This document shows positions 1-52,324 of a stretch of DNA of 52,324 nucleotides, in pieces. Source of the stretch: a virus (taxonomy: Duplodnaviria; Caudoviricetes); IMG/VR virus record IMGVR_UViG_3300006802_000129, positions 1 to 52,324 of that record; one strand, given 5' to 3'. Made by a program: the position numbers and the translations under genes. Numbering within the stretch: the first letter of the stretch is position 1; each line of letters begins with the position of its first letter. The notes beneath the pieces are model-generated. The model saw nothing but the letters and a program-made list of their open reading frames with translations, was not told the DNA's origin and ran no database searches.

Positions 1-150
1 CGTCACCACCCCACCACTCTCACTCAAAACAGCAGTAGTTCCATCGCTTTTTGTGATCGAATTCCCAGAGGATTTTAGTTTTGCTCCGTCCAGAGTAATT
101 TCAGTAGCACTGACTAAACTGCTAGAGCGTTTGCTGCCGATATAGCTCAT
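1..150 (-). CDS. Virion/tail-fibre-associated protein, 5' part (runs off the window)
   Basis: ATG at 150-148 overlaps the upstream TGA (TGATG coupling). The frame is open to the window edge and reads MSYIGSKRSSSLVSATEITLDGAKLKSSG...; M[SA]YIG starts are typical of marine-phage fibre genes. Confidence 0.6.
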   Translation of the reverse strand, partial: MSYIGSKRSSSLVSATEITLDGAKLKSSGNSITKSDGTTAVLSESGGVVT

Positions 151-485
151 CAGGTAATCTCCAGATAGCTGAGATGTACATCTACTGCTGATGCCGAATC
201 TGCTGTGACTGTCAGGTTTTCATTCGGCACAAGTACCAGCTTTCCACCGTCTAAAAGATTTACTGAAGATCCCACTGGAATTGGAATATTTGTGATGTAG
301 CTTGTATAAGTAGGACTTCCGGTATCGTACTTAATTTCAACAGTTAGTGTACGAGACGCAGAAGATTTGTTTGAGGCTATCAGTCCGATACAAACAACTT
401 CTGTGGCTGAAGCAACATCTGACGCTAAAACATCAGTTCTTGATGTTCCTGCGGTTACTGTCTTTCGGAGGAATGCGTTTGCCAT
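150..485 (-). CDS. Small beta-rich virion structural protein
   Basis: 111 aa; MANAF...IPVGSSVNLLDGGKLVL...SYLEIT pattern resembles small marine-phage structural proteins that follow a gene ending in AIALG. Confidence 0.6.
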   Translation of the reverse strand: MANAFLRKTVTAGTSRTDVLASDVASATEVVCIGLIASNKSSASRTLTVEIKYDTGSPTYTSYITNIPIPVGSSVNLLDGGKLVLVPNENLTVTADSASAVDVHLSYLEIT

Positions 486-488
486 ATT

Positions 489-1829
489 TTAACCTAGTGC
501 TATTGCGAAAGGTATTGGATCAGCACCTGCTGCGCCAGTAGCGCCACGAAGATCTCCTGTGCTAAAACCTAACCCGTCGTTACTCGTAAAAGTAACAATA
601 CCTGTGCTTGAATTATAACTACCTCCAGTAAAGCCAGTACCATCTGTGCCGTCTATGCCATTGGTTCCGGCTGGGCCTGTTGCTCCTGTTGCACCTGTTG
701 CTCCGGTAGCACCCTGTGGGCCTGTTGCTCCTGTTGCACCTGTTGCTCCGGTAGCACCCTGTGGGCCTGTTGCGCCTGTAGCCCCTCGTAAATCGCCCGT
801 ACTAAAGCCTAGTCCGTCATCACTCGTAAAAGTAACTATGCCTGTAGCGGAGTTGTAGCTTCCCCCAGTAAATCCAGTTCCGTCTACTCCAGCAGCACCA
901 GTAGCACCCGTAGCTCCCTGTGGGCCTGTTGCGCCTGTAGCTCCCTGTGGGCCTGTTGCGCCTGTAGCTCCCTGTGGGCCTGTTGCGCCTGTAGCGCCTC
1001 TAACGTCTCCGGTACTAAAACCTAGCCCGTCATCGCTAGTAAACGTTATAACTCCAGTAGAACTATCGTAGCTCCCACCCGTGAACCCATCTCCGGTAGA
1101 ACCTGTAGCTCCTTGTGGGCCTGTAGCTCCTTGTGGGCCTGTTGCGCCTGTAGCTCCTTGTGGGCCTGTAGCTCCTTGTGGGCCTGTTGCGCCTGTAGCC
1201 CCCTGTGGGCCTTGTGCTCCCTGTGGGCCTGTAGCACCTGTAGCGCCATCTACTCCATCACTTGGTTTGGCAAAGGTTACTTCGGTAGATGTACTATCTG
1301 TAAATTGAAACGTGATCCCGTAAGCAGCAGTGGGGTTTTGGGTGCTATTGCCTAGCGAAATACTACTAACTCCTCTACCTGCTGGGCCGGTAACCGAAGG
1401 GATCGTCAGGTCAAAGTTTGTAGTATTGCCTTGGTAGTCAGTAGTCGTGAAACGAGCCTGACTGTTTCCTAGGTTCGTGATGCTCGTTACCGAAGTCCCG
1501 TCATTCCCTGCGTCTCCTTGATCCCCCTTGATCCCAGCAGGTAGTGTCAGTGTCTGATGGTACGCATTGTTACCCCAGGTGACCGTAAACTGAGAACCAT
1601 TCTGAACAATGCTATCAATTCCGTAGCCTCGTGGCCCCTGAGTTGCCTGAGCTACTATATGAGCCAGTGCACCGGAAACCGTAGTTGACGAGTAGGCTGT
1701 CTGATCTGTACTCGACAGAGGGATGTGACTAGCATTCAGCTCATCCGCAACGGTACTTAGGTCGTCACCGACAATTGGCCTTGAGGTGATAGTAAAAGTA
1801 TTTCCTAGTGTATCTTTAAAACTAGCCAT
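489..1829 (-). CDS. Collagen-like (Gly-X-Y) fibre/whisker protein
   Basis: Long [12 protein letters not shown] runs broken by three [23 protein letters not shown] modules. Start placed at MASFK (ATG at 1829, TAATG overlap, upstream GGAGGTGGAG) rather than 1844. Confidence 0.85.
520..1250. repeat. Coding tandem repeats of the collagen-like gene
   Basis: 9/18/27-bp units (cctgtagctccctgtgggcctgttgcg) plus three ~85-bp diverged module copies near 550-640, 790-880 and 1000-1090. Confidence 0.9.
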
Positions 1830-2674
1830 TATCTCCACCTCCAACCGACACGGATTCGTTTCCTCGATGCGCCTGAGTTTCTAGTCATTGAATTCGTAGA
1901 CTCTGATTGGGTAGCATAGCGCACCATCTCTAGGAATCTCTGTCTAAAAACCCCTGATTTCTCTACGTTCCGTAATTCGTTCTCTTTCAAGTATGCCCGC
2001 TCAGCTACGCCAAAAACTAGCGCCTCCTGGTACATAGAACCAACTAGCGGAACGTCAGTATCCGCCTGAGTATTGTTGTAGGTCAACCGATCTCTTGGAG
2101 GGTCGATCACTCCGTCAAACTTAATCACGGAAGTATCTACAATTGCAGTGATAATCCCTGTGGTTGTAGAGAGAACATCGGTAGAGCTGTCGCCCGTCAC
2201 ATCGAATACAGGGATCTGAGAGACTAGCGTAGCACTAAAGAGGTGATCGGAGGTCGTCGGAGTCGGATAGACTCGGAAGGTAGGACTTGAGTTGTGCTCG
2301 ATGACGATTGCTCGGATCGGGCCTGACTGACTCTGCCAGTTTGAATCTACAATCTGACCACTGACTACTCGATTCTCGTCTAATACGCTAGAGGTAACAA
2401 TCGGAATCTCAACGGAAGTATTCTCGATCCGAGCACGCTTGAGGTTCATCAGTGGCGGATTGGACGGACGATTAAAAGAAGAAGTAGCTTCTACAATCGT
2501 TACATCGGAAGTGACTATTGGAAACTCAGTAAGCCGGATGAACTCATGCTGAGCGTCATAGAGATACTGACGCAACTCCGGTGCAGTCCACCGCTTACTA
2601 GTATTAGAACTGTAACTCCCATCCTGTAGTAGAGTAGTTACTCTATCCAGAATTTGTGCTTGAGTCAGGCTCAT
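1829..2674 (-). CDS. Head-to-tail adaptor / tail tubular A-like protein
   Basis: N-terminal [11 protein letters not shown]...[17 protein letters not shown], central RVYPTP, C-terminal [15 protein letters not shown]; position downstream of the capsid genes. Confidence 0.7.
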
Positions 2675-3158
2675 TCTCCCCTACGTCTAGAGAGTGTTTT
2701 GTCTTTCTAGGTGCTCGTACTATTTTAGCTTTTGCTTCTGCTTGAGCTTCCATACCTGTAGCGGTATCGATAATTGTACCTTGAGCATCCTTAACAGGCA
2801 TAATTACAGTAATCGGAAAACGTGGCCTCTGGTATCCTTCGGGTGGCTTGTAATACTGGGTCTGTGTGTACTCAGTAATTACACACTCTAACAACCTATT
2901 TATATGGACACCACTTACAATTCTAGCAGATCCTCTAGGAATTACTGTTGGAAACCCATTAACCGATACACTAACTGCTTCAGTCTCGTGGTGATCCCGA
3001 CCCATTTCCACACGGATTACTCCGAAACCTGGGGGTACGGATTCCGGCTTGCCATCCCACTCAGGGGCAAGGTTGTGTCGGCTATTGACTGTATGATAGC
3101 GACCAGTGCCTGAGTTGTACTCACTCGAAGTCTGGTTTGGTACGTATGTATAATTCAT
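2643..3158 (-). CDS. Conserved head-associated protein
   Basis: VSVSVNG..VIPRG...RPRFP pattern typical of genes next to N4-gp56-type capsids; GGAG RBS. Confidence 0.55.
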   Translation of the reverse strand: MNYTYVPNQTSSEYNSGTGRYHTVNSRHNLAPEWDGKPESVPPGFGVIRVEMGRDHHETEAVSVSVNGFPTVIPRGSARIVSGVHINRLLECVITEYTQTQYYKPPEGYQRPRFPITVIMPVKDAQGTIIDTATGMEAQAEAKAKIVRAPRKTKHSLDVGENEPDSSTNSG

Positions 3159-3175
3159 AGCTCCACTTTAGAATC

Positions 3176-3199
3176 AGAGGACTACCGAAGTAGTCCTCT
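3176..3199 (-). terminator. Hairpin with cUUCGg tetraloop (terminator or stability hairpin)
   Basis: agaggactac-cgaa-gtagtcctct, perfect 10-bp stem; minus-strand loop TTCG; U-tail is weak. Confidence 0.55.
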
Positions 3200-3205
3200 T
3201 AGTTA

Positions 3206-3646
3206 TTATACGTAGCTCGTCACCTTTGTCGGGTGGACGTTCGCATCAAAGCGATAAACTACATAAGCATAGACTGCTCCGGTAGAAGCAGATCCAGCCG
3301 TGTTAATAAATGTGAATCGGATCGTTCGATCCGGTAGTGAGGCTACCGGAACCCACTTCGTTTCCATCTCATAGATTGTTTCACTGTTAGCAGCGTTAAG
3401 ATCTACAGGATTTGTTGGAGTAAAGTAGTCTTCATCCGCAGCTACGCCTACACCTGCAAGGTGTCCTGCGTCTACGGTAACTACTTGGTCGAAGTCATTC
3501 TTCACAACATAGACAATCTTCTCGACAATCGATTCGGGCGGAACCGTAATGTCGAAATATTTTGTCTCGTTAGCCGTCATAGCTGTCACAGCAATGTGTT
3601 CCGTACACTGTGGGACATAGCTCATTTGCATCTTGTCAGATCGCAT
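3206..3646 (-). CDS. Capsid decoration/cement-like protein
   Basis: 146 aa beta-rich protein directly after the major capsid gene; AGGAG RBS. Confidence 0.5.
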   Translation of the reverse strand: MRSDKMQMSYVPQCTEHIAVTAMTANETKYFDITVPPESIVEKIVYVVKNDFDQVVTVDAGHLAGVGVAADEDYFTPTNPVDLNAANSETIYEMETKWVPVASLPDRTIRFTFINTAGSASTGAVYAYVVYRFDANVHPTKVTSYV

Positions 3647-3667
3647 AGTCTTCTCCTAAGAGCTGGT

Positions 3668-3690
3668 AGCTAGTGCTACTAGCACTAGCT
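3668..3690. promoter_or_regulatory. Intergenic inverted repeat after the capsid gene
   Basis: agctagtgcta-c-tagcactagct, 11-bp perfect arms. Confidence 0.5.
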
Positions 3691-3701
3691 TAATAATAAA
3701 A

Positions 3702-4856
3702 TTAGACGTTGGTACTATACGGAGCAGGAGGATTGTACCAGTTGGTTGCTGAAGTCGTTCCGGTAGTTACCTCAGGGGTAAAGGCCGAAGCAGCAGTCTC
3801 AATGGAAACCATCCAATCTTCGTTTAAGATAATAGAACCAAACATAAACGTATACCCCACCGTACCACGCTGGCCTAGAGGGTCAGTACCGCTAGGAGTA
3901 GGTCGTACTACCTTTGGTACAATGCTATCCATCCCGCCAATCGTTGCTGTCCCTACAGAGTCTCTAGCAAAGATTACAATCGGGTAAACATCTGTTTTAC
4001 CATTATTAGTCAATACAGGGGTGTTTGCATGTGGAGTAGCACCAGCACCCTGAGAAGTGTCACCGTTTCGGTCAAACGGAACTGCTTGGGTAGTGGCAAT
4101 AAAACGAATTCCGTTGTAGGAACCCATCTCAAAGTCCATCACATCTCCGCTAGCATACTTCTCAACTGGTACAAACCCTTCAATGTTCTCCAGGTCGTAG
4201 CGCAGATTCGGATGACAGATTGCAATGAATCCAGCACGGATCGGCTCAGTCGCTACATCAGGACTAGCAGCTAACATTTCGGTCATCTTCACGGCGTCAT
4301 TGTTCTCTAGGAATCGAATAGCCTGATCGAACTCTTTACCCGTAGTAGATAAGATTCCGTTAACATTATCTCGTCTAGTTACTGCAACAGCAGGGCTAGA
4401 GTTAGATCCATCATTGGTGTAGATCACGTTAGCAGGGGAACGGAAATGCTTATAAGCTAGCATGTCCATTGTCTCGGCTGCTTGGATCGCTTGTCTGTCA
4501 CTAATGATACTGATGTAAGGATCTTGTCCTAAAAGTTCCATCAAGTCTGTCACAGGCGTGTAACGTCCGTACTGACGGATAGAATGTGAAATCACTTCAG
4601 ATTCTAGCGTGTCGAAATCAGGAGTTACACCCTCGCCTAGTGGGGTAGTATTGATCGGGAACTTCTTATATCTACGATGTCGAATCGTGTTGCCCTCTCC
4701 TGTACCCTTTGAATCCTTCTGAGCGAAGCGAGCAAAGGTTAAATGTTTTTGGGCAATCGGTAACATCTTTGACTGAATCGTCAAAGCATCCTCGGTGCTC
4801 AGATCTCCGTAAAGAGATCCAGCTACCGTTGTATAATTAGTAGCTGTAATAGCCAT
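3702..4856 (-). CDS. Major capsid protein, N4-gp56 family
   Basis: PLGEGVTP, QYGRY..VTD, ICHP.LRYDL, GIRFI and DPLGQRGTVG motifs; follows portal and scaffold. Confidence 0.92.
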   Translation of the reverse strand: MAITATNYTTVAGSLYGDLSTEDALTIQSKMLPIAQKHLTFARFAQKDSKGTGEGNTIRHRRYKKFPINTTPLGEGVTPDFDTLESEVISHSIRQYGRYTPVTDLMELLGQDPYISIISDRQAIQAAETMDMLAYKHFRSPANVIYTNDGSNSSPAVAVTRRDNVNGILSTTGKEFDQAIRFLENNDAVKMTEMLAASPDVATEPIRAGFIAICHPNLRYDLENIEGFVPVEKYASGDVMDFEMGSYNGIRFIATTQAVPFDRNGDTSQGAGATPHANTPVLTNNGKTDVYPIVIFARDSVGTATIGGMDSIVPKVVRPTPSGTDPLGQRGTVGYTFMFGSIILNEDWMVSIETAASAFTPEVTTGTTSATNWYNPPAPYSTNV

Positions 4857-4864
4857 GTCTTCTC

Positions 4865-5818
4865 CTATGCACTTGCACTAGTTAATTTGCTCCAAAACGC
4901 TAGTTTGTCGTCCTGCGACTCCACTCGTCTTGGAGCTTGATTACGTACAGGTGGCTTTGAGGGCATGGGCCGACTAGCAGCTACTCGCCTAGGATTAACT
5001 GCCGGAGCAGGAGCTTCTTCGGGAGGGCTAGGTCGGTGCGCCTGATCAGGGTAGTCGTATAAGTAAGATCTTACTAGATCCACAAAACCTACCGGATTCT
5101 CAAAGTCCAACACTGCATTCTTACGACTCGCACTACTTAGCACCCACTGAGCAAAGTCTGGATCATCCAGATCTAGCTGAGCAGAGTTGGTAATGCCTAG
5201 TTCTTTGTTTGCTATTGCATGACGTTCGTTGAGCTTTTGCTGTACGTACTTCTCATGCTTCGCTTTGCGTACTTCTTGAAGATCTCCTTCTATCGCTTGG
5301 TTCGCTCGACCTAGCCTATGCTGGATCAAAGCGTCGATTCCTTGAAACAATTCGGGAAATGTCTCGACTTCTTCTCGAACAGTTGGTGATAGCTGATCCA
5401 TAATGTCGGAAAAGATCGCATCCGCATTTGGTTCTGCAGTATTCTTACTACTCTCACTAGTAACTGGTGCTTGTTGAAGCTGAGCTACTTGTGCTTTTAA
5501 CTGTTCAATACTATCAGCAAGCTGCTTATTCTCCCCTTTGAGGGTTGAAATGAACTGCTGTGAGTCTCGGAATCGCTTTACTAGTTTCGGGTCGTTAACT
5601 AGTGGATCTGGAGTCTCTGGTTCTACTTTGGGCGGAGGGTCTGGCTCCCGCTCAGGTTCGGGTTCGCTAGTTTCAGCTACCTCTTCAACTGGTGTCGCAG
5701 GAATAGGTGCACTAGCTTCTTGACCTGTGAGCTTGGCCCATAATTCATCTCGATCTAGAGGGGTTTCCTCTGTAGTTTCCTCCGGCTGAACCGGATTCTG
5801 GTCTGTTTTAGTAGCCAT
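4865..5818 (-). CDS. Scaffolding protein
   Basis: Acidic, Pro-rich N-terminus, KRFRDSQ coiled coil, DPDFAQWV motif; lies between portal and capsid. Confidence 0.75.
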   Translation of the reverse strand: MATKTDQNPVQPEETTEETPLDRDELWAKLTGQEASAPIPATPVEEVAETSEPEPEREPDPPPKVEPETPDPLVNDPKLVKRFRDSQQFISTLKGENKQLADSIEQLKAQVAQLQQAPVTSESSKNTAEPNADAIFSDIMDQLSPTVREEVETFPELFQGIDALIQHRLGRANQAIEGDLQEVRKAKHEKYVQQKLNERHAIANKELGITNSAQLDLDDPDFAQWVLSSASRKNAVLDFENPVGFVDLVRSYLYDYPDQAHRPSPPEEAPAPAVNPRRVAASRPMPSKPPVRNQAPRRVESQDDKLAFWSKLTSASA

Positions 5819-5827
5819 AAGGTCTAC

Positions 5828-6076
5828 TTAGCTCCGTTTGGTGTGACGTTCGGGGTAATCTAGCAGTTCTTTGAACGCTTGGATCTTCCCAACCCGTAAA
5901 TTGTGGTCAGATAGCTGCTCCGGTGTCACCGGATGGGCTAATCTGTCCAGTTCTTGCTGCATTCGTAGCCTCAAATACCCGCTCAGGTGCTGCCACAGTC
6001 TGCTTTGAGCGAGGATTTGCAGCTCTTCCGGTGACAGGGGGTGATCCTGCCATTGGTAGTTGTTCGGGTGCTCCAC
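5828..6076 (-). CDS. Small portal-adjacent head protein
   Basis: LWQHL...RVGKIQAFKELLDYPE helical pattern typical of small genes after podoviral portals; start uncertain because it overlaps the portal 3' end. Confidence 0.6.
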   Translation of the reverse strand: MEHPNNYQWQDHPLSPEELQILAQSRLWQHLSGYLRLRMQQELDRLAHPVTPEQLSDHNLRVGKIQAFKELLDYPERHTKRS

Positions 6077-8174
6077 TCATCCCTTCCATTTGCTGACTTT
6101 GTAGTAATCTTTGGCGAACTTGCGCCATTTCTTCCTTAATTAGCACGCTCAAGTCGCTAAAATCGCTAGGCTGACCTGGATCTACGCCCATTTCTAGCAT
6201 TTTTAGCACTTTCTGGATTTCTAGATCCCGTCTCTGCTCTCCAATGGAGAGTCTTTCGTCTAAGCTAGCTTTCAATTTGACCTGCTGCTGCTCGATTTGA
6301 GCTTCTAGACCCTTGACTTTCGCCTCCATTTCTAGTTTTTGCTGCATAGCAGCCTGTTGCTGCTGCTGATCTCGCTGTAAATCCTCTGCAGTTTTTAACA
6401 TTTCGTCAGGATCTAGCGAAAATGCACGTAACATCGGCTTGGCAAAACGATCAATCTTCATCAAGTTGACTAGTGCCGGAACATTCATCACGATTTGCAG
6501 GAATTGCAACATCTGCTGGTTATGAATCTCCTCTGCTACAAACCTCTCATAGCCTGTACAGATCGCTTCGGCATCACAATGCAGGTTTGGATCGTCGCTA
6601 TCGACTAGTATCCAGCGGTATATCCCATCAATAGATCCTTGAAGTATCCGAGAAATGCTCTGAATGACAGAAGCTGTCTGCTTCTGGGAATTTGTATTGA
6701 GCAGGGACATCCCTGTGGCTGTTTTAGTCTGATAGCTAGCAGACTGACCTATCCCGATTGGGCTTTGACCACTAGAAAGATTGGCCTCTTTTTGCAGGAA
6801 GTTCATCATGTCCATCAAACCATGCGTCACATCCGGTATTACAATAGAACGGAAAGCACTATTGATGTCTGTACCTGGCAAGAAAGTGATCGGTTTCCCA
6901 GGTTCTAGGTTCTGGAGGTCAACTTCATGTCCGATTTGCGAAGGATCTACGGCTAGTAGCGGCATAGAAGAGATCTGTTTGCCTTCCACATACATAGCCA
7001 TTGTAAAGTTTAGTAGGCTTTGAATGTCCCTAATAGACCAGAAGATCCCATCACCCCAAATACTGTGTGGAACTTGCTGCCAGTAGCCAAAATGATACGG
7101 TAGCATCCCATCGTAAGGGCTGATTGTAGCTTTGACTGTACGATCTCCTAGTACATATACACATACCGGAATGATCGTGAGGTCGCCAAAGTCAGACTTG
7201 TCAATAAATCCTTCCAGATCGTCTGCATCCAGAGTTCCCCAAAATTCTAAAAGCTCGTACTCCTTCTCCTCTTCCCCACCTGTTGTCTCCTGATGCGGAT
7301 TGAGAGGCTGAGCAACCTCTGTTGTTTTGGTAAATACTCTGCGACCTAGTACATCGGAGATAGCATCCTGATCAAAACCTGTGTCTAGCGTAAGTAGCTG
7401 ACGAACTTGTACGGAAGATAGTTGCTTGCGTTCAATAATATAGCTAACGTCGTTAATATTCTCCGCTTCTGGAGAGGGATAGATATCAAAAATAGAGACG
7501 AATTTTGCAGAGGGAACTAGTTCTTCCTCGATTGCTGATTCGATTCGCTGTAGACGATTAGCGTATTTACCTTTATATACTGGGTAGTTTCGATGTTGTA
7601 GTACTGGGGACTTCATGACCCCAGTCCCGTGTAGTATCAGCTCGTGAATACTCTTCGAGATCTCAGAAGTAAATTGGGTCTTGTCTAGTATATCTCGAAT
7701 TCTATCTTCTATATTGTGTGCACGGTCTTCTAGAATTTCATCAATCGGTAGTTCTTTGCGGAGTTCAGCCAGATAAGTCTGCCTCTCCCTGTCCGTCATC
7801 TCAGCCATTCCCTCTGCAAACTGATGAATATCGCTAGGAATAAAGCGTGGGTATCGGGTCGGCTGGATAGTAAAAGGGATCTCGCCATTGCGGAATAGCA
7901 TAGCGTTGATCTTGATGTGAGCAGAGGAAACCTCTCGTCGAGTAATCTGCATAAACGGCGGACGGTTCGGTGCACTATCCGTATCATAGGGCGTACTATC
8001 GAATTTTCCGTTAAACGCATCTTCTCCCGGTAACCATCGATCCGCCTCTATATTCTTGCGATAAGTACTAGCCGACTCAAACTTCTCTCGTACTAGCGTA
8101 GCAAGAGTATCACTGCGGGTTAGTGACTCGTCCACACTGGGTTCTGTGTTTTCGTCGTAGGGATTGTATGCCAT
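5907..8174 (-). CDS. Portal protein
   Basis: 755 aa after the terminase; LHGTGVMKSP, DIYPSPEA, YELLEFWG, HSIWGDGI, KTATGMSLL; Q-rich coiled-coil tail. Confidence 0.9.
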   Translation of the reverse strand: MAYNPYDENTEPSVDESLTRSDTLATLVREKFESASTYRKNIEADRWLPGEDAFNGKFDSTPYDTDSAPNRPPFMQITRREVSSAHIKINAMLFRNGEIPFTIQPTRYPRFIPSDIHQFAEGMAEMTDRERQTYLAELRKELPIDEILEDRAHNIEDRIRDILDKTQFTSEISKSIHELILHGTGVMKSPVLQHRNYPVYKGKYANRLQRIESAIEEELVPSAKFVSIFDIYPSPEAENINDVSYIIERKQLSSVQVRQLLTLDTGFDQDAISDVLGRRVFTKTTEVAQPLNPHQETTGGEEEKEYELLEFWGTLDADDLEGFIDKSDFGDLTIIPVCVYVLGDRTVKATISPYDGMLPYHFGYWQQVPHSIWGDGIFWSIRDIQSLLNFTMAMYVEGKQISSMPLLAVDPSQIGHEVDLQNLEPGKPITFLPGTDINSAFRSIVIPDVTHGLMDMMNFLQKEANLSSGQSPIGIGQSASYQTKTATGMSLLNTNSQKQTASVIQSISRILQGSIDGIYRWILVDSDDPNLHCDAEAICTGYERFVAEEIHNQQMLQFLQIVMNVPALVNLMKIDRFAKPMLRAFSLDPDEMLKTAEDLQRDQQQQQAAMQQKLEMEAKVKGLEAQIEQQQVKLKASLDERLSIGEQRRDLEIQKVLKMLEMGVDPGQPSDFSDLSVLIKEEMAQVRQRLLQSQQMEGMSGAPEQLPMAGSPPVTGRAANPRSKQTVAAPERVFEATNAARTGQISPSGDTGAAI

Positions 8175-8176
8175 AG

Positions 8177-9928
8177 TTAACTAGGAGCTACGTGCCTAAA
8201 TAGGTTTCTTCTAGTACTAGTAGTGAGAGGAGATGTTTCAAAGCTATGTCGGTACGGGTGCTTCACTACTCCCCAGGCTGCTAGTGCGAGTGCCATCACA
8301 CAGTCATCGTGACTTCCATGATTTGCTGCCTCTTTTCCATTTGCTAGTATAACAAAAGTCATCAACTCGTCAACTATTCTAGGTGAGTGAACTAGTAGCT
8401 CTTCAGTACGTAATAGCTCACGTAGTACATCTATTAGTTGTGGCCTAGTACGAATCGTTGTCAGGAAGCCTACTCGTTTTGTACGTTTAGCTGTTTTCTC
8501 GTCCTGCTTGATCTCGTTATATAATTGAGTGTAGTGATGCTTATCGAGCAATGCTCTCAATGTTACTAGTCCGTGGTTGTTTCGTTCTACTACTAACATA
8601 GCTTCATTATAGTATTGTGCTAGTGTTGTCAACTTCCAACCTAATAAATCAGGGTCAGTCTTTGTTCGCAGTAGGGCTACCTGCTCCATGCTATGAGCAT
8701 CTAGTACTGTTGCTACTGACCAGTCTGTGTCCCGATCATTTATTTCTATCCCTCCGGAAACATCAACACCGATCCGGTAAGCTACTCCAGAAGTGGGTGG
8801 TCTGAAGACCTCAAGCTCCCCGAATTTATCCGGTTCCATTTTATAAATATAACTACCAGCCTCTGTGTAACGATTGACTTCTAGGTTATAGCGTTCCGGC
8901 TCACGCTCTAATTCTACTCTTTGGCGTATTCTTTCTAACAGATTTCGGTCAAACACCATCCTACCGCTGGCAAGGAAAGCTTCTCTAGCACTGGTAGGGT
9001 AATCTTGGTGAAAGTCTTCTAGCCTACCTTGACAATTGATATCGATAGCCTGTCTGCGCCAGTACAAGTTTTCTAGAGTTACTTTGAAACTGAAGTGACC
9101 TTCGTCTCCTAGGTCGTAGACAATCGTCTCATCAAGTAAACGTACTTCCTCTTCTCCTCCGTACCTGGGATCTTTGCCAAGCGATTCAACAAACTCTTCT
9201 TTTGCCGCTTTATTAGGAAACTTTTTCGAGTAGCTTTCAAAAACAAACCACGGGAAGAAATCCGCTTCGTATCCTGTGCTAGTGCTGTCATGGGCGTCCC
9301 AAAACATCTGATAAAAGAAACCGCCTACCCCTCGTGCAGTAGACTCAAAGATCACTTCCGTATTATCCGCTATTGCTACGTTTTTCAATAGTGCACTAGC
9401 ATAATCTTTTGCGCTATTACCCCACCGAGACACTTCGGAGCAGTGGAGGTAGGAGATTTGATCTCCGACGATCTCTGAGCCTCCTGCTGTACCTAGTCGG
9501 AATCTAGTATTCAATTGCTCCCAGTGTAGCTCTCGTCTGCCGCTATACCCCACTTTAGGTTTGAGAGCAGACGGGTGGTTCCGCTCCATCGTCCTTACCA
9601 TATTAAATAGGGTCAGATTTGTTTCATCATCGTGCGCTACAATTGCGATTCTTTTCTGCTTAGCAAAAGTGCTAGCTCGATAGTATCTTGCGAGGCAGTA
9701 AGTGGAGAGTCCACTTCGTCGTGGTTTGAGTACTACTCGACGTACAAAGCCTGTCCGTTTTAACTGCTCTTGGCACTTATGATGTAGTATTTTTTGTACG
9801 TTATTTAGCTCAAAAGGTATCAATTGACCTGAGCCAAAAGCCTCTATTTTAATAATAGTTTTATAGTAGAAAAGAGGATCATCTTTTAATTTCTGTATAA
9901 ACTTTTGATAGTCTGCTTCTTTTGCCAT
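8177..9928 (-). CDS. Terminase large subunit
   Basis: VVLKPRRSGLST (Walker A-like), LHCSEVSRW, ESTARG, RNase H-like IGVDVSGG, VERNNHG, HDDCVMALALA. Confidence 0.95.
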   Translation of the reverse strand: MAKEADYQKFIQKLKDDPLFYYKTIIKIEAFGSGQLIPFELNNVQKILHHKCQEQLKRTGFVRRVVLKPRRSGLSTYCLARYYRASTFAKQKRIAIVAHDDETNLTLFNMVRTMERNHPSALKPKVGYSGRRELHWEQLNTRFRLGTAGGSEIVGDQISYLHCSEVSRWGNSAKDYASALLKNVAIADNTEVIFESTARGVGGFFYQMFWDAHDSTSTGYEADFFPWFVFESYSKKFPNKAAKEEFVESLGKDPRYGGEEEVRLLDETIVYDLGDEGHFSFKVTLENLYWRRQAIDINCQGRLEDFHQDYPTSAREAFLASGRMVFDRNLLERIRQRVELEREPERYNLEVNRYTEAGSYIYKMEPDKFGELEVFRPPTSGVAYRIGVDVSGGIEINDRDTDWSVATVLDAHSMEQVALLRTKTDPDLLGWKLTTLAQYYNEAMLVVERNNHGLVTLRALLDKHHYTQLYNEIKQDEKTAKRTKRVGFLTTIRTRPQLIDVLRELLRTEELLVHSPRIVDELMTFVILANGKEAANHGSHDDCVMALALAAWGVVKHPYRHSFETSPLTTSTRRNLFRHVAPS

Positions 9929-10133
9929 AGGAGTCCCAAAAAAGTTACCGTACCCCGTGTAATATCAGAAAGTTATCAGCCTAACCTAAACGTGTGTGAA
10001 AATCTACTAGGGGAGGTAATAATATAATAGTACGTATGCGTGTGTGCCCCCAGGGGTATGCTAGGTAGGGAAAGCCCTAGCAGACCAGCAGCCCTAGCAG
10101 AACTAGTCCCTTTAGGGACTAACGGAAACAAAC

Positions 10134-10162
10134 TTGACACTTTTCGTTGGTTGGCGGATAAT
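10134..10162 (+). promoter_or_regulatory. Sigma70-type early promoter
   Basis: TTGACA (10134-10139), 17-nt spacer, GATAAT (10157-10162), upstream of the first plus-strand gene. Confidence 0.75.
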
Positions 10163-10247
10163 AGTGGCAGATCGAGCAGGTCGGCTTGATCACGGCTAGT
10201 AACTAGTACTAGTCGCACTACCTACACGCCATTACTATGAGGTACTT

Positions 10248-10619
10248 ATGGCTGCTAAGAAAACCACCGCTACGTCACCAGCTCAGCAAATTCTCGCCAA
10301 CCCTAACGCCCTCGCTATGATAGAGGCGCTACTAGCGCAGCAGGGCAAGGTAGCTGCTCCGGCTGGTAAGACCGTGATAGCTACGCTGGAGGATAGGGGA
10401 GCTACGGCAGAAATCATCGCAGATCGGCCCCTAGAGGCCGATGAGCAGGGAGCTTTCGACCTAGCTATGGCGCACGGTAAGACTACCACCTGGGCGCTTA
10501 ACGGCCTCCAGCTCACTAGGCTGATGAGCTACGAGGTCAAGCGTAGCGACGGGACTACCGTACGCTACGAGCGGATGGGTGGGAAGATGGGTAGGTTCTT
10601 CAAGAACATGTCCAAGTAA
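10248..10619 (+). CDS. First early gene, unknown function
   Basis: GAGGT RBS; own promoter and terminator; 123 aa. Confidence 0.8.
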   Translation: MAAKKTTATSPAQQILANPNALAMIEALLAQQGKVAAPAGKTVIATLEDRGATAEIIADRPLEADEQGAFDLAMAHGKTTTWALNGLQLTRLMSYEVKRSDGTTVRYERMGGKMGRFFKNMSK

Positions 10620-10630
10620 CCACGCCTACT

Positions 10631-10669
10631 AGCTAGTGGGAGTCTCACGACTCCTGCTAGCTTTTTTTT
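10631..10669 (+). terminator. Rho-independent terminator
   Basis: agctagtgggagtc-tcac-gactcctgctagct followed by a T8 run. Confidence 0.85.
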
Positions 10670-10758
10670 ATTCACGTGGCTACTACTAGGCGATTAGGTG
10701 AAACCTAGCTCAAAGTTTTAGCCTCTTACGTAAACGATTAAGCGAATTTGGAGCGATT

Positions 10759-11049
10759 ATGTCCTACGGTTTAGGCTATGTAGAGGGTACTACCCTAGTG
10801 ATGACAGACCACGATTTCTGCTCGTTGTGGCGTAGGTTTAGCCTTGAGCGGCCTACCCATACTACTAGCATACTTCACCCAACTAAGGAGTTGCGTGGAG
10901 TAGATAACCCTACGTGGGTGCAGCTAGCACCCAAGGACGGATGGGAGCCAGTTAAGATCGAGCTAGGTAGAAACTACCGAGCTAACGATGACGGACGGCT
11001 AGCCATCCACGATCAGCTACAGATAACTGGCACTGAACAGTATATGTAG
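10759..11049 (+). CDS. Hypothetical early protein
   Basis: GGAG RBS, ATG, 96 aa. Confidence 0.65.
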   Translation: MSYGLGYVEGTTLVMTDHDFCSLWRRFSLERPTHTTSILHPTKELRGVDNPTWVQLAPKDGWEPVKIELGRNYRANDDGRLAIHDQLQITGTEQYM

Positions 11050-11099
11050 CATAACCGTGCGGCTTTACTAGTGAGAGTCGCACTAGCATAGAGGTTAGT

Positions 11100-11480
11100 A
11101 TGTTGAAGGATAGATACATCACCTACAGTACTGGCGATATACGGTTAGCAGCCGAAGTCGCTAGTCAGCAAGAGACCGTGAACTGCTCAGCTACCTACCG
11201 TGATGATGAGGAAACAGGTAGGGATACAGGCTGGGTACGGTGGACGTGTACTAGCAAGCGAGAGGCGTTGAGCCTTGTTAGGTACAAGCTACGAGACCGA
11301 GAAGTCTGGGAGCGACCTTGGGAGTACGAGTACTTAGGTACGACTAAGTTCGTACGTAAGAACTGGACTGATCCGGCTACGGGCTACCCCGTGGCTAACA
11401 TTAACCTTGTTACTGCACGTAATGCTAACCTGAGAAGGTCAGGCTATACAGTAGCAATTCATATAGGGGAATATGCCTAA
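11100..11480 (+). CDS. Hypothetical early protein
   Basis: GAGG RBS, 126 aa. Confidence 0.7.
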   Translation: MLKDRYITYSTGDIRLAAEVASQQETVNCSATYRDDEETGRDTGWVRWTCTSKREALSLVRYKLRDREVWERPWEYEYLGTTKFVRKNWTDPATGYPVANINLVTARNANLRRSGYTVAIHIGEYA

Positions 11481-11736
11481 GAAAATTCGCATCGATCATC
11501 GTCGCAAGACAGTAGGCAACGCAGCTAGTATGAAAAGCTGGCTACGTACGGCTAAGGTAGTAGACACCGACCGAGACAGGTCAGGTAAGATACACTCTGC
11601 TATCTACGAGGTGGAGATGGGTAGACTGAGGCTGGACAAGGACGTTACCTTACCAAGTGATTTGGTAGGTAATGCTAGGTCTGGCCCTGTTGACCAGTTA
11701 ACGTGGGTAGATCCTAACTACAGGTTCTACCGCTAA
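11473..11736 (+). CDS. Hypothetical early protein
   Basis: AGGGG RBS, coupled to the upstream gene, 87 aa. Confidence 0.65.
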   Translation: MPKKIRIDHRRKTVGNAASMKSWLRTAKVVDTDRDRSGKIHSAIYEVEMGRLRLDKDVTLPSDLVGNARSGPVDQLTWVDPNYRFYR

Positions 11737-11788
11737 TCAATAACTGTGCGATTCTCCTAGCGAGAGTCGCACTACATAGGAGCAGAGT

Positions 11789-12133
11789 ATGAGATGGTTT
11801 GATCCACGAACATGGTGGCATTTGCTAGCAGATATGAAAAATCTACCGTGGGATATGCCGAATGATTGGTACTGGTTGTCCCACCCTGACTACGATGACG
11901 AGTTTATATCTGCGCCATTAGATAGCCAGTTCTCCCTGATAGAAAACCACGCTAGCTTTAACGAGGAGGAATACCTCTATCGAGACCGTCAAGCTAGCCT
12001 TTGGTTTATGGGCATGGAGCTAGAGGAGCACGTAATAGATAACGACAAGTACCTCGATTGGCTATTCGGAGGTGAGGCGGACGATGTACTAGAGCCACCT
12101 ACAGAGGTGACAGTCGTATACGTACAGAACTAG
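11789..12133 (+). CDS. Acidic, Trp-rich early protein
   Basis: AGGAG RBS; about 25 D/E versus 6 K/R in 114 aa. Confidence 0.7.
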   Translation: MRWFDPRTWWHLLADMKNLPWDMPNDWYWLSHPDYDDEFISAPLDSQFSLIENHASFNEEEYLYRDRQASLWFMGMELEEHVIDNDKYLDWLFGGEADDVLEPPTEVTVVYVQN

Positions 12134-12175
12134 CAACCAAGCGGCCCCTAGGGGTCGCATACATAGGAGCAGAGT

Positions 12176-12454
12176 ATGACTAACTACTTAAACATAGAAG
12201 TAACTGACACCTACCAAGACCGATGGTCTGGTAACTACTGCTGGGTAGAGCGCAAGCAGGTCGAGCTACCTCCTAACGTACGAAGCCAGCACAGCATCGT
12301 CAGGCTAGCGAAGAAAGCGATAGGCTGGACGGGTATGCGGTGTGACGTAGTTAACTACGGTGACGAGTACCACATCGTACCTGTTAATGCGGCTATGATT
12401 GCCTACGTTCAATTCGGTTTCAGCTTTGAGCCAATCAACTGTGATTGCGAGTAG
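12176..12454 (+). CDS. Hypothetical early protein (conserved small phage family)
   Basis: IEVTDT...NYCWV...IVRLAKKAIGWTGMRC pattern; AGGAG RBS. Confidence 0.7.
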   Translation: MTNYLNIEVTDTYQDRWSGNYCWVERKQVELPPNVRSQHSIVRLAKKAIGWTGMRCDVVNYGDEYHIVPVNAAMIAYVQFGFSFEPINCDCE

Positions 12455-12479
12455 TTTAGTGCCGCTCGTTTAGTGCCAC

Positions 12480-12902
12480 TCAGTCCTCACTCATCAGCTT
12501 ATCTAGCTGATCCTCAAACGAGATGACTTCCTTGATAGAGTTACCATGCTTATTAAGGGAGTCAGCCATCCTAGCTACCAAAGCAGTGTCGCCTACTGAT
12601 ACACCATGCTTAGCTAAGTCTAATTGTATCTGACGTACATCGGATAAACTCCACTGCTGTGCCTTTAGGGTTAGCTGCTCGGCACTGACCCTTTCAAATA
12701 GCTTTAACTTATCGAATAAGGAGTTCAGCGCATGGATAGCCCCTCTAGTATCGTTCTCTTCGTCAGCTTTGTCGTACTGTTTTCGATACTGTTCCGCCGC
12801 CCATAACGTATCCATCTCTTGTAAAAGCTCTTGTCTACGTTGGGTAACTCGATTGATTAACTCTTTTTTGCTCTCTTCTAACTTGCTAATATTACTAGGC
12901 AT
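12480..12902 (-). CDS. Possible terminase small subunit
   Basis: Helical 140 aa (start at MPSNISK). GAIHALNSLFDKLKLF resembles the TerS A..ALE.LGK.LG.F motif; same strand as terL; no other TerS candidate in the window. Confidence 0.4.
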   Translation of the reverse strand: MPSNISKLEESKKELINRVTQRRQELLQEMDTLWAAEQYRKQYDKADEENDTRGAIHALNSLFDKLKLFERVSAEQLTLKAQQWSLSDVRQIQLDLAKHGVSVGDTALVARMADSLNKHGNSIKEVISFEDQLDKLMSED

Positions 12903-12966
12903 TTCTAAAGTATTAGAGGTGGGAAGAAAATTTATTTTACGTCGTGACTCTAACATAAGGAATAGT

Positions 12967-13371
12967 ATGTATAGATTACAGTGTATTGAAAAGACTTACA
13001 ACAATAGAGCTACTGAATTAGGTAGTGAACTGTTAGGTGAGGACTGTATCGTAGATAAAGTAACTAAGTCAATAGACTATTTAGTAACAGTAGCTGCTAA
13101 GCTATGTAAGAAGTACCATATAGATTCTACTTTTAAAACAGATGGCAGTGGATACTTATTCAATTTAAATACGATTAACTATGGCCCACTATGTATAGAA
13201 AAGTTTTATAGTCTAATCATAACTAAGGATGATAAACCCTTGGATACTTATGCCAATCAAAACCTTAACTTTAAAATACTGAAAAGATCTGGTGTCCAAC
13301 CAGTTGGAAGGAAGTTCCAGAAACTCCTCGCCAGACCAGCAACCATCAGGGATGAAAGAAAAAAGTCTTGA
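12967..13371 (+). CDS. Hypothetical protein (AT-rich)
   Basis: Start moved to ATG 12967 after AAGGA, which removes the overlap with the divergent minus-strand gene. Confidence 0.55.
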   Translation: MYRLQCIEKTYNNRATELGSELLGEDCIVDKVTKSIDYLVTVAAKLCKKYHIDSTFKTDGSGYLFNLNTINYGPLCIEKFYSLIITKDDKPLDTYANQNLNFKILKRSGVQPVGRKFQKLLARPATIRDERKKS

Positions 13372-13396
13372 CAGTTTTTTGTGATCATGTTGTAAT
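13368..13396 (+). promoter_or_regulatory. Sigma70-type promoter
   Basis: TTGACA (13368-13373), 17-nt spacer, TGTAAT (13391-13396); A-rich sequence upstream. Confidence 0.65.
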
Positions 13397-13465
13397 GGTC
13401 GAGTCATTTGACAGAAATTTATTCTGTTTAAACATTAAGTAATACTACTCTCACTAGGAGTTGAT

Positions 13466-13915
13466 ATGGAATTCAAGGACTACCAAGTAGCAGTAGAAAA
13501 GTACCTAAAGATTGTCGGTGAAGATGCCGAGTACATCAGCAAACGCCTAGCGTGGCAGATATATAAGCTGGTTGAGCCACGGTTTAGTGAGCTTGACTAC
13601 GCATTAGATGTACGAGTAACAGACTCCATCGTAGATGAGTTTGCCAAGAAAGATCCTAACTACGATTGGTCTTTCCCGAACGAGCGAAAGGGTGACCTGT
13701 ACCCTATATTACATCAGGGATTAGTAGGCTCGGCTTACTATTCTAGTAGTGCGAGTAGCACTCCTAGTATGTGTCTTGCGTATTACCTTCTGCCTCGTAC
13801 TTCGACAGGCTGGTACATACTGAAGCGCACAATCTACCAGGACTATGTTATCAAGGAGCAAGATGGATTGGCAACAGATACGGGACGAGTCGAAGGTAGT
13901 AGATCTGCGGCCTGA
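13466..13915 (+). CDS. Hypothetical protein
   Basis: AGGAG RBS, 149 aa. Confidence 0.7.
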   Translation: MEFKDYQVAVEKYLKIVGEDAEYISKRLAWQIYKLVEPRFSELDYALDVRVTDSIVDEFAKKDPNYDWSFPNERKGDLYPILHQGLVGSAYYSSSASSTPSMCLAYYLLPRTSTGWYILKRTIYQDYVIKEQDGLATDTGRVEGSRSAA

Positions 13916-14183
13916 GCAGATCGAGACGGAACATGAGTTACCGTTCCCTGTTTATGTAAACGGGGAGATGGTATCGAGAGAGTATAGCAACGCTTACACC
14001 GGACAGTCCGTGCTACTCAATCCTGAGTGTGCTGCTGTCTACGAGGTGACGATGGCGTGCTATAACCTAGCAATGGCTGAAGCACGAGATGATCCTAGTC
14101 ATTGGGGCTATGAGTACTACCGAAGAGGTGTTAAATGGATGCAGGAGTACTATATAGCTGAGTATATGGTACTCCTCGACTGA
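13845..14183 (+). CDS. Hypothetical protein (conserved phage family ending YMVLLD)
   Basis: N.YTGQSV.L...AVYE...YMVLLD pattern; true start may be ATG 13863 after AAGGAG. Confidence 0.7.
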   Translation: MLSRSKMDWQQIRDESKVVDLRPEQIETEHELPFPVYVNGEMVSREYSNAYTGQSVLLNPECAAVYEVTMACYNLAMAEARDDPSHWGYEYYRRGVKWMQEYYIAEYMVLLD

Positions 14184-14188
14184 CTTAC

Positions 14189-14346
14189 GGGGGGCAGAAA
14201 GCAGCCAGCAATAGCAGTTTTCGTAATTTTCCTGCTAGCTGGTAAGGGATGTTGAGACCCAGTGCTAAGCAATACGAGTGGTGTAGTGATACCAGCAACC
14301 TCTATGGGATTCACTACTCTGGAAACACTCTACGCTGCTGCCCTCC
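14189..14346 (+). ncRNA. Candidate structured RNA A (multi-stem junction)
   Basis: GGGGGGCA-gaaa-GCAGC pairs with GCTGCTGCCCTCC; inner stems ccagc/gctgg + tagcag/ctgcta, ggg/ccc, gagtg/cactc + gtagtga/tcactac. Confidence 0.55.
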
Positions 14347-14387
14347 CCTCCTACTATTTTTACTAACTTAATTTAATAGGAATTATT

Positions 14388-15911
14388 ATGGATCAGACTC
14401 CTAACTACAATCTTATGTCCTGCATGGCTCTGAAAAAGATTATTTCTCAGAGAAAACTATTCACCCCGCTTACTTATCTTCAACGGATACGTAAGGAGGA
14501 GTGCATCGAGATGTTAGAGCAAGCGGATCGAGGGGAGCAGGTAGTCATACCTCAACGGTTGATTGAAGAGTACCGCAAGATACGAGAGCAGCCACCGAGA
14601 CCTGCTACCGAAGAGGTAACCGAGGAAGAGGGTGGATTAGATGGTGAGGCGCTACTCGCTGAGATACTAGCTGGTAGTGGTACTCAGGAGGGTACGCAAG
14701 AGGAGGTCGATGGGGAGTTCGATGCGGAAGCTGAGCTTGCTGATATCTTTGGGATGGCTAAGCCCGAAGCGGTAGAAGCAGGTGAGTATACACCAGCACC
14801 GGAAGACGTAGAAGAAGACGACCTCCCCTACATACCTGTCGAGGCTACTACGGAAGCCGAGGATGACGAGACTCCAGCACCTAGTGAAGAGGAGTTGGCT
14901 AAGGCTAAGCAGGGTCAGCAGACTCTCAATGATATCTTTACTACGATTCTCAATAGCATTCAGCAAGTATCCGATAGAGTAGACACACTGGAAGCTAAGC
15001 CTGGTGTAGATACCGATGAGCTAGAAGCTAAGTTTGAGAAGGTAATGGAGAAGATGAAGGGTGCAGGTGGTGGTGGTGTTAAGCCACTAGTAATCGAGCA
15101 GCCGGACATCCCACCCGTAACTATTAAGACTCCTCATGCTAAGTTTCCTGAGTTGTTAAAGCTAGTCAATGCCAAGGTCAACTGTTATCTGGTTGGCCCA
15201 GCAGGTAGCGGCAAGACTCAGGCTGCTGCTCAGGTAGCACGTAGCTTATTCCCTGGGGAGAAGGGTAAGTTTGGAGCAATATCTCTGTGTAGACAAACAT
15301 CGAAGGGTGACCTCCTAGGGTACAAGGATGTCAATGGTGTCTATCAGGAGTCGGAACTCGTCCGTATTTTCACCAATGGCGGAGTGTTCTTGTTCGATGA
15401 GGTAGATCAAGCTACCGATAGTATCATGAAGTTGTGTAACATGGCTATCGGCAACGGTGCTATTGCTACACAAGACGGACTAAAGCAGAGGCATCCAAAG
15501 TTCTACTGTATAGCTGCTGCCAATACATATGGGACAGGAGCTGATAGGATGTACTGTGGAGCAAATCAGTTGGATGCTAGTACCTTGAACCGATTCTGCT
15601 TCATCGAGTGGCCTTACGATCACGAGTTAGAAAACCAGATGATTGGTGTAGCTCAGCCTGATTCGCAGAAGTGTCCGCTCAAGAACGTTCCGTCACCTGC
15701 TCAGTGGCTACACGTAGTGCGAGTAGCACGAGCTAATATTCAGAAGAACCGTATGAGGATGGTCGTCTCTCCTCGTACTAGCTTGATGGGGGTACATGCT
15801 ATCAGTGCAGGTAGCTCATTGGAAAACATGCTGGAGGGTTTCATCTATCAGGGTGCGGCTGAAGATAAGAAGAAGGTGGTCTTCGATCCAGCACGTGACT
15901 TTGCTGCTTAG
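14388..15911 (+). CDS. MoxR/CobS-like AAA+ ATPase with long acidic N-terminal region
   Basis: Walker A GPAGSGKT, Walker B FLFDEVD, IAAANTYG, QLDASTLNRF, VVSPR. Confidence 0.9.
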   Translation: MDQTPNYNLMSCMALKKIISQRKLFTPLTYLQRIRKEECIEMLEQADRGEQVVIPQRLIEEYRKIREQPPRPATEEVTEEEGGLDGEALLAEILAGSGTQEGTQEEVDGEFDAEAELADIFGMAKPEAVEAGEYTPAPEDVEEDDLPYIPVEATTEAEDDETPAPSEEELAKAKQGQQTLNDIFTTILNSIQQVSDRVDTLEAKPGVDTDELEAKFEKVMEKMKGAGGGGVKPLVIEQPDIPPVTIKTPHAKFPELLKLVNAKVNCYLVGPAGSGKTQAAAQVARSLFPGEKGKFGAISLCRQTSKGDLLGYKDVNGVYQESELVRIFTNGGVFLFDEVDQATDSIMKLCNMAIGNGAIATQDGLKQRHPKFYCIAAANTYGTGADRMYCGANQLDASTLNRFCFIEWPYDHELENQMIGVAQPDSQKCPLKNVPSPAQWLHVVRVARANIQKNRMRMVVSPRTSLMGVHAISAGSSLENMLEGFIYQGAAEDKKKVVFDPARDFAA

Positions 15912-15958
15912 CCGCAAGGCTAAGTGGTGGCTTACTAAACACAAATTAAGGAGTAGCT

Positions 15959-16222
15959 ATGACACCGAAGCCAAGAGATTGGGATGACGTAGTACGTAGG
16001 CGAACAGCGAAGAGTGAGGAGGCATACCAGCGCAAGATGGATGCAGTGTTTAAAGCGTTAGGGATTGACCCGACAAAAAGTACTCCGATGAAAGAACTCA
16101 AGCTATTCACTGATCCGCCAGAGGTTCTAACGGATAAGGAGATCAAGGCATTGATCATAACAGGGCAAGCGAGCCAAGTATACGATGAGTACTATGAAGC
16201 CAAAATGAAGGAGAAGATATGA
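15959..16222 (+). CDS. Hypothetical protein
   Basis: AAGGAG RBS, 87 aa. Confidence 0.7.
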   Translation: MTPKPRDWDDVVRRRTAKSEEAYQRKMDAVFKALGIDPTKSTPMKELKLFTDPPEVLTDKEIKALIITGQASQVYDEYYEAKMKEKI

Positions 16223-16446
16223 ATAAATACCGATGTGTACTCCAGTGTACGTTCAAAGATCGAAGAGAAGGCGTGCCACTAATGGATGCGAAAGTGGAGG
16301 CGACAGTAACTATACACGGACACGATGAAGATGAAGTGAAATCGCTATTAGTTAGGGATGTTGCTTTCTATTTTCCTGAGTTAGCGGGCGAAACGTTACT
16401 TAATCCGGTAGTAACTTCAGTCACGAAAATAGAGGAGCAAGTATGA
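16219..16446 (+). CDS. Hypothetical protein
   Basis: ATGA overlap coupling, 75 aa. Confidence 0.65.
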   Translation: MNKYRCVLQCTFKDRREGVPLMDAKVEATVTIHGHDEDEVKSLLVRDVAFYFPELAGETLLNPVVTSVTKIEEQV

Positions 16447-16949
16447 ACGTATTTTATGTAGACCATGACCCGGCACAGGCTGCTCGTGACCTGTGTGATA
16501 AGCACATACCCAAGATGCTAGTCGAGACATGCCAGATGCTATCGACAGCTCATCGAGTATACCAACCAGACAAGGAGCACACCCAACGGTTATACAAGGC
16601 TGCCTACATGAACCACCCATGCAGTGTGTGGGTACGGGAAGCTAAGGACAACTACTACTGGGCGTACTTCCATGCTGTCGAATTGAACAAGGAGTTCACC
16701 CGTAGGTACGGAGGTACTCATGCTTCCGCTAGATTACTCGATGCACTAGCCGAGGTTCCCTTTGATCGAGAAGGTAGTACTCCGCCAGCATTGGCTATGC
16801 TGGATGGCATCAAGGCACTGACCTCTGACCCCGTAGAAGCCTACCGTCTGTACTACGTAATTGCTAAGCACAAGATAGCAAAGTGGAAGATGACAAAGCC
16901 ACCAACGTGGTACGTAGAACTACACAATTATTTTATAGGAGGCGAATGA
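16443..16949 (+). CDS. Pyrimidine-dimer DNA glycosylase (DenV-like family)
   Basis: MNVFY.D.DP..AA..LCDKH..KM.VE..QMLSTAH, NHPC.VWVRE, DPVEAYR.YY. Confidence 0.8.
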   Translation: MNVFYVDHDPAQAARDLCDKHIPKMLVETCQMLSTAHRVYQPDKEHTQRLYKAAYMNHPCSVWVREAKDNYYWAYFHAVELNKEFTRRYGGTHASARLLDALAEVPFDREGSTPPALAMLDGIKALTSDPVEAYRLYYVIAKHKIAKWKMTKPPTWYVELHNYFIGGE

Positions 16950-17908
16950 CGAAGATTATCTACGAAGGGTATCCGGCTGAAGGTATCTATGTGCAGCAGG
17001 GTACTCAGCATCTGGTAGTTAAGGCTGAGACTACAATGGATTGGCTGAACTTCACTAGGAAACCAGGCTACCAACCTGTCGAGGATAAGAACAACTGGCT
17101 ACACGGAGAGGATCATGGGCAGAACTCCTCGGCAGAGATGGGCTACGACGGGGACGCTTGGTATGGTACAGAAGACTACGACGCATGGATGGGGTTACTA
17201 GATAATGGCTGGGCTGAAGGTGCTGACCTAGCTGCCAAGCTAGCAGATGAAGTAGCTCCTTACATACAGGGTATGAAGATCGTAGACGAGCCGAAGCGGG
17301 ACTACGAGGGCGACGAAGTAGACATAGATATGTACTTAGAGGGTGACCCTGAGTGCATGATTAACTATGAAGAAGCAAAGGTACACGGCAAGGCTAAGTT
17401 CCTGACAGTAGCTATAGATATCGGAGCGCTGTGTGATGTCAGGAAGGAGGCAATGATGTGGCGAGGGATCATAGCAGCAGCTCTAGTAGATACACTAGAG
17501 TCCAACGGGTTCCGGCTAGAGATCTTTGGCTACAGTTATGACCGAGGTAGGCGAGCGAGAGGTGCAGCATTTCATCGGGATAATTTAATTATCCTACCTG
17601 TCAAGAATGAGGATCAGCATATGGAGTTGGAGCGGCTAGCTTCCTTGATTGGACATAGCTCTTCATTCCGTAGGGGGATCTTCAGTGGCTTCGAGAAGTA
17701 CCCTAAGCATATCTTTCAAGATTATCTAACCTTGTTTGGCTACGGTGCTAGTCAAAGCGGATGGCCTACTCACTTCCCTGCGGATGTATTCATTGGTAAG
17801 GAGTGCTTGGCCCATGATGCTAAGAGTGCAGTTCAAACCTTCCGGCAAAAGCTCAGTGAGCTACCGGATTTTTATGAGTACCTACAAGAAGAGCGAGGTG
17901 AGCTATGA
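16946..17908 (+). CDS. vWA-like partner of the MoxR-type ATPase
   Basis: GDEVDIDMYLEGDPECM, LTVAIDIG, RG....ALVD.LES.GFR.E, HSSSFRR, GYG; start at ATG 16946 after AGGAGG. Confidence 0.7.
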   Translation: MTKIIYEGYPAEGIYVQQGTQHLVVKAETTMDWLNFTRKPGYQPVEDKNNWLHGEDHGQNSSAEMGYDGDAWYGTEDYDAWMGLLDNGWAEGADLAAKLADEVAPYIQGMKIVDEPKRDYEGDEVDIDMYLEGDPECMINYEEAKVHGKAKFLTVAIDIGALCDVRKEAMMWRGIIAAALVDTLESNGFRLEIFGYSYDRGRRARGAAFHRDNLIILPVKNEDQHMELERLASLIGHSSSFRRGIFSGFEKYPKHIFQDYLTLFGYGASQSGWPTHFPADVFIGKECLAHDAKSAVQTFRQKLSELPDFYEYLQEERGEL

Positions 17909-18102
17909 CCCATCAGGAAAAGATAACTGCGGATGCTATGGTTGTTCGGCTTAACTACGATCAGTCTAGCCCGTTCTACAAAATGACGGATATGAGGGAG
18001 TTCTGGAGTAAGCCCATCGAATACAAAGCACAAGTAGCTGAGTTATTGCCTAGCGAAATCGTTACTCATATAGAAAACCTCTATGCGAAAGGTGAGCTAT
18101 GA
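17905..18102 (+). CDS. Hypothetical protein
   Basis: ATGA coupling at both ends, 65 aa. Confidence 0.6.
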   Translation: MTHQEKITADAMVVRLNYDQSSPFYKMTDMREFWSKPIEYKAQVAELLPSEIVTHIENLYAKGEL

Positions 18103-18560
18103 CATTAGATACACAACTAAAAAAGTTCTGGCGTTTTGGTGTACTCGATCTCGACCCAAAGGTGGGTAAGTACTTAACGTGGGCTACTTGGGAAAAAGTA
18201 CCTGAGTCTTACCGGAAAGATTTCCAGAAGCTGATTGATAGTGCGAGGACGGATTGCTGTAGCGCTAGTAAGTGGATCAACGGTAAAAATTACTCATTGC
18301 ATAGGATGGGTGACATCAGGGAAGCAATGGATCTGCAACCTTTGACTAAGAATGGTGAGATGATTATGTATATTTTTCGGGACGTATGGAGAGGAGTTCA
18401 CCCGTCTAGCATGTTGGGTAGGTGGACAGAACCTATCGAAACAAGGCCAGCAGTGCAACCGACTCCTGTAGTAAAGGCGAAACCAAAGGCTAGACGCAAA
18501 AAGAAAGAGGATACCGTGCAGGTAGCAGAAATGATCTCTGATTTTGCTGATTTACTATAG
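18099..18560 (+). CDS. Hypothetical protein
   Basis: AGGTGAG RBS, 153 aa. Confidence 0.65.
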   Translation: MTLDTQLKKFWRFGVLDLDPKVGKYLTWATWEKVPESYRKDFQKLIDSARTDCCSASKWINGKNYSLHRMGDIREAMDLQPLTKNGEMIMYIFRDVWRGVHPSSMLGRWTEPIETRPAVQPTPVVKAKPKARRKKKEDTVQVAEMISDFADLL

Positions 18561-18569
18561 GGGTGTTGT

Positions 18570-18953
18570 ATGCAAGTTAATAAGGTTAGAATCCGAATAC
18601 CTAGCGAAGTCATTAAGCAAAAGGTAGACAAGCAGATCGAAGTGAAGATGGTAGAAGATGCTTGCGATATGGAGTTTGAGTATCGGCTACCGATCTCCAG
18701 TTTCCACAAGCTAGTCAATGACCACGAGGCGGACGATGATTCGGAGATGCTGGTTCGTAAGCTATCCCATGACGAGATCGAGCTGCTCTCCCGTATGCTA
18801 GAGATGTTACCCCTGGTAAGTGAGGATCGTTTTGCTGCGTTCCAGACTAGGGAGCACATCTACCAGATCGTACTGGAGCGCAAGGATTTGGAGTGGATGT
18901 ATGAGTACATCAAAGCTCAGAAACAACTGGAAGAATCCGAAATGTATAACTAA
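18570..18953 (+). CDS. Hypothetical protein
   Basis: AGGGG RBS, 127 aa. Confidence 0.65.
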   Translation: MQVNKVRIRIPSEVIKQKVDKQIEVKMVEDACDMEFEYRLPISSFHKLVNDHEADDDSEMLVRKLSHDEIELLSRMLEMLPLVSEDRFAAFQTREHIYQIVLERKDLEWMYEYIKAQKQLEESEMYN

Positions 18954-18963
18954 AGGAGCAGGT

Positions 18964-19293
18964 ATGAGTGAGAAAGTTATTAAGTTCCACCCAAAGATTC
19001 ACAAGAAAGGGGAGCTACCTGATAAAATAGTACCTGATGGTAGCGAACCTTCCGGTGGTGACCCGTTTCACTTGCCGATATCAGATACTGAGTACTTGTA
19101 TGGGTATACTCAGGTGATTGACTCCCAACTGCACATCTACGTGGAAACATTTCACGGGTACGAGCCGATCATTACGGTAGGTGTGGTCGATAATAGTCTA
19201 TGTACTACCACTCACGCTTTAGTTTACGGGATGCCTGAGCCGCAGACAATTACTAGACACCTGTTTACTAACTACAAGGAGAGCAAGAAATGA
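18964..19293 (+). CDS. Hypothetical protein
   Basis: Start moved to MSEKVI (ATG 18964) after AAAGGAG. Confidence 0.6.
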   Translation: MSEKVIKFHPKIHKKGELPDKIVPDGSEPSGGDPFHLPISDTEYLYGYTQVIDSQLHIYVETFHGYEPIITVGVVDNSLCTTTHALVYGMPEPQTITRHLFTNYKESKK

Positions 19294-19859
19294 TTTTATC
19301 CGATACCCAACTAGGACAGTTCGTATTAAATGACGGAGTACAAGGGAATGTAGGGGTGTTCCACCCGACACCTCCTTACGTGCCACACATCGGCCCTGCG
19401 TCTATCGACCTGACGTTGCATGAGAAGGTTCAGTTTATCAAGCCCAACCCCGTAGTCCAGTACCAGCGAAGGCCGCAGCCTCAGTACAAGACAGTAAAGC
19501 TGGTAGATTCTAGCGAAGATGATAGGCTAGTCTACCTCGAACCTGGAGAGTTTTGCCTAGCGAGTACCCACGAAAAGATAGATCTCAGCAATGAGTATGC
19601 AGGGTTTATCGTAGGACGTTCTAGTTGGGGGCGACTTGGGTTGCAGGTAGAAAATGCTGGGTTTATAGATCCAGGGTTTATGGGTAGGGTAACGTTAGAG
19701 TTGATTAACTTTGCGCCTTACCCAATCCCCTTGATACCCAATACTCGTATCTGCCAACTAGTACTATTCTCATTAGATAAACCTGCGGTGCAAGGATATA
19801 TCGGGAAGTACCAAGGGCAAATGGCAGCTACGGTTTCTAGGATTAGTGAGGAGTTATGA
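19290..19859 (+). CDS. dcd: dCTP deaminase
   Basis: MILSD, PASIDL, GRSSWGRLGL, AGFIDPGF.G.VTLEL.N, RICQL, KYQGQ. Confidence 0.93.
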   Translation: MILSDTQLGQFVLNDGVQGNVGVFHPTPPYVPHIGPASIDLTLHEKVQFIKPNPVVQYQRRPQPQYKTVKLVDSSEDDRLVYLEPGEFCLASTHEKIDLSNEYAGFIVGRSSWGRLGLQVENAGFIDPGFMGRVTLELINFAPYPIPLIPNTRICQLVLFSLDKPAVQGYIGKYQGQMAATVSRISEEL

Positions 19860-20125
19860 CGACGAACCCCTTTGTAAACAGGGTAGAGCGGGATACGAAC
19901 CCTGCGTTCTATGCTGTATTGAATAGTGGTGGCGTACTATGCCGTAGTTGTGTGATCGGTGAACAGCATCTAATATTAGAAGCTACTGAAAACTATTTAC
20001 AATCAGGGTGGGATCAGAGTGGGTATTTTGTTCTGAATATAGAAGAGAATACCGAGGACTATAGCCTACGTTGCAGTCATTGCAGTGATCTTATCCCCCG
20101 AAATAAGGGGTGGCAGAAAGGGTGA
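19856..20125 (+). CDS. Small CxxC...CxxC zinc-binding protein
   Basis: GGVLCRSC and CSHC motifs. Confidence 0.65.
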   Translation: MTTNPFVNRVERDTNPAFYAVLNSGGVLCRSCVIGEQHLILEATENYLQSGWDQSGYFVLNIEENTEDYSLRCSHCSDLIPRNKGWQKG

Positions 20126-20407
20126 CACTTCTCCGATGGGTGACACTTCTTTTCCAAGCTCAGTCTAACGTTCAGTGTCTTGGCTTTTGTTGTCGTCTGT
20201 TTTTGTAACGTTGTTGTCACGAGATGTGTCACCTTTTCGAGATCTGTCATCGAAGTGTCACCCCTTCCAGCCCAGTGTTTCTCTGGCCTTGAGGGAAAAA
20301 GGTGACAGATGACAGATCTTTCCAGAAACTCTTCATGCAACTTGAAAGAATATATTCTGTTTCAAAGGTTATATAGAAACCTTTCCCGCAGAAGTGTCAC
20401 CTGTCAC
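20110..20407. repeat. Iteron-like GTGACA/TGTCAC cluster, candidate replication origin
   Basis: About ten hexamer copies in both orientations in an otherwise non-coding 400 bp. Confidence 0.7.
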
Positions 20408-20444
20408 CGACCCCCCATTTCTGCAATGAAGTGTATTTGTACTG

Positions 20445-20474
20445 TTGACTTATTCCGTCAAGAGAATGTATTAT
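20445..20474 (+). promoter_or_regulatory. Possible promoter with an overlapping TTGAC-N7-GTCAA palindrome
   Basis: TTGACT, 18-nt spacer, TATTAT; ttgac (20445-20449) / gtcaa (20457-20461). Confidence 0.4.
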
Positions 20475-20537
20475 ATGTGTACTTTATCTTTCCTCGTGTA
20501 ATCGTCTACAACTCCTAGTTTTATTCTCACTACTGCG

Positions 20538-20912
20538 ATGCTTAGCTTTACGTTGGGGTTCCCCCCATCTTTGAATAGTTATTATAAAAAATATAACAAT
20601 CGAATAATAATATCCAAAGCAGGGAAAGACTACCAAGAACAAGTAAAGTTACTAGCAATGGGTAGGCCAATGTCTTTTGTATCAAAAGACAGATTGCGTA
20701 TGGATATGCTGGTCTACCCTCCCGACTTACGTCATCGTGACCTAGATAATTTACTTAAATGCACCGCTGATTCTTTACAGAACGCAGGGGTATTCCCCAA
20801 TGATAGCCAATTAGATTGCCTCCATGTCGTACGTTGTAAGAAAGACAAACATAATCCTAGAGTCGAGGTGACCCTATCCTTATTCGAGATGGAGGATGTA
20901 CTTTGCAGCTAG
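20538..20912 (+). CDS. rusA: Holliday junction resolvase, RusA family
   Basis: PPSLNSYY, PPD...RDLDNLLK...DSL..AGV..NDSQ. Confidence 0.92.
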   Translation: MLSFTLGFPPSLNSYYKKYNNRIIISKAGKDYQEQVKLLAMGRPMSFVSKDRLRMDMLVYPPDLRHRDLDNLLKCTADSLQNAGVFPNDSQLDCLHVVRCKKDKHNPRVEVTLSLFEMEDVLCS

Positions 20913-21313
20913 ACACCATACTGGTTCGAGTACTTACAAAGTATCGTGAGCGAGCTACCAAAGGACAGGAAAAATACGGAACAACTCTAGATAGAACAGA
21001 CCTAACAGCCCAACAGTGGCTCCTCCACCTGCAAGAAGAGCTAATGGATGCCACCCTATACTGCGAGAAATTGATGAGTCCTAGTGAAAACCTACAGAAT
21101 GCTATCAAACAAGAGATCGATTCTTCTCTAGAAGAACACCTGACTAGGGCCAACACCCTAGCTGTAGTTCACCAACGTCTTTGGCTACGAATCCTAGATA
21201 AACCAGGAGATCCTAGTAGCTATCAGTACACCCCCGACGAGATGAACCTACTTAAAGAGACTGCCTTGAGCTACCTGAGTGGAGATATGTTGGGAAAGTC
21301 AACCACGAGTTAA
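20903..21313 (+). CDS. MazG-like / all-alpha NTP-pyrophosphatase-family protein
   Basis: RA.KG.EKYGTTLDRTDL...WL.HLQEELMDA.LY motif. Confidence 0.6.
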   Translation: MQLDTILVRVLTKYRERATKGQEKYGTTLDRTDLTAQQWLLHLQEELMDATLYCEKLMSPSENLQNAIKQEIDSSLEEHLTRANTLAVVHQRLWLRILDKPGDPSSYQYTPDEMNLLKETALSYLSGDMLGKSTTS

Positions 21314-21816
21314 TAGAGTGTAGTTTCAAGAGACTATTAACTGCACTGGAGTATGCAGTTGAGCCACTTTTCACGACAAAAGAAGTAGCCGATCTCGTAG
21401 GATGCTCACATCTGCTCATACGCCGATGGATTTCCAGAGGTAGTTTACCCTACGTCGAACTAGGAAAGTGGAACTACGTCCGTCTGAAGGATCTGGAAAT
21501 CCTATTGAAGACGGGCCGACCTCCGAACCAAACAGACCGTAGACGTAGCACCTACTCCCAGTTATCTGGTAATTCCCCTGCGGAATTACGAACAATGCTA
21601 TGGACACGGTACGTATATACTATGCGTAAGGAAGAGGATCGGAGGAGAACAACAGGGTCGACCGAAAACGAATACCCTACTTTTTTGGAATGGCTCCAAA
21701 CAGGTGGGAGAGAAACTCGGAGGGCATTACGCAAGCTGGAGTCCCAGCTTAATGGCGTACCCCTGTCAACTTTTTTAGAATCATTGGAGGACAAAGAGTA
21801 TACCCAGACTCTCTGA
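21298..21816 (+). CDS. Excisionase-type HTH domain plus C-terminal region, probably made by -1 frameshift from the upstream gene
   Basis: The frame of ORF 21505..21816 is open back to 21256 and encodes PLFTTKEVADLVGCSHLLIRRWISRGSLPYVELGKWNYVRLKDLE, with no ATG/GTG/TTG before 21505. Confidence 0.65.
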   Translation, partial: VNHELIECSFKRLLTALEYAVEPLFTTKEVADLVGCSHLLIRRWISRGSLPYVELGKWNYVRLKDLEILLKTGRPPNQTDRRRSTYSQLSGNSPAELRTMLWTRYVYTMRKEEDRRRTTGSTENEYPTFLEWLQTGGRETRRALRKLESQLNGVPLSTFLESLEDKEYTQTL

Positions 21817-21928
21817 CAGGTCGATAGCTAGAGTTTTAATTAGCGTTGTGGACTCACGGTAAATAGTAGACGGAAGCTTGAGGGAGCCTCCATTATTTTA
21901 TTTACGGCTATCGACCTGTCAGAGAGTC
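21807..21928 (+). ncRNA. Candidate structured RNA B (22-bp closing stem)
   Basis: gactctctgacaggtcgatagc (21807-21828) is the exact reverse complement of 21907-21928; inner gagt/actc and gtaaata/tatttac stems. Confidence 0.6.
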
Positions 21929-22033
21929 GAGCAGGCAGACAGGCGTTACCTGCTTTAAAATCCTTATGCCTAGACGGTTTCAATTACTCTGTCGTCTTTA
22001 AACTTAATCGAGTGCTGAATACCTAGGAGCAAG

Positions 22034-22651
22034 ATGCTTAGCCAAAACCAAGTTCAACTACTATCTTTTAGTGGAGGTGACGAGTCACACGCCCGAGCAG
22101 CATGGGTATCTACTTCAACAGATCTTACCCAACACAGACATCGAGTACCAGAGCTATTATCTTTCCTTGCAGCAAACGATCACGGCTCACCCTTTGAGCA
22201 CAGTTCGTTTACCTTTCATATCCGTAGCGATCTAGCTACCCACATCCAGTTTCTCAAGCATCGGGCTGGAGTCAGTATCAATACGGAATCCGCTAGATAC
22301 AAGGAGTTAACAGACGATAGCTTTTACTTACCAGGCGATTGGCCTGACGAGGCGAAGCACAGGGCTGCCAGGCAAATAGAAGACTGTATGAGCGGATACC
22401 ACAAACTAGTAGACGAGCTGACTCCCGACATTGGTAGGAAGCGTGCGAAAGAAACAGCTAGGTTATTGATACCTTATGCACACCAGTTGAGTTACATAGC
22501 CACCTTTAACTTCCGTTCTTTTATGCACTTTCAGAAACTACGCAATAGTGAACAGGCCCAAGACGAGATCGCTACCATAGCAGACGAGATGCTTGAACTA
22601 CTGCGTGCTACTGGGATGTATGAAGATTCCCTTATGGCTTTTGGTTACTGA
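22034..22651 (+). CDS. thyX: Flavin-dependent thymidylate synthase
   Basis: HGSPFEH, KHRAGVSINTESARY, KETARLLIP, NFRSFMHF..LR, AQDEI. Confidence 0.93.
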   Translation: MLSQNQVQLLSFSGGDESHARAAWVSTSTDLTQHRHRVPELLSFLAANDHGSPFEHSSFTFHIRSDLATHIQFLKHRAGVSINTESARYKELTDDSFYLPGDWPDEAKHRAARQIEDCMSGYHKLVDELTPDIGRKRAKETARLLIPYAHQLSYIATFNFRSFMHFQKLRNSEQAQDEIATIADEMLELLRATGMYEDSLMAFGY

Positions 22652-23742
22652 AGACAAGCTAAGGCTGCTCTCATATCGGATTGATCCGAGTAGGCGTAGC
22701 GTTCAGTCGTAGACGTTTTGCTATGCCTACAGATCTCAGCAATCACCGGCAGAGGAACCTTTGCCCTCATCAAGGTAGTCACTAACGAAGCACGGAATCC
22801 GTGTAGTGGCTTAACTTTACCCTTGAGTCCCAACTCTTTTACTACTGGACGGACGAGTTTAGTCATTGCCGAGACATCGCAAAAAGCTGGATGACCCGAA
22901 CCTGTGTCCAAGTAGTACGTCTCTTGAGCATCACGAGCCGCCAGATCCTGTGCTAGAAACTCCTGTAATGGTTTCGGTACAGGAAGTATTGCAGCTTTGC
23001 CCTTCTTTGGAGACCAGTTTAGTTCCGGTACATGACGGATTAGGATTTCCGATTGGCTCAGAAATATATGACGAAGCGGCAGCGTCCGCACTTCCGAAGC
23101 TCGCAATCCTAGATAGCGCAACATCATTACCATGCGTAGTCCATTACGGTTTCGCTCCGACATGGCAGCTTGGATATGCTCAAGATCCGTGAGGCTATAC
23201 ACCCCTCGTACCCGATCTTCTTCTGCTACATTTTTCAGAGTGATCTTCGGGATGAGTCCCTGACTATGCAGATAGTTTAGATAGATCCCGACCATCCGCA
23301 GATAGCTTCTCGTTGAGTTACGGCTCAGTCCGTCTGCGTCACAGCGTTTAATAAATTCACTGCTACTATTATCCGCTAGACTAGCGAGTTTTAGATCTCC
23401 GACAATCTCAATGAACTTGAGAACCGAAGATCGATACTCTTTCCTAGCTTTCTCTGTTCTAACCGTTAGCTGATTGATCCAGATTTCTACCCATTCACTC
23501 ATGCGTAGGTTAGCAACCGCCGTATTATTATTTAATGAGGCCTTTACTTTATTAGCTATTTCTTCCAGCAGACAATCGATCTCTAGCTGAGAGCGTCTGC
23601 GTCTGCCGCTACGTGTGCTTTTGAACTGGATGTCATCGTCGTCGGCTAGCTTTCTAAAGAGCAAACTATTTTCAGTATGTACTCGTAGATACCAGGCCTG
23701 ACGATCTTTTCTATAGAAAATCTCCTGTCGTTTACGTGGCAT
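22645..23742 (-). CDS. int: Tyrosine integrase
   Basis: GLRASEV (R), K in SPKKGK, LHGFR (HxxR), CRHS (H), TTERYA (Y); basic N-terminal arm-binding-like region. Confidence 0.9.
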   Translation of the reverse strand: MPRKRQEIFYRKDRQAWYLRVHTENSLLFRKLADDDDIQFKSTRSGRRRRSQLEIDCLLEEIANKVKASLNNNTAVANLRMSEWVEIWINQLTVRTEKARKEYRSSVLKFIEIVGDLKLASLADNSSSEFIKRCDADGLSRNSTRSYLRMVGIYLNYLHSQGLIPKITLKNVAEEDRVRGVYSLTDLEHIQAAMSERNRNGLRMVMMLRYLGLRASEVRTLPLRHIFLSQSEILIRHVPELNWSPKKGKAAILPVPKPLQEFLAQDLAARDAQETYYLDTGSGHPAFCDVSAMTKLVRPVVKELGLKGKVKPLHGFRASLVTTLMRAKVPLPVIAEICRHSKTSTTERYAYSDQSDMRAALACLQ

Positions 23743-23749
23743 AGGACTC

Positions 23750-24085
23750 CTATAGACTCTGAGATTTTAAGTATTCGATATCCACTGCAATCTGATTCAG
23801 CTTTGCCATGATATCCTCGTTTGTAATGCTCCTTCGTGGAACAGTGTACGTGCTCTCTCGCTCAATCGTTTCGATCTCTCGCATCATGTGCTGAATATTC
23901 TGAGGATCTAGCGAAGACACCTTGGCTAGCATAAGAATGTAGTCTTCATCAGGAAACTGTATCCCACGCTCTAGCCGACTAATCCGCTTTGGATCGGTAC
24001 GGAATCTCTCAGCTAACTGCTCCTGAGTCAAGCGTGATTCATGTCTAGCTTCTTTTAACTTAATACCCAATTGAATCCGGTTCAT
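23750..24085 (-). CDS. XRE-family HTH repressor
   Basis: LKEARHESRLTQEQLAE.....ISRLERG..FP; divergent from the helicase operon. Confidence 0.88.
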   Translation of the reverse strand: MNRIQLGIKLKEARHESRLTQEQLAERFRTDPKRISRLERGIQFPDEDYILMLAKVSSLDPQNIQHMMREIETIERESTYTVPRRSITNEDIMAKLNQIAVDIEYLKSQSL

Positions 24086-24134
24086 ATTTGCTCCAATAGT
24101 TTTTACTTATAAATACATAGGTTCAGCTTTCCAA

Positions 24135-25409
24135 ATGAAGCCTTTTCCTTATCAACTACGAGTAGCCCAGCACCTTGTCGCTAACAAGCGAGTGATGCTG
24201 GATGCAGATATGGGTGTGGGGAAGACCATCATGTCCCTAACAGCCCTCAAGCTATTGCAACCGGAGAGGACACTAATCCTCTGTCCGGCAGTAGCAGTAG
24301 CAAACTGGAATGCAGAGATCAAAAAGTGGGGCTGCTTCCACCTATCGATTCGGGTTCTCTCGTATGACAAAGCTCGCACGACTAGCACTCTCTCCACTCT
24401 AGTAGAGTGGAGGCCAGAAGTACTCGTGCTGGACGAAGCACACTACTTAAAGAATCCCGAAGCCAAGCGCACCTTAGCCATCTATGGCAAGGGAGGTCTG
24501 GCGCATGTTGCAAAAAGGGTATGGCTATTGAGCGGTACGTTTGCACCCAACAACGCTGCGGAATATTATCCGCATCTGCATTGCCTCTTCAGCCATCTCC
24601 TTCCCGATAAGGTGGAGAGTTACAATGCATTCCTAAACTACTTCTGTGTAGTACGGCATGATCGTATCCAGGCCAGAGGCCGGACAATCACGATACCCAG
24701 AGTCTTAGGCAATGCAAATGTAGCGGAGATGAGGGATATCCTAGCACAAACAGGCGTGAGGATTCGTGCTAGCGAAGTTCTTCCAGAGTTGCCGAAACTA
24801 ACGTGGGCCACTCTCATGCTCGAAGGTTCTAACTTAAAAGGTTTGAGAGAACTGACTCGTGAAGCGGAGCGCTATCTGGAGTTAGTACAGCAAGGTATCC
24901 CAATCCCTCCCGACTCTCACCTTATGCAACTAAGAAGGCTACTGTCTGAGGCCAAAGCCACAGCAGTTATAGAATGGTTACACGATTACACTCAGCATAC
25001 AAGAAAAAAGCTAGTAATATTCTCACAACACATCAACCCCTTATCCAAAATCCACCAAGCTTTTAGCAGTAGTTCGTGCTTACTAAATGGAAGTACTCCT
25101 TCCAAAAAACGAGGAGAATTGGTAACTCGATTCCAGAATGATCCTGACTGCCAATTGTTTCTTGGACAACTCATAGCCTGTAACACTGCCATCACCTTAA
25201 CGGCAGCAAGTCGTATCCTCTTCCTCGACCTATCCTTTGTACCAGGAGAGAACGCACAAGCCGCCGCCCGTTGCCATCGAGTAGGGCAACACCAGCCTGT
25301 CTTAGCACAGGTCGTCACGCTACCTCATAGCCTAGATGAAAAGGTAGCTGAAGTTCTTGTACGTAAAACGCAAATGCTAAAGGAGCTAGAATATGCAGAA
25401 CCATGCTGA
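24135..25409 (+). CDS. SNF2-type helicase
   Basis: DMGVGKT, LDEAHYLKN, LSGTFAPN, KLVIFS, QAAARCHRVGQ. Confidence 0.92.
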   Translation: MKPFPYQLRVAQHLVANKRVMLDADMGVGKTIMSLTALKLLQPERTLILCPAVAVANWNAEIKKWGCFHLSIRVLSYDKARTTSTLSTLVEWRPEVLVLDEAHYLKNPEAKRTLAIYGKGGLAHVAKRVWLLSGTFAPNNAAEYYPHLHCLFSHLLPDKVESYNAFLNYFCVVRHDRIQARGRTITIPRVLGNANVAEMRDILAQTGVRIRASEVLPELPKLTWATLMLEGSNLKGLRELTREAERYLELVQQGIPIPPDSHLMQLRRLLSEAKATAVIEWLHDYTQHTRKKLVIFSQHINPLSKIHQAFSSSSCLLNGSTPSKKRGELVTRFQNDPDCQLFLGQLIACNTAITLTAASRILFLDLSFVPGENAQAAARCHRVGQHQPVLAQVVTLPHSLDEKVAEVLVRKTQMLKELEYAEPC

Positions 25410-25476
25410 CGATTTAGAAGAAGAGCTGCTAGCGATCAAAGCCTTATTGGATGAGATCAATCGGCGCAAAAGGTAG
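25393..25476 (+). CDS. 27-aa micro-protein (not in the ORF track)
   Basis: AAGGAG, 7 nt, ATG; MQNHADDLEEELLAIKALLDEINRRKR*; overlaps the helicase stop. Confidence 0.5.
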   Translation: MQNHADDLEEELLAIKALLDEINRRKR

Positions 25477-25508
25477 TACTATTCTCACCACAAACGGAGT
25501 ATACTGTC

Positions 25509-26228
25509 ATGCAACTACACGCCTTATCCAAAGAGCTGGAACTGGAACCGACGAAAGCCTCACGGTTACTGACCAAGTTAGGCTACGGCAACAGTTTCCC
25601 CAATGAACTAGACGGAGACATGGAACTACATTTACGTACCGTCAATGACATGCTCAACCGAGGCTTCACGATCAACGATGCCGTAGGGGTCGTCAAGCGT
25701 CAGATCGACGGACTAGATGCAGACGATCCCGAAGAACCACCACCTCCTCCGGTTAGATTTAAGAAACGAGGCAGACCCAAGGGGTCTAAGAACAAGAGTA
25801 AAGACCCAAACGCTAATAAAACTTGGGATGAAGTCTGTTGGGAGGCTCAGTTACGTAGGTGGGAAGATAACCCAAGCTACCCAATCGGAGTAAAGATTAA
25901 CTACTTACAGAATAAGGTTGTACGAACTGAAGAACAGGAGCAATGGCTAAAGAAGTTACAGGCCGAGGCTCAAAGAGAAGAGCGTAAACGGTTATCTAGT
26001 AAACCAATACCAATATGGGAAGCTATGAACAAAGCAGTCGAAGAGACAGTAGACAAAGCACCAAAGGATGCACCGGAAGATACGAAGGAAGGACTCAAGC
26101 AATTGCTTTTAGACATTTGCCTCAATCTAGTTTCCCAACAAGATGCTAGAGCCTTTGAAGCAAACAAGGAACGCTGCCTTTCCTTGCTACGTAGAAACAA
26201 TGCAGGTCAACCACTAACAGTAAACTAA
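25509..26228 (+). CDS. DNA-binding protein with AT-hook
   Basis: HTH-like N-terminus, PPPPPP linker, KKRGRPKGSKNK. Confidence 0.65.
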   Translation: MQLHALSKELELEPTKASRLLTKLGYGNSFPNELDGDMELHLRTVNDMLNRGFTINDAVGVVKRQIDGLDADDPEEPPPPPVRFKKRGRPKGSKNKSKDPNANKTWDEVCWEAQLRRWEDNPSYPIGVKINYLQNKVVRTEEQEQWLKKLQAEAQREERKRLSSKPIPIWEAMNKAVEETVDKAPKDAPEDTKEGLKQLLLDICLNLVSQQDARAFEANKERCLSLLRRNNAGQPLTVN

Positions 26229-26238
26229 GGAGCACTCA

Positions 26239-26496
26239 ATGATACCTGTCATTAAAGATAAAATACTCGATAAGGTTTGGGATCTCTACCGGGATCACTT
26301 ATTCTACCAACTCAATAATCCCGATACAGGTGATTTCGGAGAAGAAAATAGTTGTCCTAAGTGTGCACTGGAACATGCAGTAGGGAGAACTGCCTTCTTT
26401 TTTGAAGCGGAAGACGTAGTACTAGAGGACATCTACAACATCGTCAAAACTCTAAGGGAGCAGCCTGATGAAACTAGCACAGACGACAACGGATGA
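26239..26496 (+). CDS. Hypothetical protein
   Basis: AAGGAG RBS; CPKC motif. Confidence 0.6.
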   Translation: MIPVIKDKILDKVWDLYRDHLFYQLNNPDTGDFGEENSCPKCALEHAVGRTAFFFEAEDVVLEDIYNIVKTLREQPDETSTDDNG

Positions 26497-27799
26497 CTTT
26501 GTTAAACGATTACACCACTACAATGAGAGTGAACACTCATACTTGTCCGCTAGTAAGATGGAGATCTGGGGTAACTGCCCTGGAGCAGTGGAGCTAGCGG
26601 AACGTATCGTGTTACCCAACCAGCCCAGCAGCTACGCCATCGAAGGGACGATGGCCCACAAACTAGCAGAGCAGACTCTTCGAGGGGACATCGAGATACC
26701 GGAAGACGGACTCGAAAAGCTAACGCAAGGTGATCCGGTTGCCAACGACTTCCTGCCATCTGTGGAATACTACGTAGATTATGTGATGGAGAGAGTACGG
26801 GAGCTACGGGCCGAGTATCGTAGAAAGAAAGTCAAGGACGAACCTAAAGTAGCAGTAGAGCAGCGAGTTGGCCTTAACCCTCTGCTAGATCGTGACCCTT
26901 CTGGTCATACCTTGATCAACATGGTCAGCATGTACGGAACCGTGGACTGTGTGATCCGTGCAGACAAGGGAACATGGGGGTTGCCGCTTGATATAATCGA
27001 CTACAAACACGGGGCTGGAGTACCAGTAGAGATCTGTGATGACTCAGGCTTCGGCCCGAACCCACAACTTATGTACTATTTACTAGGAGTACTCGCTGAT
27101 GATTTTAGAATTCCTGCCGACTACGGCTTCACCGAGGCATACCTCAAGAAAAGGTATAGCCGCTACACTATTCACATTGTTCAACCACGTGTACCGGGGA
27201 AAGGAGGTAGCTATGAAGTAACAGTAGATCAAATACTACAGTTCTATCAGGAGCTAGTTGACAAGAGCGCAAGAGCGTTGAATCAACACTTAGCCCAAGA
27301 CATCGATGAACTCAGCCTTAACACAGGAGAATGGTGTCGTTGGTGTCGGGTAAAAGACTATTGTCCTAAGTTTTTAATGACGCAAATACAAGAGAGCATG
27401 GAGGACTTTATGCAGTTCGATATGATGGAGACTGGAAAGATCGGTAAGAACGTCGATGATCTTGACAATGGTCAGCTTTCTGATATACTGACAAAAGCTG
27501 AAAGAGTGGAGCGAATGATTCGCTTAGTGCGGAATCATGCAGAAGCTAAACTATATGCCGGAGATAACATCCCTGGCTTTGGACTAGTAGACAAACGAGC
27601 TACAAAGAAATGGTCAGACGAGAAGCTAGTACTTGGGATTATGAAGCGTCTCAACATCGACCCGTTCAAGTTCCTCAACCTGCCTTCTCCGAGTGCTTTA
27701 CTGAAAGTACTACCGAAGACAGTAAGTACGGAACTGAATGACTTAGTAGTCAAAGAGTCTAGTGGTAAACGCTTAGGCAAACTTCGAGAGGAAGGATGA
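26468..27799 (+). CDS. Cas4-like PD-(D/E)xK exonuclease (DUF2800 type)
   Basis: HSYLSAS...W.NCPG, EGT.AH.LAE, GTVD, IIDYKHG.G.PV, NPQL..Y, CRWC.....C. Confidence 0.88.
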   Translation: MKLAQTTTDDFVKRLHHYNESEHSYLSASKMEIWGNCPGAVELAERIVLPNQPSSYAIEGTMAHKLAEQTLRGDIEIPEDGLEKLTQGDPVANDFLPSVEYYVDYVMERVRELRAEYRRKKVKDEPKVAVEQRVGLNPLLDRDPSGHTLINMVSMYGTVDCVIRADKGTWGLPLDIIDYKHGAGVPVEICDDSGFGPNPQLMYYLLGVLADDFRIPADYGFTEAYLKKRYSRYTIHIVQPRVPGKGGSYEVTVDQILQFYQELVDKSARALNQHLAQDIDELSLNTGEWCRWCRVKDYCPKFLMTQIQESMEDFMQFDMMETGKIGKNVDDLDNGQLSDILTKAERVERMIRLVRNHAEAKLYAGDNIPGFGLVDKRATKKWSDEKLVLGIMKRLNIDPFKFLNLPSPSALLKVLPKTVSTELNDLVVKESSGKRLGKLREEG

Positions 27800-28155
27800 C
27801 CAAGAAAGAAGTATCGATCAAACTCAACGTAACGAGTGAGACAGTCAGAAACTGGATACGTGATGGCGTGCTAGTTCCTGACGAGAAGGGAGAGTTCAAG
27901 GCCGAGGACGTTATGGCTTTGGATACCTCCAAGTACGAAGATAGTTTCCGATGGTGTACAGTCCAGCAAGCAGCACACTTACTGGGACTCACCCGTGCAA
28001 CTATCTTTACCTACTGTTCTAGCGGCACTCTGGTTAAAGAGAGTATGCGAGGACGTAGTTTCATTTCCCTTGCCAGTATCCGTGACCATCTGATGATGGA
28101 GAGCAAGCAGATCACTGGTAAACTTAATAATGTTGTCGCCTTAATGGAGCAATGA
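27796..28155 (+). CDS. Tandem MerR/excisionase-type HTH protein
   Basis: TKKEVSIKLNVTSETVRNWIRDG and TVQQAAHLLGLTRATIFTYCSSG. Confidence 0.8.
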   Translation: MTKKEVSIKLNVTSETVRNWIRDGVLVPDEKGEFKAEDVMALDTSKYEDSFRWCTVQQAAHLLGLTRATIFTYCSSGTLVKESMRGRSFISLASIRDHLMMESKQITGKLNNVVALMEQ

Positions 28156-28156
28156 T

Positions 28157-28777
28157 ATGTCAGACTTTATCAAAACCCGTGAAAAACTAACTACTCCCCG
28201 TGGCTTTACCTACTGGGTGACCATCACTGATCCACTTCCGTACAATGAGAAGTTCAAGAAGCAGGAGGATCAGTACAACCTGCAATTTATGATTGAAGAT
28301 GGGCAGGATCTCAGCAAGCTACAGGAAGCGATTCTTCGTGTAGCCAAGGCGAGTTGGCCCAAAGGCGTGAAGGACGCTCGCCAGCATAGCGAGACGAAAG
28401 GCCAGACCTTTACCGTAGCGCAAGCGTTCAAGAAGCGCATCCTCCACAACCCCTTGTTTACTGATATCTCAGAGACAAGCTACCCCGAAGGGTCTGTGTA
28501 CTTACGAGCCAAGTCCTACCGCAAGCCGGTCTGTGTAGATCACAACCGTAACAAGATAGACAATAGCTCTATCGGTATCGGAGACGAGTGTATCCTCAGT
28601 CTCTCCATCTATAGCTGGGAATTCTCTGGAAACGTAGGGATCAGCTTTGGTCTGGAGGGTATCCAGAAAGTCGGGCAAGGTCGTGGCATTGAGTACGATC
28701 CGACCAAGGATTTTGAGAATCAGGTAGTAACCGAGGTTACTCCTGCAGAGCAAGGCGAAGAGTACATGGTTGCCTAA
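28157..28777 (+). CDS. Single-stranded DNA-binding protein (DUF2815 / T7 gp2.5-like)
   Basis: LTTPRG, YLRAKS..KP..VD, GN.GISFGL.GIQK, acidic tail. Confidence 0.82.
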   Translation: MSDFIKTREKLTTPRGFTYWVTITDPLPYNEKFKKQEDQYNLQFMIEDGQDLSKLQEAILRVAKASWPKGVKDARQHSETKGQTFTVAQAFKKRILHNPLFTDISETSYPEGSVYLRAKSYRKPVCVDHNRNKIDNSSIGIGDECILSLSIYSWEFSGNVGISFGLEGIQKVGQGRGIEYDPTKDFENQVVTEVTPAEQGEEYMVA

Positions 28778-28786
28778 CTACTAACT

Positions 28787-28919
28787 AGTACGACTCTCAC
28801 TACAATAGGGCTATTTGGTGTAGGCCAGCATCCATTACTCTATTGCGGGGCTGAACCACAGGCTAGCTATGCTTCACGAGTTTGTAGCGTTTGTACCCTG
28901 CATGTAGTGAGAGTCTACT
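28787..28919 (+). ncRNA. Candidate structured RNA C (13-17-bp closing stem)
   Basis: gactctcactaca (28792-28804) pairs with tgtagtgagagtc (28903-28915), extended by agta/tact and aggg/ccct; inner hairpins. Confidence 0.55.
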
Positions 28920-28933
28920 TTCTTTAGGAACAT

Positions 28934-29506
28934 ATGATCTCTTTCGACTTAGAGACTAGAGGTGTTGTTGACCTACGGAAATGTGGATCGTATCGCTATG
29001 CTATCGACAGTCTGACTGATGTCTGGTGTCTCTGCTATCACGACAGTGAGACCGATGAGTACCATACGTGGCTGCCTAACGATGACGTACCTCCCTGCTT
29101 TCTAAAATCAGACAATACCTACTGCGCTTGGAACGCACAGTTTGAGCGCAACATTCACCAGCACATCCTCCAACCTCGCTACGGTTTCCCTGCTATCGAG
29201 ATCGAGCAATGGCACGATACGGCTGCTTGGGCTAGGCAACTCGGACTACCAGGAGCACTAGGCAAAGCAGGTCAGGCGCTAGGTCTACCTCTCGATCAGC
29301 AGAAGGACAAGGAAGGTAGCAAGGTAATGATGCGGATGGCTAGGCCACGCAAGTGGTCTGACCGTGGCGTACCGATTTGGTGGGATGAGCAAGAGAAGCT
29401 AGATGTCCTCATAGACTACTGCCTCCAAGACGTAAAGACAGAGAAGAGTATTCGCAATCTCTTAATCGAAATCGCTAAGTACTCTGACATAACACTACTT
29501 ACCTAG
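28934..29506 (+). CDS. DNA polymerase A, 3'-5' exonuclease part
   Basis: ExoI SFDLET, ExoII AWNAQFER, ExoIII YCLQDV. Confidence 0.9.
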   Translation: MISFDLETRGVVDLRKCGSYRYAIDSLTDVWCLCYHDSETDEYHTWLPNDDVPPCFLKSDNTYCAWNAQFERNIHQHILQPRYGFPAIEIEQWHDTAAWARQLGLPGALGKAGQALGLPLDQQKDKEGSKVMMRMARPRKWSDRGVPIWWDEQEKLDVLIDYCLQDVKTEKSIRNLLIEIAKYSDITLLT

Positions 29507-29513
29507 GTATCCC

Positions 29514-31001
29514 ATGCAGGAAATTGAAGTGTTTCACTTCAACGAACTGCTCAACGACAGGGGTGTAGGGGTAGACCTCAAAAGTATAGACAAGCTAGTA
29601 TCCGTATGCGACGAAATCCGTAATGACTACGAGGATAAAGTCCGTGCGCTTACTGGTGGTATGGTGGATTCTGCGAAAGCAGTAAGCCAAGCTATGAAGT
29701 GGATCGCTAAGCAAGGCAAGCCTGTACCGGACTTGACTGCAAGGACGATTGACCAACTCTTGTCTCCTGAGATTGCCGCTACCTTTCCCCCTCAAGTTGT
29801 GCAGTTCTTGGAGTATCGGAAGATTGTTTCTAGGTCTTCCATTGCTAAGTTCAATGCCTTCCAAGAAACCGTCAGCCCTGACGGTAAGATCCACGGCATG
29901 ATGTTCTACCACGGAGCACATACCGGACGCTGGACTAGTAAGCTCGTGCAGCTACAGAACTTCCCTCGTGGTAAAGCCAAGCTAGACGATACAGAGGTAG
30001 AGCTAATCCTCACCAGCCTACACAACAACGACCCTAGAGAGTTTATCGAATGGTTGGAATACAAGTGTGAGCAGGAGAAGGGCTGGATCTCTCCGATTGA
30101 AGTCATCTCTACCCTGCTTCGTTCGATGATCGTTCCTGATGAAGGCAGGGTCATGTTGATCTATGACTACGCCAGCATCGAGTCTCGTGTACTAGCTTGG
30201 CTAGCAGACTGTAAGGAACTCCTCGATGCGTTCAAGAAGACCGATAGCGGTGAGGTTAGCTGGGATGTCTACATGCTGATGGCATCCAAGATCTACAAGG
30301 ACGATGTGGAATCCTATACCAAGAGCGATCCGAAGCGGCAGCACGGTAAGGCTGTTGTTCTAGGGTGTGGCTATGGGATGGGGCCAGCAAAGTTCCACGA
30401 GACTTGTGCTAGTCAAGGACTCACGCTTACCGAAGAGGAGGCTAACAACATGGTCTATAGCTTCCGTGACTCTTTTTCTGAGATTCCGCAGCTTTGGTAT
30501 CGGATAGATTCCGTGATGAAAGAGGTAGCCAAGAAGGTGGATAGCTCCCCGATAAAAGCTACCGATAACATCTCCTTCTACCGAACCAATAGCTTTGTGT
30601 TTTGCCGACTCCCTAACGGCAGAGATCTAGCTTACCCCATGATGGAAGTTAAGAATGAACTTAACCCCTATCTAGGTAAGACCGTTGAAGCGCTCTCCTA
30701 CATGGGATCGGATGTCCAACATCCTTGGTGTCGTAAAAAAATCTACGGTGCTAAGGCAGTAGAGAATATCGTTCAAGCAGTTGCTAGAGACCTGATGGTT
30801 GATGCAATGCTCAAGCTAGAGAAGGCAGGATTCGAGGTACTCTTCAGTGTCCACGATGAGATCGTCTGCCAGATCGACCAAGAGGACTATAGCTCCGAAC
30901 GTGTCGCTCAGTTTGAAGAGATTATGACTACTGTACCTGAGTGGGCTACCGGACTACCAATTCAAGTAGAAGGAACGGCAAGTGCTAGATATAGGAAGTA
31001 A
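29514..31001 (+). CDS. DNA polymerase A, polymerase part
   Basis: NDRG, TGRW...QLQNFPR, motif A DYASIESRV, motif B RQHGK.VVLGCGYGMG, motif C VHDEIV. Confidence 0.93.
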   Translation: MQEIEVFHFNELLNDRGVGVDLKSIDKLVSVCDEIRNDYEDKVRALTGGMVDSAKAVSQAMKWIAKQGKPVPDLTARTIDQLLSPEIAATFPPQVVQFLEYRKIVSRSSIAKFNAFQETVSPDGKIHGMMFYHGAHTGRWTSKLVQLQNFPRGKAKLDDTEVELILTSLHNNDPREFIEWLEYKCEQEKGWISPIEVISTLLRSMIVPDEGRVMLIYDYASIESRVLAWLADCKELLDAFKKTDSGEVSWDVYMLMASKIYKDDVESYTKSDPKRQHGKAVVLGCGYGMGPAKFHETCASQGLTLTEEEANNMVYSFRDSFSEIPQLWYRIDSVMKEVAKKVDSSPIKATDNISFYRTNSFVFCRLPNGRDLAYPMMEVKNELNPYLGKTVEALSYMGSDVQHPWCRKKIYGAKAVENIVQAVARDLMVDAMLKLEKAGFEVLFSVHDEIVCQIDQEDYSSERVAQFEEIMTTVPEWATGLPIQVEGTASARYRK

Positions 31002-31003
31002 CT

Positions 31004-33481
31004 ATGCAAGCGGAAAAACTATTTCAGAACGGGTGGGCCGAGATCATCCCAATGGCTCCCCCTACTGCAACTGCTACGTGGGATGTGAAACCTGGCAAGC
31101 TAGGAAAGATACCTAGTGCACCTAATGGAGATGGGACATGGCATCTGATCCGAGGCCTAGACTACAAAGCAACGCTTCAAGATGCGAGAGAATGGGACAG
31201 ACTTGGCGCTAACTTAGCACTTAGAACCAAGCACTATCCCGTCATCGACATAGACATCCTAGACGGTGAGCTAGCTGACCTCATACATAAGTATGTAATC
31301 AGTTTCCTTGGTGAAGCCCCATGTAGGTGGGGCAAGCGGCCCAAGTTAGGTTTAGTATATCGAACCACTAATCCTTTTGCAACGAAAGTCATTAGCTTTC
31401 GCTATAAAGATCAAATACATCACGTTGAGATCCTAGCAGATAAGAAGAACTTCAATATCGCAGGTGTACATCCCGAAGGATACACGTACGAATGGAGTAC
31501 TCCCCTTACTGTACCGGAAGAACTAACGGAAGTTACTGAAGCGGATGTAGCAGAATTAGTGGTAAGTCTGGAGGAGAAGCTAGCACAGTACGAAGGGGTC
31601 GAACTCCTTAGCACTATGCTAGAGAAAATCCCTCAAGGTGGTGATCTGTCTGCACCAAGTGAAGCGGCAATCGTCAAGGCGTTGGCTCACATACCGAATA
31701 CCTCACAGCTATTCCCTACTCGCAACCACCTAGTAGGGATGGCATGGAAGATCGCAGGGGCATTCGGTGCTAAAGAGCCAATGGATTATGAAATGCACGA
31801 AAACCCTGAGAAGTTTGAGCGTGCCAAGGATCTATTCACCGAGTTTGCTGGACGCTATGAGGATGGCTACAACTCACCGGAAGATATCGAGCACATCTGG
31901 AATTCTCTAGGTGCACCGACAACAGGCTGGGCTAGCTTAGAATTCTACGCAAAGCTCAACCCTGACTATATGTACGATGAGGTAGTGCAAGACTTTGAGG
32001 TAGTCGAGGTTGAGCCGAAGCCCCCTGTGCTATTCAAGGAATCTGAGAATGCTGCAATCTACACAACCTCTGGGTTATCTGAGCAGTTCATCCGAGACTT
32101 CCGAGGCCTAGTACGGGTACTCAATGCTACAAAAGGTATTGATAGACGCTACCTGATTCGTAAGTCTACTGAAGATAGCATGTGGGTACTCGATGAGAAG
32201 AACGAGATGCGGGATGCTATCCGTAACTACTGTGTTGCTCAGAGAGACGCAATCTTTCGGGCTATCCCTGACCCTGAGAAAGCAGCCTCTACTTTTCAGA
32301 AAGTCTGTGGTCACAAGTTCCAAGAGGATTTCCTCAAGCAGCTTACCTCCTATGCACGGATCAATGTACTACCCAAGGAGTGCAACACTGACCCTGACGT
32401 ACTGAATACTCCTGCTGGATTAATCAGCCTCAAGACAGGTAGACCTGTAGCAGCCAGAGATTCACCTACCTACCACACCAAGGCCACTAGCGTAGCGCCT
32501 GACCCACGGTGTCCCATCCCCCTGTTTCAAGAGTTCCTAGAGTTCGTCACCAACAAAGACAGGGCCATGCAGGACTACCTACAGAAGTTTATTGGCTACT
32601 CGGCAACAGGTAGAACCAATGAGCAGCTATTCCTAATGGCCTACGGTGACGGTAGTACGGGTAAGGGGATGTTTGTTCGGATCATGGAGGCTATCTTTCA
32701 TAGCTACCTGACGACCATCCCCTCCAATACTTTCTTAATGCGTAGAGGAGAACCCCACCCTACAGAACTCACCGAGTTTCAAGGCTATCGCCTAGCGGTA
32801 GTACAAGAGTTTCCAGACGATGCTGTCTGGAATGAGGCTATCCTCAAAACTCTAACAGGTAGCGATACCATCAAAGCAAGGAGGATGCACCAAGACTTCT
32901 ATCATTATGCTCCCACCCATACCGTGTTCATGGTTAGTAATCGCAAACCCTCTATCCGTACCCTCGACTTTGCAATGAAGCGGAGGATACGCCTGATTCC
33001 TTTCAAAGTTAAAGCACCACCTGAGCTAATAGCTAAAGACATTGAGAAGCAAATAAAGACGCAGGAGTTACCAGGAATCCTAGCATGGGTTATTGATGGG
33101 GCTATGCGTTGGTACAAAGAAGGGCTAGGTACTCCACCCAAGGCAGTACTAGATGAGACGGAAGCGTACTTTGAGGCTGCTGATGACTTAGCTATATGGC
33201 TCAACGACAATACGATTGCCGATCCAGAAGGCTTTGCTCCAATCTCAGCGATGCACAAGCGATGGGTAGGCTATCAAAAAGAAGCTGGTGTTGCTGCTAC
33301 CGATAGCGTCCGAATCTTTGGAGATAAACTAGAGTCTAGAGGTTTCCCTAGGAAACATACTAAGAAAGCTAGAGGACACGTAGGCCTACGTTTACGTGAT
33401 CCAACCTCTGAAGATTCGGTGTTATGCCCCCACTGCTTAGGGATTGGTCACATACCTATAGACAAAGGAGATAAGATATGA
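31004..33481 (+). CDS. Prim-Pol primase fused to D5/P4-type SF3 helicase
   Basis: GK.P, N.ALRT....IDID (AEP), LNTPAGLI.LKTG (D5_N), Walker A GDGSTGKG, LKTLTG.DTIKAR, AMKRR. Confidence 0.9.
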   Translation: MQAEKLFQNGWAEIIPMAPPTATATWDVKPGKLGKIPSAPNGDGTWHLIRGLDYKATLQDAREWDRLGANLALRTKHYPVIDIDILDGELADLIHKYVISFLGEAPCRWGKRPKLGLVYRTTNPFATKVISFRYKDQIHHVEILADKKNFNIAGVHPEGYTYEWSTPLTVPEELTEVTEADVAELVVSLEEKLAQYEGVELLSTMLEKIPQGGDLSAPSEAAIVKALAHIPNTSQLFPTRNHLVGMAWKIAGAFGAKEPMDYEMHENPEKFERAKDLFTEFAGRYEDGYNSPEDIEHIWNSLGAPTTGWASLEFYAKLNPDYMYDEVVQDFEVVEVEPKPPVLFKESENAAIYTTSGLSEQFIRDFRGLVRVLNATKGIDRRYLIRKSTEDSMWVLDEKNEMRDAIRNYCVAQRDAIFRAIPDPEKAASTFQKVCGHKFQEDFLKQLTSYARINVLPKECNTDPDVLNTPAGLISLKTGRPVAARDSPTYHTKATSVAPDPRCPIPLFQEFLEFVTNKDRAMQDYLQKFIGYSATGRTNEQLFLMAYGDGSTGKGMFVRIMEAIFHSYLTTIPSNTFLMRRGEPHPTELTEFQGYRLAVVQEFPDDAVWNEAILKTLTGSDTIKARRMHQDFYHYAPTHTVFMVSNRKPSIRTLDFAMKRRIRLIPFKVKAPPELIAKDIEKQIKTQELPGILAWVIDGAMRWYKEGLGTPPKAVLDETEAYFEAADDLAIWLNDNTIADPEGFAPISAMHKRWVGYQKEAGVAATDSVRIFGDKLESRGFPRKHTKKARGHVGLRLRDPTSEDSVLCPHCLGIGHIPIDKGDKI

Positions 33482-33759
33482 GTCAAAAGTATGATTGGAC
33501 GGAAGAGTTTCGTAAAAGTTGCATAGAGACAGGGAAACGGGTACGAGAGAATAGTGTCAAGAACACGAAAGAGAAGTCTACGATAGATGGTGAGAGCCTG
33601 TTTCTAGAAGAGATTAAAAAGTACCTAGCTGATGGTGGAACGATTAAAGTACACCCTACTCTAAGTTCTATCCCTAGTTACGATCTGCATAAAGATGATT
33701 CAGAATACTCAGCCCGACCAGAAAGAGGTTACGTATTTAATTCTGCTATGCAATACTAA
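33478..33759 (+). CDS. Small protein with SutA-like RNA polymerase-binding motif
   Basis: LEEIKKYLADGGTIKV matches the [FY]LxxGGxI core of SutA-type helices. Confidence 0.5.
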   Translation: MSQKYDWTEEFRKSCIETGKRVRENSVKNTKEKSTIDGESLFLEEIKKYLADGGTIKVHPTLSSIPSYDLHKDDSEYSARPERGYVFNSAMQY

Positions 33760-33766
33760 AATAAAT

Positions 33767-33889
33767 GGAGGGCAATTCGGTACTGAGGGACTTTAAGTTT
33801 TTCCCCCTTAGTTGCGTCTGGCAGAGATGCGGTATACCGTTATGCAATATGGATTACTTTTCATACGCTATCGATCCTACGCACCCTCC
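33767..33889 (+). ncRNA. Candidate structured RNA D
   Basis: ggaggg (33767-33772) pairs with ccctcc (33884-33889); inner hairpins actgaggga/tccccttagt, gcgtct/agatgc, cgg/ccg, tatgga/ttcata. Confidence 0.45.
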
Positions 33890-33917
33890 TTCTCTCACTA
33901 CTCTCATTAGGAGCACC

Positions 33918-34130
33918 ATGTCTTTTGAAGATCCGTGGGGAACTTATTTCCAAGCTGATGAGCAGATAGACTACATTCAAGCAGCCCTAGCACGTAACGC
34001 CTACGGTTCATCTTACGTGTACCGAGAGAAAATAAAAGAGCTGCAATCACTTAAAAACGTTAGGTATCAGTGTGCTATGCTAATCGGAATACCGATATCT
34101 GAGAATGCGGAGCATGAACGTTATGGGTAA
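33918..34130 (+). CDS. Hypothetical protein
   Basis: Start moved to MSFEDPW (ATG 33918) after AGGAG. Confidence 0.6.
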   Translation: MSFEDPWGTYFQADEQIDYIQAALARNAYGSSYVYREKIKELQSLKNVRYQCAMLIGIPISENAEHERYG

Positions 34131-34389
34131 CTGGAGATCTGGTAGATACGGTTGGAGGGCAGAAGATCTTTCTGGTCAACGGTTTGGATCTTGGCTAGTA
34201 AAAAGCCGATCAAACAATAACCGATGGGATCAGATAATGTGGAACTGCATCTGCGACTGTGGATGGGAAGCTAAAGTCGCCGGAAAGAGTTTACGAGGAG
34301 GCGGGTCTACTAACTGCGGTTGTATTGCTCGTGAGAAACTTAGTAAACGAATGAAGCAAGAGTGGGCGAACAAAAAGCGGGCTGGTTAG
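34105..34389 (+). CDS. Stand-alone Cys-rich domain of the type at the N-terminus of phage HNH/AP2 proteins
   Basis: DLSGQRFGSWLV...WNCICDCG......L..G.STNCGC; exact start uncertain. Confidence 0.75.
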   Translation: MRSMNVMGNWRSGRYGWRAEDLSGQRFGSWLVKSRSNNNRWDQIMWNCICDCGWEAKVAGKSLRGGGSTNCGCIAREKLSKRMKQEWANKKRAG

Positions 34390-34417
34390 GATTCGGTTGT
34401 GATTCAAAGCAAAGTAT

Positions 34418-34446
34418 ACCTAGTAGACGAGGCTTGTCTGCTAGGT
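34418..34446. terminator. Hairpin at the convergence of the two transcription arms
   Basis: acctagtagac-gaggctt-gtctgctaggt. Confidence 0.55.
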
Positions 34447-34449
34447 TGA

Positions 34450-34500
34450 TGGCGCGCCCACCAGGACTTGAACCTGGAACCTACTGATTAGAAGTCAGTC
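34450..34500 (-). mobile_element. 3' half of tRNA-Arg(TCT), probable attP core
   Basis: Minus strand gACTGA-cttctaa-TCAGT aggtt CCAGG-ttcaagt-CCTGG tgggcgcg CCA: anticodon arm, T arm, acceptor 3' strand and CCA present; no 5' acceptor strand or D arm. Confidence 0.82.
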
Positions 34501-34579
34501 TTCTAGCATCTGTTTGAGCAATGAGATCAGTGAGTTAGGATTTCTGGTTGAGTTATGGTTCTGTTATTACGAAAAGGTA

Positions 34580-37500
34580 CTACTCAAAATTTTCTTCAAT
34601 TCTAGATAAACTTCCTCCTGTTAATCGAGCCATCTCCTCATAGATATCTTTGGCCTTCCTCTCATAGTCCTCTTTGATCCTCGCTAGCTTTTCATCATCA
34701 AGATTCCCGATCTTAGAGTAGCGTTCTACTTCACGGTTCATGGCTTGCTTTGCTTTTCTCAAGCGGAAGTTCAGCGTATTCATGCGCTTGCTCTGCTCCT
34801 CGCTCAGCTTAAAGCCGTAGGCGTTGAAACCTGCTGTCTTCGATAGCGCTTGCCAGATATTGTTGCGGATATTCCCTCTGCTATCATACATCAGCGAGTC
34901 ACCGACAAGGGATTCCTTGTAGCCTAGCTCGTGCAATCCTGCATCTAATAGATTCATAGCTGTTCCATTCGACGCTAGCATTGCTGGCATCACGGAGTCG
35001 TAATAGAACTTAGCATAGGCTAACCACTTATCTGTCTCTGAGATGTCTGGATCATCTACAATCTCCCTTTGCTTAAACGGATCATAGCCGGATGCTGCCG
35101 CTACCGTCATGCTCCAGAAGGGTGAACTGAATGCACCCATTGTCTTTGCGGCATTGGAGAACTCAAGGCTGAGTAGTTGTTCGATTGCCTGAGCGTGACT
35201 AGCATATGGCAGGAGGTACTGCATATCGACCATCAATACATTTCCATTCTCGTCCTTGTAGGGGAACGGGAACATGAATGGCCCCTTCTTCTGTACCCAA
35301 TCCGGCATCAATGCCTTGAACTGCTCTTCGTCCTCGTCCTCCAATCCTCTTGTGATGTACTGTGCTAGTCCATAATTTAATGCTAGCGGTACTGCTAGAC
35401 GATGCCACTTGCTCGGAGACTTAATGATGTCTGCAAAAAACGGAGTAGCTTTGTATGTCCAGGTTACAAAAGGCATTCCGAAAGCAGAGCGTCGTACCCA
35501 CCGAATTCCTTGACTGACTTCTGAGTAGTCAAAGAGTGGCTTGTTCGCCTCGATCAGTGCATCTGCTGCACTCATCCCCTTCTGATCCTGCATGTACATT
35601 GCAAATGCTAGCTTATTCCAGACCTCAATCCCTTGGTACAAATCCCCTGTAACTTCTCGTAACCAAGTGTACTTGCGATCTAGTTGTGACCCAGGTTCTG
35701 CTAGTGACTTCATCAACTCTAGGATATCTTTTGGCTCATCTCCTCGTGCTTCCCGTTCTGCTCGTGCAATCCGTGCTAGCGACTTACGGTCTAGTTGTCG
35801 TAGCTCATTGGCACTGAAGGTAGTCTTGACTAGCCCTTCTCGTTTGAATTCATTGTAGCGATCTCCTTTGTTTCTAATTTCTGATGCAGCTTTCCACAAA
35901 TAGTCGAGCCGATGCAGAGGCATTCCTGCTAGGTGCATCATGATCAGGTTTGATACGATGTTCCTACCCCATGACGGGATGTTCGCTACAACCTTGCCCC
36001 ACTTCCAGAAGTCTATGAACTTATCCTGCCGGACTGCCCACTCGTCATTCATCTTCTTGTATAGCTCAACGTCTCCTAGAATATCTTGATAGATCTCCTT
36101 CCTCAGTAGCATACCCCGAAACGCTCCGTACCGAACATCATCCGGCACAGGAACCCAAAGGCTAGGGTCGTAGTCAAAGTCTAGGTTTTCATTAGCCCGA
36201 TCCTCCATCGACCTTGCCACTCTGCGGTAGAGATCTGCTTTATCCCCACTACTATTGTCCGCTAGATTTCTGATGCGCTCAGCCTCTGATCTTAGGAAGG
36301 AAGCGGATACCTGCTTATCATCCTGCTGGAGTACTGGCCCACCTAGTACATCTTGGGCGTTTAGGTTGGCATCATCTAGGGCTTGCTGAATAAACTCTGC
36401 ATAGTTTACGGTGATGAATGAATCTCTATGTACAAAATCAAACTGAATGTCATCATCTAGCCTGATCCCTGATAGCGGCAACTCTTGGTTACGCATACTA
36501 TCGATCCTAGTCTCCGGTGTTCGGCTAACCTGGGCTAGTAGCTGGAACATCTCCAGCATGGCTAGGTCACGGTTCGGTTGGATCAGTGCTCTAGCTGTCA
36601 GGAACATTGGATCTTTGACCTCACCCCAGAAGCTACGTAAGGCTTGGTCGATATCTTTTCTGCGGCTCAAGTAATCTAAGTTGGACACTGCTTTGCCGCT
36701 AGAGAAAGCGATCCGGTCATCCTCGTTGAGCAAGTACATTAGATACTTACGTGGCAGGTAATTGCCATCGTACTTGTCAAAGGACTCAGGAGATAGTAGT
36801 CCTGCTCGGACTAGGCTTAGTCCGGTCTGACTAATCTTCTCTCTTGCCTTAATGACATTGGCCTGTACATCCGGTGCTAGCCCGTCAATGATCTCCTGCC
36901 GCTCTGTTGCATTAGTAGCAGTGAAGGCATCAAATACCTGTTGGATCTCTTCGGTATCCAGATTCTCAAAGGAGGATGCTAGTGTACCGTAGGTCTCCTC
37001 AATCTCTCCAACTACCCCAGCAAAACGATTCTTTACCTGACGATAGAACTGAGCCATCTCAGGACTCAACCCTGCAAAGGGGTCGAAGAACTGGTGGATT
37101 TTAGCCCCTAGTTTCCGTAGTCCATTCTCCTGACTCATGTGTGTAGGGCCAAACTCTCCGGCTCTTTCACTCAATAGTACTTGTTGCTGTACCTCTGGAT
37201 CGTAGTCGTCAAAGACGGTGTAGCCTTCCTCACTGACTGTACCTCGAACTCCGCTACGTAGCATAGCCTGAGCTACTGCCGTGGAGTCTCCTAGCTCTTG
37301 CATCAGGGAGTCGTGCTCGTCCTTAATCTCACTGAATGGTACAAACTCTTCTACTCTACCTCGTGTAACCAGCTCCGTAGGAGTTGCAGGAACTAGTTCG
37401 TTGTTCGCCAGAAACTCTTGGGTCAGGTAATTATTGATGAGCTGCTTCTGTACTATTCGAGCTGCATCCGTGTTGTTATCCGCATTGTACTTGTTGAGTG

Positions 37501-40500
37501 CCGCACTGAGTTGTACCTGCTCTGCTTCATATAGCTGACTCAACTCGGCAAGGGTAACTCCGGTAGTCGCTAGTCGATGATTGATGTCACGTAATGCTAG
37601 CTCATGATCCTTACGTTCCAGGGGTGTATCTGTAGTGTAATACTCCTGAGTCCCACCTAGGTTTTCCGTTCGATTGTAGAAATCTACTACGTCTTCGTAG
37701 GTGTCAAAATGTTTTCCGGTTACACCCTTGGCATTTGTAGTACTCGGTGCATAGTTCTCGCTCATTACAGTGTACGCTTCCGATAAACCAGACTCCGGTG
37801 TGACCACTTCTCTGAAGGGTGCAACGTAATCTACAGCAAAACGGTCAGGGATCTCAAAGCCCATCCGTCCATCGGCTAGTTCTTCCAAACGGAACCCGTA
37901 AGATTTGTAAGGTTCTAGCGAGAACAGCTTCCTCAAGGTAGCAGGAGTACGGGCATCCCCAGTATCTACTGCAACCCTAGGTTCTCCGGCATCTGCATAG
38001 TCCATTATGTGCTCTGAAAACAACTGGATACTTGCACTTTCATCTATTGCTTTTTGTTTATCCGTCAGGTTATCTTCCGCCTTTTTAGTTTCTTGGGGGT
38101 TCTTCTCCTCAGACTCTGTGGTTTTTGCTGGCTTTGCGACTTTAGGTGCAGTCTTAGTTACCGTACTAGCAGCCTTCTGTTTCTTCTTCGTAGCTCGTAG
38201 CTCCTTGTTGATATCCGAGTACATCCGAATCACAAACGCATCGGTAATCTTCTGCTTGTCTCTACCCTGTAACTTGTCACGTAGGTAAAGGTGCACCCGA
38301 TCTATCAGGTTTAGCTCTTGAATCCCATCCTCTGTGAAGTTCTGTGCTAGCCACTCGTGTGCTCGGATAGCGGCATCCTGATGGTGGTTCTGGCTATTCG
38401 GTACAGCAGTAGTACCAGAAGGTTGTCGATATCTATTGTTGTACCAAGCATCGATCTCCTTCCGTCGATCCGTGTAGACTCGTTTCGCAAAATCATCATA
38501 GGATTTCTGGCTACCAAAGGTCTTACGTAATCCATAGTGTCCGATTGCCTCATGGTAGAAAACTCCAAGTCCTCTGCGAATCAAAGGCTTTAGGTCAGAT
38601 AGTTTGAACTGGTCTGCAATGAAGATCACCTTCGGCCCATCTGCTCCTGGTACTACAGCGCCCTCGATCTTTGAGCCTTCCATTGTGCCGCTCTCTAACT
38701 TATCGGCAACCGCATCATTCTTGCCACGGTAGGCAGCTACTGCTTCTGCACGGTCTTTGAAGACTACGAAGTCATCTGCATTCAGACCCTTGAAGACACT
38801 CTTAGTCAGCCAATCTACTAGGTGTCTAAGTACATCGTACTGGTGTGGCTTATCTGTCCGGTCAAGTTTTGCCTTCTCAGTAGTGGACTCCTCACTCATT
38901 AACACAGAACCTTGATCCCCGTCTGCCTCTTTCTTTGCTTCCTCAAGTGTCGTCAGGTTGACAGTCCTAGGCTTGCCTCCGGTAGTAGAATTTAGCTTTG
39001 CTTTTGCAACTCCTTTGGCATTTGTTGATATGTTTTCAACTACCCAGTCCTCACCCTTGTATTTTACTGTGTCACCTACTTCTACTGTTGTTTCTGTAGT
39101 ATCTACCTGATCTTCTGCTTTCGCCTGTTCCGTGAGACTGTTTTCGTACTGCTCCTGTAATCGTGCTAGCTCTTCGTCTACTGAAACAATAGGTACATCG
39201 GAAGCAGGGATAACGGTTTCCGTATCGGGTACGGAAGTGCTCATAGCCTGTTGAATCAGTTCTTCCTGCTGTCTCAGGAGGATCGGGTAGACCTCAGACT
39301 CGGCTAATTCTTCTGGAGTAAAGTCTCGTTGTAGGTCTCGAATCGCCCGATCAATCTGCCTACGTTGTTCAATCAGTGGCTGAGCTAGTTCCTCTTTGGT
39401 AGCAGGATCGTTCACCCGGTTGATCAGTTCTAGTATCCTGAGTTCTTTCTGCTGGAAGGTCTCTCGTCGAGTAGGTGTTGCCTCCTCCACAGGTGCTACA
39501 AAATCAAACTCGGAATCAACCCACTCACCAAATTCGTTAGCGGTAAAGTCGTTATCATCGAAAAGAACAATCGGCTGAAGGATACCATTGTCATCCAGCA
39601 TTGCTGTCATAGCCTTAACGGTCTTGCGCTCTCCGGTCTTTCGGTTAACCGCAATACCCCCTACCTTCAGATGGGATGCTCGGACTTCTGAATAGCCTGT
39701 CTCGGCCTCTCGTTTTCTACGGATCGCATCGGCTGAGAGATCCGGTGAATCCTCGTAAGCTTCCTCTCGCCTACGTGCGGCTAGCTCTGAATCTCTCTTG
39801 CTAACCGTAATTGGATCGTAACTTTCACGGGCAGTCAGGGCAGCTACATCGGCAGCAGAGAACTCCTGACCAAGCACCGTAGCCATAATCCCTGCTATTT
39901 CTTCATTGGTTATCTTGGCGTAAGCACTCTTTTCCGATCTATCTATTCTAACACCTAATGGTAACAGCCCACCTGTCACCCCTGCCGTCGTACCCCCAAC
40001 TTGTGCTGCCTGTGCCTCTCGGTTCTGTTGGGCTGCTAGCTGGTTCCTCCTAGTGACTAACCTACGAGCATAGGTCTGTGCCTGTCGAGGAGTGTCTGCT
40101 TCTTCTAAGGCTTTTGCTAGCCGATACATCTCGTCATCTTCTCGCAGTCCTCGGTACTCTCCTTCACCGATAGGTCGGCCCTGCTCATCGTACTCACCTG
40201 TCCATATATTGATGTCCTCGTCCGTAGGTGCGTCATCTCCTCGCCAACGAGTACGAATTGCCTCATCTGCTTCGGGAGTGATACCAGGATCTTCACTGCG
40301 CCACATCGTACCTGTTCGCTCTCGTGGCCCTGTAGTAGCGGGTGAGGCAGCCGTGGTAGTAGCTGCTAGTGGAGCAGGACTAGCAGTTGGGATCGTACTA
40401 CTCGGTGTTGCCTCACGGGGATCTGGTGTTGTGGGGATATTTGCTTTCTTCTGCTCAAGTTTCTGGTAGGTGTTGAGGGTACTCCACTGGATCTTACTAT

Positions 40501-43500
40501 CCTTGTCTGCCCCATCCATCCTCCAGTTGACCTGCTTGTCTGTAGCGTCAATAAAATAGAAGAGCTTGCCCTTGTGCATGATCGGCTGACCCTTCTTGAG
40601 AACCTGTTGTGCAAGTTCCCGTGTCAGGTTACGTGAGTCAATCGGTGCTACATTTCTCTTGGGAGGGGCAGGTGCGGCCTTGGGCTTTTCTGCGGCTGGA
40701 GGTGCAGGGGTAGGTGTAGCAGGAGCTTCTGTCTGTGCAGCTAGTAACTTTTCTAATGCTCGCTCGACAGGTGATACAATCTTTCCGTTCTTGAAGGTAA
40801 GTTCTTTCCCGTTTTCATTGGTAGCTTTTACGTCATTACCGTTAATTTCCTTGATAGTGTAGTTAACGATTTTCTTGTCGGCTTTTTCGTACGGAACTAC
40901 TGCACCTACTTTGATTGCAGGAGGAAGTTCCGTGGCTTTCGGCTGAGCCGGAGTCTCCCCCTTGTCAATACTCTCTGCCTTCTGGATTCCTGCTTCTAGT
41001 GTAGCGGGCTTGTAGGGCTTGGGATCTTCTCCCTCCTTCTTCATCAGGTACATGCCCTTGTCGTTCTTGCCTGTAACTTCTAGCTCAAACGGAACCGCAT
41101 TCTTTACCCTAGGTGATGCGTACCTAATCTTAGTGCCTGGCTCATACTGGAGGTTATCCTCAAGTACTTCTGTTTCCTTCGGCTTACTTTCTTTGACCTC
41201 TGTTCCCTTCTCTTTCTTTGTATCAACCTGCTTGACTAGATCTTCGGCTACCCCGTCTACTGTTTTCTTCTCAGCCTCAACAGGTTTCTGGGTAGCCTTT
41301 GCTTTCTTGTCCTCTGTTCGCTGAATCCCTGACCGTATTCCTTCCAGCGTAAAATACCGATAGGTCTTCTCTCCTTCCTTCTGAACTTGAACAGGTTTCT
41401 TTCCGCCTTTGCGTACTTTGATAATCTTGTACTTACTAGTAATTCCGTTTTGAGTTGTGTACTCAAAGACCGTCCCTTCTACACCACTTGTAGTCGTCTC
41501 CTCGGTTGCAGGAGGTGTAGGGATAGGGGTAGGTGTAGGTGTAGCTTTTTCTGCTTTCTCTTCTTTCTTTGCAGTCTTACGCTCTTGTAGCTTCTGAGTC
41601 TCTGTCTTTGCAGGTTTGCCATCAAAAGCGTCAGCAGTGAACCAGTTGAACTTCCCTTCCTCTTTGTGCAGACCCTGCACTTTCCACTTACCTTTGTTCT
41701 TACCCTCGGCTTGTTCTACCTCAACAAACTTCCACTGCTGCGGAGTCTTGCCCTTGGAGTTTGTCAGGATAGTACCTACTTTCGGAGGAGTGATCTCACT
41801 AGTAGCAGTAGTAGTTTCTTTCTTCGGTGCAGGAGAGGGAGTAGGAGGGGGAGTAGGAGGGGGAGTAGGAGAGGGAGTAGTCTTAACAGTAGCTCCTTGC
41901 TCCTTTGCGTCCTGCTTTGCTTTCCTCTTTGCTGCTAGTTTTTGGGTCTCAGTTGGCCCCTTCTGGATACGTGCAATTTGCTCAGCCGCTCGGTTACGGA
42001 TAGCATCCAGTGCGTTTGCGTCATCGTAAGACACACCCTCATAGCCTAAAATCTTTTTTAGTGCTTTCTCTAACCGTTGCTCCCCTTTACGTTCGCTAGT
42101 GTAACGTACCCTTGGTGCATTTTTTATAAGTGGGTCGGTCACAGGGAAAAGCTGGTCTAGCCTTTCCGCCATCTCCTTGAGTTCTGGGCTACCGTAGTAA
42201 TTATTTATGTCCTCTTCTGTAGTTTTATTGAGCCACCCATCTATCATTGGGTCTTCATTTTTCCCTAACCCCCAGACTGGATACCACTTATGTTTTGCTA
42301 CATTCTCCTTCCCTCCTGCTCCGGTAGAATTATAAAATAAAACAGGTACTCCGTTAACAGGAACTACAATCATCGGCCTTCCGCCAATGCGAACTATTCG
42401 ATCTTCCCCTATTTTTACATACTTTTTATTCTCAGAATCTAGTTGAAGCGCACCCCACTTTAGTGGGCGGGCTTGAAGATCGTCTAGCCGAGAGTCCTGT
42501 TGTGTAGTTGCAGCTTGTGCTTCTGGAGCTACCTGTACTCCTTCAGTTAACGGAGCTTCTAGATCAACATCTCTTTCTGTAACAATAGTGGGAGTAGTAC
42601 TAGTAGTAGGTTGTGCATCGGTAGCAACAGGAACTGGAACTTCTGCTGGAGCTTTCTCCATCTTGGAGATATCCGCCCACTTTACGACTCTTACCTTTTT
42701 CGTTACTTCATCTACTAAGCGAACCCCCCGTTTACTCAGCCCTGCATAGATGTAAGTCTTCTCGTTATCTCGAATAAACGTTGGCAAGGCTGGAGGGTTG
42801 TAGGTCTTACCGTCCCAGGTTGCAGGGGAGAATTGTTTAGTAATTTCTTTTGTTAAGTCTGCTAGGTCATAGGTTTGTTCTGCTCTCCTCTTCTGTGCTT
42901 CTACATCCTGTAAAATCTTAGCGGCCTCTGCTTCTCGTTGCCTCTTCTCCTGCTCACGGGCTAGCCTCTCATCTTTTATTGCTTTATCAACGGCCTTCGC
43001 CCCTGCTTCTGCCTCTGCTTCTAGCCGATCTTCCGCCTCTTTCTTCTGTTGCAGTTTCGTCTGTGGATCTAGTGCTACTTCTGCGGTACTGATTACTCCA
43101 CTAGTCATACCTCCAGCAATTGCACCTACGTATGCACCGTGGAAGGCTTGGTTCCTGTTCTCCGTCTTATCCAGCCATGATAAGTAATCAGTAGCTAACT
43201 CATCCGAATTGGCAATCGCATCAAAGCCTTGCTCCTGTGCGTGCTCCTTGAGGATCTGGTTGACGGAGTAGCCTTGAACTACTACATCAGAAAACTCACT
43301 AGCCGCTTCGGTTGCTGCGTCAAAACCTATATTAGCTACAATCTTAGTTCCAATTGCTGCGCCCTTAGCTACTGGAATCCCTGAAAGAGCATCCGTTACT
43401 GCGGCAAGGCTAGTCATTCGATTGTTGTAGGCTCGCCTCGCAATCTTTGTAGTTAAGTCCCGCTCAATATCCGGTAGCTCTTGAGACGTATACTTCCCTT

Positions 43501-44353
43501 TCATCTCCTGCCACATCGGATGATTCTTCCAGCTATCCATTGTCTCGCCAGCAGCTTGCAAAGCAGCATAGGTCTGCATCCCTGCTTGGCTACCCAAGAT
43601 CCCACCCCAAACAAATCCTGCTTGAGAACCAAATGGAACAGGGGAGGCTAATCCTAGTGTGCCACCTGCTCCTGCACCGACTGCTCCGGTAAACAAACCA
43701 AGCAATAGTTCTCCAGGTAGGGTTGTGACATTCTCAAATGCCTGACCCCAAGGAGTCTCAGGAGGAGTGTAGCCACTAGCTGCTAGGCTAGCTTGTGCTT
43801 CTGCTTTGCGTTGTGCTCCGGCTTCGGCTGACCCACTAGGGGTAATGTAGCTGATAAGATCTTCAAAAAACTCAGGACTATTAGCATCAGCATTAGGATC
43901 ACGAAGCTTATCAGCCACAAACTGGTCATTGTAATCCGAGATAGTTCCGGCTGCCTGTTGAGCAGCCCCATAACGTACATCGGCTATGTCTCCAAAGTTA
44001 GAAATGGTTTGCCAAAGTTCCTTACCCACTTGAAGCGCATAGTCGATCCCTTCCTTCTCGTCCTGAGCCGTAACAGGTTTGATCTTAGGTCGTTGCGGTG
44101 CTTGGTTTAGTGCTTGATGTCCTAGGATCTGCGCCTTGACTGCAGGACTCGTCACTCCAGCCGTATCTGCTAGGCTTTCTACTAGAGAATGCAACTGAGC
44201 TTTGTTGATATTCTCCTTGTTGTACTCGTCCAATAGCCTAGACAACTCAAAGCGATACTGGACTCCGGCTGCTTCGTCGGGAGTAATGATGTCGCTAAAT
44301 TGCCTAGAATAGTTAAACGGACTAGGCATCGAATAGGAACGTGGATCTGCCAT
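34580..44353 (-). CDS. Giant internal virion / polyvalent ejection protein (3257 aa)
   Basis: Gly/Ala hydrophobic N-terminal segments, HEAIGHYGLR metallopeptidase-like motif, LPD-type C-terminus (FDYS, PFVTW.YK, GYDPF..REI); last gene of the late arm. Confidence 0.8.
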   Translation of the reverse strand: MADPRSYSMPSPFNYSRQFSDIITPDEAAGVQYRFELSRLLDEYNKENINKAQLHSLVESLADTAGVTSPAVKAQILGHQALNQAPQRPKIKPVTAQDEKEGIDYALQVGKELWQTISNFGDIADVRYGAAQQAAGTISDYNDQFVADKLRDPNADANSPEFFEDLISYITPSGSAEAGAQRKAEAQASLAASGYTPPETPWGQAFENVTTLPGELLLGLFTGAVGAGAGGTLGLASPVPFGSQAGFVWGGILGSQAGMQTYAALQAAGETMDSWKNHPMWQEMKGKYTSQELPDIERDLTTKIARRAYNNRMTSLAAVTDALSGIPVAKGAAIGTKIVANIGFDAATEAASEFSDVVVQGYSVNQILKEHAQEQGFDAIANSDELATDYLSWLDKTENRNQAFHGAYVGAIAGGMTSGVISTAEVALDPQTKLQQKKEAEDRLEAEAEAGAKAVDKAIKDERLAREQEKRQREAEAAKILQDVEAQKRRAEQTYDLADLTKEITKQFSPATWDGKTYNPPALPTFIRDNEKTYIYAGLSKRGVRLVDEVTKKVRVVKWADISKMEKAPAEVPVPVATDAQPTTSTTPTIVTERDVDLEAPLTEGVQVAPEAQAATTQQDSRLDDLQARPLKWGALQLDSENKKYVKIGEDRIVRIGGRPMIVVPVNGVPVLFYNSTGAGGKENVAKHKWYPVWGLGKNEDPMIDGWLNKTTEEDINNYYGSPELKEMAERLDQLFPVTDPLIKNAPRVRYTSERKGEQRLEKALKKILGYEGVSYDDANALDAIRNRAAEQIARIQKGPTETQKLAAKRKAKQDAKEQGATVKTTPSPTPPPTPPPTPSPAPKKETTTATSEITPPKVGTILTNSKGKTPQQWKFVEVEQAEGKNKGKWKVQGLHKEEGKFNWFTADAFDGKPAKTETQKLQERKTAKKEEKAEKATPTPTPIPTPPATEETTTSGVEGTVFEYTTQNGITSKYKIIKVRKGGKKPVQVQKEGEKTYRYFTLEGIRSGIQRTEDKKAKATQKPVEAEKKTVDGVAEDLVKQVDTKKEKGTEVKESKPKETEVLEDNLQYEPGTKIRYASPRVKNAVPFELEVTGKNDKGMYLMKKEGEDPKPYKPATLEAGIQKAESIDKGETPAQPKATELPPAIKVGAVVPYEKADKKIVNYTIKEINGNDVKATNENGKELTFKNGKIVSPVERALEKLLAAQTEAPATPTPAPPAAEKPKAAPAPPKRNVAPIDSRNLTRELAQQVLKKGQPIMHKGKLFYFIDATDKQVNWRMDGADKDSKIQWSTLNTYQKLEQKKANIPTTPDPREATPSSTIPTASPAPLAATTTAASPATTGPRERTGTMWRSEDPGITPEADEAIRTRWRGDDAPTDEDINIWTGEYDEQGRPIGEGEYRGLREDDEMYRLAKALEEADTPRQAQTYARRLVTRRNQLAAQQNREAQAAQVGGTTAGVTGGLLPLGVRIDRSEKSAYAKITNEEIAGIMATVLGQEFSAADVAALTARESYDPITVSKRDSELAARRREEAYEDSPDLSADAIRRKREAETGYSEVRASHLKVGGIAVNRKTGERKTVKAMTAMLDDNGILQPIVLFDDNDFTANEFGEWVDSEFDFVAPVEEATPTRRETFQQKELRILELINRVNDPATKEELAQPLIEQRRQIDRAIRDLQRDFTPEELAESEVYPILLRQQEELIQQAMSTSVPDTETVIPASDVPIVSVDEELARLQEQYENSLTEQAKAEDQVDTTETTVEVGDTVKYKGEDWVVENISTNAKGVAKAKLNSTTGGKPRTVNLTTLEEAKKEADGDQGSVLMSEESTTEKAKLDRTDKPHQYDVLRHLVDWLTKSVFKGLNADDFVVFKDRAEAVAAYRGKNDAVADKLESGTMEGSKIEGAVVPGADGPKVIFIADQFKLSDLKPLIRRGLGVFYHEAIGHYGLRKTFGSQKSYDDFAKRVYTDRRKEIDAWYNNRYRQPSGTTAVPNSQNHHQDAAIRAHEWLAQNFTEDGIQELNLIDRVHLYLRDKLQGRDKQKITDAFVIRMYSDINKELRATKKKQKAASTVTKTAPKVAKPAKTTESEEKNPQETKKAEDNLTDKQKAIDESASIQLFSEHIMDYADAGEPRVAVDTGDARTPATLRKLFSLEPYKSYGFRLEELADGRMGFEIPDRFAVDYVAPFREVVTPESGLSEAYTVMSENYAPSTTNAKGVTGKHFDTYEDVVDFYNRTENLGGTQEYYTTDTPLERKDHELALRDINHRLATTGVTLAELSQLYEAEQVQLSAALNKYNADNNTDAARIVQKQLINNYLTQEFLANNELVPATPTELVTRGRVEEFVPFSEIKDEHDSLMQELGDSTAVAQAMLRSGVRGTVSEEGYTVFDDYDPEVQQQVLLSERAGEFGPTHMSQENGLRKLGAKIHQFFDPFAGLSPEMAQFYRQVKNRFAGVVGEIEETYGTLASSFENLDTEEIQQVFDAFTATNATERQEIIDGLAPDVQANVIKAREKISQTGLSLVRAGLLSPESFDKYDGNYLPRKYLMYLLNEDDRIAFSSGKAVSNLDYLSRRKDIDQALRSFWGEVKDPMFLTARALIQPNRDLAMLEMFQLLAQVSRTPETRIDSMRNQELPLSGIRLDDDIQFDFVHRDSFITVNYAEFIQQALDDANLNAQDVLGGPVLQQDDKQVSASFLRSEAERIRNLADNSSGDKADLYRRVARSMEDRANENLDFDYDPSLWVPVPDDVRYGAFRGMLLRKEIYQDILGDVELYKKMNDEWAVRQDKFIDFWKWGKVVANIPSWGRNIVSNLIMMHLAGMPLHRLDYLWKAASEIRNKGDRYNEFKREGLVKTTFSANELRQLDRKSLARIARAEREARGDEPKDILELMKSLAEPGSQLDRKYTWLREVTGDLYQGIEVWNKLAFAMYMQDQKGMSAADALIEANKPLFDYSEVSQGIRWVRRSAFGMPFVTWTYKATPFFADIIKSPSKWHRLAVPLALNYGLAQYITRGLEDEDEEQFKALMPDWVQKKGPFMFPFPYKDENGNVLMVDMQYLLPYASHAQAIEQLLSLEFSNAAKTMGAFSSPFWSMTVAAASGYDPFKQREIVDDPDISETDKWLAYAKFYYDSVMPAMLASNGTAMNLLDAGLHELGYKESLVGDSLMYDSRGNIRNNIWQALSKTAGFNAYGFKLSEEQSKRMNTLNFRLRKAKQAMNREVERYSKIGNLDDEKLARIKEDYERKAKDIYEEMARLTGGSLSRIEENFE

Positions 44354-47300
44354 TATAAGACCTTAGCGTTATTTGCAGCAGCTACTACTTGTGGATCAGG
44401 TTGGGGAAAATCTCCGCTATTCACGGCTTGCTCTAGGTACTCTAGGAACTCTCCGACTGTCAGATCCTTCCATGTTTTCTGGTTGATCTCAGCCGCACTA
44501 TTGATCCAAGGATTCGCATTGACTTCTCGTTGTTGGATCAGCGGAGTGTCCTTCTTGCTTACTACATTATAGTACTTGACATCTTTTACTAGTGTATCTG
44601 AATCGGCATCCAAAAGCTTCTTCCCACCTGCGCCAAAGTGATGGAGTACGTACATATTGAGTGCGTTAATTGAGTAGCCATTGCGTTCCAAGAGGCTAGA
44701 ATTTTTAGTAAATAGTTTAACTGCGGCGGCTACATAAGTGTCATCATCACTAGCGTCTGCGTCTTTGCCCATCAGTTGTTCTACTGTACCTGGCATCAAT
44801 TGTAGTATTCCGGTAGCCCCTGCCGCACTCTCCGCAGTTTCGTCCCCATCGCTTTCTAGCGCAATGATCTGTTCCATGATGCCTGTGAGGTTATCCCTCT
44901 CGGTAGCAGGGAAGCCTTCAATAATAGCATCTCGGAGACTCTTCTCTTCGGGTGGTGCTACAGGTAATCCCTCGTCCTGATATCTATTTGGTACGGTAGG
45001 GGGTGCTTTCCTAAATTCAGATGCTCTATCCTGTCTTGGGTCGTATCTCAGGTCATCTGCTGCGTCCATCCTTGCCTCAGTAGCATTGTCCCGATCTTGG
45101 GCCGCCTTTACTTTTTCAAGCTCACCCGGTCTGAAGCGTCCACCTTTGGTGTAGAATCCGTCTCCTAAAGTAGTCCGTGTTGTTCCTCTGTCTTGAATAG
45201 GTTCTTCTGGACGAGCCTCCCCTTCTTGGATCGGCTGAACCTTTGCCCTCTCCTTACCTATAAGCTCAGCTTTCCGCTTTTGGTATTCGTTCCATCGATC
45301 TGCCGCTTTTCTAGACCGATCTTCCTGACGGGCATCCATCGTCACATCTCGGTTAGCCTCGTCAATCAGACCTTGAGTAGTTCGTACCTGTCTCCCCGTA
45401 GTTCTAGTAGGCTTAGCTTCTAGAGGATCTGGGGCAGCAGGAGGAGGTGTGTTTTCTATGAGATTTCTTAGCGTTGCATTAGTAGGGGCCGCAGGTGTAC
45501 CTACCGACTCAGGGAGTGGCCCTGCTGCTTTAGCATCTCTCGCTCTTTGCCGTGCACCTTGTCGATCTGAAGTAGCTACAAAGTCATCTTGCTTTTGATA
45601 GTCTCCAACACTTTCAAAGTACTCTTCGCTTGTAGCTTTCTTGGGATTAACTGGGCCTTTGTAGTCTTCTCTCCCTAAGTATTCACTACGTTGAATAGCA
45701 CCTTGAACTGCCTCTTCTTCTGTCTCAAAAACAGGTAGTCGCTTGCCCGTATTGAAATCTCTTGGGTCTTTAAAATCTACCATAGCGGCAGCTTCCTCAT
45801 TCGTGAGGATCTGGCCTGTCTCATTAACTACTGTAGGAATATTGATGTAGAGAATATCGTCTGCGTTTTCCTCTTGCATAGGGATGGTGATCGTTAGTTC
45901 AGAGAACTCCCGACCATATTGATCTACCCAGACCTTCTGACCTTCTTTGGTCTCCCCGACCTGTGCTACTGCTTGAACTTCTCCGGCTGGAGATCCATCT
46001 TGCTCTGCGTCTGCTAGACTTTGAGCCGTAGCTCCCGAACTAGCAGCCACAGCTTCCAGATCTCCTGCTCTGCGTTGACTAGCTTCTCGTCTCAGAGCCT
46101 CACGCATGTTTGGATCTAGTTGATTTAACTCTGGAGTCGATAGCTCTTGAATCTGTGAGAGACTCGGTGCGCCTGTAGTTTCTTGGCCTACTGGTCTAGC
46201 TACTTGGTTGAACTGTTGAGGCGTTACCGCATTAGTAGTTTCATCAGGCTTAGGCTGTCTTTTAGCTTCAGCAACTTCGGGCGCATCTTGTTTAGTTTCC
46301 CTAGTAGCCTGATCGCTAGCAAACTGATCGTAGAAACCTTTTAGACTGCCAGTTCTCTTAATATAGTCTTGTTTATCTTGGAAGGTGTACCCCTGCATTC
46401 TTTCCTGAGCTTTTCGAGCAGCTTCTTCGGGGGTCTCCCCACCAATACGATTCCCGAAAACATCAGTTTTGCTAAAGGATTGATACGGAGTTTCGAGGTA
46501 TTGTTCTAATTCTTTTTGTTGATCTAGGCTCAGGCTTTTTCTTGCAGATTCATTTATAAGTGGCTTACCTGTCGGACTAGTTTCTTCTGAGCTAGTACTA
46601 CTATTTGGGGTAGCAGGGGTAATCGTATCCGTTTGCTGAGCTACCTCACCTTGTGGTGTGCTAGGTTCTTTCTTACTAGTAGCACTACTTTGATCTTGTG
46701 CGACTCCACCTGTCTGAGAGAAAAGTACTCCGGCCTGTTCTTGAGATAGGAATAGCTGATAGGCTTGTTGAACCTTCGGGTTGGTACTCGTACTAAAGTA
46801 GTCCTGTGCATCTCCCCCTGCATATCTACGTAACACATCGTAGTACATCTCAGGCCGATTCCCTGAGCTTAGTCCGTATTTTCTATCGTAGATCTGAGTA
46901 AAGACATCAGCGTTCATTTCTTTATCTATAAAACCCTCATACCCCTTCATCCTCATTTCAGTAGGGTTGTTGAGGATATCATCCCATGTCCGCATTACGC
47001 TATTGTATCGACTGTCGATCTCTTTAATACGTGCGTCTCGGTTCTCCTTTTTTAGTTCTGCAATCGCTTTCCTCTGCTCTTCTAATGTAGCATTGCGTAA
47101 TTCTCGACCTTTAGCCCAACCCTGATTGATTAACCAAGTCGGCTGCTCGGCTATAGATCGCAGGTGAGGGTTGTCAATCCCTTGCTCTTCTAGGTACGCC
47201 ATCCTTTCTTTTGCAGTTTTCCTGAGCGTCAGTTCCCGTATGTGATCTAGCCCGACATTGCCCATTGTCTCGCCTACCATTGCTACATCGTTCAGAATGT

Positions 47301-47982
47301 CTACCTTGGCAGTCTGTCCAATAGGCGCAATTGTCTCGTTAAAAGTAATGTACTGCTCGTTCTGGAGATTAACGATGTCATCTTCAGAGATATACCACGG
47401 CAGGTTATCCGCATTGTACCCTGCGTCTATCATAGCCTGAGAGAACTTGCTACCCTCTTGCGGACTCATGTACTTTTGAGTAGCAGCTACATCCCCACCT
47501 TCTTGGAAATGTTTATACGTATTAGTCTTAGTGGCGTTACCTGCTTTACGTAGCCAAGGCTCACGGATCTGGTTCTCGTAGGTAGACCAGACTTGTAGCC
47601 CACTTTGTAATGCCGTAGCTCCACGTTGCAGGTCGGATGCTGGTTGGTAGTACGGGTTGCTTGCGTCTGGTTGCGTCCCACCGATGTTCGGTGCTAGCGC
47701 CATTGTGCCACTAGCTAGTGCGCTACCAAGGCCAGCACCTGCTGCTGCACCTGTTGGCCCACCTATAAATGCCCCTGCTATAGACCCCCCAATCGTACCG
47801 AGTGCTTGCAGGTTTGCACCGAAGGCACTGTGCTTGTTGGCTTGCTCCTGCTGTCTGCGCTGACGCTCCAGTTCTCGCTTGCGCTCTTCTTCTGCTTCCT
47901 TTTGTAAACGCAGTTGTTGCTGATACTGCATGGCTGAGTATAGTTGACCCAACCCATCTCGATTTTTAGCACCGTAATACAT
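44353..47982 (-). CDS. Internal virion protein with C-terminal lytic transglycosylase (SLT) domain
   Basis: IIALESDG...A.S..GATGILQLMPGT and YVLHHFGAGG; Gly-zipper N-terminus. Confidence 0.8.
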   Translation of the reverse strand: MYYGAKNRDGLGQLYSAMQYQQQLRLQKEAEEERKRELERQRRQQEQANKHSAFGANLQALGTIGGSIAGAFIGGPTGAAAGAGLGSALASGTMALAPNIGGTQPDASNPYYQPASDLQRGATALQSGLQVWSTYENQIREPWLRKAGNATKTNTYKHFQEGGDVAATQKYMSPQEGSKFSQAMIDAGYNADNLPWYISEDDIVNLQNEQYITFNETIAPIGQTAKVDILNDVAMVGETMGNVGLDHIRELTLRKTAKERMAYLEEQGIDNPHLRSIAEQPTWLINQGWAKGRELRNATLEEQRKAIAELKKENRDARIKEIDSRYNSVMRTWDDILNNPTEMRMKGYEGFIDKEMNADVFTQIYDRKYGLSSGNRPEMYYDVLRRYAGGDAQDYFSTSTNPKVQQAYQLFLSQEQAGVLFSQTGGVAQDQSSATSKKEPSTPQGEVAQQTDTITPATPNSSTSSEETSPTGKPLINESARKSLSLDQQKELEQYLETPYQSFSKTDVFGNRIGGETPEEAARKAQERMQGYTFQDKQDYIKRTGSLKGFYDQFASDQATRETKQDAPEVAEAKRQPKPDETTNAVTPQQFNQVARPVGQETTGAPSLSQIQELSTPELNQLDPNMREALRREASQRRAGDLEAVAASSGATAQSLADAEQDGSPAGEVQAVAQVGETKEGQKVWVDQYGREFSELTITIPMQEENADDILYINIPTVVNETGQILTNEEAAAMVDFKDPRDFNTGKRLPVFETEEEAVQGAIQRSEYLGREDYKGPVNPKKATSEEYFESVGDYQKQDDFVATSDRQGARQRARDAKAAGPLPESVGTPAAPTNATLRNLIENTPPPAAPDPLEAKPTRTTGRQVRTTQGLIDEANRDVTMDARQEDRSRKAADRWNEYQKRKAELIGKERAKVQPIQEGEARPEEPIQDRGTTRTTLGDGFYTKGGRFRPGELEKVKAAQDRDNATEARMDAADDLRYDPRQDRASEFRKAPPTVPNRYQDEGLPVAPPEEKSLRDAIIEGFPATERDNLTGIMEQIIALESDGDETAESAAGATGILQLMPGTVEQLMGKDADASDDDTYVAAAVKLFTKNSSLLERNGYSINALNMYVLHHFGAGGKKLLDADSDTLVKDVKYYNVVSKKDTPLIQQREVNANPWINSAAEINQKTWKDLTVGEFLEYLEQAVNSGDFPQPDPQVVAAANNAKVL

Positions 47983-47983
47983 A

Positions 47984-50470
47984 TTAAGTTCCTATGCCTA
48001 ACATTTGTTTTTGTTCTGGGGTTAGGAAATTTAAAGCTTCGGGGTCATCTGCAAATTGAGTTTGTAGAGCAGTTCCGAAAAGTTTCATATCTACATTGTT
48101 ATCAATTAAACCTTGTAGCCAACCCATGCCCCTCCAGTACTCATCGGTAGCATTCTGGGCTGCGTTTCCTGCAGTGGTTGCGGCGGTTGTAGCGGTGTTC
48201 TGGGTATTTTGATTAAGTCCAGTGCGTAGGTCTAGCTCCTTAAAGAATGTTTCTTTATTGGTATCAATAATGCTTTGTTTCTGACCTGCTACTGTATTTA
48301 ACCCTTGTATGCCAATGTTCGCCTGATTCTGTTTGCCTTGGTAAATCGTGCTAATCATGTCCTTATCTACTTCTAGCCCACTAATCTTCACATCATAAAG
48401 CCCACCCAAAGCATTCATGCTATTGCCGATTCCGGTCTGAGCATTCGAGAGAGTGCTACTGCGATTCTGTAGCATATTGTTCCCTAACGAATAACTATCT
48501 AGAATAGCCTGTCTGCGAGAAGAAACCAGATCATCCGACCGTTTTTTCTGCAAGTCCATCATTGCTGCAGTATAGGCTGGGCTTGAAGGATCTAGCCCTG
48601 CATTTGCATACATCGAATTTAAAGATTCCTGCGCTCCTCTGGAAGCCCTATTGACCTCATCTCTTGATTGCTCATAGTATAGATTTGAAAGTTTATTATA
48701 GTAGTCCGTACTGCCAGCGTCCTTGGCTACATCCATAAGAGCGTCAGTAATCCCCTGCTGTTTTTGCAGTAAGGGTTCTAGCCTACCTTCATACTCGTCA
48801 AAAGTCTGTTCGTACTGACCACGCAGACCCGTCATCTGCTTAGTGTACTCCTCGGCTGCTCCTTCTAGGTCAGATTGATAGTCGATAAAGCCGAGGGATC
48901 TCTCAATCGGTACACCGTTCTCGTCTTGGAGTTGCCCTCCTACATCTGTGTAGACTGTACCATCAGGACTAATATACTCTTTGGTATCTTTATTATAACT
49001 AAATCCATATTCCTGTGCGTTCTCTGGAGTTACCTGAGCACCATATAGAAACTCATTGATAAGAGTTTCGGTCTGTCCGGCAAAGTCGTTCTCGTCAAGG
49101 TTGATCAGACCTTGAGTTGTTGCTGCTTGAGTAGGATCTGCTTGATCTACTAGGTTCCCGTCATCCCCTATTATGTAAGTAGTACCTGGGCTACTAGGAT
49201 CAGTAAAAGAGCCATCAGGATTCTTTATCCAGCCCAAGGCGTTTGCCGCTTCGGGACTAACATTTCCTCCTAAGTACGCATTCTCAATTCCTGCTGCCGT
49301 ATCTATTGCCTGACCTGTTGTCTGAACGGCTTTATCGACTACATCCTTAGCCTTTTCAGCAGAGTCTTCAGCTTTATCAATCTTAGCTCCCATCCCACCC
49401 TCATTAAAGGGTGTACCGTCTGGGTACTGATACTGTCCGTTTACATAATCTAATTGGTTGCCTTCTGGATCAGTGTAGTCGTACCATTCTTCTTCTGGTG
49501 TATCGCTTGTTAATCCTCCTAGCCACGCATCTAAATTAGCTTGATCAATATTGTCGCTATAGACATCAGAAGTATCTGCATCAACAATGCTATAGTTTTC
49601 TGGATTATTTGGATCTCGAATTATTGTAAGATTTTGCCCATCATATTCATTACCTTGAACATTGTTTAAAGTAACCTCGTCTTTCAGAGTTTTAGTAACA
49701 TCCGTTCTCGGTGTTCCTACTATAGCCTCATCAAGAGTATCCTTGACTACATCGATAGTTGGTTTTGGTGGCTGAGTGCCTAAAGAGAAACTTTTCGAGT
49801 CCCCTGTACCACCGGCTGCCGTGTTGGTTTCTGAAGTGCCGCCACCCCACTCCGTTAAACCTGCAGATTCCATTTTTTCACGGAACCAAGTATTTTCTGA
49901 CAGTAATGGTTGTCGGTCTATTTCTGCAATAAAAGCATCAAAGTCTTCAAGCGCATTGAGATTTTCTTTAGCAAGAATGCTAGAAATTTGTTCAACGGTT
50001 CCTCCACCGTCAATTAACTTTTGTACAATAGTTCTGTGCTTGTTAAACGCATCAATTTGAGTGTTAAAATTATCGAAATCTCTGCTTCTTGTGACCCAAC
50101 TTTTAGCGCCATTGGCTTTAATAAACGAAAGCGATGCTGCTATATCAAACAATTCTTCTTGTGATGCGGTTTCAATGTCTGGATAAGTATAGGAATATCC
50201 GTTATACTTAAAAGTACTACCATCAAAAGCATCTGAATGTTTTGAAAAATTAGCTTTAAGAAATGAACGGAGTTCAGCTTCTGACCAATCGTTCATACCT
50301 TTTTCGGTTGCTTTTCTTCGTGCGTCACTTAATTTATTATAGCTATCAGTGTCTACTGCATTTTGGGCATCAGCTAGACGCATTGCCCAGTACTTAGGGA
50401 TACTGTTCTTACCCTTTACGAACTTGGATTCGTAGCTAGTTTGTGAATAATAATCTTCTACTGTTGCCAT
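47984..50470 (-). CDS. Internal virion / ejection protein
   Basis: 828 aa; acidic middle region, Q/N/A-rich helical C-terminus with AGLDPSSPAY; position before the SLT protein. Confidence 0.65.
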   Translation of the reverse strand: MATVEDYYSQTSYESKFVKGKNSIPKYWAMRLADAQNAVDTDSYNKLSDARRKATEKGMNDWSEAELRSFLKANFSKHSDAFDGSTFKYNGYSYTYPDIETASQEELFDIAASLSFIKANGAKSWVTRSRDFDNFNTQIDAFNKHRTIVQKLIDGGGTVEQISSILAKENLNALEDFDAFIAEIDRQPLLSENTWFREKMESAGLTEWGGGTSETNTAAGGTGDSKSFSLGTQPPKPTIDVVKDTLDEAIVGTPRTDVTKTLKDEVTLNNVQGNEYDGQNLTIIRDPNNPENYSIVDADTSDVYSDNIDQANLDAWLGGLTSDTPEEEWYDYTDPEGNQLDYVNGQYQYPDGTPFNEGGMGAKIDKAEDSAEKAKDVVDKAVQTTGQAIDTAAGIENAYLGGNVSPEAANALGWIKNPDGSFTDPSSPGTTYIIGDDGNLVDQADPTQAATTQGLINLDENDFAGQTETLINEFLYGAQVTPENAQEYGFSYNKDTKEYISPDGTVYTDVGGQLQDENGVPIERSLGFIDYQSDLEGAAEEYTKQMTGLRGQYEQTFDEYEGRLEPLLQKQQGITDALMDVAKDAGSTDYYNKLSNLYYEQSRDEVNRASRGAQESLNSMYANAGLDPSSPAYTAAMMDLQKKRSDDLVSSRRQAILDSYSLGNNMLQNRSSTLSNAQTGIGNSMNALGGLYDVKISGLEVDKDMISTIYQGKQNQANIGIQGLNTVAGQKQSIIDTNKETFFKELDLRTGLNQNTQNTATTAATTAGNAAQNATDEYWRGMGWLQGLIDNNVDMKLFGTALQTQFADDPEALNFLTPEQKQMLGIGT

Positions 50471-50471
50471 G

Positions 50472-51308
50472 TTAGTTTTCTTCCTGCTGGGGTAGCATGG
50501 TTCTCTGTTCTAAATCCGCTAAAGTGACATCTGTTTCTACGATATAAATTTTACCACCGTCTTCGGGATTCGTATGAGTGTACTGTAGCACATGGCCTAT
50601 TGTACCTGATTGAAAATAGGCTTTCTCTGTCACAGTATTCGTACTGTTAAAATTGTAGTTTCCAATGCTTATACCATCTAAGTACCATTCAATATCTACA
50701 TCACCCTTGTAGGTAATCTGAAACTCTGCATGTGTGCGAATCCCTCTATAAAATCGTGGTGGTAGCGCCACAGGTCTGGCCCAGAGGATTTCTACATCTA
50801 GTGGAGTAGAGTACGGGTTTCCGTTAGTATCTGTCGGTAATGTATGCTCATGATGAATGTGTGGAATGTATCCATACGCTAACGGATTAAAATAGCATCG
50901 AATCGTGTCTGTCGGTTGCGAGGTTTGAATTTCGTAGGTCTGAGTTTGCTGAGTACCATCTAGATAAATCTTTGGCGCAAACTTGGAAAACACATCTGTA
51001 TCTATCGTGCGAAATCCGATGTCGTAAAAGTGAAACAGTTGCTGCTGGCTAAAGTTTTCAATTGGAAATGCTTCAAATTGATGATTTTGTAGTAGGGTAG
51101 CAGAGGAATTGAGGTCACCAATGTATCCTGAGTAGGGGAGCAGTGCGTCATTAGCATCTCGTACCGGAAGGGTTACTCGTCTACCCCGAAATGTGGAATG
51201 ATACGGTAGTTTTAGATCCGATAGAACGGCAACCCCGTCCAGACTAACCGTAATCTGTGGATCTCCTGCGTACTCCACCCGTACTGCTTGAAAAATATTA
51301 CGATTCAT
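50472..51308 (-). CDS. Tail structural protein
   Basis: Beta-rich with repeated Y.G.....LDG motifs; late operon. Confidence 0.55.
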   Translation of the reverse strand: MNRNIFQAVRVEYAGDPQITVSLDGVAVLSDLKLPYHSTFRGRRVTLPVRDANDALLPYSGYIGDLNSSATLLQNHQFEAFPIENFSQQQLFHFYDIGFRTIDTDVFSKFAPKIYLDGTQQTQTYEIQTSQPTDTIRCYFNPLAYGYIPHIHHEHTLPTDTNGNPYSTPLDVEILWARPVALPPRFYRGIRTHAEFQITYKGDVDIEWYLDGISIGNYNFNSTNTVTEKAYFQSGTIGHVLQYTHTNPEDGGKIYIVETDVTLADLEQRTMLPQQEEN

Positions 51309-51496
51309 TGAAACTCGCTAGAAACCGTAGATTGCAGATTCGCTAAATCCGTTGCGTTTACAATTAGATCTACTAGCTTTTCTACCTGTGCCTGTAAATC
51401 TCTAGTATTGTTATAGATCTGTTGAAAACTGTCCCGAATCTTAGGGTCTTCAATCAAATAGTACTGGTCAAAGTCTGCGTGTCTTTGCTGTGCCAT
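51305..51496 (-). CDS. Small coiled-coil virion protein
   Basis: 63 aa, coupled to both neighbours. Confidence 0.6.
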   Translation of the reverse strand: MAQQRHADFDQYYLIEDPKIRDSFQQIYNNTRDLQAQVEKLVDLIVNATDLANLQSTVSSEFQ

Positions 51497-52324
51497 CTAG
51501 CTACTCAAAATCTCATAGTCGGTGTCAATCCAGTCGATGTCTCCGTTTTCCCAATCGGTAATTTCTACTGACCAAACATCTGCTACCGATAGCCCATACG
51601 GATTGTTAGTTCGTGAAGCAGGAAGGTAGATTCTTGCAGGTTCGTCTGTCCCAAAGGTCGAGTCGATAGAGACTAGTTTGGGCGAGGACGAAAGTACTAG
51701 GTTATTCCTAACGGAGTAGTATTGCTCGTAGAAGTTAAAAGTAGAATTTGTCACTACTGTCTGCTGAACTGTATTCCCAAAAGTAACATTCCAAGCAGGG
51801 GCGTTCGCATCAGGTTTAGCGCCAGCATCAATTGACCAAGTGTTTCCTTCTGACATAGTGCCTGACTCGTTAGCACCAGTATTTGGGACATAGTATCCTT
51901 GTACAGTATTGACTAAGACTCCACCATAATAAAATCGGTATGCTGTGCCTGTCCCGTCTACTGTCTTTTTCAAATAGGTCTGCCCTGCAAGGTCGTACTC
52001 GTAGAGGTAATCTTGGTATGCAGGTTTACCATCTAAGTAGACTTGCACTTTCCCATTGCCTGATCCGTTAATCGTCACACTTTTGACTAGCTTTAGCGAT
52101 CCAAACGCACCACCATCGAATTCCCGTGTTTTATAGCTAAACTTATTACGAGTAGTTCCTGCTTCAATGACTCCTCTTCGTGAATAAAGTTTATTTTCAG
52201 ATGGGCGATACACTAGTACGGGAGACAAAGTGTTTCCGCCTGAGTTGGTCAATGCGCTTGTGTGATCTTCTACTAGATCCACTTCGGAAATTGGAAAGCC
52301 TTCCATGCTGAAATCAACTACAAA
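51497..52324 (-). CDS. Tail tubular B / stabilization-like protein, 3' part (starts beyond the window)
   Basis: Frame open to the window end (FVVDFSMEG...); YKTREFDGG....LK.VKSV motif typical of nozzle C-termini. Confidence 0.55.
   Translation of the reverse strand, partial: FVVDFSMEGFPISEVDLVEDHTSALTNSGGNTLSPVLVYRPSENKLYSRRGVIEAGTTRNKFSYKTREFDGGAFGSLKLVKSVTINGSGNGKVQVYLDGKPAYQDYLYEYDLAGQTYLKKTVDGTGTAYRFYYGGVLVNTVQGYYVPNTGANESGTMSEGNTWSIDAGAKPDANAPAWNVTFGNTVQQTVVTNSTFNFYEQYYSVRNNLVLSSSPKLVSIDSTFGTDEPARIYLPASRTNNPYGLSVADVWSVEITDWENGDIDWIDTDYEILSS

Follow-up and report, generated by a model that had tools for sequence, protein, structure and literature searches.

Four spacers in the replication block of an uncultured phage

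The stretch analysed here (the window, 52,324 nt) comes from an uncultured phage that is probably temperate and podovirus-like. The record covers 71% of the genome, with about 29% lying outside it, and in the covered 71% no phage RNA polymerase was matched by PHROGs or Pfam. A giant ORF gave no PDB match by sequence, and its Atlas leads, to 'large polyvalent protein' domains, were weak (0.84, below a score of 0.9). No close relative was found among GenBank phages by DNA or protein, or in IMG/VR queried with one protein; the IMG/VR relatives recovered via alignment have PolA identities of 41% or less, and all are without element B as defined below. Comparisons were made with relatives L084 (92.8% identity overall), L085 (64% identity in ThyX) and L086, and with X9, X10 and X14, which are DNA contigs of sequencing runs; none of the runs listed as containing the stretch is an RNA run.

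An earlier note, made from the letters of the window, had singled out four segments, A to D, as non-coding spacers, and this assignment was confirmed: all four are longer spacers within a + strand replication block. An iteron-like region at 20116–20410, a possible origin, was also observed. The features around the segments are as follows.

14189–14346, + strand: segment A, a spacer whose ends pair in a G/C-rich stem of 9 bp; it also contains a hairpin of 11 bp and an inner hairpin
21505–21816: conserved ORF, whose stop codon (21814–21816) lies inside the 5′ arm of B
21807–21928, + strand: element B, a 122-nt unit with a perfect 22-bp closing stem, in the spacer before thyX
21841–21860, + strand: conserved core of B, TAGCGTTGTGGACTCACGGT (RNA UAGCGUUGUGGACUCAYGGU)
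22034–22651: thyX, the gene 3′ of the element B spacer
22645–23742, − strand: integrase gene
28787–28919: segment C
28926–28929 and 28934: RBS (AGGA) and ATG of the polA exonuclease gene, directly 3′ of C
33767–33889, + strand: segment D, a spacer closed by a 6-bp stem, GGAGGG/CCCTCC
33918: ATG of the next gene after D

All four segments had been expected to have complementary ends and to fold better than shuffled controls. This holds for B (22 bp, z = −9.03) and C (13 bp, z = −4.11), while A (9 bp, z = −2.17) and D (6 bp, z = −1.97) fall within background. In a scan of 351 windows of 140 nt between 9930 and 34569, 14.8% had z < −2 and 6.0% had z < −3 (16 shuffles per window; 200 for each segment z score), and it is because so many windows reach z < −2 that A and D are unremarkable. 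Of 200 shuffles, 5 folded as well as A and 6 as well as D. The closing stem of A pairs 14189–14197 with 14338–14346, and when the segment is cut at 14338 its z score becomes +0.51; the inner hairpin, GTAGTGA (14283–14289)/TCACTAC (14311–14317), is built on the promoter-core word considered below. A small ORF in A (14249–14371) was tried as a coding explanation and rejected, since among the differences listed most lie at codon positions 1 and 2. For D, the copy in L084 folds at z = −0.04, with none of 39 pairs compensatory and 9 broken. An alternative ORF from 33765 is closed in L084 (ATG to ACG, then TAG at the fifth codon), and a promoter-core-like TCTCACTAC (33893–33901) lies 3′ of D, ahead of the RBS and ATG 33918. 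Both A and D would fit ordinary spacers whose ends pair over a short G/C-rich stretch and which contain pieces of the promoter word.

The statement that the segments belong to no named RNA family stood: a covariance search of Rfam 15 gave no match on A–D at gathering thresholds, the sole match in the whole window being a weak tRNA at 34453–34521. With the threshold relaxed to E ≤ 5 over 9900–34600, nothing was found on A–D; at E ≤ 10, A alone gave 0 matches and the B region gave only noise of 14–16 bits.

Element B, a conserved stem upstream of thyX

The arms of B (21807–21828 and 21907–21928) are 22 nt long, 100% complementary and 78 nt apart, and the stem reaches 23 bp if one U-G pair is counted. 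Its minimum free energy is −60.9 kcal/mol, which none of 200 shuffles equalled or bettered; the fold is far beyond chance. The ideal substrate of E. coli RNase III is described as 22 bp, or two A-helical turns (PMC3867540), and B, with 22 perfect pairs and one U-G, has this length of about two helical turns. The other stems fall below it, at 13 + 4 bp with a bulge in C, 9 bp in A and 6 bp in D. Inspection of the B and C sequences found no plausible ORF inside either. Sigma-70-like boxes on the − strand of B (CTGACA-16-TAAAAT) were considered and set aside, the −35 part not being kept in L085.

A homologue of B is present at L085:5943–6062, immediately upstream of the ThyX homologue and in the same position as in the window, between homologues of the ORF at 21505–21816 (50% identity) and of ThyX (64%). 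It folds at z = −6.44, with a stem of 23 positions that includes 2 mismatches. The arms of the two copies align without gaps, and 14 of the 23 stem pairs are changed on both sides, 44 of 46 cells being able to pair. None of 500 shuffles reached the observed number of double changes, and when the partner was slid by 1–3 columns only 26–44% of cells paired, with 1–3 double-changed pairs. This covariation is a comparison of two independent lineages, L085 and L086 being identical at B. Two G-U cells in the stem would be A-C mismatches on the opposite strand, a weak sign that the structure may be a + strand RNA.

The interior of B behaves differently from its arms. The core is identical at 19 of 20 bases in L085 and L086, whose neighbouring proteins are 50–64% identical to those of the window, and TTTTAAT (21834–21840) and TATTTTATTT (21894–21903) are also kept. 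Among 164 sequences (2.05 Mb), the core occurs in the window, in L085 and in L086, and in no other. X14 retains a 127-nt island (21802–21928) with both flanks replaced: 21646–21801 is exchanged and 21929–22022 is shrunk to 7 letters, so that B adjoins the thyX RBS, as in L085. Exact or gapped B patterns gave 0 matches in IMG/VR and 0 in 185,579 species genomes. A covariance model, R1, run over 93 sources from related loci (946 kb), recovered no sequences but those of the window, L085 and L086; a further sequence, L147, scored E = 1.

The earlier proposal had predicted conservation and covariation in relatives. The prediction succeeds for B (14 of 23 double changes) and fails for D (0 of 39, with 9 broken). 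Based on these sequence comparisons, B is a conserved structured element in which compensatory changes keep a stem around a conserved core.

Element C and a repeated promoter-like motif

Element C combines a long-range stem with a motif that recurs in the window. Its parts are listed here together with the other strong motif sites.

28782–28806, + strand: motif copy, CTAGTAnTAnTCTCACTAC (PWM score 26.1 bits), whose 3′ part is the 5′ arm of C (28792–28804)
28805–28843, + strand: swappable interior, containing the word common to A (28816–28843)
28844–28925, + strand: second half of C, with the 3′ arm (28903–28915, to 28919) and the U-rich TTTCTTT (28919–28925)
10200, 11065, 11754, 13436, 19755, 20512, 25008, 25470 and 28782, all + strand: the nine strong motif sites

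The 13-nt arms of C are 100% complementary and 98 nt apart, and the stem is extended by AGTA/TACT outside a one-base bulge. None of 200 shuffles folded as well. A perfect repeat of 13 nt is not rare by itself, another occurring in coding sequence at 7504/7808. The motif at 12 bits or more has 20 matches in the window, the nine seeds included, versus 0–6 in each of 20 shuffles, and it is kept in L084 (3 sites) and also in L085 and L086. From its position and strand, we infer that the motif is a promoter; as it is partly palindromic, it would also fit a dimeric DNA-binding protein.

The motif copy at 28782–28806 is identical in L084, and 28844–28925 differs from that relative by one change, at an overall identity of 92.8%. 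Between these parts, 28805–28843 is replaced in L084 by about 23 unrelated bases; X10 has 49 letters in place of 28804–28892, and X14 joins 28803 to 28896. The X10 and X14 joints both begin at 28803. Another stretch that has been replaced stops precisely at the motif copy at 25470. The borders of replacement lie on motif copies, at 28803 (X10, X14 and L084) and at 25467–25470 (X9 and L084), as at PeSL-like borders. In L085, C is absent and the same spacer measures 44 nt. The L084 copy still folds (z = −3.26), and the arms are invariant between it and the window; since they do not vary, they give no covariation information. Because its interior is replaced in relatives, C is not a conserved RNA.

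The segments had also been described as free of U-tracts and as something other than simple terminators. The first point is right for A, B and D and wrong for C, where TTTCTTT follows directly after the extended stem. The second was upheld, as a scan for intrinsic terminators, defined as a compact G+C-rich hairpin with a loop of 3–8 nt and a U-tract directly after it, found none on the + strand in A–D. In C the U-rich run follows a stem with a loop of about 100 nt, outside this definition; a clear intrinsic terminator with a T8 run lies elsewhere, at 10631–10662.

Processing, exchange and the alternatives

The account we favor, which we hold at about an even chance, is that the thyX leader carries, in B, a processing hairpin of RNase III type, that C is a composite regulatory junction, and that A and D are ordinary spacers. 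On a putative + strand mRNA reading through this region, the ends of B would pair as a 22–23-bp perfect duplex enclosing about 76 nt, in which the conserved 20-nt core would be mostly unpaired and flanked by A/U-rich runs. A host RNase III-type enzyme, which we assume to be present, would cut the stem. The cut would separate the thyX mRNA from the genes before it and set free a capped-off RNA, some 80–100 nt long, that may act independently; B is possibly also an excised RNA. Element C would consist of the repeated promoter-like motif, a mirror copy about 100 nt downstream and the U-rich run. Only transcripts arriving from upstream would carry both arms, so that the stem could fold and they might terminate or be cleaved at that point; those initiated at the motif would have no 5′ arm and would continue into polA. 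Spacer exchange among relatives may also use the conserved arms as its ends.

The RNase III signals of T7, which adjoin promoters and start sites, are irregular hairpins about 50–60 nt long whose internal loops direct single cuts. B differs from them in being a perfect 22–23-bp duplex around a 76-nt interior with a conserved core, and no sequence or Rfam relation between the two was found. The likeness is in the setting: the T7 polycistronic early mRNA is described as having five such processing signals, which, like B, are intergenic hairpins without U-tracts on a phage polycistronic transcript, and they are cut by a host double-strand RNase (PMC3867540). rRNA precursors are given as RNase III substrates in the same source (PMC3867540). 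As in the 16S and 23S processing stems, long-range pairing in B flanks an RNA that an RNase III cut releases, here by prediction; unlike in those stems, the enclosed RNA is only about 76 nt and lies within an mRNA leader. For C, the closest parallel is to the PeSLs of T4-like phages, described as small composite promoter/terminator motifs that are repeated in the genome and mediate shuffling as exchange points between unrelated sequences (PMC4122927). C resembles them in its recurring promoter-like motif, in its stem and U-rich run, and in an interior that has been exchanged and has the motif as its border. It differs in motif sequence, in belonging to an unrelated podovirus-like phage, in that its promoter and terminator activities are putative, and in that two copies of the motif, about 100 nt from each other, form its stem, whereas a PeSL is a compact stem-loop.

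A more ambitious version, which we regard as unlikely, would make B and its L085 homologue a new family of phage noncoding RNAs, released from the thyX leader when their fast-evolving 22–23-bp stem is cut. In infection or lysogeny the conserved, unpaired core would then work in trans, either as a small regulatory RNA or as a decoy for a protein; units with long stems such as L085:3965–4164 may follow the same scheme.

Alternatively, B and C might act as DNA, as a site for a dimeric or looping protein, by extruding, or by folding in single-stranded DNA, during replication or recombination, or as borders of recombination modules. Complementarity at the DNA level would yield identical double changes in B. 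The C motif is a partial palindrome, and copies that are full palindromes lie at 3667–3691 and L085:9664–9680; edges of replaced stretches coincide with the ends of B and with motif copies, and L085 has another element, with 25-nt arms, beside an inserted gene. However, a protein site should keep its sequence, and it is the arms of B that differ at most positions between lineages, the core inside them being conserved. With a loop of 76 nt, a cruciform is on general grounds unlikely to extrude from duplex DNA, the two G-U cells are compatible with + strand RNA only, and the separate iteron-like region could be the origin instead. We consider a DNA-level role possible but improbable.

The earlier note had taken A–D for one dispersed family, either of small RNAs excised from mRNA or of translational switches, which now appears very unlikely. 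All four do lie in spacers of the same strand block with complementary ends, and some of the sharing is real. The word shared by A and C held up (17 common six-mers versus 5.7 expected; 0 of 400 random segments had as many), its three blocks spanning 27–28 nt and occurring only at 14279–14305 and 28816–28843. B and C have 11 six-mers in common versus 4.2 expected, a number matched by 1.3% of random segments. The other words did not survive comparison with chance: GACTCTC, the proposed closing word of B and C, was found 11 times versus 11.04 expected, and A and D share 7 six-mers versus 5.5 expected, as do 35% of random segments. Smith-Waterman alignments of all six pairs were within chance (fraction of random segments scoring as high, 0.03 to 0.92). 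The arms of the B homologue in L085 are unrelated to GACTCTC, the C interior with its A-common word is replaced in L084, X10 and X14, the D fold is lost in L084, A and D lie inside the folding background, and in every case the RBS of the following gene lies outside the closing stem. Excision by RNase III-type stem cleavage thus fails as a property of a four-member family, with alignments at chance, the D fold lost, A at background and the C interior swapped; its core idea may still apply to B, where it is strengthened by the 14 double changes around a conserved core. The favored account takes the four segments as three different things. The word common to A and C is an observation apart, which the favored three-part account does not explain.

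Correia-type MITEs of Neisseria, multi-copy elements of about 100–150 bp with conserved terminal inverted repeats of about 26 bp and target duplications, give long hairpins on transcription, and RNase III cuts these. An insertion of this type before thyX would suit the 122-bp size of B, its 22-bp terminal inverted repeats and its appearance in X14 as a discrete unit with edges at the repeat ends, but it is highly improbable: B is single-copy in the window, its arm has 0 exact matches in IMG/VR and no direct repeat flanks it, and the homologue is syntenic in a distant relative with freely diverged arms and a conserved interior, the reverse of transposase-bound ends. Least probable of all is that B is attP with a core common to a host site. 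In its favor, no sizeable spacer is closer to the integrase gene in the window or in L085, and conservation of the 20-nt core far exceeds that of the genes on either side. Against it, a search of 185,579 species genomes gave 0 exact matches to that core, freely changing perfect 22-nt arms are unlike arm-type integrase sites on general knowledge, and a much better candidate, 34446–34499, matches the 3′ part of tRNA-Arg(TCT) genes of MAGs with 98% identity across 54 nt. A search for prophage relatives in the order of those MAGs found the helicase in 0 of 64 genomes (E ≤ 1e-20), and a further search matched 0 of 4.

The structured RNAs of uncultured phages are almost uncharted, and the negative results matter here, since end complementarity of 6–9 bp and z scores near −2 are unremarkable in this genome. 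Against that background B is a clean candidate, an element of about 120 nt whose stem has been rewritten yet kept at 50–64% protein identity, with a nearly invariant core, shortly before a gene of nucleotide metabolism. From C comes further evidence that regulatory motifs present in repeated copies serve as points of exchange in phages other than the T4-like ones. Should B be cleaved and set free, a phage would provide an instance of the logic by which rRNA is excised.

Relatedness and folding of the four segments

The phage record is linear and 52,324 bases long, with an estimated completeness of 71% (IMG/VR), and its closest GenBank phages are only remote from it. Segments A–D are four of the longer spacers in its plus-strand block.

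Main features of the phage genome
14189–14346, + block, segment A
21807–21928, + block, segment B
28787–28919, + block, segment C
33767–33889, + block, segment D
10248–34389, +, early and replication genes (AAA ATPase, dCTP deaminase, RusA, ThyX, helicase, exonuclease, Gp2.5-like SSB, split PolA, primase-helicase)
22645–24085, −, integrase and repressor
− strand blocks, terminase, SU10-type portal and adaptor, major head protein, collagen-like fibre, 1209-aa SLT-domain protein, 3257-aa ORF

Relatives with roughly 92–95% identity were found in Logan contigs of three sequencing runs (X9, X10 and X14), and the metagenome contig L084 is 92.8% identical across 7962 nt that include both C and D. In a more distant lineage, L085/L086, gene order is unchanged and protein identities are 52% for the helicase, 64% for ThyX, 52% for RusA and 50% for the upstream ORF. 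The 92–95% relatives carry further replaced, deleted or inserted spots at 16013–16443, 17895–18090, 24098–24141 and 25792–26076; examples are an insertion of 155–163 letters in the repressor-helicase divergent spacer and a small gene, 17905–18102, that is missing from X10 and X14. The 3257-aa ORF (34580–44353, −) is without a PHROG, Pfam or PDB sequence match, and Atlas leads are weak (0.84), to 'large polyvalent protein' domains.

The earlier note had taken A–D for one family of structured RNAs. All six pairwise local alignment scores fall inside the range of random window segments, of which a share of 0.03 to 0.92 scores equal or higher. GACTCTC, the closing word of B and C in the note, occurs 11 times with 11.04 expected, and A and D have 7 six-mers in common, a chance level (5.5 expected). 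The word common to A and C did stand: they share 17 six-mers against 5.7 expected, a count reached by 0/400 random segments, and the three-block word TGGTGTAG..CCAGCA..CTCTAT is found only at 14279–14305 (A) and 28816–28843 (C). C's copy lies inside a stretch missing from relatives, and the word stays unexplained by the present account. The recurring words TCACTAC and CTCTCACTAC are fragments of a repeated promoter-like motif. The note recognised no named RNA family in the segments, and none of them matches one in Rfam, even at E ≤ 5–10. A, B, C and D are not one family.

Folding separates B and C from the other two. B is a perfect inverted repeat with 22-nt arms and 78 nt between them (−60.9 kcal/mol, z −9.03), and C a perfect 13-nt repeat with 98 nt between, extended by AGTA/TACT beyond one bulge (z −4.11); in each case 0/200 shuffles equal the segment. 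A, folded entire (14184–14352), is closed by 9 bp and has z −2.17 (5/200 shuffles equal it); D is closed by 6 bp and has z −1.97 (6/200). In a rough background scan of the same block (351 windows of 140 nt, 16 shuffles per window) mean z was −0.69, with 14.8% of windows below −2 and 6.0% below −3. Because so many background windows reach z < −2, A and D are unremarkable. In L084, D is 85.6% identical, below the overall 92.8%; of its 39 pairs none changed on both sides, 5 changed on one side and 9 are broken, and that copy has z −0.04 (92/200 shuffles equal it). An inner hairpin of A is formed between the promoter-core word TCACTAC and its complement. We treat A and D as ordinary spacers. Just upstream of A, at the extreme end of ORF 13845–14183, lies a 14-bp hairpin (14143–14176; 93% complementary, 6-nt loop).

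Stem and interior of segment B

Directly upstream of thyX, L085 carries an inverted repeat with 23-nt arms and 74 nt between (z −6.44), which can be aligned to B with gap-free arms. Retained inside are TTTTAAT, a 20-nt core, TAGCGTTGTGGACTCAYGGT, with 1 change, and TATTTTATTT; the arms differ in sequence and retain their pairing. Across 23 stem pairs, the two lineages show 14 double changes, 1 one-sided change, 6 invariant pairs and 2 pairs broken in L085. Thus 44/46 cells are paired, and 0/500 shuffles reach such values; sliding the partner by 1–3 columns left 26–44% of cells paired and 1–3 double changes. Covariation in relatives, one of the checks named in the earlier note, is seen for B, in two lineages, and not for D (0/39). 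In X14 the unit 21802–21928 is retained, 21646–21801 is replaced and 21929–22022 is cut to 7 letters, such that B adjoins the thyX RBS, as it does in L085. No further homologues were found in IMG/VR, 185,579 species genomes or 946 kb of related loci.

A conserved interior with ends that are free but complementary argues that B is under selection for pairing. This complementarity may be selected at the DNA level. A transposon would show the opposite pattern of interior and ends. B is also an unlikely attP: its core is not a host site among the 185,579 species genomes, and 34446–34499 fits better. This 54-nt stretch (− strand in tRNA sense) shares 98% identity with the 3′ portion of tRNA-Arg(TCT) genes from two MAG sequences (L164 and L166), scores 29.1 bits with Rfam, is not called as a gene by ARAGORN and lies ~10.7 kb from the integrase gene; it is likely the attP core.

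These comparisons make B a credible new structured element belonging to a known type, the phage intergenic processing hairpin. Its stem has the same length as the 22-bp duplex that PMC3867540 gives as ideal for E. coli RNase III, and RNase III-type cleavage is proposed on that basis: read-through mRNA would be cut at B, possibly releasing the enclosed RNA.

L085 holds two other candidate structures. Just 5′ of the B homologue, 5798–5915 is a full-length, sub-threshold match to ar14, an alphaproteobacterial sRNA family (30.6 bits; gathering score 58.8), with a CCUCCC loop and no counterpart in the window. A second long-stem unit, 3965–4164 (two 25-nt arms separated by 150 nt; z −6.58), adjoins an extra ORF, 4307–4837; together they form an insertion between RusA and the next gene, two genes that overlap in the window.

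The repeated motif and segment C

A direct-repeat search and weight matrix identified the ~19-nt motif CTAGTAnTAnTCTCACTAC.

Sites of motif CTAGTAnTAnTCTCACTAC in the + block
10200, 11065, 11754, 13436, 19755, 20512, 25008, 25470, 28782; all +

At ≥12 bits the matrix gives 20 matches, its nine seeds included, against 0–6 in each of 20 shuffles, and at 6/9 sites a start codon lies within ~26 nt of the motif end. The motif is retained at 3 sites in L084 and, at ~52% protein identity, in L085 and L086, including a site internal to the helicase gene. It is partly palindromic, with full palindromes at 3667–3691 and L085:9664–9680, and one copy builds a true terminator hairpin (10631–10662). Searches of the genome portion examined (record 71% complete) turned up no phage RNA polymerase. 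From position and strand we infer a phage-specific promoter or regulatory site.

Clustered GGTGACACTTCT-type repeats, oriented both ways, lie in 20116–20410, a spacer that varies in X9 and X14; the syntenic L085:3188–3496 has GAGGACACTTCT repeats. These look like origin iterons or operators; the phage encodes a P4-type primase-helicase.

Motif copy 28782 supplies, with its 3′ part, the 5′ arm of C. The 3′ arm is the reverse complement and in forward reading also resembles the motif of the 11065 type (TAGTGAGAGTC), with the usual spacing to the start codon. L084 retains the arms and 28844–28933 with one change, has ~23 unrelated bases for 28805–28843 and still folds (z −3.26); X10 has 49 letters in place of 28804–28892, and X14 joins 28803 to 28896. 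With its arms kept and its interior swapped, C has a dispensable interior, and the arms are the conserved part. L085 lacks C and has a 44-nt spacer there. A second replaced stretch, 25400–25466, ends at motif 25470 in both X9 and L084. Replaced stretches ending at motif copies fit the idea, put forward in PMC4122927 on promoter-early stem-loops (PeSLs) of T4-like phages, that composite promoter/terminator motifs serve as exchange points. Judged from sequence, C is a PeSL-like junction. Both arms would be present only in transcripts from upstream, which could be stopped or cut at the stem and U-rich run; transcripts begun at motif 28782 would run past the stem. No + strand intrinsic terminator was called in any of the four segments. 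The note's statement that they lack a U-tract is right for A, B and D; in C, TTTCTTT directly follows the stem.

The earlier observation on A–D is partly confirmed, and the family reading is not: among the four segments, B is a credible structured element and C a PeSL-like junction.

Follow-up and report, generated by a model that had tools for sequence, protein, structure and literature searches.

How a phage DNA-binding protein is made from a reading frame that lacks a start codon is the question raised by a locus in IMGVR_UViG_3300006802_000129, an IMG/VR record of an uncultured phage (Caudoviricetes). The window, that is, the whole stretch of DNA analyzed, spans positions 1..52,324 of this record, and the parts of the gene pair described below lie on its plus strand. 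A sequence-only reading had proposed that -1 ribosomal slippage at the heptamer G GGA AAG joins an upstream gene, here termed ORF0, to an excisionase-type helix-turn-helix (HTH) frame, giving a fusion of about 300 amino acids (aa). Comparison with relatives strongly supports this core inference, and the locus most probably (about 85%) carries a conserved programmed -1 ribosomal frameshift yielding a 136-aa product and a 304-aa fusion. The proposed shift, the start-less HTH frame and the two predicted products are thereby upheld, while the MazG label given to ORF0 and the stimulatory stem placed 3' of the heptamer found no support. The gene pair is part of a conserved block with the order RusA, ORF0/HTH, ThyX, integrase and repressor, and the integrase lies two genes from the HTH gene with conserved synteny. 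An intergenic inverted repeat is present at 21807-21928. The phage is podovirus-like in appearance, and a tape-measure gene was not recognized among the ORFs scanned. Another excisionase-type ORF is found in the window at 27796-28155.

ORF0 (20903..21313) begins with a TTG codon preceded 7 nt upstream by GGAGG (20891-20895), and the position of this start agrees with the ATG or GTG starts of its relatives. The gene ends with ...ATG TTG GGA AAG TCA ACC ACG AGT TAA followed by TAG, and these tandem zero-frame stops (21311..21316) terminate it four sense codons past the heptamer G GGA AAG (21292..21298), which lies in the X XXY YYZ phase of ORF0 and is the proposed shift site. The ORF, its end sequence and the phase of the heptamer are thus all present as originally described. 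The 136-aa product is all-helical, with helices at residues 5-25, 36-58, 62-99 and 111-126 in an AlphaFold2 (AF2) model of pLDDT 87. Its N-terminal domain of ~60 aa is common in small phage proteins without assigned function: a homologue search returned 3178 matches at E<=1e-3, mainly to residues 3-60, and the domain alone occurs in 135 phage records annotated as hypothetical proteins. PHROG matches of ORF0 were exclusively to families of unknown function, Pfam returned 0 families at E<=0.1, and NCBIfam gave no match. The ESM Atlas gave only viral clusters without names (score 0.89).

The sequence-only reading had assigned ORF0 to a MazG-like enzyme with a nucleotide-pyrophosphatase fold. Profile searches gave no match in favor of this identity, and the fold searches returned nothing beyond generic helical hairpins. 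PF03819 and PF12643 did not match anywhere in the window at E<=10, control genomes responding to the same search, and no MazG family matches were obtained among 41 aligned ORF0 relatives. Foldseek with the ORF0 model returned nothing at E<=0.001, and the wider list of fold matches consists of helical hairpins on residues 61-129, so that the N-terminal domain was hardly probed. Residues E45 E46 x x D49 are conserved and may be compared with the EExxE/D metal-binding motifs of MazG proteins. A homodimer prediction for ORF0 scored 0.15 against a mark of 0.42, a result that counts neither way.

The HTH frame is closed upstream by a TAA at 21253..21255, is open from 21256 and ends with TGA at 21814-16. 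As the sequence-only reading had noted, this frame encodes an HTH domain without a start: no ATG, GTG or TTG precedes the TTG at 21505, which falls within the conserved protein. Fusion at the heptamer would join 132 aa of frame 0 to 172 aa of the -1 frame, in line with the two product sizes first suggested. Directly 3' of the shift site, a linker (VNHELIECSFKRLLTALEYAVEP, 21298..21366) is encoded in the -1 frame only. The linker lacks a start codon, and a helix is predicted for it, at residues 3-21 of the AF2 model. It is followed by an excisionase/MerR-type winged HTH domain (21367..21510), identified by both profile and fold matches. The domain matches Pfam HTH_17 (PF12728) from codon 21367 with an E-value of 1.5e-6 and 28.8 bits (cut-off 27) and TIGR01764 'excise' with 31.4 bits (cut-off 28.8). 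Its AF2 model, with a pLDDT of ~80 over the domain, superposes on BldC (Z 8.1, rmsd 1.5 over 51 aa), Pukovnik Xis (Z 7.0, rmsd 1.9 over 51 aa) and RdfS (Z 6.3, rmsd 5.5 over 66 aa), and Foldseek likewise returned BldC (E 0.014, TMt 0.80). The C-terminal region (21511..21816) is conserved and consists of a disordered stretch followed by helices (94-119, 129-135, 138-150 and 156-162 in the AF2 model), with no family match. Among 5.8 billion sequences, the family of the HTH product is represented by just six protein clusters. Gene callers start these six clusters at four different codons, two of them within the HTH domain, and the protein is mis-annotated in every relative.

Within a single genome, the heptamer is within chance expectation: GGGAAAG occurs nine times in the window against 6.1 expected, and the 49 ORFs contain 24 in-phase X XXY YYZ heptamers. 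Its significance derives from its conservation in relatives rather than from this single-genome match. One metagenome scan recovered 14 loci, nine of which carry both ORF0 and the HTH frame. They fall into five lineages, namely the window with L002, L003, L004, L006, and a group of L005, L007, L008, L009 and L010 (the L005 group), of which the window and L003 are close. The lineages share 55-87% aa identity, and all keep ORF0 followed by the HTH gene, with the latter in the -1 frame. Whether relatives keep the heptamer, a check proposed by the sequence-only reading, can be answered directly, as GGGAAA is found in phase and exactly 69 nt before the 'EPLF' codons in all nine loci and all five lineages. 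The forms are GGGAAAG, GGGAAAA and GGGAAAC, the Z position varying among G, A and C, all valid within X XXY YYZ. The codon preceding the heptamer's first full codon is TTG, TCG, ACG, GTG or CTG, so that the amino acid varies (L/S/T/V/L) and the third base is always G; the glycine that follows is always encoded by GGA. Given the codon usage of the window, the constant wobble G has odds of ~1.2e-4 and the constant GGA odds of ~2e-3. The ORF0 stop lies immediately 3' of the heptamer in L004 (GGGAAAA TAA) and four or five sense codons past it in the other lineages, and the stop that closes the -1 frame upstream precedes GGG by one codon in L006 and by four codons in L004. From the L006 -1 frame stop and the L004 ORF0 stop together, it follows that the heptamer is the only shift window common to the lineages.

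The coding constraint changes frame at the same place. Between window and L003, differences in the body of ORF0 are 40 synonymous and 10 non-synonymous when read in frame 0, and 5 and 45 when read in frame -1. From the heptamer to the HTH domain, the -1 frame alone is open in five of five lineages, frames 0 and +1 containing one to four stops each. Conservation of the linker as protein averages a BLOSUM score of 2.85 in the -1 frame versus 0.35 and 0.46 in the other frames, and the five differences between window and L003 in this stretch leave the -1 frame protein identical. Independent contigs also cover the site. Those from runs X1, X4 and X5 are identical over it, and a ~94% relative from X7 shows 63 differences and 0 gaps. 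As read by eye from the table, none of the six X7 differences listed at 21309-21339 alters the amino acids of the -1 frame, and among the 40 of 68 differences listed (in order up to 21646) none falls in the heptamer or in the CTG codon at 21346. The TAA at 21253-55 is lost in X7 through a T>C change at 21253. The site, its phase, its conservation at the nucleotide level and the change of constrained frame at the heptamer are therefore established from the sequence.

From these features, we infer the slippage itself and its efficiency. When a ribosome translating ORF0 arrives at G GGA AAG, its P site would hold tRNA-Gly paired to GGA and its A site tRNA-Lys paired to AAG. In a minority of ribosomes, both tRNAs would slip back by one base, pair with GGG AAA and thus set the -1 frame for further reading. 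The unshifted ribosomes would meet TAA TAG four sense codons on, and their product would be the 136-aa ORF0 protein; those that shift would produce the 304-aa fusion of ORF0 residues 1-132, the helical linker, the winged HTH domain and the conserved C-terminal region. Since no start codon belongs to the HTH part itself, the fusion would be the only form in which it is made, and its amount relative to ORF0 would be low and fixed. According to PMC4066793 and PMC5009743, G_GG.A_AA.G is one of the three most shift-prone heptamers in Escherichia coli, and G_GG.A_AA.A and G_GG.A_AA.C are employed by IS elements. The best heptamers without stimulators reach only ~0.3% shifting in E. coli, which may not be the host, and GGGAAAC, the L006 heptamer, is a weak shifter in E. 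coli, whose tRNA-Lys behavior may not be that of the host (PMC4066793). Background shifting in E. coli when no motif is present is ~0.05%. By analogy with the E. coli data on this heptamer, somewhere from a fraction of a percent to a few percent of ribosomes probably shift. A search of RNA runs for the stretch found none that contained it.

An HTH protein might instead be produced without any shift, by initiation in the -1 frame itself. Independent initiation at a weak or non-canonical start would give a free protein of ~156 aa and make the heptamer incidental, a reading that we consider unlikely. Its main candidate is the CTG leucine codon at 21346..21348, at which gene callers begin P0001-P0003 and which the sequence-only reading had offered as an alternative start. 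HTH_17 proteins usually start at such a position, with only a few residues ahead of the first strand; the distant stand-alone HTH relatives L013-L015, which have ATG starts, are examples. The TTG found at this codon in L004 and L006 would permit some initiation. Yet L003 has TTA and the L005 group CTT at the same codon, neither of which is a start, and the relatives share no canonical start. Over the 16 codons that precede it, the protein sequence is conserved and changes are synonymous only, and an SD-like core, present at 27 of 48 ORF starts in the window, is absent before CTG 21346 (scanned 7-16 nt upstream), ATA 21313 and TTG 21505. Moreover, independent initiation would leave the invariant GGGAAA, the wobble G and the fixed spacing unaccounted for. 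This last objection, as regards the conserved heptamer, applies also to termination-reinitiation, in which ribosomes finishing ORF0 would resume translation close by in the -1 frame, one candidate being the ATA at 21313 that overlaps the stops. In the window, L003 and L006, a -1 frame ATA does overlap the region of the ORF0 stop, and in L004 one lies 3' of the heptamer; nevertheless, the aligned column reads CTA in L004 and the L005 group, the ATA of L004 occupying another column. ATA and CTA are very poor initiators, and reinitiation is very unlikely.

The fusion could also be encoded by means other than a ribosomal shift. The fused 304-aa reading requires exactly one base less and metagenome assemblies can contain indels, so an assembly or sequencing error, or a recently broken, pseudogenized single gene, might be suspected. 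This is extremely improbable, as contigs from four runs (X1, X4, X5 and X7) show no indel, which is the outcome of the check proposed for an assembly error, and the same frame arrangement recurs in five lineages that are 55-87% identical, both sides of the site being under purifying selection. An intact single-frame version was moreover absent from three protein database searches: a search for longer proteins gave 0 matches to an in-frame fused homologue, a profile search over 84-303 aa returned only the six clusters of 138-157 aa, and an exhaustive ORF0 search found full-length relatives only in 141-aa and 144-aa forms. The in-frame fusion that relatives might have been expected to encode was thus not found. 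Among cultured and deposited phages, IMG/VR and 185,579 species genomes, the only relative was L016, a distant HTH-only locus. Slippage of RNA polymerase at GGGAAA, generating mRNAs one base shorter or two bases longer, would lead to the same fusion. Known transcriptional slippage sites are homopolymer runs of ~7 or more, against runs of only 3+3 here, and the conserved phase and wobble G fit tRNA re-pairing and are unneeded by slippage. Even though some mobile elements use transcriptional slippage (PMC5009743), there is very little chance that it operates at this locus. The programmed -1 ribosomal frameshift is the reading that we retain.

A hairpin or pseudoknot 5-9 nt downstream, an upstream SD-like sequence, or both are common at -1 sites but not universal. 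The sequence-only reading had pointed to one element on each side of the heptamer. The GGAG at 21281..21284, 7 nt upstream, is present, with GGAGA kept in four of five lineages and GGTGAT in L006, and it is a possible SD-like stimulator. Because GGAG also encodes a conserved Gly-Asp/Glu, the two constraints are confounded, and a stimulatory role is indistinguishable from the coding one. On the 3' side, the ttaatag/ctattaa arms do exist (21310-16 and 21334-40), but the stem they would form lacks conservation: pairing holds in 26 of 42 cells, a figure equaled by 31 of 500 shuffles, and the stem is missing from the minimum-energy fold, so that it was rejected as a stimulator. RNAalifold gave no conserved stimulatory structure at the usual 5-9 nt spacing; the 82 nt downstream of the site had fold z-scores of -0.3 to -2.1, and synonymous-shuffle tests of downstream structure were not significant. 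A further hairpin, AACTGCA..TGCAGTT (21339-21360), surrounds the CTG codon in four of five lineages. It was rejected as a demonstrated stimulator, as it lies 41 nt from the site and is no more stable than synonymous-codon shuffles (shuffle fractions 0.18, 0.054, 0.96, 0.043 and 0.28). Rfam gave no family over 20000-22700, one chance-level match aside.

As for function, the fusion is most likely predicted to control excision/integration or early transcription in a dosage-limited manner. The HTH product may be a recombination directionality factor with the neighboring integrase as cognate, and the helical ORF0 part may be an oligomerization or partner-binding module tethered to DNA by fusion. 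It could further be speculated, as a possible if doubtful extension, that the frameshift is a stoichiometry device for the lysogeny decision. The abundant 136-aa and rare 304-aa proteins would share the oligomerization module and form mixed assemblies, in which the shift efficiency would set the number of DNA-binding arms per assembly. As shift efficiency depends on host tRNA-Lys and the translation state, host ribosome physiology would then gate excision, integration or early transcription in this phage clade.

The proposed mechanism is canonical; what is new is the gene family and the setting, a lysogeny-adjacent regulator. Annotated phage frameshifts are nearly all in tail-chaperone genes, as illustrated by the SEA-PHAGES genomes, in which 2397 of 2476 joined genes with programmed frameshifts are tail assembly chaperones (PMC10885494), whereas the canonical -1 signal described here lies in a predicted regulatory DNA-binding gene by an integrase. 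Literature searches found no description of a frameshift in a phage excisionase or HTH gene, with the qualification that the supplementary clusters of PMC4066793 (69 candidates, some of them prophage) could include a related case. If confirmed, the locus would add a new gene family to the few instances of recoding in bacteria and phages that give a regulatory protein and would provide a minimal test system consisting of the heptamer alone, with no obvious RNA stimulator. Start-less ORFs 3' of in-phase heptamers in metagenomic phages accordingly merit comparative checks.

A close mechanistic comparison is the lambda G/GT tail assembly chaperone, which has many phage counterparts; its shift occurs at a rate of ~4%, and a strong RNA stimulator is not known to be required. 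The heptamer G GGA AAG is common to both, and the shift proposed here would, like that of lambda, lie a few codons before the zero-frame stop and make a plentiful short and a rare C-terminally extended product with a common N-terminal part, as described for lambda in PMC5009743. In contrast, the proteins share no homology, the extension here is a DNA-binding domain where that of lambda binds tail protein, and the gene lies between RusA and ThyX beside the integrase and repressor, outside the tail module. A lambda-type chaperone identity was rejected on these neighbors and on the PHROG matches of ORF0 to families of unknown function.

In the OrfAB proteins of IS3, IS911 and IS1, the HTH sits in the upstream OrfA and the extension is a DDE catalytic domain, an order that is reversed here, and a hairpin or pseudoknot is usual, whereas none is conserved at this locus. 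Profile searches found no transposase domain in the locus. The likeness would lie in -1 frameshifting on X XXA AAN, including G_GG.A_AA.G/A/C, within mobile-element genes, and in a product ratio that regulates DNA transactions (PMC4066793). In both, one of the products carries an HTH. With regard to the DNA-binding domain, resemblance is to BldC, mycobacteriophage Pukovnik Xis, RdfS and Tn916 Xis, as the domain passes the HTH_17 and TIGR01764 cut-offs and superposes on the first three. BldC/Xis-type proteins are ~55-70 aa, free-standing and have their own starts; unlike them, the domain here is internal to a predicted 304-aa transframe protein and is followed by a conserved C-terminal region of ~100 aa.

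A parallel in regulation is FseA (Msi172-Msi171) of the Mesorhizobium element ICEMlSymR7A, in which a frameshift of 4-13% limits the dosage of an activator, by a +1 shift on UUUC as opposed to the -1 shift on a heptamer proposed here (PMC4755241, PMC5009743, PMC5882170). FseA is assigned to DUF2283 in PMC4755241 and to DUF2285, an HTH variant, in PMC10359603, in either case a family different from that of the HTH protein here. It is also carried on a proteobacterial ICE rather than a phage and has single-ORF variants, of which none were found for the present protein in the three protein searches. Were the stoichiometry device real, phages would possess their own version of the FseA bet-hedging circuit, one that relies on a -1 signal and on a protein family unrelated to FseA. 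More generally, confirmation of the frameshift would suggest that dosage-limiting frameshifts in excision and regulation modules, as in the ICE activator FseA, have evolved in phages too.

The zero-frame gene of this 52-kb viral record (estimated completeness ~71%), ORF0, lies at 20903..21313 on the plus strand, starts with a TTG that carries a GGAGG 7 nt upstream, and ends ...TTG GGA AAG TCA ACC ACG AGT TAA TAG, which places the slippery heptamer G GGA AAG (21292-21298, same strand) in X XXY YYZ phase. As determined by a reading-frame scan, the overlapping -1 frame on this strand is open from 21256 to a TGA at 21814-16. It scores 31.4 bits against TIGR01764 'excisionase family DNA-binding' (cut-off 28.8) and encodes an HTH_17 domain from codon 21367 (Pfam, 28.8 bits, cut-off 27), while its first ATG, GTG or TTG, at 21505, is already past most of that domain. 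Thus, the sequence features on which a sequence-only reading had based a -1 shift from ORF0 into a start-less HTH are all present. Taken alone, the heptamer in a single genome is unremarkable; the window contains 9 copies of GGGAAAG vs 6.1 expected, and 24 in-phase X XXY YYZ heptamers are found in the 49 scored ORFs. An assembly indel at the site is excluded, since the window is reproduced without a difference over 20850-21900 in Logan contigs from X1 (possibly the source), X4 and X5, all three freshwater runs, and a 1498-nt contig of marine run X7 shows 63 differences and 0 gaps over 20904-21891.

Relatives were found neither in 50,697 phage records, nor in IMG/VR, nor in 185,579 species (one genome each). 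One scan of JGI metagenome contigs revealed 14 related loci, nine of which carry both ORF0 and the HTH and group into five lineages: the window with L002 (identical to each other), L003 (87% aa), L004 (56% aa), the L005 group (L005, L007, L008, L009 and L010; 55% aa) and L006 (60% aa). L011 and L012 fall outside the nine as they are cut by the contig end, and ORF0 is absent from L013-L015, whose generic HTH_17 proteins stand alone and start with ATG. The gene order RusA, ORF0, HTH, ThyX, integrase (-), repressor (-) and helicase is kept throughout.

In 9/9 loci, GGGAAA precedes the Glu codon of the conserved 'EPLF' residues by exactly 69 nt and is in phase with ORF0 (X XXY YYZ). The heptamer reads GGGAAAG in the window, L003 and the L005 group, GGGAAAA with TAA immediately after it in L004, and GGGAAAC in L006. 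The preceding codon (TTG, TCG, ACG, GTG or CTG) specifies four amino acids and always ends in G, while the Gly codon is GGA in every lineage; from the window codon usage, the odds are ~1.2e-4 and ~2e-3, respectively, and the heptamer is under nucleotide-level selection. Coding constraint also changes frame here. In the ORF0 body, 40 of the differences between window and L003 are synonymous and 10 non-synonymous when read in frame 0, vs 5 and 45 in frame -1, while the five differences 3' of the ORF0 stop leave the -1 frame protein unchanged. A by-eye reading of the X7 difference table shows no amino-acid replacement in frame 0 from the changes at 21286 and 21290, nor in the -1 frame from those at 21309, 21318, 21331, 21334, 21337 and 21339. 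Across the 23 linker codons between heptamer and HTH, the -1 frame alone is open in 5/5 lineages and is conserved as protein (VNHELIECSFKRLLTALEYAVEP / INKPRLDQNFRRLIKALEYAVEP / VSEAKLNDAFHRIVACLEYATEP / LNATNIEESFQRLATALEYAVEP), with a mean BLOSUM62 score of 2.85, vs 0.35 and 0.46 for the other two frames, which contain stops. The -1 frame of L006 is closed one codon before GGG (TGA TCT GGG AAA C) and ORF0 of L004 terminates directly 3' of the heptamer, so the shift window is pinned to the heptamer, the sole stretch permitting a frame change in every lineage. Position, phase, nucleotide-level selection and frame-switching constraint together support the proposed -1 shift at G GGA AAG.

The HTH might instead be translated by independent initiation inside the -1 frame at Leu codon 21346, the CTG previously suggested as an alternative start. 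This codon is TTG in L004 and L006, where some internal initiation is possible, yet it is CTG in the window, TTA in L003 and CTT in the L005 group and so is not conserved as a start. An SD-like core 7-16 nt upstream, as present at 27/48 window ORF starts, is found at neither CTG 21346, ATA 21313 nor TTG 21505. Nor do the relatives begin the HTH gene at a shared normal codon, as no aligned heptamer-HTH column holds a start-like codon common to all five lineages. Only six clusters of the HTH protein occur among 5.8 billion proteins, all with called lengths of 138-157 aa, and gene callers placed their starts in four different places: at the equivalent of CTG 21346, four codons before that, at the 'PLF' Leu and at the 'KEV' Val. 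An in-frame fusion was not found either; a search for longer proteins with the 172-aa -1 part gave 0 matches, a profile search over 84-303 aa returned just the six short clusters, and the best 150 of 3178 matches from an exhaustive HMMER search with ORF0 (1.84 billion representatives) included no fusion and two full-length relatives only, of 141 and 144 aa. An 80-aa ORF0-related fragment likewise ends ...TTGK. The favoured explanation, with a probability of about 0.85, is tandem -1 slippage at G GGA AAG.

The stimulators proposed along with the heptamer fared less well. RNAalifold revealed no shared RNA structure 3' of the site, and folding the downstream 82 nt of each sequence singly gave z-scores of -0.3 to -2.1. 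The suggested 3' stem (21310-21340) pairs in 26/42 cells, a value equalled in 31/500 shuffles, while the GGAG 7 nt upstream of the heptamer is kept in 4/5 lineages yet also encodes a conserved Gly-Asp/Glu. The site thus resembles heptamer-only signals. A hairpin around the CTG/Leu codon (AACTGCA-N8-TGCAGTT, 21339-21360), present in 4/5 lineages, was not accepted as a demonstrated stimulator; it lies 41 nt from the site and may simply be a consequence of the peptide TALEYAV, as it is no more stable than synonymous-codon shuffles. As reported in PMC4066793, G_GG.A_AA.G ranks in the top three shift-prone heptamers in E. coli, with ~0.3% shifting when unstimulated and as much as a few percent in favourable 3' context.

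ORF0 had been described as MazG-like, a label left unsupported, since the MazG profiles PF03819 and PF12643 have no match anywhere in the window at a threshold as loose as E<=10 and fold searches returned generic helical hairpins only. ORF0 could be placed in neither a Pfam nor an NCBIfam family, and a profile of 41 relatives retrieved no solved structure. Its AF2 model (pLDDT 87) consists of two helical hairpins, for which Foldseek found nothing at E<=0.001. A wide search retrieved, e.g., histidine-kinase DHp domains on residues 61-129 (best match Z 6.7, rmsd 3.1 over 68 aa), while barely sampling the N-terminal domain; this ~60-aa domain is very common in function-unassigned small phage proteins. 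The -1 frame part (AF2, pLDDT 73) comprises a helical linker, a winged HTH, a disordered stretch and a helical C-terminal region. The winged HTH superimposes over 51 aa on both BldC (Z 8.1, rmsd 1.5) and mycobacteriophage Pukovnik Xis (Z 7.0, rmsd 1.9), followed by MerR-family N-terminal domains and other excisionases.

Several other features of the window were observed. A perfect 22-nt inverted repeat (21807-21828 / 21907-21928, 78 nt between arms) overlaps the HTH stop codon with its first arm; L003, L006, L007 and L011 carry 23-29-nt inverted repeats at this intergenic position, with a sequence that differs or has changed in a compensatory way, and none was found there in L004. It is a candidate long RNA hairpin, operator, or att or ori element. 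An in-phase A AAA AAG (13359-13365) lies four codons before the end of ORF 12769-13371, which may not be a real gene, given its TTG start and lack of a family. DNA polymerase (phrog_17) is encoded in two pieces, ORFs 28934-29506 and 29514-31001, which lie 7 nt apart in different frames and match consecutive profile parts (672-828 and 842-1231); this may be a natural split or a further recoding or interruption site. The minus strand carries a single 3257-aa ORF (34580-44353) and, after it, one of 1209 aa, part of which is transglycosylase-like, and one of 828 aa; all three have the look of giant internal-virion or ejection proteins from a podovirus-like phage. The capsid is <=35% identical to that of any cultured phage.

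Slippage at G GGA AAG would yield two products, of 136 aa and a 304-aa fusion. The HTH would then exist solely as a minor fusion, and the frameshift would therefore hold the amount of this excisionase-type DNA-binding protein low compared with that of its N-terminal module. Integrase and repressor share the gene block with ORF0 and the HTH. A second excisionase/MerR-type HTH ORF (27796-28155, 119 aa), for which PHROG matches suggest two HTH_17-like stretches, is located in the replication module; it could be the true recombination directionality factor, leaving the frameshift fusion with a regulatory role. The mechanism is canonical, the closest mechanistic precedent being the G/GT tail assembly chaperone frameshift of lambda, with a rate of ~4%. 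What is new, as far as literature searches show, is the gene family and its setting, as no frameshift in phage excisionase/HTH genes was found described, though the supplementary tables of PMC4066793 might list a related prophage cluster. Tail chaperones account for 2397/2476 annotated phage frameshifts in the SEA-PHAGES data reported in PMC10885494. Functionally, the nearest precedent is FseA from a Mesorhizobium ICE, an excision activator reported to be made only via a +1 frameshift, at 4-13% (PMC4755241, PMC5009743, PMC5882170).
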